A program made the translations under genes and the position numbers. Source: Moniliella sp. 'wahieum' (lineage: Eukaryota). From it: a stretch of 64,000 bases of DNA. The notes under the pieces are model-generated. The model made no database searches, was not told the origin of the DNA, and saw only the letters and a list, made by a program, of their open reading frames with translations. The number at the start of each line of letters is the position of its first letter. The first letter of the stretch is position 1. The stretch is taken from assembly GCA_003971905.1 (NCBI GenBank), contig RSEE01000034.1, forward strand, positions 434,001 through 498,000, in the 5' to 3' direction. Shown here in pieces: positions 1 to 64,000 of this stretch.

Positions 1-285
1 CATAAGCGCCTTGGCCCAAAGAGCCAGAACGGGAGCTGGGACGGAAGGCCGACCGGGAGGCAGGGCGCAGGGCCTGGACGAGGGACTGGGCATGGCTTTG
101 GGCGCGGCCATGCGAATGGGGTGTGACGTTCCTTGGGCTGGGCCGTGGGCTTGGCCTTGGCCGTGAGCTGGGGCTGGTGCTTGGGCTGGGACGGGGCCTG
201 GGCCGGAGGCTGCCCCAGGCGGGCTGGCAGGGAGCAGGCCGTCTGGGTCCAAGGCAGGCGCGGGGCAGGGTCGTCTCGGGTGCAT
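1..285 (-). CDS. 5' end of a Pro/Ala/Gln-rich hypothetical protein running off the left edge
   Basis: ATG at 285 (minus) opens MHPRRPCPAPALDPDG..., with no stop before the window edge; low complexity, no recognisable domain. Confidence 0.3.
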   Translation of the reverse strand, partial: MHPRRPCPAPALDPDGLLPASPPGAASGPGPVPAQAPAPAHGQGQAHGPAQGTSHPIRMAAPKAMPSPSSRPCALPPGRPSVPAPVLALWAKALM

Positions 286-1228
286 GCAAAGAGAGAGACG
301 CGCGCCATCGTCCGCACGCCGCTGAGAGAGCGCGGGGGCGTCGGGAGCGACGGGGCGGCGTGGCGGGCGGGGGCGGGGGGGAGGGAGGGCGGGGGCCGGC
401 AGAGGCTCAGGCGGCAAGCGTGCGGCGAGCAGGGCCAGCAGTGGGCGTGGCTGGCAGCGATCGCATCGCCACGAGTCGTGCGGCCAGTGCCTAATGCTCC
501 CTGCTGAGCCTGGGCGCCCAGACGGAGTAGGCTCAGGCGCTCAGGATAAGCGCTACGCGGGAACAGGCGGGAACAGGCGGGCACACAGCCACCCACCGGC
601 GGCCACCCCTGCCGCCCGCCTGCCACACCCGCACTGCCCGCGTGCCGGCCTTGCCGCGCGCATCACCGCACTCTCCGCCCACACTGCCCCCTTCCCCACT
701 CACGCCACCGTTTTTGTGTTGCCCAGCGCGCCCAGGTGGAAGCACATCATCCATGCATCGTCCCAGCCACACCCATGCTCTCTCATCGGACGCTGTGGGT
801 TGCGCCCGTGTTGGGCCAGCTGGGACCTGGGCAAGGGGGACCTTGCCCAGAACAAAGAGCAAGTACATACTTTCTGTCGTGCCGGCAACGCCGGCAACGC
901 CAGCTAAAGCCCCCGGCAGTATCCTCTCAGGAGACCAAGGCATGCCATGTCAACGCAACCCACCTGCTCCCGCTCCTCCTTCCTCCGCTGCCCTCTCCAC
1001 AGACCCCATGGTGCTGGTCGTTCCAATCCGAATAACCGCACCTGCTGGAGGTCGCTGCCACTCCCCCCGCGCGTGCCCGCGTGCCAGCATGCCCGCGAGG
1101 AACGATCGATCCGTCGATCATTGATCCCCACGAATTTTCCGCCATGGAAAACGCAACCAAAGGCATGTGCACCGCGAGGCATGCGCCTGACGCATGCCCT
1201 GGGGCGTCCTTGCCTCCGACCTCCTGGC

Positions 1229-1245
1229 TCAGGCCTCAGGCCTGA
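1229..1245. repeat. TNA-palindrome array TCA GGCC TCA GGCC TGA
   Basis: Read directly from the sequence; 7-bp period. Confidence 0.9.
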
Positions 1246-2202
1246 TGTAGCCAAGCAGATTGACACTGACGCACTGACCACGGAACACGATCCTTTTTGC
1301 AGAGTGGGGAGCTACTTAATAAGTGAGAGAAAACAACGGAAACACCTCTCCTTCAACAAAATCATTCCCAATTAGTACATCGTTGAAAACACACCGTTTT
1401 GGCCAAGTCGCCAGAAGCCCAGAAAAGAGAGTTGCCCCAAGTCAAGGATGGATTGGAAAAGTGAGCCGTTATGCATTATGGGATGGGAAACCAGATCAAA
1501 GCCCATCAATATATGGGTCCCGTCCGGCGCGTATTTGATGCAAAAAGCTCCAACCTCCAGCTCTCTGACCGCTCGAAGAAGAACGATATTCCACTCTGGC
1601 TCCTCCAGAGCGTGTACATTGAAGCAGGGCCCATAATCTATGATGCCGCGGCGCCGTGTGCATCCCCGGGTATATCCCCAGTTAACTGGTGGTCTTCCTC
1701 TACGTCAGCACGGAGCGCGGTGGTTATGCGCGCCCCAACCGGGTCATGCTTTTGTGACGGGGTCACATGGCATGTCACATGACCACATCACATGCTCACG
1801 TTTCAAAGTCGGATTGTTACATTTCAATCGGCAGGGCATCCGCTTCAAAAGAAGAGCCAAGCAGCCAACGCCATTTCCGGTGCAAATGGCAGGGTGGATT
1901 ACATATCCCACTGCAATTGAAACCAACCCCACTGGGCACGGGCAGGCACGGCGCGTGTTGGCGCCTTGCTGGCCACGCCTCGCTGTCAAGCTGGCGCCCA
2001 GTGCGCCATCCCGCCCGCCCCAGCAGAGAGCCAGTGTGAGGTACCCCCCCCCCAACCAGCCAGGTTCGAATAGTGCTCGGCTTCGCCCGGCCCTGCCTTT
2101 CACCTGAACCTGGAACGCCAGCTCGCACCGCGTTGGGAAGGACTCCAGCCGCCTCTTTCTCTCTCACCACCACCCCTGCCCGCCTCTGTACTCAGCACCA
2201 CC

Positions 2203-3076
2203 ATGGCCATCCCCCCCTCCTGGAAGGACCTGAGCAAGGCCACCAACGACCTGCTCGGCAAGGACTACCCCCTGGGCCACACCTCGCTTGATGTCAAGTC
2301 GGTCGCCCCCAACGGCGTCACCTTCCACGTCCAGGGTGCTCGCAACAACCAGACGGCCGACATTCTGGCCGACCTGGAGATCAAGGTGGCCAACAAGGCC
2401 AAGGGCTTGAGCTCCACCACGGTCTGGACCACCACCCAACCAGATTCGCCAGACGGTCGAGGCCGACAACTACCTTGCCAAGGGCTTCAAGGCGGACTTT
2501 GTCTCGGCCTTCAACCCGGAAAAGGGCACCAAGTCGGGCGTGATCAACACTGTCTTCAAGCAGCCCAATCTTCACACGCGCACCACCGTTGACCTTACCA
2601 AGGGCCCGCTGGTCGCCCACGATTCGGTTGCAGGCCGCGACGGCTTTGTCGCCGGCTACGCCGCCTTGGTCAACCTCCAGACCAAGCAGGTGACCAACTA
2701 CGAGCTGGCCGCGGGCTACTATGCGCGCGACTACTCGGTCACGCTGCAGGGCACCAAGCGTCTCAACAACTTTATTGCGTCGTACTACCACCGTCTCAAT
2801 GCCGACCTCGAGACGGGTGCGCGCGTGCACTTTGACGCTAGCAAGCCGGCCAAGGAGACCAAGCTCGAGCTCGGCAGCAAGGTCTACCTCGACAATGCCG
2901 CCTTTGTCAAGGCCAAGATCAACAACGACGGCATCCTCGGCCTGGGCTACACACAGGCCCTCCGTCCGGGCGTCAAGACGTCCCTCGGTCTCGCTCTCGA
3001 CACGAAGGCGTTCTCGGCGACCGAGGCGGTGACCCCGGCCCACAAGGTCGGCGCGGCGCTCTTCTTCGAGGCCTAA
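2203..3076 (+). CDS. POR1: Mitochondrial outer membrane porin (VDAC)
   Basis: MAIPPSWKDLSKATNDLLGKDY ... KAKINNDGILGLGYTQALRPGVK ... HKVGAALFFEA; one apparent 1-nt indel near 2436. Confidence 0.95.
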
Positions 3077-3504
3077 GTAGAGATAGCAGGCCAATGAGCA
3101 TCATGTCCATCTGCTGCAGCCGAGGCGCTGGCGACCATGGGATAGCTGGTCAGTGGTCCGTACCAGTGGGAATAGGCCAGCCCGCGCTTTCGGATGACTA
3201 ACGTAGTCTGGGGGAGGAGCACGCAAGGCCTGGCAGGGCTCAGCGCTGGCAGACGCGTGATGCGTGACGTGTGAGTGTGACGTGGCGTCACATGTCACAG
3301 ACGAGGGGGGCGTGTTATGTCAGCGCTGAGCGTCCCCTGGGATGTGCGGTGGCGTGGCTCCTGGGGATGTGCGAGTTGCTGCCCCGGGCATGGGACCAGT
3401 GTCAAGTAGGGGGCTGTCTGTGGCATGGGCTGGGGACTAACGAACGGGCTGCCACCTGCGTCTGCTAGAAGGGCAAGCTGACCACCCCACGACTGCCTCT
3501 CGTC

Positions 3505-4710
3505 ATGGCCGACAAGCTCGACCAGTTGCTGGCCCAGCTGCCTGTCGTGCCCGTCCCCACGCACAGCAACGGCCGGGTGGGGTACCATGTGTTTGGCAAC
3601 GCGTACTTCAATCCCAACGACTTCCACCGCGAGGCCTTCTTTCTCTCCCTCTCGCTTGTCTACCTCGCCTGGTCCTTGGTCCGCGCGCAGCACAACAAGG
3701 CAGTTGCCACGCGCTGGGCCAAGGTGATTGTTCCCGCTCTGAAAACCGAGTTTTCCTATGTACCGACCAAGACACCCTACGGGCCGGGCGCGCTGGTGTG
3801 GAATGGGGTGGGCGCCGCGACGCTGTACGCGTCGGGACGACGGAACGTGGAGCGCCTGCAGGCCGAACTGGACTTTTATCCGTACCATGACCTGGTACTG
3901 TTGCTGTCGCAACTGCCGCTGGCCCAGATGGGCCAGAAAACGCAAGAGTTCCCTTCGCAGTTGAGAATTGTGCTGACCCTGCCACGCACCGAGGACAATG
4001 TGCTGGGCGTGTTTGCGGTGGTGAACAAGTCCCACCTGCGCACTACCCGGGCAAGTCGGTACGACTTGACGTTTGCCAAGCTGCTCGATGGCGAGAAGGC
4101 GTCGACGAGTCGCGGGCTGGACAACCAATGGGCCATTCTTTCCGAAACGGGCGAGCTAACCGACTCGTGGTTGGGCGTGCCCGGGGACCGGGGGCAGAGC
4201 GTGAGGGACAAGCTGGGGATCCAACAAGTGCTCAACACGCCAATTGCACAGCAAGTCGTTGAAAGTCTGGTCATCACCGACCAGCCGAGGAGCAAGCCGA
4301 CCAAGGGTGCTCTGCTGCCCGAGGACCGGCCACGCCAGATCGTCTTGACGCTCAAACTGCCCTCGTCCAGCGCAGAGGCCAAGACCCACCTCCCATTCCT
4401 CGAGCTTGCCCTCAACCTGGCCGATGCAGTGGGCGTGGCCACGTCGGGCGCACCCACCTCGGCACTGCGGCTGCGGCCCGAGCTGCTGACCAAGCTGCGC
4501 AAAACGCGGCGCGAGGTGGATGCGCAGTTGGAGGAGGAGGCGACGCGGGAAGAGCGCGAAGCCGAAGAGGAAGCGCTGCAGGAAGCCAAGGCCAAGGCCG
4601 AAGCCGAGCGGTTCAAAAACATGTCCCCGGCTGAGCAGGCCAAGCGCAAGGAGGTGGAGCGGAAACGTGCGTTGCGTAAAGGACAAAAGACCTTCCGCGC
4701 TCGTGGGTAG
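3505..4710 (+). CDS. DUF1682 / CCDC47-like (PAT complex) ER membrane protein
   Basis: 401-aa ORF with an N-terminal TM segment, LYASGRRN and FAVVNK motifs, and a charged C-terminal coil ending MSPAEQAKRKEVERKR. Confidence 0.8.
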   Translation: MADKLDQLLAQLPVVPVPTHSNGRVGYHVFGNAYFNPNDFHREAFFLSLSLVYLAWSLVRAQHNKAVATRWAKVIVPALKTEFSYVPTKTPYGPGALVWNGVGAATLYASGRRNVERLQAELDFYPYHDLVLLLSQLPLAQMGQKTQEFPSQLRIVLTLPRTEDNVLGVFAVVNKSHLRTTRASRYDLTFAKLLDGEKASTSRGLDNQWAILSETGELTDSWLGVPGDRGQSVRDKLGIQQVLNTPIAQQVVESLVITDQPRSKPTKGALLPEDRPRQIVLTLKLPSSSAEAKTHLPFLELALNLADAVGVATSGAPTSALRLRPELLTKLRKTRREVDAQLEEEATREEREAEEEALQEAKAKAEAERFKNMSPAEQAKRKEVERKRALRKGQKTFRARG

Positions 4711-5378
4711 GTGGGGCAGCACATCTTGTCCTCCCCAGATCTGTGGCCACTCTGGGGCGCATGCGTTTTGGTATGCGTACCAAAAGCGTTTTCAAATAGC
4801 GCGGGTCGGTCCAACAAATGCAATCCTTTTTATATCCACGGGATGCGCGCACGCCCTACTAGCGGCCTTGCCTCTACCGAAGAGAACCGCGATACTTTGA
4901 GATGACTGAGAGAGAGAGTAACTGCGACGGAGAGACGGCAAGGTGTATCGTTTCGATACGCAGGAAGAACGCTTCACAGTCTTGAAGGATCAAAACGGTA
5001 CCCCCGCCAGGATACCCCACGGGGTACCAGAAAGGTGTTTTACACATCATGTCCTGCCTTGAGGGCGTAGTAGCTCATCAAACGCGAGTAAAATGGCCGT
5101 CGCAACCTAAGCATATTACACGTGTTGTACTCAAAAAAGGCTTTCATCGTGGCTGGCGCGGTCCATTTCGGCCACCACGATTGATGTACTGGTTACTGGT
5201 CGGTGTACTGTTGATCTCAACGATCGATGACCTGCATGACCTCTGACGTTATAATTCGGTTAGCACAAACCTATATCACCAGATCCAAAAAGTCATCGAG
5301 CAGGCAGATAAACGGATAATGAGGGAGAAAACAGTCGTGCAGTAAAGTGGTGAAGAACCAAAGTGGGTAAGGGGCGAT

Positions 5379-6022
5379 TTATGCTTGACCAGGAACGGTA
5401 TCCGGGCTGTCAAACAGAGTGGGCAGGTTAGTTTCCATCTCACAGTTGGGGTGATCGGTGGGTAGAGCAAGCCAAAAGAGGGGATACGCACATGATAGGG
5501 GCAACTTGCTTATTTTGGCCGGCAAACATGCGTTGCATCAGGACACCCATGCCCTCCATCACACCAAGCAGAATGCCACACATGATGCCCGATCCAAGCA
5601 TCATCTTGGGACCACTCCGTACCGCCAGGGCAGCACCGGTCATGAACCCGGCAATCACACCGTTCTTCATATCTTCCGTCTGCCGCACGCTGCGCACAAT
5701 GCAGTCCGACGTGCCAAAGACGGCACCCCACATACCAAACGCACCGCCCAACGCGGGGCCACGTTGTTTGATGGCAGCCAAAGCAGCAGGAAGACGTTCA
5801 CCCTGTTGACCCGATGCACGTCAGGATCCGTTCGCAGGGTTCCCAGCCGGGGTGGGACGAGGGAGAGGGGGCAGGGGCGGATCAACGTACGCGAGGACTG
5901 TTGCGGCTGCCCTTGATACCGTGCCAGAGCGAGCCACCAATGGCACCCATCGCAAAGGCGGCACCCGTGTCGTTGAGGATGACCCATGGGCAAGGATCGC
6001 GGGTATGGTCGGCAGCTACCAT
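5379..6022 (-). CDS. TIM17: Mitochondrial import inner membrane translocase subunit Tim17 (3 exons: 6022-5891, 5802-5492, 5406-5379)
   Basis: [26 protein letters not shown] signature; GTACGT..CAG and GTGCGT..CAG introns with branch points give a continuous frame. Confidence 0.93.
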
Positions 6023-6384
6023 TGGTCGTTGCAACTCCAAGTCAGGGTCAGCCGGGGAGGGCGCGGGGATGGATGTTCTAAAGTTGAGAAGCTTGCCCAG
6101 GAGCAAAAAAAGGCAGCAGACCCAACGCACAAAGCATCGTTCCGCCCTGGCGTCGCCGGCGCGGAATGGGGCCGAAGAAACAGGGCGGAGTGGGAAGAGG
6201 AGGGCACAGGGGCAGTCTACGGCAGTGTCTCCGTTCGGCGCTCGTCGCGATAATTTTTTTCCGAGTCAGCAAGTCCGTTTGCGCCAAGGGAAGCTGGCCG
6301 GCCAAAAGGCCACGGGCCAGCCAGCGGCGGCGGCTTGCGCCAACCGCAAGTAGGTCGTTTGTCTTTCGCACCACCATCCTCACC

Positions 6385-8195
6385 ATGTCTGAAGCTGCTG
6401 CTGCTGCTGCTGCTGCCTCTGCCCCTGCTCTGCACCTTGACCCCGTTACGGGCGAGAAGGTGAGCAAGAGTGAGCTCAAGCGCCGCCAGAAGGAGCGCCA
6501 GGCCGCCGAGAAGAAGGCGGCCAAGGCGGCTGCCGCGCCCGCGACTGCCGCCAAGTCCAAGTCGGCCGCCGATGAGGAAGGCGAGCTGAGCCCGCAGCAG
6601 TACTACGAGCACCGTTCGCGTACCATCAAGGCTCTTCGCGAAAGCAAGGCGCCCAACCCGTACCCTCACAAGTTCCATGTGAGCACGTCGCTGGGTGCGT
6701 TCATTGACAAGTACGGCCCCCACCACCGAACCTGGTGCCAAGTTGGACGAGAAGGTGTCCATTGCCGGCCGCATTCACACGGTGCGTGCGCAGGGTGCCA
6801 AGTTGCACTTACTACGATCTCCATTCGGAGGGTCAGAAGGTCCAGATCATGGCCTCGGCCTCGGACCATGTTGGCAAGGAGGGCACCCCGAGGGCTACGC
6901 TGAGATCCATGGGCTCCTCCGCCGCGGTGACATTGTGGGTGTCGAGGGCTACCCGGGCAAGACCAAGAAGGGCGAGCTGTCCATCTTCCCCACCTCGATC
7001 ACCCTCCTCTCGCCCAACCTGCACCGTCTGCCTGGCAAGGCCTTCACCACCGCCGATGGCGAGGTCAAGGGTGGGCTGACGAACCCCGAGACGCGGTACC
7101 GCAAGCGCTACTTGGACTTGATGATCAACCCCAACGTGCGCGAGATCTTTATCAAGCGCGCCAAGATCATCAACTACGTTCGTCGCTTCTTTGAGAACCT
7201 GGGTTTCCTCGAGGTGGAGACGCCGATGATGAACATGGTGGCCGGCGGTGCGACGGCCAAGCCGTTCATCACGCATCACAACGACCTCGGCATGGACCTG
7301 TTTATGCGCATTGCGCCCGAGTTGTACCTCAAGGAGCTTGTGGTGGGAGGGTTGGACCGGGTGTTTGAGATTGGCAAGGTGTTCCGCAACGAGTCGATTG
7401 ACCAGACGCACAACCCCGAGTTTACCAGCTGTGAGTTTTACATGGCGTATGCCGACATGTATGATTTGATGGACATTACCGAGAAGATGATCTCGGGCTT
7501 GGTCAAGTACGTGACGGGCGGGACCAAGGTCACCTACCACCCCGAGGGCAAGGACAAGCCCGATGGCCCGGTGTACGAGATTGACTTTGCGACGCCGTGG
7601 AAGCGGTTCGATATGATCAAGGAGCTCGAAGCGCAGCTCAAGGTCACTTTCCCGCCTGCCGACCAGCTTCACACGGAGGCCACGCGCCAGTGGCTGGACG
7701 ATTTGGCGGTCAAGCACGGGGTGGAGTGCAGCGCGCCGCGCACGTCGGCCCGGTTGGTGGACAAGTTGTGGGCGAGTACATTGAGCCGCAGTGCATCAAC
7801 CCTTCCTTCATCATGGGCCATCCGGAGGTGATGAGCCCGCTGGCCAAGTACCACCGCTCCATCCCCGGTCTGTCGGAACGCTTTGAGTTGTTTGTGGCGA
7901 CCAAGGAGATTGCCAATGCCTACACGGAGCTCAACGATCCCTTTGACCAGCGCGAGCGGTTCGAGGAGCAGTCGCGCCAGGCCGCCGCGGGGACGACGAG
8001 GCGCAAGGCATCGACGAGGTGTTTGTCGATGCGCTGGAACACGGCTTGCCGCCCACGGCTGGCTGGGGGCTCGGCATTGACCGCCTCACCATGTTCCTCA
8101 CCGACTCGAACCGGATTGCCGAGGTGCTCGCCTTCCCGGCGATGAAGCCCGAGCAGACGCAAGCGACGGCGGCTGCTGCGCCTGCGACGGCATGA
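6385..8195 (+). CDS. KRS1: Lysyl-tRNA synthetase (class II)
   Basis: PYPHKF OB fold, [39 protein letters not shown] and [13 protein letters not shown] motifs; several 1-nt indels. Confidence 0.96.
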
Positions 8196-9193
8196 GGGGG
8201 GGATCTGACCAGGGGGCTGCAATGCATGGCAGACGGATGTGCCCGTGGCATGCGCTTTCCACAGAGGGGACGCTACATAGACGAGGATGAGCCAGGTGAG
8301 AACAGGCACTGAGTACTGATGGAGGAGACAAAGGACGGATGATGTCATGGGGGCGGGTGGGGCGCTAGGGTTGCTGCTGGCTGCTGCTGTGGCTTGGCGC
8401 GCAGGAGCAAACACATCACGCGTCATGCGTGGTGTGATGCGTTGGCTCGGCATCGCCTGCGGATGAGTACTGAGTGGGTTAGTAGTGGGTTGAGGCTGGC
8501 GTGCTGCTGGGCGCGGCGGCTGCGTCGTATCTCGCCCGGGGCAGGCGGCTGGCGGCGCAGGCTGGGGGGCGCCGCTGCTGATTGCTGGACGGACTCCACC
8601 CCCACCACCAGCCGCCGTGTCGGGGCCACCACCACCGCCCCCGCCCCCGCCCCCGCCACCACCACCCGCATGCCTCTCCTCGCGCGCCCCGAGCAGCAAC
8701 GCAGCGACCGCGCCCCACCCAGTGCGTGGCCCGCCGCGCCGCCCCGCCTCCACCCCCTCGGCCATCTCCGCATACGCCTCCAGCCCCACCAGCACTGCCT
8801 CCGACGCCACGACTGCAGTCCACGCCCCGCGTGGCCTCAAGCACGATCTTTCGGCCTCCATCCGCTCCTTCCCCCTCCTCTCCGACGAGTCCGACCCCCC
8901 TGTCCCGCCCCATTCCCCGCGTCCACCTCCGCCCCCCCCCGTCCCTCGGCCACTGCGGCGCCCACGCCCGTGCCCACGCCCGCTGCCCCCCCGCCTCGTG
9001 CGCCTCCACGAGCACTTGCCCCCGCCTCCGCCTTGCCCCTCTACAACTCCCAGCCCGCCGCCTCCGTCTCGGCCTCGCATCTGCCGCCCACCCCCCCCGC
9101 TCCTTCCGCCGTCCACGCTTGGCGGGGCGCCGCGACCGCAAGGACAACCGCCTTGCTGCCGCAATCAAGAGCCCCTTTCGCCGCCGTCGCGTG

Positions 9194-12100
9194 ATGAGCC
9201 ATCTGCCGCCTGCCTCGGCCTCCTCTTCGTCGGCCACCTTGGCAAGTGTCCCGCCTGATCTTGACCTTGACTCTTCCTCATCCCCGGTCAGCCTGCCTCC
9301 GCTCGCCCGCTCTCACTCCGACGGCTCGCCTAGCACAGGTCGGCTCCATGAGGCCGACTGGCCCCTTCGGGACCAGTAAGGCCCTCGCTCTCGCCTGTGC
9401 CCGCCACACCTCCGCCATCCCACCCGTCGTCATTGCCGCCAGGCTCAGTGTCAGACCCGCCCTCGGCAGCAGGAGACGGGGAAGCCGACCCCCCTGCCGT
9501 CCTGAGCTCGCCGCCGCCCGCGTCATCCCCAGGACTGCTCACTCCTTCGGTAGGGCACGACAATGTGTCGCTTCCGCCCGACCCATCTGCCTCTGCCCCA
9601 GTGTCCAGCGCCGGGTCGCAACTCGATCCAGTTCCCTCGGTGCCTATCACTCCACGACGGCGAACACTTTCCATTCCTCGCCTGCGCAGCAAGAAACGTA
9701 CTCACGGACCTCGGAATATGCCGCCTGTACCTGTACCACCCCTCCCCTCTCCTCCACCTGCCGTCCCACCGCCCAATACGGCCCCTGCCCTTCCAGTCGT
9801 GCCAGCTAGTCCGGGGGTGGTGCCGCCGACACCTCCTGCCTCGACCCGGCCTCTCTGGGATACTGTCAGTCCGCCCCAGAGTCAGCCAATGCTGTATCCT
9901 ACCACCTCTCATTCTTCTGCTTCGGTCCACATTTCTTCCTCTGGCGGTCACTCGCGTTCGCGCACGATATCCCTCGCCTCGGCCGCCAGCTTGGCATCTT
10001 GGATGGGCCGTAGTAAACCGCCGTCGATGGGGGGAGGTGCGGGCGGCAAGGAAAGCAAGGAAGGGGTCAAGATCCAGCCGAGGGGTGGATCGCTCCGCGA
10101 GGGCACCCCACGCACTCCTTTGGGGGCCATCGGCGCTCGGTATATCCTATGGAGGACTTTCCTCCTTGGCTCTAGGACACAATCGATCGGTTTTGTCTCC
10201 AGTCACAGGCTCACCGACTCGACCGGACGGGGTGCTACCAGTCCACCCCTTAGATCGAAGCCGTTCCACTCCTCCCTCCGGCATGCATTCCCCTCCTCCC
10301 CCGGCTTCTTCCTCGCCTCCACCAGCGGAGCAGCCAACGGAGGAAGAAACGTCAACCCCGTTGGCCCGGAATGCGCCTATTCCCACCCCGGTTGCACAAC
10401 GCAAACGGTCAGGTTCCGTAGGGACACTGCTGAATGCGTTCACGCTGGGCGGCAAAAACAAAGATCGTTTGTCGCCATCCCGAGGCGCATCTCCCATCCC
10501 TCCGCCTGCCGAGGTTCCTGTCGCCCCTCAGTCTGCGCGCCCATTCCATATGACCCACAAACTGTCCAGCTCGACGCTCTTGGGCGACGCAGAGAAACGG
10601 AAACGGGCGTCGGGCGGCGAGATGGACCGCGGGCCGCCCAGTCCTGGACTGACCCCCACCCTGCACCGCTTTGCTCGGCGCCGAGGCAGTGCTGACCCAC
10701 CCCCGTCGTCCAGTTACGCCGCCAAGCACCGCACCGCCCCGCCAGGTGGCCTATTTTCTCACATTTCTGCCTTTCGCCTACGCGACTCGCCCACCCCTCC
10801 ACCCCCACCCAACGCCCACCAAGCGAACGGGGCATGCGATTGGACCGGACTCGGACGGGCGGTGTGTCCCCCGTTGGCGGGATGGGACGGAGAGCGAGCC
10901 TGGGCCTGGGAACAGGCAGCCGAGCAGGTAGTATATCTCCTACCGTGGCGGCCTCGGCAGGTCCAAGCGGAGGGGCCCCGCGCCCCCAACAAGGTGCTTG
11001 GTTGCTTGGCGTCTGGCATGGTCCACCGGGCGTAGCGCCCCTGCCAGCACGGTGGGACCCCCCGAGAGGATAACTGATCCAGACCTCTTCCTTGATCCTC
11101 TGTCAGCTGAACCGGACCGCTCAAGGGATGAGGATGAACTGGATGCCGAGCCTGGTCGGAAAAGCGCTTCCCTGCATGCGAGGCCGGCGCCTTGGCAAAC
11201 CGGAACGGCAGAGATGGAAGTTGAACCCGATAGTAAGCCCGATCCCGATCCCGCTGTACCCGAAGTCAAGATCGACCCTGTTTCTGAGCCCGACGACCAG
11301 CAAGAGGTGCCTCATGAGCGTAGGTCGCCTGAGGCGCCCGAGGTGCGCGCCCCGCTCCATCCCGCAGCGCTGGATGAAGGTGATGCGCACCCTGCGTCCT
11401 TGTTCCATGCCCCGCTTGTGGTTGGATCACCCAACTGGATGGCGGAGCTACAGAACGATTTTAGTTCTCGCATCTGGTGCTCGTATCGCAGCCACTTTCC
11501 TCCCATTGCTCGAGATGGTCACCTGTCCCTTGCCGCGGCTGAGGCAGCCGAGGTGGACCCAGGCCAGGTGGATGACGCCTCCGGGATGCGAGAGGAGGAT
11601 CAGGTACCAAGCCCATCGGGTGGGTGGGCCGAGCGGCTGGGGGCACCAGTGGCAGGACTTTGGTCCCGCGCTGTGGCTGCTGCGCAGTCGGCTGGTCTGG
11701 CTCGTGGTGGGATTACAACGGACGCCGGCTGGGGTTGCATGTTGCGCACAGGCCAGTCGGTCTTGGCCAACGCACTCTTGCTCACTGCGCTGGGGAGAGA
11801 GTGGCGCCGACCGCTGCGTCTGCCATCGGCAGGCAACCCGGAAGAGCAACAAGCGTATGCCCAGTACGTGCGCATCGTCATGGCAATGATGGACAGCCCA
11901 TCGGCACGGGTTCCTTTCTCGGTTCATCGCTTTGCGCAGCAAGGTGTCCTGCTCGGCAAGGCGCCCGGCGAGTGGTTTGGTCCTTCGACCGCGGCTGGGG
12001 CCATCCTCCGGTGTGTCATCGAACCTCACCCCTTCGCACGGCCCGACGCTCCCGCGCCGGACGGCTTGCCTCCTCTCGCCGTGGTTTTGGCCTACGACGG

Positions 12101-15100
12101 CACGGTGCATACCCATCAAGTGCTTCAAGCGGGTACGGCCTCAGTCTGGCCTGCCCCTGGTAACGACCCGTACGCCGCGCCCAACCCGCTGTATCGGCCC
12201 CCTTCAGCTCGAACTGAGCAGTCTCCCTGCCCTCCTCGCCTCTCCCGTTCCGAAGAGCAGTGTTGCTCCTGGCTGGACTGCGGTTTGGGGTGACCAAAGT
12301 TCCTGAATCGTACTACGAGTCGATCAAGGTATGTGTCTCCCTTGCGCCTGTAGTTTTTGTGTCCACCTCCCTCTAACTTCGCTGCTTGTAGGCCACATTC
12401 ACTTTCCCCCAGACGGTGGGCATTGCGGGCGGAAAACCCTCTTCATCGTATTACTTTGTTGGATTGGACAGCAGCAACGACACACTCCTCTACCTGGACC
12501 CGCATCAGGTGCACGCCGCTGTGCCCTTCCGTCCGATCGAAGGTGATGCGTCCCTGTGCACAGCCTACACGCCAGCCCAGTTGGAAACGTACCACGGTGC
12601 CAAGATCCATCGTCTTCCCCTCCGCTTGATGGACCCAAGTATGCTTTTGGGCTTTGTCGTGCGCAGTCGAGAGGAGTGGGACGATCTAGTGCTTCGCCTC
12701 GCTGCCTTGCCCAAACCTCTCCTCTCCCTCAACGCCAACCCACTTCCAGCGGAGGCCGCGCCACCTCCGCCCGTGGAAGGAGACAGCAGCTGGGCCGAGG
12801 ATGGCGTTCAGTCCCTTTCTGATTCGAGCGAGCCGGAGCATGCGCCAGATGAGGAAGATCTTGAGCTTGAGCTTGAGCCAGATATGGTCCCTATCGCGGC
12901 GGATGCGGTGCCACTGCCCCCAGCAACCGAGGGAGAGCTGGACCAGGCCCTGGAGGAGGAATGCCACCCCTGCGGCGCCTCCACCGCCACCGCCGCCGGC
13001 GATGCCAGAGGAAAGCAGTGCTCATTCCCCTCGTCATGCCAGTATCCGCCCAAGTCTAGGTGACCCTCTCCGTTCCCCGAAAGGCGCTCGCCCCGGAGGA
13101 GCACACCCTCCCTCCTCCCCACCCCAGGCTGCCTCATCCTCACCTGATTCCGGCCCTCGAGACGACAGCCCCAGCTTCAGCCCTCACCTCAGTCCCCGCC
13201 GAGCTCATGCCAGTGCCAGCGCCGCTGATCCCCCTACTGTACCCCCTCCGAACGTCCGGGAGCCCACTTGTCTGAACCCGGGGCGCGAGCGGGACCAACG
13301 ACTGCCACAGCTGCCGCCGGCCCCGGGTGGGAGGAGGGCCTGCCGATACGAGCGAGGCGACGGGCGAGCTTCCGTCGCCCGTTATGCTCTCTGCTGCGCA
13401 TTTGGGTGCTGTGCCGGCGGCTGTGTCGGGTTTGGCGGCCGCGGCGCTGCGCGCAGCGTTGATATCGGCTCCTTGGCGGCGACCTGCCGCCTCACGCGGC
13501 AGGAGCGAGGAGGAGATGGCAGGCGTCGCTGTGTCCCCGGCCGCAGCGCAAGGACGAGAATCGCCTTGCGCGCCCGCGCCCGAGCGAGGCGGGAGCGTGT
13601 CTGATACCCTACGCGGCGGCGCAAGCAAGCGCAATCCTTTGGCCCGTCTGCTGCGCTCGCTCCGCGCCCCCACGGCATGGACAGTGGCGAGTTGCCCCCG
13701 CTCCCGCCGGCCTTACCTTCTCCGCCCGCTCTGTCCCCCCTCCCGGTTGCGCCAGTGGCGAGCCGGACGAACGAGATACCCCGCCCGGGGCAGGACGGTG
13801 CTGTGCCCCGGGCCGCGTGGGCTTTGACCGCCCGCCCGACGCCGACGTCGCGCCCGATCCGACCGACTGGGATTGGGGCGCGGTGGAGCCCGACCCGCGT
13901 GAGGGGAACGTCGAGCCCGATGGCGATGGCCGGCAGGCACGATCGTCGCTGGACCGTGAACAGGCACTACCCTCTGAGCTGGACTTGGAGGAGCACCGTG
14001 CCTCGCCCTCGCCTTCGCCCTCGCCTTCGCCCTCCCACCCTAGCCCACGACCGGATGAGTCCCAGCCCACAGCCGCGCCCGGGGACGCGGCGCTGGTCGC
14101 GCACCCGCTCCCGGCCGCTCCCACCTGGGACCCGGTACCTTGGTTGCCATCCAACGAGGACGATGGGCTGCGGTCGCTCGACTCTTCTCCCCTTGGCTCG
14201 CTGCAGGACGTATACCAAACTGGCAGCCGCGAGCGCGGACTGGCCCACGGCGTCCCCCGCCCCGAGTCAGTGGGAGGACACCCAGAGCGCATGGGCAGGG
14301 CGCCCGAGGCAGCCGAGCTGGGCAGCCCGGACGCGGATGGCAATGGCATTGGCGATGCGGGTGGGGATCGAGATGGGGATCGAGATGGGGATCGGGATGG
14401 GGATCCCGTGCGAGAGAGCAGGTGCTGCAGCCCGCACCCAGCTGGGTCGAGCGCGATCGTGCGGCCCGGATGGCGAGCTTGCTCACCCAGTTGGCTCCCG
14501 CCACCGCCCTGCCACCCCACCCCACTCCCACCGCACCCGCCGCTGTCACGCCGCCTCGCACTTGGCTGACACGAGATCCGACGGCGCCCGGCTCTTGTCG
14601 CCTGCTTCGTCCTCGGGCAGACGCGCTGGAGAGCGGGATGGCGAGCGGGATGGAGGACGAGATGGGCCCAGCGTGGCCAGGGCAAGCGGACGAGAACGAA
14701 GACGAGAACGAAGACGAGAACGAGGATGCGAACGAGGAGACGGAGAATGGGCCGATTCGCATGTGAACGCTACAGAGGAACCTACTTCTTTGGCTGACCT
14801 CGATCGTCTTTCTCCCGTTCCAGCAGCGGTATTTGGTCCGCTGGACACGAGCGTGTTGGGGGCTGATGCTGATACTGGTGCTGATGCTCATGCTGATGCT
14901 GGTGCTGATGCGGACGCTGAGGTCTTGTTGGGGACTTGGTCCCTCACCCTTGACGGCGTCGATTCCCATCCCTTTGGGCCCCAGGCGACCCAGTCGACAG
15001 TCCATATCCCGGTCGTTCGAAGTGGGTTCATGGGAAAATGTGAGTGGCAGCTTGTTTACTCGCCCGACACCCGAACTGCTCTTGGCGGCCCAAGCTCAAG

Positions 15101-15149
15101 CGCAAGCCACCGCTTCGCGTGCCAGCCCACCCAGCAAGACCAATCTTAG
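9194..15149 (+). CDS. ATG4: Autophagy cysteine protease Atg4 (peptidase C54) with very long disordered N- and C-terminal regions; outer boundaries uncertain
   Basis: Core at about 11450-12730: SRIWCSYRSHFPPI, DAGWGCMLRTGQS (catalytic Cys), GEWFGPS, GIAGGKPSSSYYFVG, LYLDPH, MDPSMLLGF; intron 12329-12391. Confidence 0.85.
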
Positions 15150-17453
15150 CCTCGACCCACTGCCCTCGGCTGGTAGCACCGGCGTGCCACGCCCCATACT
15201 GTTCTCTCCCCTGCCTCGTTCGACTTTGGCTCGCGTCGCTCGTCGCGTGCGCGGCTGCGCGAAGCGCGTCGGCCATCCTCGAGCGTACACTCGACTTCGC
15301 CGTCTCGTGCGCCTGCTGCGTCATCGTCTCTGCTCTCCCTTCACAAGCGACCCTGATCCCGTGGCTTGTCGCCCCTCACCCCCCCTCACCCTCCCAAGAT
15401 CCCAAGCTCCTGGGCTCACAACCTCTTACCTCCCCCTCCTTCCTCCTTGCCTCCTGCTCTTCTACCCTCATCTTCGGTTTGTTTGTTTTTTCCTTTGTTT
15501 ACCCCACCCTTTTCTTGCCGTTGCAATCTTCTCTCTATCCTCTTTGATCCGCCCGGTGGGGGACCGAATTCTAGCTCATCGATCCTCTTGATCCCTCGGC
15601 ACCGACCTTAGAGCGTAGCGCTGCCCCTGCAACGTTGCTTGTTTGGCGTCCTGCTGGCTCCGCCTGTACCGCTACCTTGCCTTGCCTGAGACCCGAGGCC
15701 TGTTGAGGCCTGACTAGGGACTGGCGCGCGAGACCAAGCTGCTTACCCGAGCCAAGACCACACAAACATACCGCAACGTTGTGCCTCCGCTTGCCTCTCC
15801 AATCCCCCCCCCGTTCCACCACTGTTCCGCCCATTCCACCCATTCCACCCATTCCATCCTCCTGTTACATATTTCCCTCTTCCCCTCTGGCGTATGTACC
15901 CTCGTTTGGCCCTCTGGCCAGTGTGCTGGACGCCAGTCCTTGCTTTTGCCTTGAACGTGTTTGTTTTTTCGGTGCACTCGGAACGGGCGACGCGGGGCGC
16001 GCTCATAGCATGCTCCAGGCTCCAGGCTCCGTGCTCCGTGCTCCCTCTATAGCCACACGGGACACGCGCGCGTCCGTCTCGTCCCGCGTTTGGCTTGGCT
16101 CGGGTTGATAGAGAGGTATAACAGTGCGTACCGACAAGAGGATTTTGTGAAGGCTACGTTCTGTAAACTGTGGGTTCTGAGCTCAGCTTCCGCTTGAATA
16201 GGGGCAGGCAGGTGAGGGAACTGCTGGTATCTCCACCTTGCCAAGACAACACTAGACCTGACGATTGATGGAGGATGGAAAAATACTGGACAGGGAGGGA
16301 TTATGGATGGATCGACAGGTGGGCGAACTACGAGGGCTCGCCTTACTTTTGCTCAGTTGACCAGAATGCTGCTGCCCCGTCTGGCAGTGGCACGTATACG
16401 GGTATGACTGTGGAACAATCCTTCCTGCTGGTATCCTTGGGATCGCCAGGAGCTGGAAGGCACCCAACATGCATTTTGCGATGCTTCAGACAGAAGACGA
16501 CGGTGTCGTAGTAAGAGCATAGGCGCTCGCCCAACGGACTCGAGCGGTGTGCTCCACAAAGAGGAAACACAAAAAGCCACATCCAGCTCAGCTGTTGGTG
16601 CAAGAGGGGTGGTCGAACAGAGCAGATGAGGGATGGATGGGTGGACAGCCTCTCCGTGGTAGGGATGATGCTTACATACAGCCCATGTCTTGTTTTGCCC
16701 AGCGGCGCCGCCCGCTCGGCTTTGTGTCCGCAATTGATGGTTTAGCTGGTTCCAACACAGAGCACTGGAAGAGAGGCGTCTGACGGGTGCATTTTTGGCT
16801 CTCGGCGCCGCCGCTGGTTTTGCCGCGCCCCCAGGCACGGCTGCCCTGTCGCTGCGCCGCCCGTCCGGCATGACGCAATCCACCTCGGTCTGGCTTGCGG
16901 CGCGAGGGTCGGCGAGCGTCGGTGCAGCTTGCAGGCACTGCCGCGCGCAAACGCTAAAGGGGAAGCGTGTCGCCAACGCGCTGCTGGCGCTCGTCGCCCG
17001 TCTGGCCCTGCCGGCAAGCAGAGCGATGGCCATGTCGAGCGCCTCCGCAGCCACCGCGACACCGATCCCTGCCCGCCCCCCCGCCCCGGCCACCGCGTAC
17101 CTGCAGCACCCGCACCACACCGCCGACGGCCGCGGGGAACGCACTGGCGCCGCGCTGGTCTCGCTCGCTGCGGAGCACGCCGTCTAACTCCGCCCCACAC
17201 GCACTGGCCCACTCGGGCGCCGCTGCTGGGGCACAGTGCTTGGCGCGTACGAGCTTGTGCAGACGCACATGCATCCGCCTGAGCAGCTGCGGCTGGCTGT
17301 CTCCGGCCCCGCACTAGCCCACTCCCGGCCGCGCAAAGCCACCGCTCCGATCGCACGCGCACCGCTGGCACCTCGCCCGTGTCCGCATCCCACTGCGGCC
17401 GGGTGCGGGTGTGCTGGCAGCGCACTGCAGCGCAGGCCAACGCCAGCGCGGAT

Positions 17454-17470
17454 TGAACGTTGAATATTCA
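17454..17470. repeat. Mixed TNA-palindrome array TGA ACGT TGA ATAT TCA
   Basis: Read directly; about 190 bp upstream of the metacaspase ATG. Confidence 0.85.
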
Positions 17471-17661
17471 GAGCTGGCTGAACACCACCCCCTGCAGCAG
17501 CCGCTCCGTCGCTCACACTCCGTCCGAGCACCTCCGCGCTGCCCCAGACAGATCTCCAGCGCGTATTTAAACCCGCGCGACAGCACCAGCAGCCTCTGCT
17601 GCCGACCCCATTCGCCAGTTCCGCTCCACACACACACACCACACCACATCTTCGAACCATC

Positions 17662-19271
17662 ATGTCCTTCCCCGAACCCTTTGGCGGTGTCGTCCACATG
17701 ATCCCGCCTGCCCCACCAGAGCACCCCCCACAACCCCGGCCCCACGCAACACCCCGGTATGTCCAACTCTGAATAGTAACCCCCCCCCCCCCCCTAACAC
17801 GCCTGGTAGACACATGACCATGCCTCAGCCCTTCCACGGCGGACGCCCATACTACGAGCCAATAGCAACCCTGCCGGAGACTAGCCGCCGCACCAGAACG
17901 TGGTACCCGGGAGAGAGTGACTCGGACCTGCTGGCCACGCCGCGGGGCTATCCGCCTGCACCAGCAGCACCGCGCCCTCATTCTTGGGTCAGCACCTCTG
18001 CTGCAGCTACCGGCTACCCCCCCGCTCCCCCCGGTACCGCACCCGCGCCTGCCCCGATGGCTATGCCGATCCCCCACCCACCCCGAAGATGGGGCCGCGT
18101 GGAAGGACCCTTGGGCCCGCCTGAGTACCGCAACATGAACGTCCGCTTTGATCGCCCCCCCGGGGGCACGATGGAAAATGGGATGCGATATGAGTACAGT
18201 TCGATGACTGGCCGACGCAAAGCCTTGCTGATTGGCATCAACTATCCCGGCACCAAGGCCGAGCTCAAGGGGTGTTGGAACGATGTGGCGAAAATCCGCA
18301 AGTTTATCATGCAGGCAGGCGGGTTGCTGCCAAGGACATGGTGATTCTCACCGATCAAAGTACTGACCCTCGCGCCCGGCCCACCCGGGCCAACATGACG
18401 GCCGCCATGCACTGGCTCGTCAAGGACGCCCAGCCAGGTGACTCGCTCTTCTTCCACTACTCGGGTCATGGGTCCCAGGCCACCGCAAACACAAGGCGAC
18501 GAAGGTGTGTACTCTTTCTTGTGGATCCTGGGTGACCGGTGATGTGAGATGGCTACCGACGATTGGACTAACTTGGCTCTATTCGCCCTCAGCCGATGGA
18601 CTGAACGAGTGCATTGTGCCCTCGGATTACATCAAGAGCGGCTTGATGGAAGATGATGAGTTACATGCGATTATGGTGCGCCCCTTACCCGTTGGCTGCC
18701 GCCTAACTGCCTTGTTTGACTCGTGCCACAGTGGGACGGTGCTGGACCTGCCCTATATTTACTCGGCATCAGGCAAGATTTTGGAAGAGACTGTAGCGGC
18801 CAATGTGGGGGATGGGCTGCAACGTGCAATGCGTGCCTATGCCAGTGGCAACATTATGGATGCTGCTCAGGGCGTGGTGGCAACCATGACACAAGCCCAA
18901 GCCGAACAGCGCGCCCGCGAGATCACCATTCGTACCCGCTCTTCCGGCGCCGACGTGGTCATGTTCTCTGGTTGCAAGGACAGCGAAACCAGTGCCGACA
19001 CGGTCGAAGCCCAGAAGGCCACCGGTGCCTTGAGCCATGCATGGGTCACTGTGTTTGACCGATGGCCTAACCTCACTTACCTCCAACTGCTCAATGCGCT
19101 GCGCGACGAGCTGGTGGAGCGCTTTCATCAGAAACCGCAGGTGCGTTGTTTTCCCCTTTGATTGATCTGGAATGCTTCCTCTGCTGCCAGTTTGGCTTAC
19201 ATCTCCTTTGGGCCCCTCGACAGATCTCCACCTCCCACCCTTACGACTTGAACACACTGTTTACCATCTAG
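17662..19271 (+). CDS. MCA1: Metacaspase (peptidase C14), Pro-rich prodomain, 4 exons
   Basis: [24 protein letters not shown] and [11 protein letters not shown] motifs; introns at about 17757-17809, 18504-18592 and 19141-19223. Confidence 0.93.
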
Positions 19272-20052
19272 AGGCCGTTATTCCTCTTTTCTCTTCTCTC
19301 GCCCACCTATTCGTGGCCCCTCATCTCCCGAAGCGTGATGGGAGGCGCACGCCGTCGAGCATTGCCCGGTACGTCTCTTGTGGCTGCGCACTTCCTCCCT
19401 TCTATATACATTGCATGCTTTCAACTATACCTGTGGAATGCCTAGACGCAGCACCACGACGGAAACATATGGCTATAGGCGATTCAGTCCCTGGTCCAGC
19501 CAGGAGCCTCAGGCCGGCCTGGGCTCGGCGTTCTGTGCAGTCGCCTAAGCAGACTCGAAACCCTGTGTACTTCCTTGGCACGCCGTACGGGTCGTTGGAA
19601 GGGAAGGATTTCTCATCTGCATGGCAACACTGTGGTTTTTGGCTGGCAGCATATTGTGGAAGGACCTCAGTTGTATTATTGTGCATCGTACCTTGTCCTA
19701 GGAGGGGGACTGATTCCCTCGGGATGGAGCCCTTTTAGGCCTTACGGGGGAAGCGGGGGACGGACTGCTGACTGCTTACTGCTGACTAGTGACTGCGGAC
19801 TGCTGACTACCATTAAGTGCGCATTGCTCGCCTAGTCACCATATGGCAGCGGAGACTAATAGGCGTCGCGGAATCGGGGCCTTGTCCGGCTCTGTCGGAT
19901 TTAACTGGACGGAGCAAATTGGTGCGGGGGCCATGTCACGAAGTCACAGCCGCCCCACCCCGCCTTCAAATACTTTTGCTGGGGGACCCATTGCTGTTAA
20001 CCACATCACCACCATCGCCTATGGCCTAACCCCGGCCAAAGCAGCATCCAGC

Positions 20053-21669
20053 ATGTCCACAACAACCCTTACCCTTCCGCCTACCGAGCACATCCCGCTC
20101 ACCCCTCTCCCCTTCGCGGCAAGCAAATCTAATACGTCGTCTCCCGAGGTCATCTTACCCCCCAGTGCTGCTAAACCAATTCCGGAACCAAACCAACAAC
20201 CCCAGGCGGGATCTGAATCTGCTCCTGCCCAAACGTCATCAAACATGTAAGTGCACGGGGCAAGGACCAAGTTTGCTGGAAATCCTCTTGTTCGGGCGTC
20301 TTGCTTGCGCGGATGCTGACGAGGGACCTTCTTTTGACGGGCTTGACTATGCTGGTGGTGGGGACGGTGGCAGTACTGGTGTCGTTGTGTGCATCTCCTC
20401 GTTTCTTGTGATTTTTCTGTCATGTGGCGTGGTCTTCTCCTTTGGTGTGTATCAGGAACTGTACCAGCAACTGGCCACCGAGCCGGACAATCCGTTTACT
20501 GGCCAGCAGCCTGCCGTGATTGATTTGATCGGGACTGCGTCTGCCGGGCTTCAGACACTACTTGCACCTCTCGCTACCGCCTGGAGCAAACGGTTTTCCC
20601 CCCGGATCGTCATATCTACCGGTGGCTTGCTTTTGGCCTTGGCAGGTGTTTTGGCCAGCTATTCGCACACACTGTGGCAAGTTGTTCTCACCCAAGGTGT
20701 TCTCATGGGCTTTGCGACCTGTCTCAGCTACATTACTGCGGTCACTGTGGCCCCGACGCACTATGGCAAACGCCGCGCTCTTGCCATGGGCATCATCACG
20801 GCCGGAACGGGGGTGGGGGGCGTGATGTGGGGTCCTGTGATTCAAAAGTTGAACACCAATCTCGGGTTCCGAAACTCGCTTCGCATTTCGGGCGCCGTGT
20901 GTGGAGTGACGGTAATGTTGTGTGGGCAAGCGCTGGACTGGGACCCGGCTTCCAAAGTTCGGTTTGCAGCGGAAAAACGGGCATTGGCAGGAACGGCGCG
21001 TCGGTCGTTCTCCTTTCTCCCCTCGGTGGATTGGCGGATTGCCGAGACGCCAAGGTTTGCCGCCTCGGCGTTGGGGCCGGTCTGCAAGCAGCAGTATACT
21101 ATGCCCCGATCTTTTACTTTTCGGCGTATGCGCGCACTCTGGGCTATGGCCAGGCGGCGGGTGCCAACCTGATTGCGCTCTCGAACGCGTGCAATGCAGT
21201 AGGAAAGATTGGAATTGGGTTGTTGGCCGATGGCGTGTGTGGTCGGATCAATGCGCTGCTGTTGTCGACGGCAGTGAGTGCGGCGGCAACGTTGGCGCTA
21301 TGGTTGCCGTCGGCGCTAGCTGGCAGCCGGGCGGCGTTTGTCGCGTATGTGGTCATCTATGGTCTGACGGCAAGCGCCTATGTCAGTCTCTTTCCTGCCT
21401 CTCTCGTCGAACTCTTTGGCCCAGCCCACTTTCGCAACGTCAATGGCGTCCTGTATGCCATCCGGGGCATGGCCGCACTCGTCGGTACCCCCACCGCGGG
21501 CGCCTTGATCGCGCGGCTACGATGCCTCGGACCCCGGTCGCAACCCCCCTCAGGCCTACTGGATCACCATCACCTTTGCTGGAGTCCTCTTACCGCTGCA
21601 ACCGCGGGCGTCGCTTGGGTCCGCGTCGAAGCGGGCAGGACGGCCGGCAAGAAAAAGTGGAAGTTGTGA
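20053..21669 (+). CDS. MFS transporter, monocarboxylate (MCT/MCH) family
   Basis: GVVFSFGVYQE, YGKRRALAMGIITAGTGVGG and GLLADGVCGRIN motifs with multiple TM segments; GTAAGT donor at 20247; indels present. Confidence 0.88.
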
Positions 21670-22830
21670 TGGGATATGGTGCTGCTGAGGCTCAGCTGTG
21701 CGCTGGGCGCTCAGACTGAGATCCGCGTGGCCGCTCTGTGGCCTGCAAGCTGCATTATGCATTTCATCACTTGTATGTGTGTTGGGTTGAAAGGGACGTA
21801 TGGATCTGCTGTCTACGCCAGTAGTAAGGTGCGTTAGGCGCAGCCTTGTCTCCCTGCCTATAGCCTAAATATACGACCGCCACCAACAAGAGGGCACAAG
21901 ACGAGACTGCTGACGCCTCCTTGAAGTCTAATTGAAGCCACGAGCACAAAGATGTTCACATCACTGTTAGCTCCTTATTAACACAGAAAGCTTCTTGGCT
22001 ATGATCTACCTCTTCCAAAGCAATAAGAAAAACGTGGAAGGGGACAAACCAGTGGTGCGTCAGATGGCTCTCCACACAGAGGCATTTTGTGTGTCTAGAG
22101 TAACAGGGTTTTCCGGTCGCCATAATGCATAAGCGCATAAGCTCTCTCTCGCAACAAGGGTATATAAACGATCGGCGTTGCTATGCCCCCCCAAACAAGA
22201 AGGAGGCACAGCCAAAAGCCGTCGGTATACATATGTACCAAAGAATACACATCTCTCCGTCTAATATGGTGTGGGCGCTGTTGTGCTGACGGCGGAGTGT
22301 GTACACAGTGTTCTAATGCCTGGGTACCTGCGGCGCAGCTGGCCCAGCAGCCCACAGCCGCCCGACGAGACGCCAGAAAATCGCCCACAACTAGTAGGTA
22401 TACACAGCAAGCCTGCGCCTCAGGCTCAGAGACCCCGTATTAGGTATTCTTGCACATGGCTCAGCGTACAGTTTCTCTAGCCCCGCGCCTCTGCCCGCAA
22501 CCGACCTACTGATCAAATTCAATGATAGCGACCCCCCCCCAAACTCTTAGCTGCGCCCACAACCGCCACTGTGGAACTCCACCAAGAGAGAGGGGCTGAA
22601 TTGGTAGCGCCCTCCATCTCTCCGCCGACTCTCTTTCATTACTCGGCGATGAATAGAGTCTGTCTACTCTTCACCTCGCACAGGCGGCAGTATATAAAAC
22701 CTTCTGTTTTTCTTTCGCTTCACCCCCAAGAGCAACGGTGCCATCCCCTCTTCTGGATCTCATATACCTCCTCCCCCCCTCCCCCCTTCATCTTCTGACC
22801 CCTCTCTGCGTTGCTGGCAACGACATTGTT

Positions 22831-23643
22831 ATGGCCACTTTTAAGTTCTACCTCCCCCTCCTTGGCCTGGTCGCCTTTCTCCAGGTCGTTGTCGCCCTCA
22901 CCCCACTCTTGTCTCCTGGCGAGGCACGCATGGCCAAGCGTAAGATCCACGTGCACCAAGCCAAGCGCACCGCCATCTCGCCTGGACAGCGCAACGCCAC
23001 CAGCACAGCTCGTTCGCAAGTTGCCCCCTCCGACGAGAAACGGCGCAGCAACACGGCCTGGTCCGAGCGTGTACTTGAAAAGCGGTACACTGTGTACAAA
23101 GGTGGTGAAGGCACCTGGTACTCTGGGGGCAGCCTTGTACGTCCTTCTCATCTTTCCACTTCCCCCAAAGTCAAGCCAACCACGCCATCCTAGCTGTCGT
23201 ATATATTGACTATAACCTCTCTGTGGACCCATTGAAGGACAACCCCGCCTGCGGCGGGGACACCCCGACGGATTCTTCCAGCATTGTAGCTGTGCCTTAC
23301 GATTCTCCGGCCCAATGCTGGGACTGGCTCCGGTAAGCGGTTCTCTGTTTGGACTCACTCTTCCTATTTCTGACCTGAATCCTATCCTATATATCAAGAA
23401 TCCACTACAACGGAAACGTTGCCGTTGCCCAAGTCGTTGACCGATGCGCCAGCTGCGATGGGGCCAATGACCTGGACATGACCAAGAGTGCGTTCGTCTA
23501 TATCGTTCGGCCTTCTAGCTGTTACACAACATGGGATTGAGACTAACCCCTCTTTTTGATTAGGTGTTTTCTCGCAACTCGCCAGCCTGGATACAGGTGT
23601 TCTCGACGACATCCACTGGCGCAAGGTTAACAATGACGACTGA
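22831..23643 (+). CDS. Secreted RlpA-like double-psi beta-barrel (expansin/loosenin-like) protein, 189 aa, 4 exons (22831-23136, 23238-23332, 23399-23487, 23564-23643)
   Basis: Signal peptide; the spliced product reads GEGTWY..ACG..IVAV..CW..VVDRCASC..DLDMT..F..LASLDTGV..IHW; all three introns are phase-consistent. Confidence 0.88.
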
Positions 23644-23962
23644 TGATAGTGTCAACTCTCAAAAACAAAGCGAACCCTCTGCTGTCCGGCGTCGATCTCT
23701 CCCCCTTTTTGAGAAGAATCTGAGCTGTCAACGTGCACATCGCGTCACATTCTACATTTGTGCCAGCAAGCCATCCAGCACAAACGCTTCTGTGCTTCCC
23801 TCCCGGTTCTCCGTATTCAAATACTTCACCATGTTTCCTGTCTTCACTCTTCATTGACCATCTCTCCCCCCGCTTTTTTATTCACGCCTTGACCAACTGT
23901 GTGTTTGATCCTCAGGTCCCACACGGTCCATGTCCCCTTGCGGTTTTTTGTCATTCTTACTC

Positions 23963-23979
23963 TCAGATCTCAGATCTCA
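23963..23979. repeat. TNA-palindrome array TCA GATC TCA GATC TCA
   Basis: Read directly from the sequence. Confidence 0.9.
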
Positions 23980-25658
23980 TTTTCGGGCTCTTTTTGACTC
24001 CTTTGGCATCATCACATGTTGCTTCATCCCATCTTCATCTCCCTCCTCCAACATTGATGGCATGTATATCTCATCTCAATTCTTCAATTGATGTCGCACT
24101 TGCACCTCAGGCCTCGTTGCTATATATTTATTGAGCTTGAGTATCGCCCGTCAGCGCGTCAGCGTCACGTCTCCGTCAGCACGAGACCACATGAACGGAA
24201 GGATCTCTATATTATGATCTCACCGAGAGAGCTTAATCCAGCCTCGTCGTCAACCGCCCCTGATCAGTCCCAGCTCTGGCAATGTTTGTCCTCCATTGCC
24301 TCTATCCGTCCCCAAGCCCCGGAGGTTTCAGACGCTACGTTACTACGGCCCACAGCCCGGTGCGTATGCAGCCTGGTCATACGTGCAGCCGCGTCCGCTT
24401 CACGCCCAAAGGCCTCACCTCGTCCCTACCTCCGCTCGGATCCACCAACAAGAGCAACCCCGGCGAAACTACCGTGAGGGGTCTGCTAGTGACATTTATC
24501 GCCCAGTTTTTCGCACCTCGGAACAAGAAAGGCTCATACTATGAATGCTACTATTATCCCAGTCCCGGTCACCACATCACGACCTCTTCCCCGGATATCC
24601 TGAAGAGGGTGAGGAGATTTCTCACATCGAGCCCATCTTCGGCTCACTATCAGAGATCCCTCCTCCGTTTTGGCCCTTGACTTCACACTCTTCCGGCCTC
24701 CTCGTCGGATCCTCGCGTCGAGTCGTGGAAGGGTGTCAGCACATCATCCTGTCTAGCCACACACCTTCGGCTCTCTCGTCTATCCGATAGTTTGCCATCT
24801 GCATCATTATTTGCACCCTGTCACGCGTATTATGATGAGAGCCGAGCCGCTGAGCCTTAGCTGCTGTAGCATTGAGCATTTGAGCTTGTCCCAAAATAAA
24901 CCTTTTCCCCACTAATAAGGTGTAAGAGTTATCTACAGCACACACCCTCTCCCAGAAGTCGCTTGCATTTAGAATAGCCAGAGCAAACTGCAACCATCCC
25001 ACTGACCCTAGAGGGACTAGTAGTAGATGAGCAACTAGGCCCCCTAACGGTAGTGTAGTAGATCCGACCAGCACTATCATTCGCTCTCATAGATCGGCAC
25101 CTCCAAAAACGCTCTCGGCCTTCGGCGTACCGCCATATATGCGAGAGACTCCTATTTCCCCAATGGACCCATCTCGGTTGCCACCCTGTCCTGGAAGCCG
25201 ATGGCCGGTGGCCGATCCTCGATACCGCTTGATAGCTGGGCTTATCCTGAGAAGCCGCGTTGATTTGGGGCCAAAAGTTTGCCTCGCCCACAGCAGTCGT
25301 AGTGGTGGCCGCCTTTGCAAAGCCTGTGTTAGCCAGCAAGCGCTTTTTAAACACAGCAACTAGCGGGGCCGATTGGGTCGATTACGTCACGGGGCCTGGC
25401 TTGCGTTGGGCTTCGGTAAGCAGCACGGGGGCAGTATGCGTGAGGCGGGTGCTCGAGCCAGGCTCGGGGGTATGATTAAGATTGGGCTCTGTAGCCGAAA
25501 CAGGTGGGGAGAGTGTGATCACCAGCATTAATGAATGGCCTTAGATTGCCGCCACCTTGGTTTCAAGCGCTGGACAGGCCTAGAGCTTAGACAACCATCA
25601 CCACCGCCACCACCATCACTACTAGCTCTCCGTTTCCCCTCACTCCTCCTTCCGCGTC

Positions 25659-26907
25659 ATGTCTGGCCATCTCAATGCTCCTCGCCGGCCTGAGGACGAG
25701 TACGTGGCGCCTACGCCGCAGAACACTCCTCTCCAAAATCAACCGTTGACGCGCGAAGCGCTCAGCCGCCCCACTGTCGGGACCGTGGCCGAAGAGGATG
25801 AGGAGGCGGCAGCGGCCAATGCACCGAACGAAGAAGCTGCAGCAGCCTTGGCGGGGAACCCTGCCCTTGCCGCATTGTTGGGAGCCCGTCTTGGTCGCTT
25901 GACCGATCATACTCCCAGTGTGTTGGATCAACTGCCTGACTACATACGCCGCCGCGCCCTCGCTCTCGAAGGCCTGCAAGCTCAGCACCTTGGAGTCGAG
26001 TCCGAGTTCCAGAAGGAGTTAATGGAGATTGAGCGCAAGTTTCAAGCCAAGTATGAGCCGCTCTATCAGCAGCGTAAAGCCATTATCTTGGGCAAGGTTG
26101 AGCCCACGGCCGAACTTGTCGAAGAAGGCGAGAAGGCGAAGGCTGAACGTGCTGAATCATCTCCTACTGAAAAGGAACCGGTCAAGAATTTGGCACAAGT
26201 CAAAGCCCCGGACGGACGGAGAAAAGGGCATTCCCAGCTTTTGGTTTACGGCCCTGCACACTCACACCGGCTTTTCGGACATAATCTCTGACCGCGACGA
26301 GGAAGCGCTGTCCTTTTTGGACGACATTCGCTCTGAGCTGCTCCCGGCAGGGGGTCCGGCAGGATACAAACTAACTTTTGAATTTTCCCCGAACAACACG
26401 TTCTTCAAGAACACGATCTTGACCAAGACGTACTACTACCGTGACGAGGTGGGCGGCAATGGCGACTTGATTTATGACCACGCCGAAGGTTGCTCGATTG
26501 AATGGGTGAGTAGTGAAAAGGACCTGACCACGCGGATCGAGACCAAGAAGCAGCGTAACAAGAACACAAACCAGGTGCGCGTTGTCAAGAGATCCGTTCC
26601 CACCGACTCATTCTTCAACTTCTTTTCTCTCCCACGCCCCTTCAGGAGACGAGGACTCGGACGACGAGGTGGAAGAAATTGAAGAGCGACTTGCGATCGA
26701 CTACCAGCTTGGGGAGGAGATCAAGGAGCGTATGTTCCACACGCCATTCAGTTCTTCACCGGCGAGGCGTTGAACTATGAGGAGTTTGACGATATCAATG
26801 GCTTGGATGACGAAGATGACGATGACGATGACGACGATGATGATGCACCAGTCGCTCAGGGAGCCACGGCCCAGTCGGCAGACCCGCAAGAGTGCCGCCA
26901 GCAGTAG
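25659..26907 (+). CDS. NAP1: Nucleosome assembly protein 1
   Basis: GIPSFW, FFKNTILTKTYYY, IETKKQRNKNT and DSFFNFF motifs, acidic tail, C-terminal ECRQQ (CaaX-like). Confidence 0.95.
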
Positions 26908-27644
26908 CGTGGCTTGGCTTTCTCGTTAAACTTGTTGTCCTACTTCGTCTTCAATTGATGGCTCTTGTTGCTCTTCGGGGCGAAGCAGTCGTTTTCCCTT
27001 ACTCGGCCTCCACAATTATGAGTTTCTCTTTTCATGCGATATAGTCTCCTTGCGGCTATAGATGCTTCTGATATGGGAAGGTAGATGCTCCCAAGTTGGG
27101 AGTTGGATCCAGAAAACATGTTTGTTGAGGTGCATGCGATCAAGTCTCCCAGCCAGTTGTGGAGCCCCGCTTGTGATCTACCAGGTCAGCCTCAGCATCC
27201 ACACCATGTGAAGTCGGAAGAACACAATTATGAAATGTACACTCAGGTGACCGGTGATCCAATGAGTGTCACGTGCACAAACCTATCCATTTCTTGCGCC
27301 ATGAGAAGCTAAGGATCAGTCTCTATGGGTTGTGACCTTTCTGCGCTGTGGCGCTGTATCAGCATGGGGTAAGTGTCCATCCTACAACCCTATTTGCCGC
27401 GGTTCCGACTCCGTCCAGGATACCCTTCCTGCCTCGCCGTGGAGAGCAAGCGTTTGAACTTACGCATCGTCAAGAGGTACGCATGCGCTCATGAGAACGG
27501 CAAGGGCGCCGCCTGGCTATCCCTCTTTGGCATGGGAGCCCTTGTTGGGACGAATGCCTGGATATTCCTTGCTGCTCGGGCCCTGTCGACTCCTGTTGGT
27601 TGGTCGGGCTATGTACTAACCTGCTTCTTTCCAGTCTCTCCAAG

Positions 27645-28022
27645 ATGGTTAACGTCCCTAAGACTCGCCGCACCTATTGCAAGGGCAAGGACTGCAAGAA
27701 GCACACGTGAGTATTGCCATTTTTGATGAGTTTGCCATGGATACTAATTCTTTGGGTTGAACAGCCCCCACAAGTGACCCAGTACAAGACGGGCAAGGCA
27801 TCGCTCTACGCCCAGGGTAAGCGCCGTTACGACCGGAAGCAGAAGGGTTACGGTGGTCAGACCAAGCCCGTCTTCCACAAGAAGGCCAAGACGACCAAGA
27901 AGGTTGTGCTGCGTCTTGAGTGCTCGGCATGCAAGTACCGTTCGCACGTGGCCCTCAAGCGCTGCAAGCACTTCGAGCTTGGCGGTGACAAGAAGCAGAA
28001 GGGTGCTGCCCTTTCGTTCTAA
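27645..28022 (+). CDS. RPL42: 60S ribosomal protein eL42 (L42/L44), one coding intron (about 27707-27763)
   Basis: [63 protein letters not shown]. Confidence 0.97.
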
Positions 28023-28587
28023 GCGTGTTACTTTTAATCACGCTCGGTGTCCTCCTTCTGCGTCCATGTCAAGTCGCCACGACGAATTGCTCCATGTCGC
28101 TTCGTTGCAAGTCACTTCACTCCGGGGCCTGAGGGTAGGTACACCGTCGCCTTCACCTATGCTCGGGATTTTTCCCAGTTATGCCACGGCCCATAGTTGC
28201 TCTATGGCCATCAAAAAATTTGCATTTTGCATGCCGGTCCTTCAGTTACCGCAGCAGAACCAGGCAAACTCTCAGCTCTCGTCGTATAGCACGGCTTCTT
28301 GTCCACTTCATACGTCCGGCTTCTATGGTAGTGAGCGTGCCGCGAGGTTGGGGCTAAATCAGTTTGGCGATACGATGCGTATTGGTGCAGTTGTCTGCCA
28401 TATCGTGCTAGGGTTGGGAATTGAAATTGCACTCCTCGCACGCATTTGCGCATCAACCTCTTCAGCCCTTTAGCTGCCCCATCCTGATTGATGGCCCGTA
28501 GCGCCAGCCAACACACTCCCTTCAACCAGTTCCAAGGCCGTAGGACGTCGGTCCTGCTGGTGTTTGCTTGGGCAGGTACCTTTTGCC

Positions 28588-29364
28588 ATGGCACAGAATG
28601 CTGTGATCGCCCCCTCCGCCCTCTCAGAACATGCCTCGTGGGCGGAGCAGACCCTCACGTACCATCCTACCGAGTATGTCATCACCAACCCTTCCCAAAA
28701 CAAGGTCTCTCGCCTCACCACCATCTTGGGTGGCAGCAACATTATGCTTGGGGGAAGGTGTATCATCCGAGCTGGTGTCATCCTTCGTGGTGACCTCCGC
28801 CGCCCGATCGCAGCCCCTCCCGCACCCAGCCGACCTGCCACTGATGGGGCTGGTTCAACTGCGGCCCAGCAGACCGCCCAACGTGCAGCTGCGATGGCTG
28901 CCGCCGCTCATCAGCGTTCGGGTGTGGTGCTTTCCTCTGGGCGGTACTGCCTGTTTGACGAGGGTGCTATCATTCGTCCACCTTTCAAGACCTATAGGGG
29001 CGGGTTTTCCTTTTTTCCGGTCAAAATTGGGGACTTTGTCCGAGTGGGTCCTGGCTCGATCGTCCAAGCAGCCATGATTGGCAATTGCGTCGACATTGGG
29101 CGCAACTGTGTCATTGGACGATGGTGCTATATCAAGGAATCAGCCGTAATCCTTGATGGTACCGTTCTCGCGCCCAACACAATGGTGCCCAGCCTCACCG
29201 TCTGGGGCGGATCGCCTGGTACGTGGAAGATCTCGACTGATGCGAAACGGGCGCTAACCTTTTGTTTGACAGGACGACAGATTGCTGAGCTGCCCGAGTC
29301 GTTTACGGCTACCCATGAAGCTCGACTGCGGGGGTACTACAACCGCTTCAAGCCAGTTGCCTGA
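28588..29364 (+). CDS. DCTN5: Dynactin subunit 5 (p25), left-handed beta-helix
   Basis: NKVSR..ILGGSNIMLGGRCII..ILRGDLRR, IIRPP, hexapeptide repeats; probable intron at about 29219-29272. Confidence 0.9.
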   Translation: MAQNAVIAPSALSEHASWAEQTLTYHPTEYVITNPSQNKVSRLTTILGGSNIMLGGRCIIRAGVILRGDLRRPIAAPPAPSRPATDGAGSTAAQQTAQRAAAMAAAAHQRSGVVLSSGRYCLFDEGAIIRPPFKTYRGGFSFFPVKIGDFVRVGPGSIVQAAMIGNCVDIGRNCVIGRWCYIKESAVILDGTVLAPNTMVPSLTVWGGSPGTWKISTDAKRALTFCLTGRQIAELPESFTATHEARLRGYYNRFKPVA

Positions 29365-29547
29365 AGATTTCGTTCATCATTCCTATACACTCTTCCCTCT
29401 TTATTCTGCCAAGAAAAATGCCAACTACCGTAACTTGTGACCATCGCCACTTGAGAAGCAAGTGTCCTATAGGCGCGTTAGTATCTCTGGCAGCGACTCA
29501 TGTATAGATGCGATTACTATGCTAGCCAAAGGGGCGGCCTAAGCCAT

Positions 29548-29979
29548 TCAAATGAGCAAACGCTCGATCTGCAGAGAGGTTGTTAGATAAATGACGAGAC
29601 AAAAATCAGTGACACGTACGGCAAGCTTAATCGTCTGAATCTGGCTCTGCAGCTCACGCGCCTCGTTGGTCGTGACAGAGGCAGCAATGACAGGGCGAGA
29701 GACGTTGCAGGCACGGCCGAGCGCCGTCTTGGAGGGAACAAAGACGTAGGGCACGTTCTTGTCTTCGCACAGAAGGGGGAGCGAAAGCACAATCTCGATC
29801 GGCTCCGTGTCAGCGGCCATGACGATGAACTCGCAGATACCACGGTTCAGCGTCTTAGTTGCTTCGTTGGCACCCTTCTTGAGTTGCTTGTAGTGCGAGG
29901 CCTGCTGGACCAGATCAAGAATCTGGTTGGTCAAAGTCGCATCGGCGAGGGGGAACGCCTTGGGGCTGATAGCAGACAT
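29548..29979 (-). CDS. SNU13: 15.5 kDa snRNP/snoRNP protein (L7Ae family)
   Basis: [46 protein letters not shown]; short 3' intron at about 29569-29619. Confidence 0.96.
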
Positions 29980-30315
29980 AATGGAAGGTAGGGGTGGAGA
30001 GATAAGAAGGGATGTACTGTCAAAGACCTCACGACCGGGGATCACAGGTCGAGACAGTGGCAAAAAACGCTGCTGGGATGGTGGTAAAGGTCGGGACTTC
30101 CGCAAACTGCCCGCTTCGTTAGGACACAACCAGTGCACTGAAGAAAAATTGCTGCTGTGGCGGAATACATTTCTGGCGGAATTTGCGCGAGCGTGGGGGG
30201 CTGCAGCCGGAGACGCGGGCAGAACAGGGAAGCGCGACGCTACTTCTACCATCACCATCACCACCATTACCTCCATCAGGATCCGGACTTGAAGCGGAGC
30301 TGATAATAACCCATC

Positions 30316-31764
30316 ATGTCACGCGCCCCGTTCCTGGCCATCCGTCGGGGGGTAACTCCCACGTCCCACAACACCCTGCATCTTCCCAGCCGCAATCGTC
30401 CGTGGCGGAGATCCCGGGCCGCCGCGTCGATCCCAACACGCAGCAGGATCTCCAACAGCATGTGGCCGCCATGCTGGGACGTCGAACAATCAGCTTTCCT
30501 GGGGCGCAGCCAGTGTCATTCATGCAAAGTGATGTGCGCCGGCTGATTGACCAGGACTTTTGGGTGTGCGAAAAATCGGATGGGCAACGCGTGTTGGCAT
30601 ACATTGTGTGGTCCCCACACGTCAAGCGCCAGTTCGTCTACCTTATTGACCGCAAGAACAACTACTATCAGATCGATGGGGTACATTTTCCCTCTATCGA
30701 GGGACCTGTGTACGAAACGCTGATTGATGGTGAACTGCTCTGGGATACGCGTAAGAGCGGACGCCGGATCTTGCGCTTGCTCCGTTTGACGCCCTCGTCA
30801 TCAATGGGCAACCTGTGCATCACAGATCTTCTTCGAGCGGTACCGTGCGTTGAAGAAGGCTGTGTGCGATCCCTTTGCCAATTTCATGCGAAAACGCCCC
30901 CAAGCTGTATCACGCTTCCCATTCGAGGTATTGATCAAGCACATGGATAGCTCCTACCATCTGGAGTATGTCCTAAAGCAAACATCCAAGCTCGAACACG
31001 CAAGTGATGGTCTTATTTTCACACGTCTGAACACCCCTTACCGCTTTGGTACGGACAACGACATTCTCAAATGGAAACCGGCGGAGGAGAACTCGATTGA
31101 CTTCAAACTTCGACTGCGATTTCCTCCGCTACGCTCTCACGGGGGCGGGCCAAGCGAGGCTGATTTTCAGGCCAAGCCTTTTTTTCAGTTGGATATGTAC
31201 TCCGGGCGTGGTGCCGCGGCGGCAGATCGGACCGGGTACGAATATTTCGACTATGCTGACATGTCAGACGCCGAATGGGAGGAGATGAAAGCGTCGGGCG
31301 AGCAATATGACGATCGGATCGTTGAATGCGCTTGGGAGACCGAGGGGGAGTTGCCGGGCGTCGAGTATCCAAGGTGGGTCATCACCCGCATCCGCGCGGA
31401 CAAGCAAGATGGCAACCATGTAACCGTGGTGAACAGCGTCATCCGATCCATCACGGACGGAGTAACGCTTCAGCAGGTAAGCAATCTCTCCAACCCTTTT
31501 CGTACCAAATTCTTACAGATTTTGCTACTCCAGTTACAGGAAGCGGTACCCGCCATGCGCGAAGCGTGGAAGTCATCCGCGCGGGAAGATGCTCGCAAAA
31601 GGCAAGTCCCTGGATCGGCATCTCAAACGCTGCACACTCAAGCTGCCCCTGGTGTGCCTGGCGGAATGATTTCTTCCTCTTTCCCTGGCCCCATCCCACT
31701 CCCATCAAAACCTGGCCTAGGCCCACCAATGCCACTGGGTGGGCCCGCTCATCTGGTGCGGTGA
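30316..31764 (+). CDS. CEG1: mRNA capping enzyme alpha subunit (guanylyltransferase)
   Basis: [16 protein letters not shown] (KxDG), DGEL, DGLIF, LKWKP and RADK..GNH motifs; indels and a probable 3' intron at 31476. Confidence 0.93.
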
Positions 31765-32812
31765 GAGCGACATCGAGTGTGTACATGTATTGTTATTCCT
31801 TGTACGCTGTAGGATGTGGGATGTTTTATTAGGCTGCTCCAAGCTGCTTGTACTCAAGTTTGGTAAAATGACTCTTACAAAATGCTAGATGGGTTTTAAA
31901 CGGGGGACGAGGAGATCCTTTCTCGACGGACTTACTGAGTACGATCACGCCACCTCAGTGATCCGGGAGAGTTGGGGAGGATGGATGTAGACTGCCTTCA
32001 CGGAATCAACCTGCTTGCCACATTATACATCCTGATGCCAGGTAAAATGGAGCAAAGCACTGCGCCTTGCAGCTGGGCGTTTTGACCAGTACTCAGCGCA
32101 AACCACATTACCACAATTGTTTTGGCACTGCCTGCTATGGATACCATGAGGCCCAATGACAAGTCTCATAAAAATTTGCCGTACCCAGCACATTTGACAG
32201 CCCTAGTAACCATGGGACAATGGGTTTGGGTGCCCTTGCTGTTGCCGCTACTTCAACAGTCAATGTATCTTTGGGGTCAGAGGGGCTCGATGCCGAGGCA
32301 AGGTGATGAGGGGAGATGGAAGACCGCTCAGGAAGTCTTTTCCCGCCAAGGCCAACCAAACGAGTTGTGTCTGCGAGTTGCCCCATACAACCACCCGGCT
32401 TCGGACAAGCGCACCGAACCACACGACCGTTACCATTTTGGGTTACTGTGTTGGTGATGCCTTCTGCTGGTGGATCTGGAGCCCGTCCACATCCTTTTGC
32501 CATCATACTGCGAACGATTTTCAAGCTCGTTTGGGAGTTGAATATACCCAACTCAATAGAGGCCCCGTCCATGGTCGTCATTGGGTTTTCACTTTCATCA
32601 CAGGTTAGCACGTGAAGAATAAACAGCAGCTAACAGACACATCACAGCGGACCACAACTGGCAAGTGGATTGCCACTTTGTACTGATCACGTCGACGGTC
32701 CCACTTCGGTGTCGACTCCTTCCGCTTTGTGCTGGTCTTCCGAGCCCACATGGATGCCTACAAATACGGCAAGAATGAAGAAGACGGGACTCCAACGATG
32801 AAAACGGGGCGA

Positions 32813-34297
32813 TTAGATTTGGCCAAAGATAGACCCTTCAATGACGCCTTCGTCTGCTGGGTCTCGTGACCTACCCACCTCCTCCGGGGGAGAGGGGTTG
32901 TCTCCTTCAAGAACGCGGAGGTAAAGCTGGCGAGCAACGCCGCTGTTCTCCTCATCACGCAGTTGAAGATGCATCTGAGGGTTCATTGGGTCGTCCTTGG
33001 CAAAGAGTGATCCCGAGTAAACTTGCGTGTCGGAACGCATCGTTAAGCGACGAAGCTCACGGTGCAAGTACTCGGTCACCAGTTCCAGCTGCTGAGGGAA
33101 AGCAAGTTCGGGATAGTCGACGGCCGAATTGATCGCCTCCGATGCAGCTTCTGTTGGGACGGAAAACTGGCCGGGTACAACACGGCCCGAGTAGAGAGTG
33201 GTGTTGCCAATGGGCATGACGGGTAGGAACGGATCACGCTTACCAGCTTCGATGGCTTTCGTACGTTCCTCCTGGGCCTTGAGCTCGGCCTCACGACGAG
33301 CCTTTTCCATCTCTTCTTGGTCGGCCTCCGGCTGGTCCGAATCAACGTCCGAGATCTTGGCTCTCACGCCACCCACGGCATCGAACCCGCGAGCAAACCC
33401 ACCGGCACCCCACACGATACGCCACAAGGCCGAGGCAAATTTGGCGTCGGGCTGAATCACACCGTAAAGTCCAGCTTTTTGACCGGAGATTGCGCCAGAG
33501 CCTCATCCAAGGCAAAAACCAAGCCTCGATGTTGCTGGTGAAGGTCCTTCATGAACTTGCGGACCAGTCGCTCCCGCTTGATATGATACTCAGTTTGCAT
33601 CCTCTGCTCCGCATCGAGGAAAAAGTGGTTAGTAAGTTCTTGGGCGTATACGGTAGCCCCAGCTTGCTTGGGAAGGGTGCGCAGGCGAACGTGGACCATC
33701 CATACATGAATCGCGGTGACGGCCCACCATGTTTGGAACGTGCGCGGAAGGCCACAGACTGAAGCAAACGGACGAGAAACAGCAGGTCAGGACCCAGGCT
33801 ACCAGGGATTCCGTTGGGTACATACCTCCATACCAAAACCAGGCCTGGTGCTCATGAATGTCGGCGCACGCATTGTACACTTTATTGGTAGCGTAGGAAG
33901 CACGGTAGGAGGGCATGGTCGTGCCCACAACACGGGCGAGTTTGGTAGCGACCCAAACAGTGAGTGCATTGTGTTTTGGGCGCCCAGGGCTGATTTTGGC
34001 TTGGCGGACTTCTTCAATATGCTCCACAGCGCGCTGACCATCGATTTTGGCATTGTCCGGTTGGGAATCCTCCGCCTGTTCGATAGCACGCGCTTCGCGT
34101 ACAGTCATCTTTGGGGAACGCGGGGAAGAGGGAGGCTTGGGGGGCTTGCGGGACGTGGATGAGGTCGCAGTCCGGGGGGGCCTTGGGGTCGCCTTGGCGA
34201 CGCGGACCGAGGACACTAGGGTACGCACGGAAAAAGGAAAAGATGGCCGCGCCGCGCCGCGGCGAACAAGCTGAGCCGACCGGAAGGCGACGAGCAT
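32813..34297 (-). CDS. CBP3: Ubiquinol-cytochrome c reductase chaperone
   Basis: Mitochondrial presequence; FWY, WMVHVRLR, QELTNHFFLDAEQRM, HRGLVFALDEAL and DAKFASALWR motifs; intron at about 33825-33759. Confidence 0.88.
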
Positions 34298-34470
34298 AGC
34301 GAGCGCTGGGGGGGGGGGAAGGGGGTGCAAGCGATGCCGGTGGTGCTCCTCCTGGTAGGCGCCTGGCCTGGCAAACGACAGAAGACCAGGGCGGGTGGGC
34401 GGAATTGCCGTTGGATATTTTCCCTGGGCCCTAGTAGGCACGCCCCAGCGATCGACGATAATGATCTCAA

Positions 34471-34491
34471 TCGATAATCGATAATCGATAA
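34471..34491. repeat. (TCGA TAA)x3 array between the divergent CBP3 and SFT2 pseudogene
   Basis: Read directly from the sequence. Confidence 0.9.
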
Positions 34492-34789
34492 CCGCGATAT
34501 AATCGACAGACAAGTGACTAACACAGTTGCATAGTTTTGTTCACTGCCGCGGAAAAGGCCAATGATGCCACAGCGTCTGGTCCAACGCCTTCACCAAGGT
34601 CGCCTTCAACCAATCTCTCAACTCGAGCAACGAGAGCGAGACAGGCGCCTCGTCCTATGGGCCAACCCCCTTCTGCAGCCAGTTGCGCGACACGCCTGCC
34701 TAGACTGTGTGGTGCTGCCAATGACGGTGGAGGATACCCATTTTCTGTCGCCTCAGGCAATGCTGTCGATGACAGTGGGTCAGCATCCC

Positions 34790-35414
34790 GATGGATCAAT
34801 GTTGAAAGCGAAAACTAAACTTACACCGAGCGACAGGAGGGAGAACTCGGAGTTTAAGAGGCGGGGCTTTGAGTTGACACTGGGCAGCAGTTAGAGCATC
34901 TTAGGTTTTCTTGGATGGTGAGTTGTTATGCCGAAACTATATGCCCAATGTGTCTAGGCCCCTTCCCCACACCGTGCTAACATCTTCCTCGGTATCGTCG
35001 CATCTGGATTTGTCATTTCCCTGCGTGGCACCTTCTTGCTCATTACAGATATTAGCCATACCGGATTCGTCATTCTCTATTCGTTCGGCGTGATGATATT
35101 CTTGACCGCGGCTGGATTCCTCATTGGAGTACGCACCACTTCGATCATTGCCAGGCGTGTGTGTTGACATGACTGATATACAGTTTGCTTGCCACCTCAC
35201 ACTCATGTTCAAGCCAGCGCGCATTTGTGGCTACAGGATTGATGATTAGGGCGCTTGTCCTGGTCTGGATCGCAGCCATTTAGTGATGGAGATTCCGTTT
35301 CTGACCCTCATTTTCTACATTCTCCTCTGCATCTTCTACCTGTAGTATGCATTGTCCTTCAACATTCTCGGTACCCACAACTTCCTCAAGGGCATGTTCT
35401 CCAAGATCATTTGA
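34790..35414 (+). pseudogene. SFT2/Got1-family vesicle-transport membrane protein pseudogene
   Basis: Fragments RWINVESEN*TYTE, GFELT, ILGFLGC, GFVISL.GTFLL..FVILYSFG..FL..GFLIG/F..LTLMFKPARI..AT and FYL*YALSF; stops at 34816 and 35343; intron-1 acceptor reads CGG (34990-34992). Confidence 0.75.
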
Positions 35415-36349
35415 TCCACAGACATAGTTGTATTTGACGGAAGGCACGAAGCCAGAGGGAACAGGCCATCTCTTCACGACGGATAAGAAATTTTGTTTTA
35501 CTCTCAACCTCTGCTCTTTCAGAAGCCCTTTCGGCTAGTTGAGGGGACACTGTACCCATGCGCATGTGCACATTCAGCCTAGAGGGACGATCTCACAAAC
35601 CTGCACTCCACTGTATTGTTTTATTCGTTCATATTGATCAGCGAAACACGTCGCAGGCTTCATCTTTCATCCAGGATGATGCATATTCCAGCACCTGCCA
35701 GCACCTGTTGCTAGCTCCTGCTTCCTCGTCAAATGCAAAAGCCTTCCTAACCGTATAGTGAGATGTGCAAAGACTGTTGAGATGGTCTCTCCAAAACGAA
35801 GGCTTCTAATTTGATCAGGTCTTGATGTTCACTAGTCTAGGCAAGGCCCAAGATGGCAGTGTCGATGTCATTAATGATGCACCGCGCTGTCTATTCTCGT
35901 CATGCCTGTTGGGCATGTACCGCTTGTGCCTGTGCTCAAGGGGAGGGGGGGGGGCGTTTTCTTAAACTAATACATGTGCATGGACCTGTGGGTCCACTCG
36001 AGGCTGCTACCACTAAGGATACAGCGCCCCAACTCCCAGGGTAGAGAGTAATAGAAGAGAGCGATGGTCCATACCGCTACTGCTCTTCTAACGCTCTCTT
36101 CTCATCGCCGTGAAGAGTGAAGGGAAATCCCAAAAGTCTTCAAACAACAGCATGTATTCATCTCGTCAAAATTGCTCGTGGGGATGCCAGCAGTCGTGGC
36201 AATACAAGTGGAGCGTTGCGGGCGGCCAACCAAGCGCCCAAGCCACAAGATGCACCTGAAGAGACAGTTTCCCCCGGACCCAACAGAGAGTTATAATTTT
36301 TTGCGACCAGCAGTGCGCCAACACGTGCCTCACAAGGGGTGGGCCGCGA

Positions 36350-36388
36350 CGCGTTATGCATAACGCGTCACGCGTCACGCGTTACGCA
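36350..36388. repeat. Mixed array CGCG TTA TGCA TAA CGCG TCA CGCG TCA CGCG TTA
   Basis: Read directly; overlaps a perfect 22-bp palindrome at 36348-36369. Confidence 0.92.
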
Positions 36389-36685
36389 TCCCATGTCACA
36401 CACTACACGTCACGTGGCCGCTGTCACATGATGATCACCAGCGCGTCGCGGAGTGGCACAGGAAATGCGCAATTGAAATCCCGGAACTCGAGTAGGCGTC
36501 TCTGCGCGTCGCGCTCTCGCAAGGCGCTCGTCCGACCAGGTGGATGGCTCGGCGGCCGGACTAGCAGCCGCTCGGGTTGGCGTCCAGGCAGATCAGATCA
36601 GACAGACGCGGTGTGGAGCGCGCCACGAGTCCGGTGTACCACCCGCGTTTCCGTTCACTCACACCCCCACTACCACCATCCCAGC

Positions 36686-38344
36686 ATGCGACGGCGGCCA
36701 AGTGACGACGCGGCTCTGCGCCTGTCTTCATCGTCGCCCGCGCCCCCCCTACCCCTGGCTACCCCTGCAGCTACCGCGTCTGCTCCTTCTCGACCCGCGC
36801 CTGGGAGCGCTAGCACCACCGCCGGCTCCAGCCTAGCGGCCAGTGTCACATTGGCCTCGCTCACGTCGGCCTCAGACACGCCCCACTTGGACCGCACCGG
36901 CCTGCTCACGCCCGACACCTCCCGCTCCGCTTGGTGTCTTGACACGAGCGCCACCTTCACGCGCCCAGTCTTGTCTTTGGCCCTGTTTTCGGAAGCAAGT
37001 CAGCAACTCGTGGAGACGCGTCTTCACCAGCCAAGATCAAACTCTCCCCTACGATCTCCAACGCGTTTGATTCGTACGTCTGTTTCCAACGCGCTGTTCA
37101 CCACTCCTTTCTGACCCCCTTTGCGCGTTGCCAGACCCATTCCCCGCTCATCGACACCGAACGCACTAAAACATCTTTCCACACACGTGTTTCGCCACGT
37201 CCGGCTGGATCGGGCGACCAGACCAGTGAGGGCCAGGAGAAGGAAGGGGCCCCCCTTCCACTTCCAGCTTCGGTGTCGAAAACTCACGCGTCTTCTAACC
37301 CCCCGGACACGCCCAGACTCGTTAGCCCCTCGCTCAAGTCCCTGGCGTCCGGGGTGACGCGTTCTTTGTCCCGTTCTCACTCATCGCCTTTTCCACTGTC
37401 GACACCACGTTATTTTGCCTCTCCGACACAGTTGCCATTCCCCCCTTCGCGGAACCTGACGCCTTGTGCCTTTCCCAGTATCGATACGCTGTTAGCGCAT
37501 CAGGACGCCCAGCAAGAGTGCACAACAGCCAAAAGCACTGAGAAGGCCGAACCACCCTCATCTCACTCCACTGCACCACACTTGCCTCAGGGTCAACCGC
37601 CAACTAACAAGCCTTCCTCTATGTCCAACCGGGTGAGGAAGGTGGACGTGGATGCTTGTGCAGCTCTGCGAACCACTGTGCTTCAAGGTCGCCATCGGAC
37701 GGGAAATCCGGCTCGCACCATCCACTCGCGAAGGAATATGGCACGCGTTCTATCGGCCCCAGTTCCGTCCTGCCTCCCTAGCAGGTATGTGTATCCTTCT
37801 GTCCCAAGAGCGACTACCGGTGCGCTGGACCGCACGATGGCCTTGCAGACGTGCTTGGCGCAAGAAGCGCCGTCGTGGGTCGATGCCGAGCTCGACGCTC
37901 GGGTTAAGGCTGCGGCCCACCATCAGCTGGCGCGGGTGCCATGTGGCTTCCTTCGTGTGCTCGGCAGCTCGCCCCTAGGCGGCGCGGTGATTGGCTCCAA
38001 CCCAACCATCACAGAAGGAGTTCGTGGTCCTTTGGCATCCAAGCACCGCCGGAAGACGGGAAGAGGCGATGGGCGGCACGACCTTGGGCATGGCCGACGC
38101 AGCAAACTACCCAAGTGACGCGTACCGCCTCTCGTCTACCCCGGCTCTGGCTCCCACGCTGGCGCAAGGCTTAGTGCGTCGCGCCAGCAGCGGAGGCGGG
38201 TGTTGTCCCGCTCGGTTGAGCACCCAGTTATTATGGAGGACCGGGACCGAGACCGCGATGCTGCGGTGGCCTTGCTCGGCCTCGGTCTGGGGCGTGCGTG
38301 AGCAAAAGTCGAATATGCAAAGTGGCCGTTCCTGCTGTGCGTAG
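36686..38344 (+). CDS. Ser/Pro-rich hypothetical protein with one intron; frame and end uncertain
   Basis: Consecutive ORFs 36686-37114 and 37135-38118 plus an overlapping frame to 38344; CTGAC branch point and CAG acceptor at 37134. Confidence 0.45.
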
Positions 38345-38506
38345 CCCAAGATCCTGTCCGGGCACGGTGGGTGGGTTGGTAGCGCTCGTAGCACACGCGA
38401 ATAGAACCGCGCACTGCAGATCAGCTTGGATGCGCAGGGGGGCAGGAGGCTCGGGCTTGGTGCGGGGTAAATACCAACGCGTCTGGCGGGAGGCGACGGT
38501 GATTGA

Positions 38507-38530
38507 TGATCGATGATCGATGATCGATGA
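38507..38530. repeat. (TGA TCGA)x3 TGA array
   Basis: Read directly; upstream of CCR4. Confidence 0.92.
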
Positions 38531-39153
38531 TCTTGTGTGGTACAGGGATGGTGGATGCGGACGGGGGGGTGACGTCATGGAGACGAACGCAGTACGCGTG
38601 GCAGCGCCTTGCAACTTTGAAGAACGCGCGGCTTGCGTAACCATGCGGCGGGATGATGCAATGGATGATGCAGGCGGGGGGCAGCTGCTGGCGGGTGCGT
38701 GCGGCAGAAGGGCGCGCTGGCTGACGCGCTGACGGGGGGCAGCGGTGGCCCTGGCCTGGCCAGCCGCCACAGCGACCAAGTCCAGCGCAGCGACATGGGC
38801 TCCGTTGGTATTGATCACCGAGCATTCAACCCAGCTGCCCCCCCCACCACCTCCTCCCAGACCCCACCCCACGTGGCTAGGCCCTAGTCCCCCGTCCCCC
38901 GTCCCGCCCCCGTGTCCCGCCCCCCCGTCCTTTGCCCTTCGTCTCGCGCCACTGCCCACGCGCTGCGCGCTGGAGTGCGTCCTCGATCTGTTCTGCGTCT
39001 GCTGGCGAATGATGTCTGCGCAGCGCTGCCCCAACACATCTTCTGCCCGTCCTCTTCGCCTGTGCTGATTGCGTAGATCCCTGCTGCTTGCCCTCGCCTG
39101 GCTCCCACGCCGCACTACGCCGCAGCAGCCCACACTGCCCTGCTGGGCCGCCC

Positions 39154-41487
39154 ATGTACTCGCCCCCTCGGCCAGCCTGCTCTGGCTGCCTATCTCTCCT
39201 ACTTCACCAGCAGCAGCCACTCGCCGCCGCCCACTGCACAGCATGCCCAGGCGCACGCGGCCCCGCGTCCCCCTCCCACTCCCCTCCCACTCTCGCTCCC
39301 AGCCCGCCCTCTACTCCCGCTATGCCCCCGCCATCCCTCCATCCACACCCGGCCCGCTGGCCAGCAGCACGCTCGTTGGCCCAGAGCGGCCACCACCAAC
39401 ACCCTTCCTTGCCATCGCGCGTGGCATCGTCGGGCGATGCGCTTCCCGCCTCCCCTGCCGGCTACCCCGGAGGCCCACACAACTTCCCGCCCATCCATTC
39501 ACCCCGCCTCCTTCACTCCCATGCCCACTCTCCTGCCCACTCTCATGTGGCCAATGGACACAGCCCTCTCGCCTCTGCCGCCATCAACTCCCCGCACTGG
39601 ACGGCTCAGATGAAGGCTGCCAAGGTACGCAGTTTCCCCCCTCGTATTTTGTCGGCATTCTCTGACGTTTTGTTGCCAGATTTCCCGCCAGTCTGGATCG
39701 CCCCATCATCATGCTCGTGCTCTGCAGCGATAGCGGCCCGCAGCACGGCTGGTGCCCTTGGCACCGATTTGGGTCAAGGTCTGCTTCCCGCTAATGGTCT
39801 GAGAGCCCGAAGCGCTCAACCCACCACCCCCACCCCAAACTCGGATGAACACATGAGCTCACCTGCTACGCGAGCCTTTCCAGGCCGAATCCACAAGGAG
39901 GTGGACGAAGATCAGTCTTGGACGCAGCTCGACTTGGGTGGTATGCATCTCCGCGTCCTGGCTCATGAATTGTTCCGTTACGACTTTTTGACCGCTCTCT
40001 TCATCAACCATAACGAGCTCACCTTCGTGACCCCCGAAATTGTTAAACTCAAAACACCTCGAAGTGCTTGACGCTTCCCAGAACCGCCTCACGTTCCTCC
40101 CGCCGGAACTTGGACTACTCCCTGGACTCAAGGAGCTCTACCCTTCGACAACGAAATCACCTTACTCCCCCCGCAGCTGGGTATGCTTTACCAGCTTGAA
40201 ATGCTCGGGATTGAAGGTAACCCCCTTGACCCGGATCAACTTGCCGAAATTCAACAGCATGGCACACTCGCTTTAATTCACTCACTTCGCGATAATGGCG
40301 AAATCCCTCCAGCTCCTGCTGAACGCAAGTGGATCACATTGAACAATGGCGAGAGGGAGACAACCGACGACGGCGCCGCCACCTCTGTCCCTGCTCACCC
40401 TGATGATGCACACGAAACTCTGAGTATCATGGGGTACAATGTCTTGGCAGACAAGCTGGCGACCGAGGCCATTGGCTATATACACCCTCATGGGCGTTGA
40501 CTTGGGACTACGGTAAGCATATGATCCTCTCCGAAATCCAGCAACAGGGTGCAGATATGGTGTGCCTGCAAGAGGTGGGCTGCAACAGTACGACGAGTTT
40601 TTCGCCCGCTCCTGCACACGCATGGATATACCGGCATTTACTATGCCAAGTCGCGGGTTAAGACGATGCGGGAAGAGGAGAAACGGAGGGTGGATGGCTG
40701 TGCTGTGTTCTACAAGCGTGCCAAATCCATCTGGTGGACAAGTACGTGATCGAATATGGTCAAGCCTGCCTCCAGCGCGAAACGACTTCCGCTCAAGCGA
40801 AGAGATTCAACCGCGTCATGCCGCGCGATCAAGTGGGTGTGATCTGTTGCTTTGAGTATCGCGAGTCGGGCGCCAAGTTGATTGTGGCCAACACGCACTT
40901 GCATTGGGACCCGGCCTACTCGGACGTGAAATTGGTCCAAGCGGCCATGCTGCTGGACGAGCTGCAGCATGCTGCAGATGCATTTTGTAAGCGCCAAGTC
41001 GACGTTTCCCTCCCCTCGGGGGCGGTTGTGCCCACCTACCCCGATGGGAACTCGGTCCCCACCTTCCTGTGCGGCGACTTGAATTCCGAGCCGAGCAGTG
41101 GTGTGTTTGAATACCTCTCTACCGGTCATCTTTCGGGACAACACGAGGACTTTTTGGGAAAGACCTATGGCGACATTACCCAGCATGGCCTCCACCATCA
41201 CCTTCACCTCAAGCAGCTATGGCGAGATTGGAGAGCTGCCGTTTACCAACTTTACCCCTGGCTACGTGGGTGTGCTCGAGTACCTCTTTTATTCCGATAA
41301 TACAGTGGAACCCAAGGCCTTGCTAGGCCCCGTGGACGAAGCGTATGCGTCCAAATGCGTTGGCTTCCCCAATGCTCACTTCCCCTCTGATCATATCCCA
41401 CTGGTGGCCAAGTACTCCATTTCCCTCCCAAAGGGAACTAAGGCCATTCGCCACGACAAGTCACGAGCTGCGGCGCCACAGTCTTGA
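39154..41487 (+). CDS. CCR4: CCR4-NOT deadenylase subunit Ccr4 (LRR + EEP domain)
   Basis: WTQLDLGG LRR region, YNVL, VCLQE, DGCAVFYK, ANTHLHWDP, CGDLNS, FTNFTP and FPSDHIPL motifs; intron 39625-39679. Confidence 0.93.
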
Positions 41488-43193
41488 GCCTTGCGCCTTG
41501 CGCCTTGAGCCTAGCGCCTCACCCTTCCCCCCCATTCGTGCTGCTGTATAATCTCTTGTGCACCCCTCCTCCGTCGGCCGCTCGGCCATCCCGCTTTGGC
41601 TGTTGTGTATTACTTCTATGACCCCACCACTATGGTAGTGTCGACGACCTCTACTCTATCTCTGCTTCTTCCAATCTTTACAGCGTTTGCCATCTACTCA
41701 TGCCCTTACGTTGGGTATGTAGTCGCGCCGGACGTGGCTGTTGTTTTGTAGTACTGTATTTGCTTTGGTCGTTCTTTTGTGTAGAATAGTAAAGACCAAG
41801 ACCCTCTTTTTTCATCGATAACCAGGTACGTCAAGGGACCTCATACTGTTCTTAGGAGGCGACCCCGCCTTTTCCTACCCGTGGGTCGGACGCAAGGTAT
41901 GCTAGAGGGTTTGATGCATGAAGATGGAACCGGGGATTCCTATAGCGTGACTATGTAAGTAACCGCAACCGCAACATTATTACTGAGTACTGACCCCGGA
42001 GCTCCTTGGACCCACCCCTTCAAGCTGCAACGGGCCTGTTCCGACCTACGCCCAGCGGCGCTCCTTCTCCGACAGGAAGAAGGAGGCAGGTCTCCTATCC
42101 ATTTGCCAGCAGAGGATCTCTACGCTTCTTCTAGCCACCTCTACGCTCGCTCCGCTCTTCCGCGATAGGTTATGAAGTAAACCGTGTGAATATAAGCCTC
42201 TATGCAACGCCTCTCGTGTCGTCTCTTACCACCGCGGGATTTAGCTGTGTGTTTTTCTCGCTACATCCGAGATTCCTATTATATTACTACCAGTGCTGCT
42301 GCGGGCGTCATCCGCGTCATCGACCGTGAGTCGGAGCTGTGAGTGTATTACCGGTTTTAAAGCCGACTGATTGCACCCTTTCTCGCCATCCTTCCGGAGG
42401 GGGAGACACGAAAAGAACCGGAGGCTGTCCACAGTCTTTCTTAATACACAGAAGAGCTGTTGTTCATTCTCGCGAGTTTGAACCAAGAGGGGAAGCTGAT
42501 CGATGATCATTGATTGACCATATTGACTGACCTTGCGGGTGGTGAATGTGCTGACCCCAAAGGGGATCCGATGGCGTTTTCTTATTTACGCACCAGTGTG
42601 GCGTTGCTCCAAACAGCATCATGCACATCATGGTCGAGCAACGATGAACACACTTCAGCTTCAGGCTGCTCACCTTCAGCCTGTAGGCCGCAGCAGGGGA
42701 GCGAGGCTTGTTTGGCGTTCGTGCCTGGTCGCGTGCTGCTTGAGAGAAGTTGCCGAGGGAAGAACGACAGGGGAGTGCGACATGTGATGGCATGTCAGGT
42801 ATCCTTCCCACTGCAACTGTGTGGGGGCTGTGTGCGGCTGCTCCGGTGAGGTCCTGGGGGTGCTTCGGCTGCTTCGGCATCCTTCGCCCACGTCCGACCG
42901 CAGTGACTGGTGACTGCAACCTGGGAAGACTGGGCGTCGTGAGCGCGTGAGCGCACTGACTCGGCCGCGTACTGAGCCAGTGAGGCCTTCGATTTCAAAG
43001 GAGGCGCGGCACGGGGCCAGTGCAGCGACCACGTGGTCAGTGCGCACCGCTCCGCGCCGCCCAAGCACGCGGTCCGCCGTCTGTGTCCATCCAGCCGCAC
43101 TCAGTGGCCCAGTCACCGCAGTCGCCCTTCCAGTCACCCGCGTCCCTGCCCCCCGCCCGATAAAAAGCACGCCCCGCTCCTTCTTTCTGCCCA

Positions 43194-44989
43194 ATGCCCC
43201 CATCCGCCCTTCTCGGCCCCTCCCTCCGCCGCTCCTTCGTCCGCTCCGTCGCCACCATGTCTGCTCCCTCGACGGTATCGTCCTTGGTGTCTCCCCGGAC
43301 GGCAACTTCCCCGCTGCCGCCGCTGCCCACGCCGACGCTGTGGCCCAGGCCAAGACTGCCTGGGCCCCCAGCCGCGCCGATGCAACCAAGTTTGGCCAGG
43401 TGCGCGTCACCTACCCGGACGCTGAACTTGCCGTGGCCAGCGTCAGCCTTGGTGCCTCCCAGCCGGCGCCGACGACCGGACCCGATGCCCTCCCCGCGGT
43501 GCCCATCTACCTTCGCAACGAGCGCCTGGAGCGCACCCGCCGGGCTGTAGCCAAGGGCGCCAAGGCCCTTCGCGACATTGGCCCTCCGCCCAGCGCGGCC
43601 AAGCCCGAGGCGGAGGGTGACAAGCCTGCTGCCCCGGTCCCCCGCACCTTTGCCATTGACACGATGGACTCGGCCCACGCGGCTGCTGTCGGAGCCAATC
43701 TGAGCCTGTTCAAGTTCAACAACTACAAGACGCTGGGGGCCAGGGCAAGGGTACTTTTGGTCTGCCTGCTTCGCAGCAGGCTGGCCGTGAGTTTAGCTTT
43801 GTTCCTCTGCCGGGTGCCAAGACGGTGGATGAGGGGGATGAGCTTAAGGACCTCATTGCGGCCCACAGCATCCCCCAGCTGAGCTGGAAAACGGGTGAGG
43901 TGTACTCGCAGGCTCAGAACTGGGCCCGTGAGCTCAAGGAAACCCCGGCCAAGTACGTTTGCCATGTTTTAATGTGTGTGCGACTGCTGACTTTTGATCT
44001 GCTAGTGAGTTGAACCCTACCATTTTCGCCAAGAAGATTGTCGACGCGTTCAAGGGTCTGCCCAACACTCAGGTCAATGTCTACGACGAGGACTGGGCCC
44101 GTGAGAAGGGGATGAACGTGTTCCTCTCGGTCACCCAGGGCACAGCACAGCCTGCCAAGTTTGTCGAGATCATCTACAATGGCGCCACTGCGTCGGATGC
44201 GCCCAAGCTTGGCTTTGTCGGCAAGGGTGTCTGCTTTGACTCTGGTGGAATCTCGATCAAGGGAGGTGCCGGGATGAAGTTGATGCGGGCTGACATGGGT
44301 GGTGCCGCGGCGGTGGTGAGCACGGTCAAGGCAATTGCTGAGCTGCAGCTCCCCATCAACGTGGTCGCTGCCACGCCTTTGGTCGAGAACCTTCCCGGTG
44401 GCAAGGCTACCAAGCCTGGTGACATCTTCAAGGCCATGAATGGTCTTACTGTCGAGGTGGACAACACTGACGCCGAGGGGCGCCTGATCCTCTCGGACGC
44501 TCTGACCTACGTCAGCCGGGAGCACAAGCCGCACACGCTGTTTGACGTTGCGACCCTGACTGGGGCCATCCTGCACGCGCTGGGCACCCATTACACGGGT
44601 ACCTTTACGGAATCGGACTCGCTTTGGCAAGAGCTCAAGGCGGCTGGGAGGGGAGGCGGAGAGCGACCTGTTTTGGCGGATGCCCCTCGACGACCAGTAC
44701 TTCCACAGCATTGACTCGTCCAATGCCGACCTGTGCAACACGGGCAGGCCCGCTGGCTCGGCCACCGCCGCCATTTTCCTCAAGCAGTTTGTTGATGGCC
44801 TCGAGGACCGCTCCAAACTCGAAAAGGGCGAGGGTCACACCTACGGTTCGCTGGGCCCACTTGGACATTGCCGGCGCGATGGAATGCACCTGGGGCAACG
44901 ACTACCAAGCCAAGGGCGCAATGACTGGCCGCCCCACTCGCGCTCTTATTGAGTTTGCCCGCCGCTTTGCGGTTCTCCACCACAAGTAG
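43194..44989 (+). CDS. Leucine aminopeptidase (M17 family)
   Basis: [40 protein letters not shown] and WAHLDIAG motifs; intron at about 43953-44004. Confidence 0.94.
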
Positions 44990-45985
44990 GCCGGTGGCAT
45001 GGTAATCCATGTGTGAAATCTAGACCGAGATGATGAGACCTGGAGTCTCGAAGCTTCAAGTCCCTCGGTAGTGAATAGGCAGTCGCGCCCGGGATAGATG
45101 GTGATGATGATGGATTTGACGCAACCAACGATGACGTCTGCAACTGGGAGTTCAACCAACTACTTTGCCGCTGGCACTGTAACTGCGGAAAAACTAAAAC
45201 AGAAAGGGTTACTCTTCAGGCTTGAGTGAGGCCTGAGGCGGCCTGAGGAGGAACTGCATTATTGGCCGAACGGACCTTACTAGTTACTGTGTGTCCCTGA
45301 AGCCATAGTGCACGGCGGATATACGTTAGCCGGTCACCGGGCTCACTGGCGGTCAGGCTCAGGCCAGGCGGCGTGGACGATGCTAAAGGTTACACACAGT
45401 GTGCCGTCTATTAGGATCTGGTCACAAACTCTTTGTCACAGACTAAATACCCCGATTAGGTTCTTGTATGTAAACGGTGCACTGGTGGTGGGGGTTTTAG
45501 ATTTGCAGCAACACTACGAGCTGTAGTAGCCATCAGCTCCCCGGGAACCAGTAACTGCAAAGGCCACAAGTCGGCGAAGCGCACCTGCATCAGGCTACAG
45601 TACTATGTGAAGGTGATCCGCATCCTGAGGATCAAAACGGAAGTGGTCACAGGATCCCCAGAGTTCAAAAGAAACCGTCCGAATGATGTATGAGTCTCCA
45701 CTGCCACAACAAACAGAGGGGAAATCGCATTTTTGGCGCCCCCTGCTTCTCTCTCCGGCGACTCTCTGTAAGATTCAAGACAAGCAGACGAAAAGGCGAG
45801 CGACCGGGGGCCGAAACGGAGGCCAGATTCAGTGTATCCACATTGGCACTGGAAGCCGCCCCGGTAGGCGGGCGTGCTTTCCAAAGTATTCACAACGGAG
45901 GAGTCAGAAGATGTATGGTATAGGGGCGCACCCGTCCTCTGGCCATCGCCCGCTGATGGTACAGGAGGAGAATGAAGGTGAACAC

Positions 45986-46738
45986 CTAGGGCCAGCGGGG
46001 CGGAGGCGGCTTGCTCATCGCGCTGTGGGGTTTTGTTGCAGAAGGTAAACAGGTTACCGTAGAGACCCCACCCCTGGAACCCGCGCTGGCCATGCGGATT
46101 GGTTGAGGCCTATGATATGTTCGGGGCGGCGCTGAGGGAGCGGATGCGCTGGAAGTAGCGCGAGATCGATTGCGAGATTGCGTGCGCGAATGTGGCGCCG
46201 AGTGAGTGTGCAACTCGGTGAGAGCGACAGAGATTGGGTCGGAAGGTTGCTTGCTACCGGTACGGCTTGGACCTACCAATTGAGGATGGGTTCGAGGTTG
46301 ACTTATGGTGTATGGGTTGGCCGAGATGCGAGAATGCCTTCTAATAGCCCGTGCGCTGCCAGGGCCAAAAGTGGGACGAAGAGGGGGGCGTTTGGCGCGG
46401 GAATCGGTATGGGAGCTCCCCAATACAGGAGTGGCCGGGCCTTGTTCATCTGGAGAATTGAGAGAGAGAATGGTGGTCCGAGGCGCGGATAGAGGCGGCA
46501 AGGCAATTGGTCCCAGCGGTGGTGGCGACGACGGTGACGGCGTCGCGGCAGATGAACAACAGGTGAACTGGGTGACGGGCATGCCGAGCTGGTCTGGACC
46601 GCCAGGGCCGAGCGCAACGTGGCTCAGACTGGCAAAGAGCGTGTCGCGCAGGTCCTGGATCGCATGGCCCCGTTCGCCCGCATGGAGCAAGTGCAGGGAG
46701 CCAATGAGGCTGTCGACATCGTTCATGCAAGTTGCCAT
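45986..46738 (-). CDS. Hypothetical protein
   Basis: About 250-aa ORF with a helical-looking N-terminus (DVDSLIGSL..IQDLRDTLFASL) followed by a Ser/Pro/Arg-rich tail; no family recognised. Confidence 0.5.
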   Translation of the reverse strand: MATCMNDVDSLIGSLHLLHAGERGHAIQDLRDTLFASLSHVALGPGGPDQLGMPVTQFTCCSSAATPSPSSPPPLGPIALPPLSAPRTTILSLNSPDEQGPATPVLGSSHTDSRAKRPPLRPTFGPGSARAIRRHSRISANPYTISQPRTHPQLVGPSRTGSKQPSDPISVALTELHTHSAPHSRTQSRNRSRATSSASAPSAPPRTYHRPQPIRMASAGSRGGVSTVTCLPSATKPHSAMSKPPPPRWP

Positions 46739-47102
46739 ACTCAAGCGGTGGTAGCGGTCCGGGATGGGATGGGGTGGGATGGGGTAGGGGGGGGTAGTGT
46801 GGTGGTGGTGGTGGTGCTGGTACCGATGCAGATGCAGGTGGATGCTAGCAACACAGCTGCGTGTGGGAAGCGGGCCAGAAGGGAAGAGTATTAGACGCTG
46901 GGCGCCAGAGTGTTATATTGATGGACCGCGTCGCATATCACAGTGTCACAGGCCGTCACCCGGGGTCTCGCCCGGCCCCGCACTTTTCCTGCCCCCACAC
47001 TGCTCCCCTGCCGCAGGCTGTGCCTGTTCCAGGTGGGCCGCCCACAACGCGGGGTTAGACCATTTCAATCGTGCCTCGGCTACCCTCCAGCCGCACCACT
47101 AC

Positions 47103-47210
47103 CAAAAGGGGCAGCCTTGCCTGGCCACAAAAGGGGCAGTCCTGCCTGGCCACAAAAGGGGCAGTCCTGCCTGGCCACAAAAAGGGCAGCCCTGCCTGGC
47201 CCCAAAAGGG
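47103..47210. repeat. 25-bp minisatellite, about 4.3 copies (CAAAAGGGGCAGTCCTGCCTGGCCA)
   Basis: Head-to-tail units start at 47103, 47128, 47153, 47178 and 47203. Confidence 0.95.
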
Positions 47211-48090
47211 CCGCAGGAAAAGCTCCAGCGCATCTTGCCCCCTTCGACCAGGAACTCACATGTGCTTCGGGACGTTATGCTTCGGGACGTTATCGCGTTA
47301 TGCATTGTGGCATCCCCTCTCCTCCTCCTCCTCAGATTCAGATCTCACCTGTCACAACTGACCCTGGTCTCCTAACTTTGGCGCTGTCATGCTTCCAGCC
47401 CCCACATCCCTCCGTCTTCAATCGTTAATGATTAATCAGTTCCCTTTTCTCGCTTCCTGTTTCTGGTTTGTTTCTTCTTAGATCGTTGGATCTCCTGTCG
47501 GATAGAGGGGAGGTGGTGTCTATAAGCAATAGGACGGGATGTGTTAGCCAAGATCAACGGTGGCAATGCGTCGCAGGCGGAGTGGTCGGGGTCTAGACTC
47601 GAGGACATGTGGGATAAGGCCGATGGGTTACTGAGTACTCAGACTGAGTATTGAGTAAAAGAGGTCTATCGCACCGGCGAGACCAGCCAGAGAAGCAATA
47701 CAGGCACAGTGGTGGATCCCAAAAGAATGGATTGCATGGCACAGGTAGAACAAACAAGAACGGCAAAAGAGGAGACAGAGGGTGAAATAGGCCAAAGTGG
47801 GCCAATCGATGATATTTCCAACACATTTGCCACCCCAGTGCCACCCCGCGTCATCGATCATCGATCGCCGATCACCGATCGATCATCCCACGTAGGTTCC
47901 GTACGCGGACGGGCCCCAAGTCACCACAAAATCAACCTGACTTCACGTGCACCACAAGGAACCAAGAGGAGTCCCTAGTCCACCCTGTCCATAATCAGGG
48001 GCTTTGCCTGAGCGCGCTCAAGCTCGAAACAAGCACACATCAAGCTTCAAGCTCCTGAGGACCACGACACATTCCGCGCTCAGTACTCAG

Positions 48091-50955
48091 TTAAACCTCG
48101 TTGTACTTTTGAGCCGTGGGCAAGTCATGGGACGTGTGGTACGACACACCCGAACCCATCACCCGAGGCATGTCGTGTCGCCGCCCCGGGGCCGGAGTGA
48201 TGTGGAACGAGCGCCGCCGGTGGGGGTGGGTGAGGGGATCATCTTCCTCCCCTGCCGATTCATGCAAGGTGGCCGGGACATCGGGCTCGATCAGTGCCGC
48301 CTCACTCGGCCTGCCCACGTCGGAGAGCGAACGACGTTGGGCCTCGGCTAGCTCGGCAGCTTCACGGGCAGCCAGCGCGCGCTCCCGCTCGCTCCGGCCT
48401 TCCTCTCCCCTGCGACGACGACGCCGGCGGGGCAGCGTGATGAATTTGGGCATGACCCGTACGTCCAGGTCTAGCGCAACATTCGTCGCCGCTTGCAGGG
48501 CTTCAATCCACGCCACCACATGCGCCTGATCGCAGCACTGGATCAGGAACTGTTCGCCACCCAGACGAACGCGCACCACATTTTTCCGCTTAATGTAGTC
48601 GGCCGCCAAACCCGATTCGGCGCGTTGGAGCGAGTAGGTTTTGCTCAAGTTGGCCCCATACGGGTCCGGCCCTGAAGCGTAGGTGTTGATATAGGTGCCA
48701 TGCTGGATCGAAGCTAGCATCGCGTCCGGTGCGTCTGTCATGGCCTTGCGTTGCGCCTCGGTTCCCAACCCGGCATGCTCCGACGTGCCGTCCGATCCGG
48801 GATTTGGGCCGCCGCCCAGATGGCCAATAGCGACGTGAGAATGACGCTGGAACGCGCCACGGGCCGAGTGGGCGGCATGGGACGCTGTTGCCGCCACACC
48901 CGATGTGGCCGTCGAGTTGGATGCCGAGCTTTCATTTTCATTGATCGGGTCGGAATGGACGTGGGTGCCAGCCATGGGTTGGAAGGCGGCGATGGCGACT
49001 GCACGAGGAACCAAGGCGCTCATGTCGCCCTTGTAGACTTTGAGGAAGGTACCATGTAGGACAAAGTAGTACCTCCGCCAACTCCGATCGCGCGACTGGA
49101 CCCCTGGCGCCGAAAATTCCATCTTGCGCGCCAGGTAGCCTTCAATGTGCACCCCCGTTACGTATTGCGGTAGCGGCTCCTGCCCTTCCTCTTCCCGAGG
49201 GAGAATGTGCTGGCTGTGGAACACGTCGGATGAGTAGCTAGGTGGAGCTGCGTCCAGGGCCGACATGGACTTGCGTCCAGATTTGGGCGATCCGGCCCCC
49301 GTTCTGCCTCACCCCCCCCAGACGAAACAGGCTGGGGCATAGTGTGCACCCCTTCGTCCTCTGGTGAGGTGGCATGCGAGCTGCCCCCAGTGGTACTGTT
49401 GCCGCGCAACGAATCGCCCGTGGTCTGAACCGAGTCCCCACTGGAGATCGAGGCGGTTTGGCTCGTCGGTTCAGGCCGAACCAAGGCGCTCCTCCTCACC
49501 CCACCCGCTGCTTCAGCTCGTGTTGCTGCCGTTGCACTGCCACGTGCATTCGGCTGCAAATAGAACTCACCCATGGAGCGCGACAGGCCCGGTCGCAGAG
49601 TCCCATGAGGGTTTGGGGGGGCAGGAGGGTTGGAAATCAGGCCCGAGGGAACGGTAACAGGCGACTCGGGCGCCGAGACAGTTGGTAATCGAACAGACTC
49701 GGGGGCATGTGCAGGCACAGGTGCCGGCGCCGATACAGGGACCGGCAACGCAACTTGTCCCATTTCTCGAGATGGCGTAGGGGTGAGAGAGAGCGCAGCA
49801 GAAATGGCCGAACCACGGCGGGATGTGGGCGCAGCGTGGAGACCAGGGGCCAGTTGGCGCGAAGGCACAGGTTGGATGGGAGCAAACCCACCGCCTAGCG
49901 AGGCCAATGCCGAAGCCATTTGCTGTCGACGTACTTCAGCGGGGACCTGTTGCGCACTATCGTCCGGTGTTCGCAGCCGACGCGACACGGTGATCAGGGG
50001 GGGGAAGGGGGTGGCTCGTGGCCGGTAGGCGCACTGCCGCTTTTGGCCAGGGCACGCGAGGCAGCCGGCCCATGCCCTGTACTGGCAATAGGCACGAGGG
50101 AGAAATAATCTGCCTCAGATCCGGCGGTGGGCGGTGCAGCGGAAGCGACAACACTCGTTCGGCGCGATCCGGGTGCACCAGGCGGTTGGGAGGTGAAGCG
50201 GACCCAGTTCACCCGCCCCACCCGCACCTCTTTGCCATAGATCGCCAAGCCAGCCGAGTCGGGATTGGAGGGCCGAGTGCCCATATGCAAAGAGGCGTTG
50301 GCCAAGGTTGGCGTGGTGGGGACAGGACTTGGATGATGGTAAAAGTAGTAGAACGCACCGGTTCTGTAGAGGGGGGACTGGGGAGATTAGGGGCGGACTC
50401 GTCGTCAGAGGAGCTGTCGGACGAATCTGTCAACTCTTGCGACTCGATAGAGGCACGATGCCCATCGTGGTCGGATCCTGACAGACGACCGAACGATGGA
50501 TCGAAGTTGATTTGAGGGAGTTGATGGAGCGGATCGCGCCGGCTTCTGGGGGGGGGCGATTTACCAGGTCATAAGAAGGCCGGGCAGCACAGGGAGGCGA
50601 GGGGGGTCCTGAATGTGGAGGGTAGAGGGAAAGAGGAGGCACAGTCAGTAGATACGCGTGACAGGGAAGAGTGGGACGGAGGATGGGCAGGCGTACGGAG
50701 ATGATGGGTGAGATGAAAATGGGCGTTATGCTGCTCACCAACTAGACTTGGTTTGCGGCGGTCAGACGGGATGGGAGGAGGCGGAGGGGGGGATGGGGAT
50801 TTGGACAAGTGGGGCGCACGGGTACGGCGAAAGGCGCTGGAGATGCGGGGGGACAGGCGGATGTCGACACTGCGGCGGATGGGGAGGGAGAAGGGCTGCT
50901 GGAAGGGAGTGGAAGACGGTGGGGGCGGGGCTGGGGCTGAGGGAGGAATGGTCAT
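48091..50955 (-). CDS. PH-domain protein (YHR131C/YNL144C-like) with long disordered N-terminus
   Basis: LPREEEGQEPLPQY, EGYLARKMEF, RSWRRYYFVLHGT, YSLQRAESGLAADYIKRKNVVRVR..EQFL and WIEALQA motifs; N-terminal part broken by indels. Confidence 0.8.
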
Positions 50956-51455
50956 CGCCGTCGCCGTCGGGGGGAGGAGCGGTGGAGGCGCGAGTGAGGG
51001 CGCAGGAAGCTGAGCGACGGCATAAGAGCCTCAGATGCAGCTGGACGGCAGGAGCAGGACCCAGAGTGGAGGGAGGGAGATGGAGATGGAGGTGGGAGAG
51101 AGGAGAGGAGACGAAGGGGGTGAAGATGTGGGTATGGGAGGCTCAGCGAGCAGGGGCCGGCGCAGGGCCCGTTGTGGCAGCAGGGCACAGCACATGCTAC
51201 GTCCACAGAGTATTGACTTAGCCTGACGCCTGAATATGGAATTCAATGCTTGAATATGCAATTCAACGCTGGGTGTGAACGCGTGATGTGTGACGGGAAA
51301 AGCTGCAGGCCACCAGAATGGTCGGCGCGGCACACTGCTCTTGCGCCTGATGCACGATGTACACTGGCCTGAGGCGGGAGGTCTGGTGCCACGTGAGCGC
51401 GTGAGCGAGGTACCTCGGTATCTGGCGAGCGCCAGGAGGCCGAGGGCCAGAAAGG

Positions 51456-51479
51456 TCACCGGTCACCGGTCACCGGTCA
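51456..51479. repeat. (TCA CCGG)x3 TCA array
   Basis: Read directly; upstream of the PH-domain gene. Confidence 0.92.
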
Positions 51480-52141
51480 CCACTTATGAAACTGCATGGG
51501 TGACTGTCGCAGATTACAGGCTTTTCCAGGCCGCAGACGCCACGCCAGGTAGGCTGCAGCGCGCACGGGGCAGCACGCAGGCCAGCGCTGCTGGGCCTGC
51601 AGCACAGACACAACTGGGGTGGAGGGTGTAGGCTTGGGGCACCCGGGGAGCTAGAGAGGCGGCAGCCATTCGACAGTCCATTAGGCAGGAGGCTGGCGCG
51701 CTTGAAGCTTGAAGCTTAATCGTGACTCGGACAGACTCTGAATCTAACTCCTCCGGACTGGTACTTTAGGCTAAAGCCTTAGGTCTTGATCTTAGAGAAG
51801 CGTGGGTTCTCAGTCTGAGATCTCTGAGATGATCGATGGTTCGGAGATGGGAGGATCGAGGACTGGAAGACAGTAAGTGATGACATCGATGACATCTTGT
51901 TGCGCTAGTGCAGGCGTCACCTGGTCCCCCAGCACTTTGCAGCCCCTCTCCCGGCCCCTTGTGCGTTCATTCGATGTGCGGCCGTCGATGCCTCGGACCA
52001 TCGACCATCGACCATCGACCACTGACCACCGACCATCGACCCCACCGACCATCGATCATCGATCACTCGATCGCTGGCCATCTGTCGTTGAAACGTTCAA
52101 CTAACATCGATCATTAACATTATGCATTAAGATTCGGCCCA

Positions 52142-52179
52142 TCATGCATCATGCATCATGCATCAGATCTGATCGATGA
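52142..52179. repeat. Mixed array (TCA TGCA)x3 TCA GATC TGA TCGA TGA
   Basis: Read directly; six TNA triplets at exact 7-bp period. Confidence 0.93.
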
Positions 52180-52739
52180 TCTCAGAAAACCTCGAGGGGG
52201 CAACGATTGCAGGGAAACTGCAGAAGGTGCAACACACTCCTAAAGAATCGACGCAAGTCAATGCCCCCAATTTTCAAGTGGAGAGAAACATAGCGTCTTC
52301 CCGCGCTGGCGGCCTAACCGCCTGAATGTAACCTAGCATCAGTAACTAGTAACGGGATGTACTCAACCTGGACCTACTATAAAACCTCCAGAACACTACT
52401 AGTCCTTTCTTTTTCCCCTTCCCTCACGCGCCTCACGATGCCTTCCTGGAGGCGATGTTGTACGATATATACTCTCACTAGCGAGGCTCACGGGGCTCAC
52501 TACACTCCTAGTTATATACAGGCTCCGCAACACAGCAATTACAACCAATGTCCCAACCGCACGTTACTAGTATAGTCCCCGCCCAACACTAACCCTCAAC
52601 AGTCTCTTTGGGTACATATATGATGGCAATACTCAGTACTCACTGCGCGTCACGTAGCAAGTTTTCCATACAAGAACTAACCCGTTCAACGATCTCATTC
52701 AGTGAAGAGGTATAGTTGAGCCCGCACCTTGCAGAGCTG

Positions 52740-53100
52740 TCAAATTAAGATCCTTCTGATACGTAGGAAGCTTCGAAGTTGACAACAGAACATCTTGCCC
52801 CCTTCAACGCGCCGACGGCCGGGAGGCCGCTTTGGCATAACCCAGGTCAAATTCTGCTCGGCATCAATCTTCACATGCATCACAGGAAGTTCTCAAAGTT
52901 CTTAGCTATGGGCTTGATTAGTCGGTTGGTTGGTACTAGCTGGGAAGGTGCAGACTTGTGGTTCGGCAAGTATATATCGTCTTTCCTCCAGCATAGCCAT
53001 GCATGGGACAAATTAAGAGGCATCCGAATGGCTGGAAGCAATGCAGTGAAGAACGAGTGGCCCAAAGCGAGCTTTGGCAAGCAACAGCGACATATGTAAC
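52740..53100 (+). pseudogene. Possible short-chain dehydrogenase remnant
   Basis: *EASKL (TAG at 52764 where the YxxxK Tyr would be), then HNPG, WEGA and GKY, with AQSELWQAT in an adjacent frame. Confidence 0.35.
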
Positions 53101-53136
53101 CAGGAGTTTAGGGAACGGAGACAGGAGGTGAACCAT

Positions 53137-54509
53137 TAATCGTACAAATACGTGTGTTCCTCAAAGAGGGTGCCCTCCACCGTGTTGGTCCCCGCCTGGA
53201 GCTCGCCCATCGCTTCAGGCAGCTCGAGTGTGAGCTTGGCCGGGTTGATCGTCTGGTACACGTACGGTTTGAGCCCGGCGCCGCGTACGAAATGATCTTC
53301 TTGACCAGGTACGGGATCTCGGCCAAAACGTCGACCTTATCCACCAGACCCGGCGCATCGGACGAGGGGTAAGGCGGGCTGAGAGCGACGACCACATCCG
53401 CCTTGACGGCCTTGTCCGTCTGCGCTTGAGGCTCGGCGCTGTCGGTGAGTGCAGGTCCATCCCAGTGGTACGCAATCTCAGTCGGGCACATGGTACCCCG
53501 TGTCGGCATCGAGAGTAGGCTTATCATGTTGAACAAAGCCTTGAGGTGCGCATCGGCATCTTATCCATCAATGGTACGCCCGGCCGCCCACGCGTGGCAG
53601 CCACAACCGCTGTCAACCGTCCGCCAACCGAGATGCTACCGATCGTCACGGCCAGGGGGTGGCGCGTGGTGGCCACTGGGTTGGCCGGGTCTTTCTCGGC
53701 GCTGCCCTCGTCCGGATCGCCATAGGAGGCAATCGTGGTGAATTCCATCATGATCGCAGTTGCTTGAGGCGATTGGAAGTTGGCAAAGTTCCACTTGGAT
53801 GCCACCAGGTTGGGCCGCATGCCTTGGATGGCATGGATAAACATGCCTTGGCCCGCGCCGTCAACGACAGCGCCATTGGCCAGGATCACACCCTCCGTCT
53901 TGGCCACGGGCCAGAAGGCATGGAACACGTACCCGTCCGGCTCGGCGTTGGGGGTCGGCGGGGGCTGAGGGCCAAAGATGCTCTTGCCGCCCTGTGGGCC
54001 CGCTCCAATCTTCCAGCCCTTGCTTTCGGCAGGGCGAATAAAAGACCAGCTCAGTTGCACCTCGGCGTCGTACGTGACATCCAGCACAAATTTCTCGTCG
54101 CCGTTGGGAAGGGTGACAAAGTCAACGTGCAACTGGTCCGACTTGCACGTCCGCTTGTCGTTCGACTTGGGCGCCGGGGACACAAACTTGGTTACGCTCA
54201 CGCTCTTCCAGATCTTGGCGTGCGTCTTGGGATTGTAGAGCTTGAAGGTGACCTGGATCTGAGGGAACGGGATGCCGATGGCGCTGTGGATGATCTGGGC
54301 GGAGACGAGGGAGCCGTCGGGGAGGATGCTGTACCAGGTGAAGGTCTCGGTGGTAAAGCCGCTGGCCTGGACCCAGCTGAGGTCGGCGGGGTGAGCGCGC
54401 CAAAGAGCTGGTTCTGGGGAGTGTCGCTGATGGGCTTGAAATTGGGGTTGTGCGTGGCGGCCTCGACGGCAGCGGGATCGGGCGTAGAGCCCCAGAGCCA
54501 GGAGGACAT
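53137..54509 (-). CDS. SVF1: Survival factor 1 (Svf1) family protein
   Basis: TETFTWY, AQIIHS, GYVFHAFWP, FIHAIQGMRPNLVASKWNFANFQS, MMEFTT and KVDVLAEIPYLVK motifs. Confidence 0.9.
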
Positions 54510-56873
54510 GATGGGAGAGGAAGCGACGGAAGGAGGAGAAGCGAGGGGCAGGAAGCGAACCAACCAAACGACGGCGCACGATCGAGCTGCAAGCTTCAAG
54601 CGCCCAGCCAAACAGGCCAAACAAGCCAACAAGCCAAACTCAGCCTGGGCCAAAGCAGGCCAAAGCACCGCGGCCCAACGACTGCGCACTCAGCAGCTGA
54701 CGTAACACTGTTGCGCGCGCGCGCCCGCCTCGCCTGAAAGTTGAAATGAAACGATGGGGCACGGGGGCAGTGGACAGCCGCGTGCGGAGGAGGAATGGGT
54801 CTCAGAAATCGCAGTGGTGCGCGTGCGCGTGAGCGATGACGCGGGCGACGGGATCGGGCACGCAAGCACTGTCCCCCCCCGCCGCCGGCTGACTCGGCGC
54901 AGCGCCAGTGGGAATGGGGTCATTTACAACTCAGGAACTCAGTACTCACGCCGCCCCGTCGTGGGGGCGACGGCCAGCGACCACTCGTCGCTCGTCGTTG
55001 CGCGGGCGTTACAACACGCATCCGTCGTCATGCATCCCGATGAATACAGAAGCTTCCCACCACGCGCCACACCACCCACCATCAGGAAATCCCCTCACCT
55101 ACTCCCATTGTTAAGCATGGCCTCGGCCAACGTCGCTTCCGCCTCTTGGTCCCGCCCTTCGTTCCGCGCCTCTGTTCGGCTTCGCTGATCTCTTCTTATA
55201 TCTTCTCTTCAAGCTTCAGGTCCAACGCTATTCTCACTGCCGACATAGTCTCCTGCACAATCCCCACTCCCGTGGCTCCGTGCATCCTGTTGATTTCTTA
55301 TCCAGCCTGTTGAGCCACCGGGTGGCTCGTGCTTTAGCCAACGTCCCTTCAGTTCCTCCTCAGGCCTACTCGGAGTTCCGTTGTCTTCTCTCTCTCCTGC
55401 TTTTCGTTGTTCGACAGCTTAGCCCCTGGTACCGGCTTGCTGCTTACCTTGAAGCTTGATGTTCCTCTGTAGGCATTGCTGGCTGGCTTAGTTCAGCACC
55501 ACTACCATCAGTGCAATTGCATCACACCCTCGACGACCATCTGGACTCCAGTCTCATCAGAGTTGCAACTCTTCTTCGCTCATCCACTGAGCAACGGTGA
55601 TCGACCTGCACTTCCCATTCCCATCGCCTCACACTACCTATGCCCAACCACCTCCTTCGGCGTATTTCATCAACAATGACGCCATTCCACTTCCTACCCC
55701 TCACCTTTCGGAACCGGACTAGGCCGACCAACACCTTCCGTCTCCTTTTCCTATTAAAGAAGGTATTACCTTCGAACATGCCTCGCAGCTGGTGAAAGAA
55801 CAACTTAGCCAATACCAGATCCTTTACCATATTCTTGAGGGTCACAAACCTCTGTTGGTGGCCAAGAAGGGCCATGAGTCTGTGATTGTCAAGGCCATCT
55901 CACCCATATTTCAGGCCAACTCTCATCTCTCGAGCAAATGATCGTGAAAATGATCGGCGATCCTGCTAGGCGGATTCCCAGCGATCCGTCTTCCCAGACG
56001 ACTGTCGTGCGCCACTACGGCGAGCTGCGTAACGTGTTCCACCGTACTTTGGTGCATTTTTGCGAACCGTGTTGGTTCTCCGCTTCTTCCCATCAGCAAC
56101 CTTCCGCAACATCCAAACCGGTGGATCCTGTCCTACGTCCACGACCAATCGAGTCACCAGTGCCTCACGATGAACCGCTTATTGATATTCCTGTGGCGAC
56201 AAAGACATCACCTCCTGCACCCCCAGTTGGTGGAGATATGATGTCTTCATTGGCTATGCTCAGTTGGTCTTGTCTATGGAACGCCTCATGGATGTGGCTG
56301 AGAAACCTTTAGCGACAGCTCGACCCCACTGGCATTGCCCTTCCTGTATTCTCTTGCATGCCACCAGTCTTACTTTTCACACTGAGTGGGGGGATCGTTC
56401 ATTCCCCTCTTCCCTTGGATCTGTAACCTTTAACTTCACCACCCCATTGGCTTCCTGGGGTATCATCCGCGTCATCCCAAGGCAACATTCACAGCCTGTA
56501 TAGCACCAGCACGATGCGCTTTTCATACCGCACCCAGCCAAGAAGACATGAAGCTGGGGTTGTCCCCTGGGTCCAAAGTCATTAACAAGGTGCCAGACCA
56601 TCATAATATCCACAACGCAGTGCGACTACGCCATGTCCATACCATCATTATACCATACTATGTTTTGACACGGTAGGGTGAGAGGCTGGTGATGGCAAAT
56701 AGCATGAGGGTGGGAACACGAGGAAATTACTTGAGAAAACAAGGTGAAGCCTCCTCCACCTCCTGTTCCCGCGCACAAAATGAGGAAGACACATATGCAA
56801 ATAGCCCTTTTTAAGTCGCAAACGATGGAGGGGGTAAATTGGGCTAGAAGCTCTAGGCACTTGCAAGACGGAA

Positions 56874-58359
56874 TTACTTCGGGCCGGATGTACTAAGGAG
56901 AGCATGCATGTTGCTGAGGATGCCCAAGGCTTGGCCAGTGCTTGCTGGGTCGGGTTTTCTGGCTGTGCCAGGCCACCATGGCGGGCTTATGGGCCCAAGG
57001 GAAGGGCAAATACTCCTGCAAGTATTCAAACGGACGAGCGTTGCGCGAATTGCGGGGAGGAGCGCAGGACTCGAGCCAAAGAACCCTTGAAGAATGCTTT
57101 GGGCCCTTCTTGAGCCAAAATTTTGCGGAAGCAATCTGCCATGCCATTGTACGTCGCTTGCCCTTTGCGTGCCTCCACTTGCAAGCGCGTCTTGATCACA
57201 TCGGCAGGAGTGGTGAAGAAGGCAGCGGGCATACCGCTGATGGCCGCGGCGGCCAGTGTCTCCCCAAAGCCAAGGCGCTTCCCATTGACACCCTCGTGGA
57301 ATGTATCCTTCTTGAGATGAGCATAGGCTGGGAAATAGATCGCGCTGAACGGGATGTCACGCAGCAGGCAGGCCCCAGCGCCCTTGTACAAGCCCCGCAG
57401 GCCCAGATCACGCACAATCTGCACCGCCCCCTGCTTGACAGAAGCAGCGGCACCTTCGGCCGCCTTGGCCATCTCACCCTGGACCTGCAGACGAATTTTG
57501 ACAATCTCTGCGGGAGGAAAGCACAGTCAGCAACGTGTCAAAAATGAGCGATGAACAACGGTCCAAGAAGCGGACATACCGAGGGGATTGGTAAAGATGA
57601 CTTGACAGCCGCCGGCCGTACCACCAGCAACAAGCTCCCATGGCAATGCAATCGCACCCGTAACGGGGTCCTTGGTCTTGGACCGAATCAGGTCGTTGAC
57701 CGTCAACTTGATCGCCTTTTCAGGCGCAACGCCAATCAGCTGCGGCCCAAGCCCGAGTAAAAGCCCCGAAAGCCCTCGTTCCGGAAGACCTGGCGGACAC
57801 AGTCGATGCTGTTCTTGTACATCGGCGCCTCGCCCACGACTGACGTGCGTTGGTTTTGCATCCGCGTTTTGACCAGATCGATGGGGTACACCAGCGTCGC
57901 GCCCACTGAGCCGGCAATGCCGCCCAGAACAAAGTGATAGATTGAGTGGCCAATGTCGTACAGCAGCGACTGGGCGGACTCCTTAGTCAGGTCATGTGGC
58001 TTAGGTGCATGGTCCTCCACCACCAGTTCGCCCTCGGCGTCGGCCTGGACAACTGGGGGTCCGCTAGAAGCGGTGGGTGCCGGCGCACTGACAAAGTCGT
58101 CGGTGATGGTGAGGTGGTGCACCACATCGCTACCACTCTCTTTAGTAGCGTTGGGGTCCACCGCAAGAGCCTGGTAGGTCAAAATCCCGCTCGGGGCGGT
58201 ACGGGTAAGCTGGCGATAAGCCTCGATTTGTTGGGCCAGCTCGGGAGAGGGCGTGGCAGGAGTGCGAACTGTGGCGCTGACGACAAAGGGGTGCTCGGAG
58301 CCCGCCGGGCCGTCGCAGGCCAGCTGCGGCTGCAGGAAAGGGGGCACGAGGGACGACAT
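56874..58359 (-). CDS. AGC1: Mitochondrial carrier, aspartate/glutamate (AGC1/citrin-like)
   Basis: [53 protein letters not shown] and RSSPQF motifs; intron at about 57579-57508; 3' end uncertain. Confidence 0.88.
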
Positions 58360-58757
58360 GGGCAGGTGGAGGGGGAGGGGGGGGGGCGAGAGCGGAGGGA
58401 ACTCAGGCGGAGGGAGGTGGTGGGGGGGCAAGAACGGCTGTGTGGGCGAAGAGCCGAGGCTAGCAGAGCCAAGCAGAGCGGCGAGGCGTGGCGTCGGCGG
58501 CAAGAACGTTTTACGCCAGGCCGCGGGGGATGGGGCGAGTGTGCTTCCGTGTCGTCTGTTTCACCTCGGCGTGTTGTGCCCGGTTGCGCGCTGCGAGCGC
58601 CGCTTTGTCCGTCTGCCGTAATTCCCCGACCACATGCCTTGCGCTTCGACGCTCCGACTTGTCCCGAGCCACACGGGCGCATCACGCGTCACCCGCGTCA
58701 CCCATGCGACTGCCCCGCCACGCCCGCCTGCGGGCTGCCGTGCTGTCCCAGTGCTCT

Positions 58758-58788
58758 TCACATGTCACATGTCACACGTCACATGTCA
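58758..58788. repeat. TCA CATG TCA CATG TCA CACG TCA CATG TCA array
   Basis: Read directly; upstream of the AGC1-like gene. Confidence 0.92.
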
Positions 58789-59819
58789 CCCTTCACGATC
58801 AATCATCGATCGTCGATCAACCACCCAACCCCCCGACCTCCTAACCTGGTTCTACCACTGAGCGGCTCAGTTACACCTCTTGTAAAGTCGGTGCTGGTTA
58901 GCAAGGCCCCAAATGGGTAGTTCAGACAGAAAAGAAAGTCGCTGAGCTTGGCTCTGTTTCCAGGTGCAAACGTCCAACACACATATATACGGGCCTCTTC
59001 TACTGTACTCCTTTCTATAATTTTTCCTTTTGTCGAAGAGGAATGTTCGAAATAGGCGTCAGCGATGGTCATCGAGCCCTCAACTACATCGAGATATCTC
59101 ATCTTGAGCATTGTGGCAACCGCTCATCGCAGCGACCAGCATATAATGTCCCGCGGCCGGCATTATCGCAGCTATCCTCAGAAAAACTTCCGGTCGGACC
59201 AGGTGGAACCACTCCAGCCAGTGACAGGTGACATGCACAACCGGCGCTCGGGAGAAGATCAGAATGCAACCAAAAGCAAAGGTGATGGACCGGCAATGAG
59301 ACATTTCTCTGAGTAGGACAACTGTTGCAGAGACCGCTACTATACCCTTCAAGAGATTCCCCTCCCCGCCGTCGTCAGCGCTCAGCGCGTTCAGCGCCAG
59401 CACTCCTAATATCACTTGTTGTGCTGCACAACTGTGTTTGAGGCCTGTGAGCCTCAGCCTGAGGCCTGAGGGGTTCGCGGTGCAGAAGGGCACCTTGGCC
59501 GCTTTCTGCTTGCGAACATGTGAATGCAAACATTGATGAGTTGAACATGAATAACAGCGTCGAGAGAGAAAACCAGGCGCGGAAAAACTGGCGCCGCAGG
59601 GCGCGGCTCGCAGGTACCAAGCACCAGGTCAGGTAAAGCCGTTACCTCATCTCAGACAGCAACGCGATCAGGACGAGTCCGGTTCTGCTCCTTTATAAGC
59701 GGTTGGAAATGTGCCCAGTCCGTGCGCCCGAATCTTCTGCGCAGTAGCGGAACGGGGAAGAACGGAAAATACGAGGATACTGCATGTCTGCCGCGCTTTC
59801 CTCCCTTCCTCATGGCACC

Positions 59820-61050
59820 ATCATATTTCTACAACGTCCTCCCACGCCCCTCAAACCGCGCTTCGTACCGCACAGCGCGCTGGCCTGGCCCGCATTGCGT
59901 CTCCTCGTTCAATTCCAGTTGGTCCCGCTCTCAGCACTCTCGTCGCCTGACCACCCGTGCCGCCATGTCTACGCTCACGCGGGATGCGTACCTTGAAGTT
60001 CGTAGATGCAGATGAGAGACGGTGTACGAGCATTCAGATTGTGGCCGACGGAAAAGCTGCAGAGCTACTTCGAGGATGACACCTTTCCTGCCATCGGGTA
60101 CGGTTCGTAGGGCGATGCCCAATCGCTCAATCTGCGCGACAATGGCTTAACCGTCATTGTTGGTGTCCGTGAGGGCGGTCGTTCCTGGAAGGAGCCTCAG
60201 GAGAACGGTTATGTACCCGGAAAGACCCTCTTCCCCATTGAAGAGGCCATAATCAACAAGGGAACGATCATTATGAACCTTCTCTCCAACGCTGCCCAGT
60301 CAGAGCTCTGGCCTACAATTGCCCCCCTCTGATCAAGCCCGGAAAGTACTTTTCGCATGGCTTCTCGGTCATGTTCAAGGATGACACGCATACGCATGTT
60401 GTGGCTCTCAAGGACGTCGACGTGATTCTTTGCGCGCAAGGGTTCAGACCGCACCGTAATACGCAGCCTCTACCTCGAGACAAGGGTATCAACTCGTCAG
60501 GCGCAGTGTGCCAGGACGTGACGGGCAAGGCACTCGAGAAGGCTGTTGCTACCGGCATTGCTGTTGGTTCTGGGTACATTTACGAGACCACATTTGAGAA
60601 AAAGGAGGTGTATTCTGACCTGTATGGTGAGCGTGGTGCGCTCATGGGCGGTATCCAGGGCATGTTCAAGGCTCAGTACGACGTGCTGCGCGAAAACGGA
60701 CCCCCCCCGGAGGCCTTCAACGAAACGGGGAACGAAGCGCTCCAGGGCTGTATCCCCTCGTCGACGAGCACGACATGGACTACATGTCAAGGTTAGTTGC
60801 TCCACCACCGTCCGCCGTGGTGCGCTCGACTGAGCACCTGACTTGGAGAAAGCCACCACCTGTCTTTGAGCGTTTCTACGCCTCGGTCCGCAAGGTTGAC
60901 GAGACGCGTCGCATGCTCCAGTTCGCCTCACGCCCTACTTACCGGGGGAGGATTATATGACAGGGAGAGACTGATGCCATCACTGACCAGAAGATATGGC
61001 GGGTTGGCCACACTGTCCGTGCCCTTCGTCCTGACCACGAGAACAAGTAA
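59820..61050 (+). pseudogene. ILV5: Ketol-acid reductoisomerase pseudogene
   Basis: IGYGS*G..LNLRDNG, YFSHGFS, GINSS, EVYSDLYGERG.LMGGI, CSTT.RRGALD* and IWRVGHTVRALRP; stops at 60108 and 60831, several non-homopolymer indels. Confidence 0.88.
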
Positions 61051-61447
61051 AAGGCGTACCCAATGTAGCCGCCTCCTTCTTCCTGGACCCTCCTTCTTGC
61101 CTTCTTCTACAACGATACGAAACCCCATGAGAGTAAAACAGGTGGTACCCGTCTTCGTTCCATTATAGGTTTCCTCGTTACTAGTCGAACACCGCTGCTT
61201 CATGAGGGGGAACGGGAAACGGGGGGGGAACTTTCGCCATTGGTGGAGCGATGTGTGTAAAACTTGTGTGCGGATGGGGCCAGCTAGAGTGGATGATGCG
61301 TCGGGCACCACGAGCGGGGGCAGGCGGAGGCCAGTGGCTGGGGTGTGTCGGTGATGCAACAGAAGTGGAACATTCAACTTGTGGAGATTGAAGCACGGCT
61401 GCGGGTTTACCCGGTGTTTCTCTCTCGAGGCATAAGTCCCAGGCATT

Positions 61448-61479
61448 TGAAGCTTCAAGCTTGACTTCATCAAGCTTCA
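61448..61479. repeat. TGA AGCT TCA AGCT TGA ... TCA AGCT TCA array (more copies at 61666 and 61694)
   Basis: Read directly from the sequence. Confidence 0.9.
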
Positions 61480-62171
61480 AGTACCCCAAGCGTCTGCGGT
61501 ATGGACCAGCCACAGGTACGCAACAGGTATACGCCAGCTCACCCATAGTCAGCGCCCAGCGACTAGGCGCTCAACGCGCTCAGCCCCAGTGCCCGCCAAC
61601 GCCACCAGCCCACTTGGAGCTTCAGGCTTCAGGGCCTCAGCAGGCCCTGAGGCTTCATGGACTATTGAAGCTTGAAGCGTGAAGCTATTCGCTTGAAGCT
61701 TGACGACCAGAAAATGGAGCTGGGCAGCTGTCGAGGCCGGATGATGGATGATGACGTTGATCCGATGGCTGTCGACCGAGTTGGTTGGGCTGGGTTGGGT
61801 CGGTAGTGCCTTGGTCACGCTGGTCAAGCTGGTCAAGCTGGTCAAGCTGAGCTTCAAGCATCCAGCTGAAGGCTAAAAAGCGAGACATTGGGGCAAGGGG
61901 TGGGTGGCACTCACTAGTCACTGTATTGGACGCCACTGTGCGTGTGGGCGCGCTGGCGCTGCAATGCCGTTGAGCTCACCTGTTGGTGGGTCGATGACCG
62001 GATGGGATGATCGCTGGTCTTGGCCGTCTCCACAGCGTCCGTGGGGTTGCGACGGGTGACGCCGGGGACGGTGAAGCGATGCCCCCGCATCTCCACACTC
62101 CGCCCGCCTTTTTTTGCCCCCAACACCACCACCGCCCAAGCGTCACGCCTGCGTCGGTGCTGGCTCTCGGC

Positions 62172-64000
62172 ATGTCATTGCCGTCCTCCGCCTCCCTCAC
62201 ACCGCGCAGTCCCCCTGTCCTCCCCCACAGCCCCCCGCCCGTGTCTCCCCACCTGGCTTGCTCCTCTGCCGGCATCCCAACACGCCTGCCCCCTCCCGCC
62301 CGCCCCGAGCGCCACTCGCGCCCCTGTTCACCACCATCGCCCTCTTCCGCTTCGACCCAGATTGTTTCTGCCCCTGCCTCTCCCCGCCTCGACTCCCGTC
62401 ATATCCTGCCCGCTCATCTGGGTAACGCCACTGAACGGGTGTCCCCACCACCACTGTTTGGTATCCCCCTTGGAAGCTCCATCACTTGCCCGCCAAGTTT
62501 CGATGTGCGCCTCAATGTCCCCCAAGCCCGTTCATCATCCATGGACATCGAGCTGATGCGTACATCAGTCGAAGCTGGATCTGAGGAACGCTCGTCCATT
62601 GGGGATTCCTTCCGCTCGCCAGACTTTGATAGTAGGATGCGTGGCATTAACCACCCTCCCCCTTCATTCAACATCCCCAGCGACAAAGCGTCTTCTCTTT
62701 CCCGTTCCAGGTCCCTCCCTCAACATGGCCCGCTGTTGCCGATTCCTGGTCTCTTGTCAATGAGAGGGAACGTGTTGAAAGCCCAGCGGGGGGGGTGGAG
62801 AGTAGTTGGGTCACCCCTGCCCTCAATTCTCAATCCTACACGGCCCTCCATGACCATGACTCGGTTCGTTTTCATCTACGCACGTTCTAGGCAGATTGCT
62901 GACGTTGCTTTGCATTCGTACTAGCAGGAGTACGGTATGGATCCCTTCTACTTAACTATCGAGGCAGCAGACGCGAGCTCCTCCCTGCACTCCTGTAACT
63001 CCCGCTCTTCCAGAAAGTCCAGTCGACACTCCGAAGACTCAGAGGATGCACCGAGTGGACAACCCAGTAACGCTTTCCCCCAGTTCCCTCTTCTTCGAAA
63101 CTTGCCTCTGGATCGGTGATGCCGCCCATGGTCGCTCTCACCAGTACTGCACCATCCAGGTCGACCTCATCAGTCACCCCCCCGATGATGTCGAGTCCTC
63201 ACGCAGCGGATCCTGGTACGCAAGCACAGGTCCAGCTACAAGAGCCTGTTGTTGCATACGAAAAGCATAGTGAGGTTGCCACTGACCCTTCTCCCCCTCT
63301 CTCTGCCATTTGGCGGCCACAGGCGATGTCTCGCCTTCGTCAGGGGAGATGGGGGCGAAGGATACGCCTCGTGGTAGTCCCCATTCTCATGACTCCGAAC
63401 AGCATACTCCGCTCGAGCAATTGGGCGATCGGCAATCGGTTGTGCCACAATCAGGTGTCGTGCAGTCGGATGCTTCAACGTCTCCGTATGCGTTTTCACA
63501 GAATTCTCGTGGGGAAGGTATTCCTCCCCCTACTCACATTGTTTCCCCTGACATTTCTGTTCTCGGAAAGGGCCCTCATTTGACTGAGCCAACGCAGTCT
63601 CATAATCCCCTTTCATCAGTCAAGACGGCCGCCTTGTCACCCCTCAACTCCAACTCAAGTGTGGCTCCATCGGGAACTACCGCCTCGTATGCCAACCTCT
63701 CATCCGGAAAGTTGGCTGGCATGACTCATGGTGTTAAGCATTCCCTTTTCTCTCGTCGCCTCCACCCGTCGAAGTCAAACGCTTCGTCCCAACACGACAC
63801 AAGCACACCCAGCACATCCTCCTCTGGTAGAAAGTTTCGCTCCGGGGGTTTCTTACCTTTCCGTCGGTCAAGTGCCCATCAAACGACCACAGAGACTCCC
63901 TCCTCCCCTCCTCTCGACTCGCTTTCCCCTACTACATCAGCCTCGTCTTCACGGCGGAAATCATGGATCAAACCAGCAGATGCACTTTTGCAGTCGCGCA
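62172..64000 (+). CDS. 5' part of a Ser/Pro-rich protein running off the right edge
   Basis: Long ORF from ATG 62172; branch point and acceptor (GCTGAC..TAGCAG) near 62898-62927; continued Ser-rich frames; no domain inside the window. Confidence 0.55.

Follow-up and report, generated by a model that had tools for sequence, protein, structure and literature searches.

Is a short pattern that recurs across one fungal locus a functional site, or the trace of a process that writes it into the DNA? The pattern consists of T-N-A triplets (T.A) separated by self-complementary four-base cores. All statistics given here come from one 64-kb window, the whole stretch of DNA analysed, of Moniliella sp. 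'wahieum' (RSEE01000034.1:434001-498000). A preliminary description of this DNA listed such strings at 27 coordinates, and they were present at all of them, a few beginning 1-4 bases later than indicated (34475, 36354, 47429, 19783).

A rigid 12-base unit in non-coding DNA

Our analysis revealed 70 matches to T.A-[4-bp palindrome]-T.A at 51 separate loci of the window (Table 1), while 200 dinucleotide-preserving shuffles contained 6.7 +/- 2.8 matches (maximum 14). Arrays with at least three triplets were found at 11 loci, exactly the number reported earlier, and their expectation, previously estimated as far below one, was 0.005 in such shuffles. Of the 16 possible palindromes 14 are used as cores, as had been claimed, compared to 5.2 in shuffles; AATT and TATA are missing. 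The shuffling that the preliminary description had called for separates these spacers from non-palindromic 4-mers, which are not enriched between T.A triplets (99 vs 103 expected). Likewise, with a palindromic spacer held constant, enrichment is missing from each of the 15 alternative a.b flank types (ratios 0.63-1.48), and between T.A triplets it is missing from palindromic spacers of 2, 6 or 8 bp. Among the exact period-7 arrays of at least 16 bp, the unit in 11/16 is a palindromic A....T hexamer with one further base, periods 8-10 are rarer (1, 3 and 1 arrays vs 16), and period-6 arrays with a 6-bp palindromic unit amount to 0/16. The initial observation is therefore confirmed and is stronger than stated; what is conserved is indeed symmetry and period and not a fixed sequence, with 14 cores following one rule.

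A sharper unit than the earlier rule is the 12-mer W.P.W, where W is T-N-A-x-y and P is y'x', with 61 occurrences at 38 loci versus 0.25-0.32 in shuffles. It contains a duplicated stretch of 5 bases framing a 2-base inverted copy, so that the core is drawn from the two neighbouring bases on one side, and it automatically yields both the A-xyy'x'-T hexamer palindrome and the period of 7. An unbiased scan for 5-mers W, whatever their sequence, that precede rc(W[4:5]) and a second copy of W returned 54 loci, 38 of them with W = T.A.. and none (0/54) with the mirror form ..T.A; the inverted bases always adjoin the xy end of W, never its TN end. When T.A.. 5-mers are repeated with a 2-base spacer, the spacer is the exact inverted complement in 61/79, and about six of the 18 exceptions are, by our own reading, one substitution away.

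Most loci (40/51) are singletons, in which the middle base of the two triplets is identical in 34/40 and complementary in 5/40, and the repeat extends by 2 bases on one side in 31/40 and on both sides in 1/40. Across all 70 matches, 11 middle-base differences are to the complement vs 4 to another base. The bases 3' of the 12-mer are unconstrained. Two sibling forms were also detected, namely W.P4.W (2 occurrences vs 0.02 expected), whose inverted part includes the middle base as its complement, and W.rc(W) (22 vs 3.5 expected). The P3 variant is at background and P1 at or near it, and TNATNA without filler is weakly raised in non-ORF DNA (20 vs 14).

Match density is about 5-fold higher in non-ORF DNA (2.25 per kb) than in ORF-covered DNA (0.46 per kb), or approximately one per 0.5 kb of non-coding sequence. 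Spread across non-ORF segments is even (p = 0.21), and loci are present both 5' and 3' of genes. Non-ORF T-N-A sites, 899 in number, host 26 of the 38 12-mer loci, so that about 3% of these sites are occupied. The middle base is C or G in 32/38 loci versus 69% available (p = 0.05), and thus roughly follows availability. Decay is visible as a series: stretches that break 0, 1 and 2 of the constraints number 61, 73 and 190, against 0.25, 7.9 and 104 expected. The pattern is one rigid 12-base form scattered through the non-coding DNA of a smut-related fungus, and no description of it was found in the literature searched.

Regarding secondary structure, DNA fold prediction for 20-nt stretches at two isolated sites gave no fold (0 kcal/mol), while for five arrays the predicted energies range from -2.9 to -14.8 kcal/mol, and T-N-A forms the three-base loop of their hairpins; their z values lie between +1.1 and -2.2 in four of the five and at -2.8 in the fifth. 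A stable intrastrand fold beyond shuffled controls was thus not seen for these two sites and five arrays.

Table 1. Loci of the pattern in the window. Canonical, 12-mer W.P.W; 10-mer, 10-mer only; palindrome, 10-bp palindrome.
Position	Strand	Form	W or core	Remark
1229..1245	+	array, 3 triplets (TCA/TCA/TGA)	GGCC	
1469..1480	+	canonical	TTATG	
3288..3299	+	canonical	TCACA	
3320..3331	+	12-mer, complementary middle base		TCAGC.GC.TGAGC
8308..8319	-	canonical	TCAGT	
8416..8425	.	10-mer	CGCG	
8464..8475	+	canonical	TGAGT	
15704..15713	.	10-mer	GGCC	
17454..17470	.	3 triplets	ACGT, ATAT	two different cores
18531..18542	-	canonical	TCACC	in 5' part of metacaspase ORF region
19735..19744	.	10-mer (TTA/TTA)	GGCC	
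19783..19794	+	canonical	TGACT	
22121..22132	-	canonical	TTATG	
23961..23979	.	array, 3 triplets	GATC	19 bp (= W.P.W.P.W)
27246..27257	-	canonical	TCACC	
31257..31266	.	10-bp perfect palindrome		within mRNA-capping-enzyme coding region; probably chance match
34473..34491	.	array, 3 triplets TAA	TCGA	
35868..35877	.	palindrome (TCA/TGA)	TTAA	
36354..36384	.	array, 5 triplets	TGCA, CGCG	ACGCGT units
38505..38532	.	array, 4 triplets TGA	TCGA	28 bp
41812..41821	.	10-mer (TCA/TAA)	TCGA	
41912..41921	.	10-mer	TGCA	
41982..41993	-	canonical	TCAGT	
42497..42508	+	canonical	TGATC	
45227..45238	+	canonical	TGAGG	
45277..45288	+	canonical	TTACT	
47338..47347	.	10-mer	GATC	
47429..47438	.	palindrome (TGA/TCA)	TTAA	
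47632..47641	.	palindrome (TGA/TCA)	GTAC	
47851..47862	+	canonical	TCATC	heads decayed array reaching about 47880
48040..48051	+	canonical	TCAAG	
48080..48091	+	canonical	TCAGT	
51454..51481	.	array, 4 triplets TCA	CCGG	28 bp
51701..51719	.	array, 3 triplets	AGCT	
51816..51829	+	W.P4.W, rare sibling		TGAGA.TCTC.TGAGA; 4-base inverted copy
51879..51892	-	W.P4.W, rare sibling		TCATC.GATG.TCATC
51996..52072	.	decayed heptamer array		GACCATC / CATCGAT units; includes 12-mer at 52054-52065
52118..52129	-	canonical	TAATG	
52140..52181	.	array, 6 triplets	TGCA x3, GATC, TCGA	three cores in one phase
52341..52352	-	canonical	TTACT	
52631..52642	-	canonical	TGAGT	
54937..54948	-	canonical	TGAGT	
55207..55218	-	canonical	TGAAG	
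55448..55459	-	canonical	TCAAG	
58682..58691	.	10-mer	CGCG	
58758..58788	.	array	CATG	TCACATG units, one mutated to CACG
59375..59386	+	canonical	TCAGC	
59458..59471	.	extended on both sides	GGCC	sole such locus; two full units
61448..61464	.	array, 3 triplets TGA/TCA/TGA	AGCT	
61470..61481	+	canonical	TCAAG	
61666..61677	+	canonical	TGAAG	
61692..61703	-	canonical	TCAAG	
61911..61922	+	canonical	TCACT	

A candidate scar of hairpin-repaired breaks

We believe that the pattern may be the scar of a lineage-specific mutational process, a hairpin-repaired break at T-N-A, and not a functional site, and we give this reading about an even chance. A mutational over a functional origin is supported by the ORF depletion, the even spread, the decay series, the acceptance of almost any core, a middle base that roughly follows availability and the lack of a predicted fold at the two isolated sites. 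At an ancestral TNAxy, with N, x and y free, seven bases would be added, giving TNAxy.y'x'.TNAxy. A staggered double-strand break anchored on T-N-A would cut one strand just 5' of T and the other two bases beyond A; fill-in of the overhangs would then create the 5-base duplication, and the TNAxy-bearing end would pass via a hairpin opened two bases off its tip, leaving a pair of P nucleotides. Heptamer arrays may grow by repeated events on the new TNAxy copies, or by replication slippage once two units exist, and point mutation would later erode them.

When cut, fill-in, hairpin and opening were enumerated symbolically, W.P.W required one cut two bases past the 3' end of TNA, a second one 5' of TNA (or slightly within it), and hairpin formation by the TNA-bearing end. 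This scheme also yielded the complementary-middle-base variant and W.P4.W, and we count in its favour that the sole siblings seen, W.P4.W and W.rc(W), are those predicted by the hairpin. Pre-existing palindromes that could have served as precursors are not depleted (360 vs 360 expected), which favours a palindrome made by the event itself. The preliminary description had pointed to fold-back synthesis; an inverted-copy step is the natural source of the palindromic core, but pure fold-back would not give the 5-base direct repeat. Since the geometry is fixed and T.A is strictly required, the agent would likely be a protein, possibly a cut-and-paste transposase or a domesticated host nuclease with a T-N-A target like that of PIF/Harbinger.

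Hairpin-derived excision footprints and P-nucleotide joints, as in hAT (such as Ac/Ds), Transib/RAG and MULE elements and V(D)J coding ends, are alike in that a short inverted copy of the flank adjoins the bases that templated it and is framed by two copies of a target-site duplication; P nucleotides templated by the flank correspond to the rc(xy) of the W-NN-W repeats. Two bases are the dominant inverted length here, and longer ones are rarer. Target duplications measure 8 bases for hAT, 9-10 for MULE and 5 for Transib, so that the length observed would fit only Transib-like elements. However, P nucleotides may occur at either flank in those systems and their footprints are heterogeneous, whereas here the inverted bases lie on one side only and one product is almost invariant. 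To our knowledge, T-N-A is not the target of hAT, MULE or Transib.

With PIF/Harbinger elements (Tourist/mPing) the pattern shares T-N-A triplets with a free, mostly identical middle base that follows availability; T-N-A is both target and duplication in this superfamily, T and A being needed and the middle base free (PMC4561436). Against the scar reading, these elements duplicate 3 bases and not 5, with 5' overhangs, and excise precisely, any footprint consisting of the two duplications alone (PMC4561436). In the window, by contrast, 4 palindromic bases separate the triplets, two of them copied from the flank, as part of a 5-base duplication with a 2-base inverted copy. An inverted-repeat search, Pfam on 144 ORFs and a duplication-plus-inverted-repeat scan revealed no transposon in the 64-kb window, including terminal inverted repeats, a DDE transposase or a Myb-like ORF1. 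Such a density is also very high if each locus records the visit of a transposon to a compact genome, and the one-sidedness is not what a symmetric transposon forming a hairpin at either flank would produce. Furthermore, C.G, G.C and A.T flanks should be just as acceptable on grounds of microhomology, yet none of them is enriched, and thus the T.A rule enters the model only as an assumed specificity of the enzyme.

Competing explanations

Polymerase template switching, with no site-specific nuclease involved, is the strongest competitor, although we consider it unlikely. The nascent strand would copy TNAxy during replication or repair synthesis, take 2-5 bases from the complementary strand after a switch and then return, with the self-complementary T.A as the microhomology and always a gain of seven. 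All observed products, with the same or the complementary middle base, are such solutions of one scheme, their inverted and duplicated bases summing to 7, and the bias of middle-base differences to the complement fits templated copying over random substitution. High density and even spread would suit an endogenous error process. At a larger scale, two studies report inverted events of a related kind, namely short templated insertions at breaks and triplications with a link to FEN1/Rad27 (PMC11724301, PMC13334657). However, the first switch would lack usable microhomology, since the bases after the 12-mer are unconstrained, and the switch point is fixed at two bases after TNA, while slippage or a thermodynamic process yields a distribution of lengths. 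The P1 and P3 forms should then not be at or near background, nor should palindromic 2- or 6-bp spacers, nor should the equally good C.G, G.C and A.T flanks be unenriched. Quasi-palindrome correction by template switching, known from bacterial and yeast mutagenesis work, is similar in that an imperfect 10-mer would become a perfect palindrome, mostly through complementary middle bases, but it explains the secondary variant only and not the origin of the 12-mer.

Ordinary heptanucleotide microsatellites are a less probable source still. Self-complementary units would expand preferentially via slipped-strand hairpins, and single sites would be minimal or decayed arrays. The over-representation of period 7, the T-N-A loop of the predicted array hairpins, the head-to-tail arrangement of 3 to 6 units at 11 loci and the local recurrence of cores, e.g., AGCT at 61448-61703, are consistent with this. 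Yet slippage takes an arbitrary unit, and here the A....T rule is obeyed by 11/16 period-7 arrays versus roughly 3% (our own estimate) for a random unit. Only 11/51 loci are arrays; the others are single and of a fixed 12-base form, not of 14 bases or variable length, and a single one extends on both sides. The array hairpins are weak, and the strict T.A rule, the lack of fully palindromic hexamer arrays and the different cores in one phase at 52140-52181 are left unexplained.

Functional cis-elements kept by selection, either dimeric transcription factor sites or signals read as structure (cruciform, nucleosome positioning, replication origin), appear very doubtful. The loci are intergenic, and some cores equal factor sites: ACGCGT is, we presume, the MluI cell-cycle box, and TCACATG seemingly resembles RTCACRTG. 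TGA(C/G)TCA words also stand beside two 12-mers of this kind in an unrelated fungal contig. However, 14 different cores share one grammar, no protein-recognition model predicts a core copied from the two neighbouring bases on one side, the loci are spread evenly on both sides of genes, and their decay looks neutral. The structure-read element (cruciform, chromatin or origin) proposed earlier is unlikely in view of the even spread and of the fold predictions for two isolated sites and five arrays. Finally, a sequencing or assembly artefact is highly improbable, since the 5-fold depletion in ORF-covered DNA, together with the abundance of copies carrying one or two substitutions, is what evolution leaves in a real genome, and no platform error known to us would insert a duplication of 5 bases and an inverted copy of 2 bases at T-N-A.

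Relation to other fungi

The affinity to Ustilaginomycotina assumed in the preliminary description holds at the subphylum level: among the named relatives of one protein encoded in the window, Tilletiaria anomala is the closest (51% identity), with Ustilaginales at 40-45%. The heptamer arrays mentioned there for Ustilago maydis found no confirmation in the literature searched. In 17 other fungal loci (208 kb), the 10-mer pattern is not enriched, with 47 matches versus 61 expected. On this count the pattern would be lineage-specific.

Counts, controls and the repeat unit

The preliminary description had claimed a recurrent pattern of two T.A triplets around a 4-bp palindromic core, and the strings described are present at all 27 of its positions, a few being displaced by 1-4 bases. 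The pattern is real and sharper than was first stated, its unit being a 12-mer. Our analysis revealed 70 matches to T.A-[4-bp palindrome]-T.A, against 6.7 ± 2.8 (maximum 14) in 200 dinucleotide shuffles of the window. They fall into 51 separate loci (6.7 in shuffles) and use 14 of the 16 possible cores (5.2 in shuffles), and 11 loci carry at least three triplets (0.005 in shuffles). T.A flanks around a non-palindromic 4-base spacer occurred 99 times with 103 expected, the other 15 flank types with a palindromic spacer were not enriched in the window (0.63-1.48 fold), and palindromic spacers of 2, 6 and 8 bp stood there at background level. Hexamer palindromes of the form A....T are 1.5-fold up as a class (246 versus 163 expected), an excess for which the full 10-mer accounts; those of the forms C....G, G....C and T....A are not raised in the window.

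With respect to periodicity, exact arrays of period 7 that reach 16 bp number 16, and in 11 of them the unit is composed of an A....T palindrome and one base; exact arrays of periods 8, 9 and 10 number only one, three and one, respectively. The palindrome rule is broken by several heptamer arrays (Table), and period 7 is therefore favoured in the DNA of the window beyond the palindromic class. Outside long ORFs, T-N-A repeats with a 6-base spacer (28 versus 13) are raised because of a 9-bp array near the end of the window. Two tandem repeats with longer units lie in or beside motif-bearing spacers (Table).

Coordinates of repeats and related features (window positions unless a contig is named)
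Position	Feature	Unit or word	Remark
3320; 47429	12-mers with complementary middle bases		
16009-16044	Heptamer array breaking the palindrome rule	CATGCTC	
19763-19808	Heptamer array breaking the palindrome rule	GACTGCT	
36349-36389	Word cluster	ACGCGT	At the start of ORF 36356-37114
36354-36384	Mixed array		
38887-38905	Heptamer array breaking the palindrome rule	GTCCCCC	
41483-41519	Heptamer array breaking the palindrome rule	CTTGCGC	
47103-47210	25-bp tandem repeat, 4.3 copies, 92% matches		No T-N-A rule; same spacer as five motif loci
47628-48093	Near-identical palindromic 12-mers, each flanked by TTA, around ~440 bp	CTGAGTACTCAG / CTCAGTACTCAG	
51226-51270	20-bp tandem repeat, 2.2 copies	with the word GAATATGCAATTCA	Borders the motif-rich spacer 51219-53110
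52140-52181	Array of three unrelated cores in one phase		
61812-61849	9-bp array, 4.2 copies	TGGTCAAGC, then GAGCTTCAAGC	
L012, 13679-13730 (= L013, L014, L015; 46% G+C)	Two perfect 12-mers, 40 bp apart	TCATA.TA.TCATA, TCACA.TG.TCACA	Among TGA(C/G)TCA words; unrelated fungal metagenome contig with no overall enrichment

The 40 single sites define the unit. The middle bases of the paired triplets are identical in 34, complementary in five and otherwise different in one, and the period-7 identity runs exactly two bases further on a single side in 31 sites and on both in one. Given the shared middle base and the one-sided 2-base extension, the unit is W.P.W on either strand, W being the 5-mer T-N-A-x-y and P its y'x', the inverted complement of xy. 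When a matching middle base is demanded, 28 of the 40 are perfect 12-mers. In total, 61 W.P.W matches in 38 loci were counted, with 0.25-0.32 expected; single 12-mers lie 16 on the plus and 13 on the minus strand, with no obvious clustering on visual inspection. When every 5-mer repeated around the inverted complement of its own final two bases was accepted, this unbiased search returned 54 loci, of which 38 had the form T.A.. and none the mirror form ..T.A, the other 16 being about the chance number. If the repeat is taken instead as four bases and the inverted copy as three, the second base was A in 68 matches versus C in two, G in five and T in none, and 61 of the 68 had T upstream. Furthermore, the spacer was the exact inverted complement in 61 of the 79 T.A.. 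5-mer repeats with a 2-base spacer, and about six of the 18 non-conforming repeats, as read from the list, are one substitution away from it. The middle base was C or G in 32 of the 38 loci (69% available, p = 0.05); it thus tracks availability, and the anchor is T-N-A. Over all 70 matches, the middle bases differed in a complementary manner (C versus G) in 11 and otherwise in four. Transitions would normally be expected, and we tentatively attribute the complementary excess to a product with a longer inverted copy or to quasi-palindrome correction.

Genomic context and occurrence in other fungi

All statistics come from this one 64-kb window and control loci. The window has a G+C content of 59.0% and no tRNA genes, and carries split eukaryotic genes for porin, CCDC47, a class II aminoacyl-tRNA synthetase, Atg4, metacaspase, an MFS transporter, NAP, dynactin-5, L7Ae, mRNA capping enzyme, M17 aminopeptidase, a PH-domain protein, Svf1, a mitochondrial carrier and KARI. 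The nearest named relative of the complete CCDC47 protein is from Tilletiaria anomala (51% identity), followed by Ustilago, Sporisorium, Pseudozyma, Moesziomyces and Testicularia (40-45%); other relatives reach 78-79%. The split genes and these relatives indicate nuclear DNA of an Ustilaginomycotina-like basidiomycete.

A coding mask based on codon usage was too weak, calling 16% of the window coding, and stop-free stretches of at least 150 codons were used in its place; this ORF mask, which takes in 74% of the window, is crude and assigns introns and short exons to the wrong class. It contains 18 of the 51 loci. Matches to the 12-mer reach 2.25 per kb in non-ORF and 0.46 per kb in ORF-covered DNA, and shuffles inside each class gave about zero. 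Non-ORF segments carry the loci as their length predicts (p = 0.21), and by inspection loci occur on the upstream as well as the downstream side of Pfam-supported genes. Non-ORF DNA holds 26 of the 38 12-mer loci, that is roughly 3% of its 899 T-N-A sites. When windows are sorted by how many of the nine constraints they break, 61 break none, 73 break one and 190 break two (0.25, 7.9 and 104 expected), which is decay as unconstrained sequence would show.

The pattern had also been read as an element recognized through its structure, and this part of the reading was not upheld, as the two isolated sites folded, taken as 20-nt single strands and one being a canonical 12-mer, have no predicted structure (0 kcal/mol). 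Five arrays folded at -2.9 to -14.8 kcal/mol (z from +1.1 to -2.8), and where hairpins are predicted T-N-A forms a three-base loop. The pattern is not a cruciform element.

The comparison set comprised 17 fungal metagenome loci encoding Svf1 relatives (208 kb, several redundant, G+C 41-62%). The 10-mer pattern was not enriched in these 17 loci (47 versus 61 expected). The 12-mer was found ten times there (2.5 expected), eight of the ten coming from two sites that are each present in four near-identical contigs (Table). Judged from these sequences, the pattern is no general property of fungal intergenic DNA.

A scar at T-N-A as the proposed origin

The best explanation, in our view one with even odds of being correct, is a lineage-specific +7 scar at T-N-A formed through a hairpin-like intermediate. 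The symmetry rule and the inverted-copy step of the initial interpretation are retained, and its structure-read element is dropped. Since nothing in direct orientation could have served as template for the two inverted bases, the palindrome would be made by the event rather than targeted. One strand would be cut two bases 3' of T-N-A and the other 5' of T, and a hairpin on the TNA-bearing end, opened two bases from its tip, would yield the two inverted bases. P nucleotides at V(D)J coding ends are classically two bases long, equal to this offset.

Paths from a single break were enumerated symbolically, with both cuts free in position, ends filled in or trimmed, and hairpins closed and then opened at every offset; W.P.W is reached only when fill-in may precede closure. 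In addition, W.P.W required one strand to be cut two bases 3' of T-N-A and the other 5' of T or between T and N, with the hairpin on the TNA-bearing end opened two (or three) bases off the tip. Inverted stretches of four to five bases yield the 12-mer with complementary middle bases, seen twice (Table), and W.P4.W, in which four bases are inverted. The latter occurs twice (0.02 expected), each time within the motif-rich spacer at 51.8 kb and with the complement of the middle base, the form demanded of a true inverted copy. For comparison, a 2-base inverted stretch accounts for 61 cases, a 1-base stretch for eight (0.8 expected), most within hexamer repeats taken to be coding, and a 3-base stretch for none in the window; the full-length inverted copy, W.rc(W), gave 22 strand-counts (3.5 expected).

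Arrays would arise most simply by repetition of the event on new TNAxy copies, giving 12, 19 and 26 bases, and arrays of 19 and 26 bases are present in the window; growth by slippage is an alternative. Members of mixed arrays such as that at 36354-36384 appear to differ by CpG-type transitions. The scar model does not account for the one-sidedness of the inverted copy or for the three-core array.

A protein agent is suggested by the strictness of the geometry and of the T.A rule, as C.G, G.C and A.T flanks would serve microhomology equally, yet they are unenriched. The very high density is hard to square with transposon visits in a compact genome, and thus sizeable weight goes to a transposon-independent nuclease or a replication error process. 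We tentatively suggest, as a possibility well short of even, that a host-encoded, transposon-independent nuclease cuts T-N-A genome-wide in this Ustilaginomycotina lineage and that a fraction of the breaks is repaired to the stereotyped +7 scar. The scar would then be a new sequence-anchored mutational signature, with a rate per site that differs less than tenfold from that of point mutation. Domesticated transposases of the PIF/Harbinger or RAG/Transib type would be examples of such a nuclease.

The 12-mer resembles the excision footprints of transposons and the scars of hairpin-type break repair; it is not an ordinary microsatellite. No transposon, inverted terminal repeat or transposase domain was found in the 64-kb window, and a search there for occupied sites (T-N-A or a 5-base duplication around 12-base inverted ends) returned only the motif paired with itself. 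The 12-mer is atypical of hAT, MULE and Transib footprints in being one-sided and invariant, and the targets of these families are unlike T-N-A. The target duplication of PIF/Harbinger is T-N-A with a free middle base, three bases are duplicated and excision is precise, and Ac/Ds footprints are palindromic flank sequences implying hairpins (PMC4561436). The 12-mer shares with PIF/Harbinger the T-N-A anchor with its free middle base but does not belong to its footprint class, as the 5-base duplication and the filler do not fit. With its bracketing pair of 12-mers, the stretch 47628-48093 has the look of a miniature transposon, but this may be a coincidence, as the word reads the same on both strands.

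The remaining candidates fared less well. Targeting of pre-existing palindromes is not favoured, as isolated y'x'TNAxy precursors showed no depletion (360 versus 360 expected) and TNA plus a palindrome lacking a second TNA stood at 341 versus 309, both tests being of modest power. A footprint built from transposon ends (duplication, two bases of each terminal inverted repeat, duplication) was rejected, as the core agrees on one side with the flank adjoining it and takes 14 forms. A hAT-type +7 footprint with T....A repeats needs a T and an A at a distance of five bases, and the repeat unit has no such pair; a three-base-loop hairpin after a PIF-like 3-base cut (TNA.y'x'.TNAxy) is represented by just nine cases (3.9 expected). 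Simple 7-bp tandem duplication is out, because the direct repeat is five bases and not seven.

The literature searched held no description of the W.P.W grammar, and a prior one may exist in subscription journals or genome-paper supplements, which lay outside that search. Papers on mitochondrial palindromic repeats (PMC7218506) and on tandem repeats, the latter not covering Ustilago (PMC3152781), have no bearing on the pattern.

Implications for the genome and its relatives

If the scar reading is true, a process of breakage and repair that is both very active and very specific can be read straight from the sequence of this genome, which would serve as a natural experiment in how a basidiomycete opens hairpins and joins ends. 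The same reading predicts TNAxy versus the 12-mer at orthologous sites, a clear and cheap comparison with any related genome pair, and presence or absence across the Ustilaginomycotina would give a handle on the responsible nuclease. Should the agent be an ordinary transposon family, it would still be a rare case in which excision scars outnumber the elements. ACGCGT is the MluI cell-cycle box in yeasts, and the cluster of this word might serve in regulation even if born as a scar array. The scar reading would provide a concrete birth mechanism for microsatellites with a non-random unit and a steady supply of new palindromic words in promoters. Finally, if a host nuclease is responsible, palindromic hexamers, which are potential dimer-binding sites and restriction-like words, would be made continuously in intergenic DNA, and heptamer microsatellites would be seeded there.

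Follow-up and report, generated by a model that had tools for sequence, protein, structure and literature searches.

The ILV5 locus and its surroundings

The 64-kb window (the whole stretch of DNA that was analysed) is gene-dense nuclear DNA with 53–69% G+C. Pfam scans of 500 stop-to-stop open reading frames (ORFs) of at least 70 aa and of 56 ATG-ORFs found genes for a VDAC porin, CCDC47, a Tim17-family protein, a class II tRNA synthetase, ATG4 (peptidase C54), a metacaspase, an MFS transporter, NAP, ribosomal protein L44, dynactin-5, an L7Ae-family protein, an mRNA capping enzyme, a Cbp3-like chaperone, a CCR4-like nuclease, an M17 aminopeptidase, a PH-domain protein, Svf1 and a mitochondrial carrier, together with fragments of ketol-acid reductoisomerase (KARI). 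KARI is the mitochondrial enzyme Ilv5, which catalyses the second of the steps that valine, isoleucine and leucine synthesis have in common (PMC4302243). The fragments mark a relic of the ILV5 gene, which is listed in Table 1 with its principal lesions and its neighbour, AGC1.

Table 1. Features of the ILV5 locus (positions in the window)
Feature	Position	Strand	Remarks
AGC1, mitochondrial aspartate-glutamate carrier, functional-looking	56874..58359	-	internal control; one 70-nt intron, 5 single-base deletions
Spacer of ~1.5 kb between AGC1 and the relic, which are divergently oriented	58360..59833	.	Pfam and repeat scans
ILV5 relic, former start codon to retained stop, presequence included	59834..61050	+	alignment, tblastn, Pfam
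ACG where initiator ATG is expected	59834..59836	+	aligns with Met1 of P0001
In-frame TGA, presequence	59948..59950	+	same unbroken frame, ...STLVA-stop-PPVPP...RGMRTLKF; absent from the first-pass annotation
In-frame TAG replacing Gln (P0001 Q98)	60108..60110	+	GYGSQG to GYGS-stop-G; probably CAG to TAG
Tandem 6-nt duplication ACGCATACGCAT (ACGCAT twice)	60385..60396	+	adds Thr-His; alignment
In-frame TGA replacing Trp (P0001 W337)	60831..60833	+	GALDW to GALD-stop; probably TGG to TGA
Three +2 insertions, duplicated dinucleotides in GGGGG, TATAT, GAGAG	60946..60969	+	11 nt apart
Original stop TAA	61048..61050	+	retained where P0001 ends; alignment

We aligned the KARI protein P0001 (407 aa) with positions 59750–61100 by a custom dynamic-programming protein-to-DNA alignment in which frameshifts are allowed. 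The relic is collinear with P0001 from Met1 through the last residue, and 320 of the 392 aligned codons are identical. A 163-aa piece (60305–60793) matched P0001 with E=5.8e-56; among the matches listed, the next KARI sequences were those of Tilletiaria anomala (P0002, 73% identity) and Tilletia (~70%). In a MAFFT alignment the relic was 78.9% identical to P0001 and 69.4% identical to Tilletiaria. Frame pieces of the relic scored above the Pfam cut-offs for both domains, KARI_N (PF07991; 36.6 bits, cut-off 20.6) and KARI_C (PF01450; 45.6 bits, cut-off 29.1). The full-length ILV5 homology proposed in a first-pass annotation of this DNA is thus borne out, from start to stop. Searches by tblastn with P0001 and P0002 gave matches confined to 59837–61047, in three frames; 60 kb of sequence upstream of the relic and 3 kb downstream contained no second KARI homology, and no other ILV or LEU genes were found within the window.

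The relic shares with fungal mitochondrial Ilv5 both the KARI_N and KARI_C domains and the collinearity from presequence to stop. Unlike a working Ilv5, it has no start codon, contains three stops and 11 frameshifts, and has replaced 12 of 110 invariant positions. Homology to the domains of a working KARI was therefore found, but not an open frame, a start, an intact GxGxQG or the full set of invariant residues.

Of the named fungi matched, Tilletiaria anomala (Ustilaginomycotina) is the nearest relative. The best match of CCDC47, P0121, is 79% identical to it and P0122 78%, against 51% for the Tilletiaria anomala homologue, and the C-terminal piece of AGC1 is 96% identical to P0147. The spacer between AGC1 and the relic contains no gene, repeat or mobile element recognisable in Pfam and repeat scans. 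Tilletia horrida is the only species common to the ILV5 and AGC1 match lists, and its records for the two genes are on different-sized contigs; an AGC1 of Tilletiaria was absent from the 120 rows listed. G-rich tracts, including G10 and G7, lie at 58363–58385 and 58404–58428, just upstream of the AGC1 start, on the opposite strand; in long-read assemblies, it is tracts of that kind whose length is most often wrong.

A processed pseudogene or an inserted copy was considered and rejected. No A-run follows 61050 and no direct or inverted repeats bracket the relic, so there is no sign of retro-copying or of a mobile element. Missing introns are uninformative on retro-copying, because P0001 is a single 407-aa protein.

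Several minor features were noted around the locus. Downstream of the relic, in a stretch devoid of genes, a palindromic motif of the type TTGAAGCTTCAAGCTT occurs at 61447–61464, 61614–61631 and 61665–61682; palindromes of this type also occur at 55201–55221 and 55448–55461, and may be a shared regulatory element or due to chance. A short tandem repeat, in which a 9-nt unit (TGGTCAAGC) occurs three times with overlap, is found at 61812–61847, and codon-position periodicity is low at 61.9–62.3 kb. The long ORFs further downstream (61998–62921 and 63071–63999, both +) gave no Pfam match. Elsewhere in the window, the interval 50001–52000 has a strong local GC skew of +0.27 and no Pfam-recognisable ORF.

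Lesions of ILV5 compared with assembly noise

Frame breaks are not limited to ILV5. Alignment of AGC1 to P0147 revealed five frameshifts, all of them single-base deletions (57749, 57045, 57031, 56972 and 56943), and no stop; CCDC47 has an intact 401-aa ORF with no frameshift in 1203 nt. Pfam coordinates reveal frame changes without room for an intron in NAP (~26181–26194 and 26636–26640), the capping enzyme (30779–30817), the class II tRNA synthetase (7980–7992), the M17 peptidase (~44650–44666) and the MFS transporter (~21055–21070), and these cases outside AGC1 include +1-type shifts too. The frameshifts of the neighbours are mostly at short G or C runs. We judge several of the affected genes to be indispensable and therefore take the frameshifts to be consensus errors. 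Single-base frame breaks in housekeeping genes are characteristic of unpolished long-read assemblies, on which genes need to be called in a frameshift-aware way.

The same explanation could be extended to ILV5: the gene would be intact in the organism, and every one of its lesions a consensus error of an unpolished long-read assembly. In its favour, housekeeping neighbours (AGC1 with five, NAP, the capping enzyme, the tRNA synthetase and the M17 peptidase) do carry frameshifts that must be errors. We estimated from CCDC47 and AGC1 (five errors in the ~1410 nt of AGC1) a rate of 1.9 per kb, at which ILV5 should have 2.3 frameshifts. The relic has 11 (Poisson p=3.2e-5), and with a rougher rate that adds the cases found from Pfam coordinates (about 9 in about 5.8 kb) the excess is larger still (p=4.8e-6).

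The kind of frameshift differs as well. Seven of the 11 are +2 events (60018, 60041, 60331, 60794, 60947, 60958 and 60969), two are −2 (about 60437 and 60858) and two are −1 (about 60481 and 60747). Only the two −1 events resemble the errors of AGC1, a number in line with the noise prediction, and about two of the ILV5 frameshifts may thus be assembly artefacts. The remaining nine, +2 or −2, are of a kind unseen among the five aligned AGC1 indels. In six of the seven +2 events an adjacent dinucleotide is apparently duplicated (GAGAG, TGTG, CTCT, GGGGG, TATAT and GAGAG; flanks read by eye). Read in one frame, the segment with the last three of these insertions encodes GRII-stop-QGE, versus the expected EDYDKE.

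In addition, the mature part of the relic has six in-frame indels. They include +3 insertions at 60252–60254, 60459–60461 and 60602–60604, a deletion of 6 nt after 60346 and a deletion of 3 nt beside a C8 run at 60701; the codon loss beside this run may be an assembly artefact. Several further codon indels are found in the presequence.

Other lesions are base substitutions, which created the three stops of the relic and removed its ATG. The TAG falls within GYGSQG, which we take to be the GxGxQG dinucleotide-binding motif. No upstream Met is found in the frame of the ACG back to 59702.

The lesions listed in the first-pass annotation are all present in the relic. The two stops it had placed at 60108, inside GYGSQG, and at 60831, instead of the Trp of GALDW, are opposite Q98 and W337 of P0001. 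The micro-duplication it had put near 60387 is the 6-nt tandem at 60385–60396, and the extra codons it had noticed are those of EEAI-I-NK (60252–60254) and FEK-K-E (60602–60604). The missing TL of GKTLYFSHG is the 6-nt loss after 60346. The presequence does lack an ATG, having ACG at the Met1 position and no Met upstream in frame. Of the residue changes it had named, LSDAAQ has become LSNAAQ, and the disrupted APKG proved to be an APKGSG broken by loss of the Pro codon, by the frameshift near 60437 and by a Gly-to-Asp replacement. Its contrast between the lesions of ILV5 and the simpler indels of the neighbours is also upheld, in that AGC1 has single-base deletions only and ILV5 mostly +2 and −2 events.

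As an observation in its own right, the indel spectrum of the relic is unusual for natural or neutral decay: +2 duplications dominate, and 1-nt events are almost absent beyond noise.

Loss of constraint and the history of the relic

We compared the relic with fungal KARI sequences, keeping 101 of the 120 listed matches (375–425 aa; 19 were dropped for length) and entering the relic as a read-through translation with X at each break. In the mature region, 12 of the 110 columns invariant in the 101 sequences are replaced in the relic, and six more are a gap or X. The replacements at invariant columns include R to H, G to D (three times), P to L and E to K. At KARI columns conserved to at least 90% the relic is off consensus at 18 of 109, seven of these 18 being common to P0001, and at variable columns it differs from P0001 at 25 of 114. 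As a control, AGC1 was analysed with 110 fungal sequences of 400–730 aa, drawn, starting from P0147, from 116 after excluding three animal matches. None of its 97 invariant columns is replaced (one is X), and only two of 63 highly conserved columns are changed, both in common with P0147. The difference between 12 of 110 in ILV5 and 0 of 97 in AGC1 is significant (Fisher p=4.5e-4).

Tajima relative rate tests gave the same picture. Relic-unique and P0001-unique changes numbered 46 and 8 with Tilletiaria as outgroup, 39 and 4 with P0003, 42 and 8 with Tilletia horrida, 42 and 5 with Tilletia maclaganii, and 50 and 10 with Malassezia psittaci; the excess on the relic side has p<=1.5e-6 with all five outgroups. 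No window-side excess was seen for AGC1 with six outgroups (9–17 window-unique versus 14–26 relative-unique changes); with two of the six it is the relative, not the window, that is in nominal excess (p=0.02 and 0.004). Nor was there a window-side excess for CCDC47 (15–21 window-unique versus 13–26 relative-unique). Calibration across the genes is approximate, as P0001, P0147 and P0121 need not belong to one and the same relative.

These comparisons bear on whether the lesions could all be consensus errors. The five deletions of AGC1 come without amino-acid damage, its invariant columns being unchanged; ILV5, however, has substitutions that make three stops and remove the ATG, and it combines 12 replaced invariant residues with a 6-nt tandem duplication, codon-sized indels and +2/−2 events. 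The acceleration is confined to ILV5, as compared with AGC1 and CCDC47. We thus regard an ILV5 gene intact in the organism as very improbable, and the locus shows how true gene decay can be distinguished from the indel errors of a noisy long-read assembly.

In a maximum-likelihood tree of 25 of the 102 rows, hand-chosen to span groups, the relic and P0001 are sisters (support 100/99) within a clade to which Tilletiaria also belongs. From this placement the relic would be vertically inherited, neither foreign nor an ancient paralogue. Its terminal branch is 0.33 long and that of P0001 0.0098; taken with the placement, the branch lengths indicate that constraint was lost after the split from the P0001 lineage.

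The spectrum of replacements was examined for a RIP-like process. Single-step replacements could be assigned for 44 positions of the mature part (another eight were ambiguous, four, or multi-step, four), comprising 30 transitions and 14 transversions, with 22 changes from G:C to A:T and 16 from A:T to G:C in mixed contexts. RIP-like mutation was rejected, since only 20 of the 44 are G>A or C>T, alongside 10 A>G or T>C and the 14 transversions, and the contexts are mixed. GC3 is 0.66 in the relic, 0.70 in AGC1 and 0.80 in CCDC47, a difference too small to use.

Taken together, the data strongly indicate, at a probability of about 0.93, that the ILV5 locus is a real pseudogene, a full-length but decayed gene that would be incapable of encoding the enzyme. 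The first-pass annotation had called it a genuine pseudogene, and this judgement stands: the lesions exceed sequencing and assembly error in number and in kind, and the relaxation of constraint is specific to the gene. We propose that ILV5 was intact in the common ancestor with P0001, that selective constraint on it was lost in this lineage, and that the gene would have decayed neutrally since. Decay would have included loss of the start codon, the appearance of three nonsense codons, insertions by tandem duplication, small deletions and replacements at positions that otherwise never vary. Assuming that neutral replacements accumulate ~25 times faster than in a working ILV5, and that each lineage acquired ~8 replacements while the gene was functional, we infer that inactivation would fall within about the most recent fifth of the period that has passed since this lineage and that of P0001 separated.

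Redundancy, loss or a sheltered allele

Whether the decay of ILV5 is an isolated event in this region was assessed by a scan for further relics. None was found among the 500 ORFs of 70 aa or more, nor among 226 ORFs of 45–69 aa outside known genes, a scan that is blind to relics without a Pfam domain or in pieces shorter than 45 aa. The sole Pfam match among the 226 short ORFs was a Got1/Sft2 exon. At the sensitivity of the scan, ILV5 is the sole decayed gene recognisable in the window. The lack of a second relic makes a decaying duplicated block, a hybrid subgenome or genome-wide reduction less likely. The relic is full-length and lies among densely packed genes, as is normal, and neither flanking repeats nor another relic are found near it. 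This anatomy fits death in place and is also compatible with an intact copy elsewhere.

An intact ILV5 elsewhere in the genome would have made this copy dispensable, whether it arose by dispersed duplication or relocation, as a homeologue after hybridisation or as a xenologue, and the fungus would be prototrophic. We give such redundancy even odds. All other named basidiomycetes among the matches listed have kept an intact KARI, and duplication of KARI does occur, as in Auriscalpium vulgare (P0041 and P0082, on a same-sized contig in the records). Within the window, however, a second KARI is missing both from the 60 kb upstream and from the 3 kb downstream; neither flanking repeats nor mobile elements nor a poly(A) tract are present; the two neighbours checked, AGC1 and CCDC47, are both under normal constraint; and the ORF scan speaks against a decaying block or hybrid subgenome. 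Relics of duplicate genes remain in yeasts after duplication or hybridisation. Like the ILV5 relic, they are recognisable dead copies of a normally single-copy housekeeping gene; unlike them, ILV5 has no duplicated block, second relic or tandem partner in its window. Should there be a second copy, this locus would be a dead duplicate of the ordinary kind.

Redundancy could also be allelic. The relic would then be one of two alleles in a diploid, dikaryotic or hybrid organism, and a working allele on the second haplotype would shelter it; this would explain the far-gone decay of an essential gene, but nothing speaks for it directly. Against it, ~40 extra replacements and ~20 indels could have built up only over a long time free of recombination and gene conversion; the two neighbours checked, AGC1 and CCDC47, are not decayed to any similar degree, and the scan recognised no further relic. 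We consider a sheltered null allele improbable. Taken together, the readings in which a working copy persists, elsewhere or on a second haplotype, are somewhat favoured.

Alternatively, the sole ILV5 of the fungus may be gone. Without the Ilv5 step the fungus could not synthesize the three amino acids, nor 2-ketoisovalerate for pantothenate, and would take them from a host or a rich substrate. Such unitary loss would account for a relic that is full-length from start to stop, presequence included, whose divergent orientation to AGC1 and gene-dense surroundings look normal, that bears no signature of a copied or inserted segment, that is the only one recognisable in the window, and whose decay is lineage-specific and fairly recent. 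Against it stands the lack of precedent: a natural branched-chain amino acid (BCAA) auxotroph among Ustilaginomycotina was not found in the literature searched. The same searches, which had subscription journals and supplements outside their scope, yielded no report of a comparable fungal ILV5 pseudogene or of BCAA pathway loss in Ustilaginomycotina; the literature found on KARI pseudogenes or auxotrophs is bacterial or algal.

Experimental work on other fungi bears on this choice in both directions. In a study of Fusarium graminearum, growth and development are reported to be affected when BCAA genes, that of Ilv5 among them, are deleted, and its authors link amino acid malnutrition to pathogenicity (PMC9604659). 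These effects argue against easy natural loss and so weigh against unitary loss and for a second copy. On the other hand, another study, in which BCAA synthesis is discussed as an antifungal target, reports ilv5 to be non-essential for the virulence of Candida albicans in mice, and dispensability of ilv5 in a rich host niche is therefore not implausible (PMC4302243).

Judged from one 64-kb window, a true loss of BCAA synthesis, from which the first-pass annotation had proposed an auxotroph dependent on a host, is a serious possibility, with odds short of even. The corresponding reading, that a Ustilaginomycotina fungus related to Tilletiaria (Georgefischeriales-like) recently lost its sole KARI and would be a natural auxotroph for valine, isoleucine, leucine and the pantothenate precursor, dependent on a host or rich niche, is accordingly offered as tentative. 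The ILV5 relic itself is a solid, slightly unusual pseudogene, which becomes notable only if the whole genome has no other KARI. If this was the only copy, the fungus would show natural BCAA auxotrophy, a rarity in basidiomycetes, and would be a case of early metabolic dependence, with a bearing on its lifestyle and on growth media.

Unitary pseudogenes can create a nutritional requirement, as primate GULO did for vitamin C. GULO is likewise a full-length biosynthetic relic in an ordinary-looking locus under neutral decay; the ILV5 relic differs in that the lack of a working copy and the nutritional requirement are, for this fungus, only possibilities. In Pneumocystis and Microsporidia, amino-acid biosynthesis has been lost along with genome-wide reduction. 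The outcome for these host-dependent fungi would be the same as here if ILV5 was the only copy. Unlike in them, ILV5 is the sole recognisable relic in its window, and AGC1 and CCDC47 are normally constrained; unitary loss of ILV5 would thus be the loss of an amino-acid pathway caught at a stage at which the relic is still readable and the neighbouring genes are otherwise unreduced.
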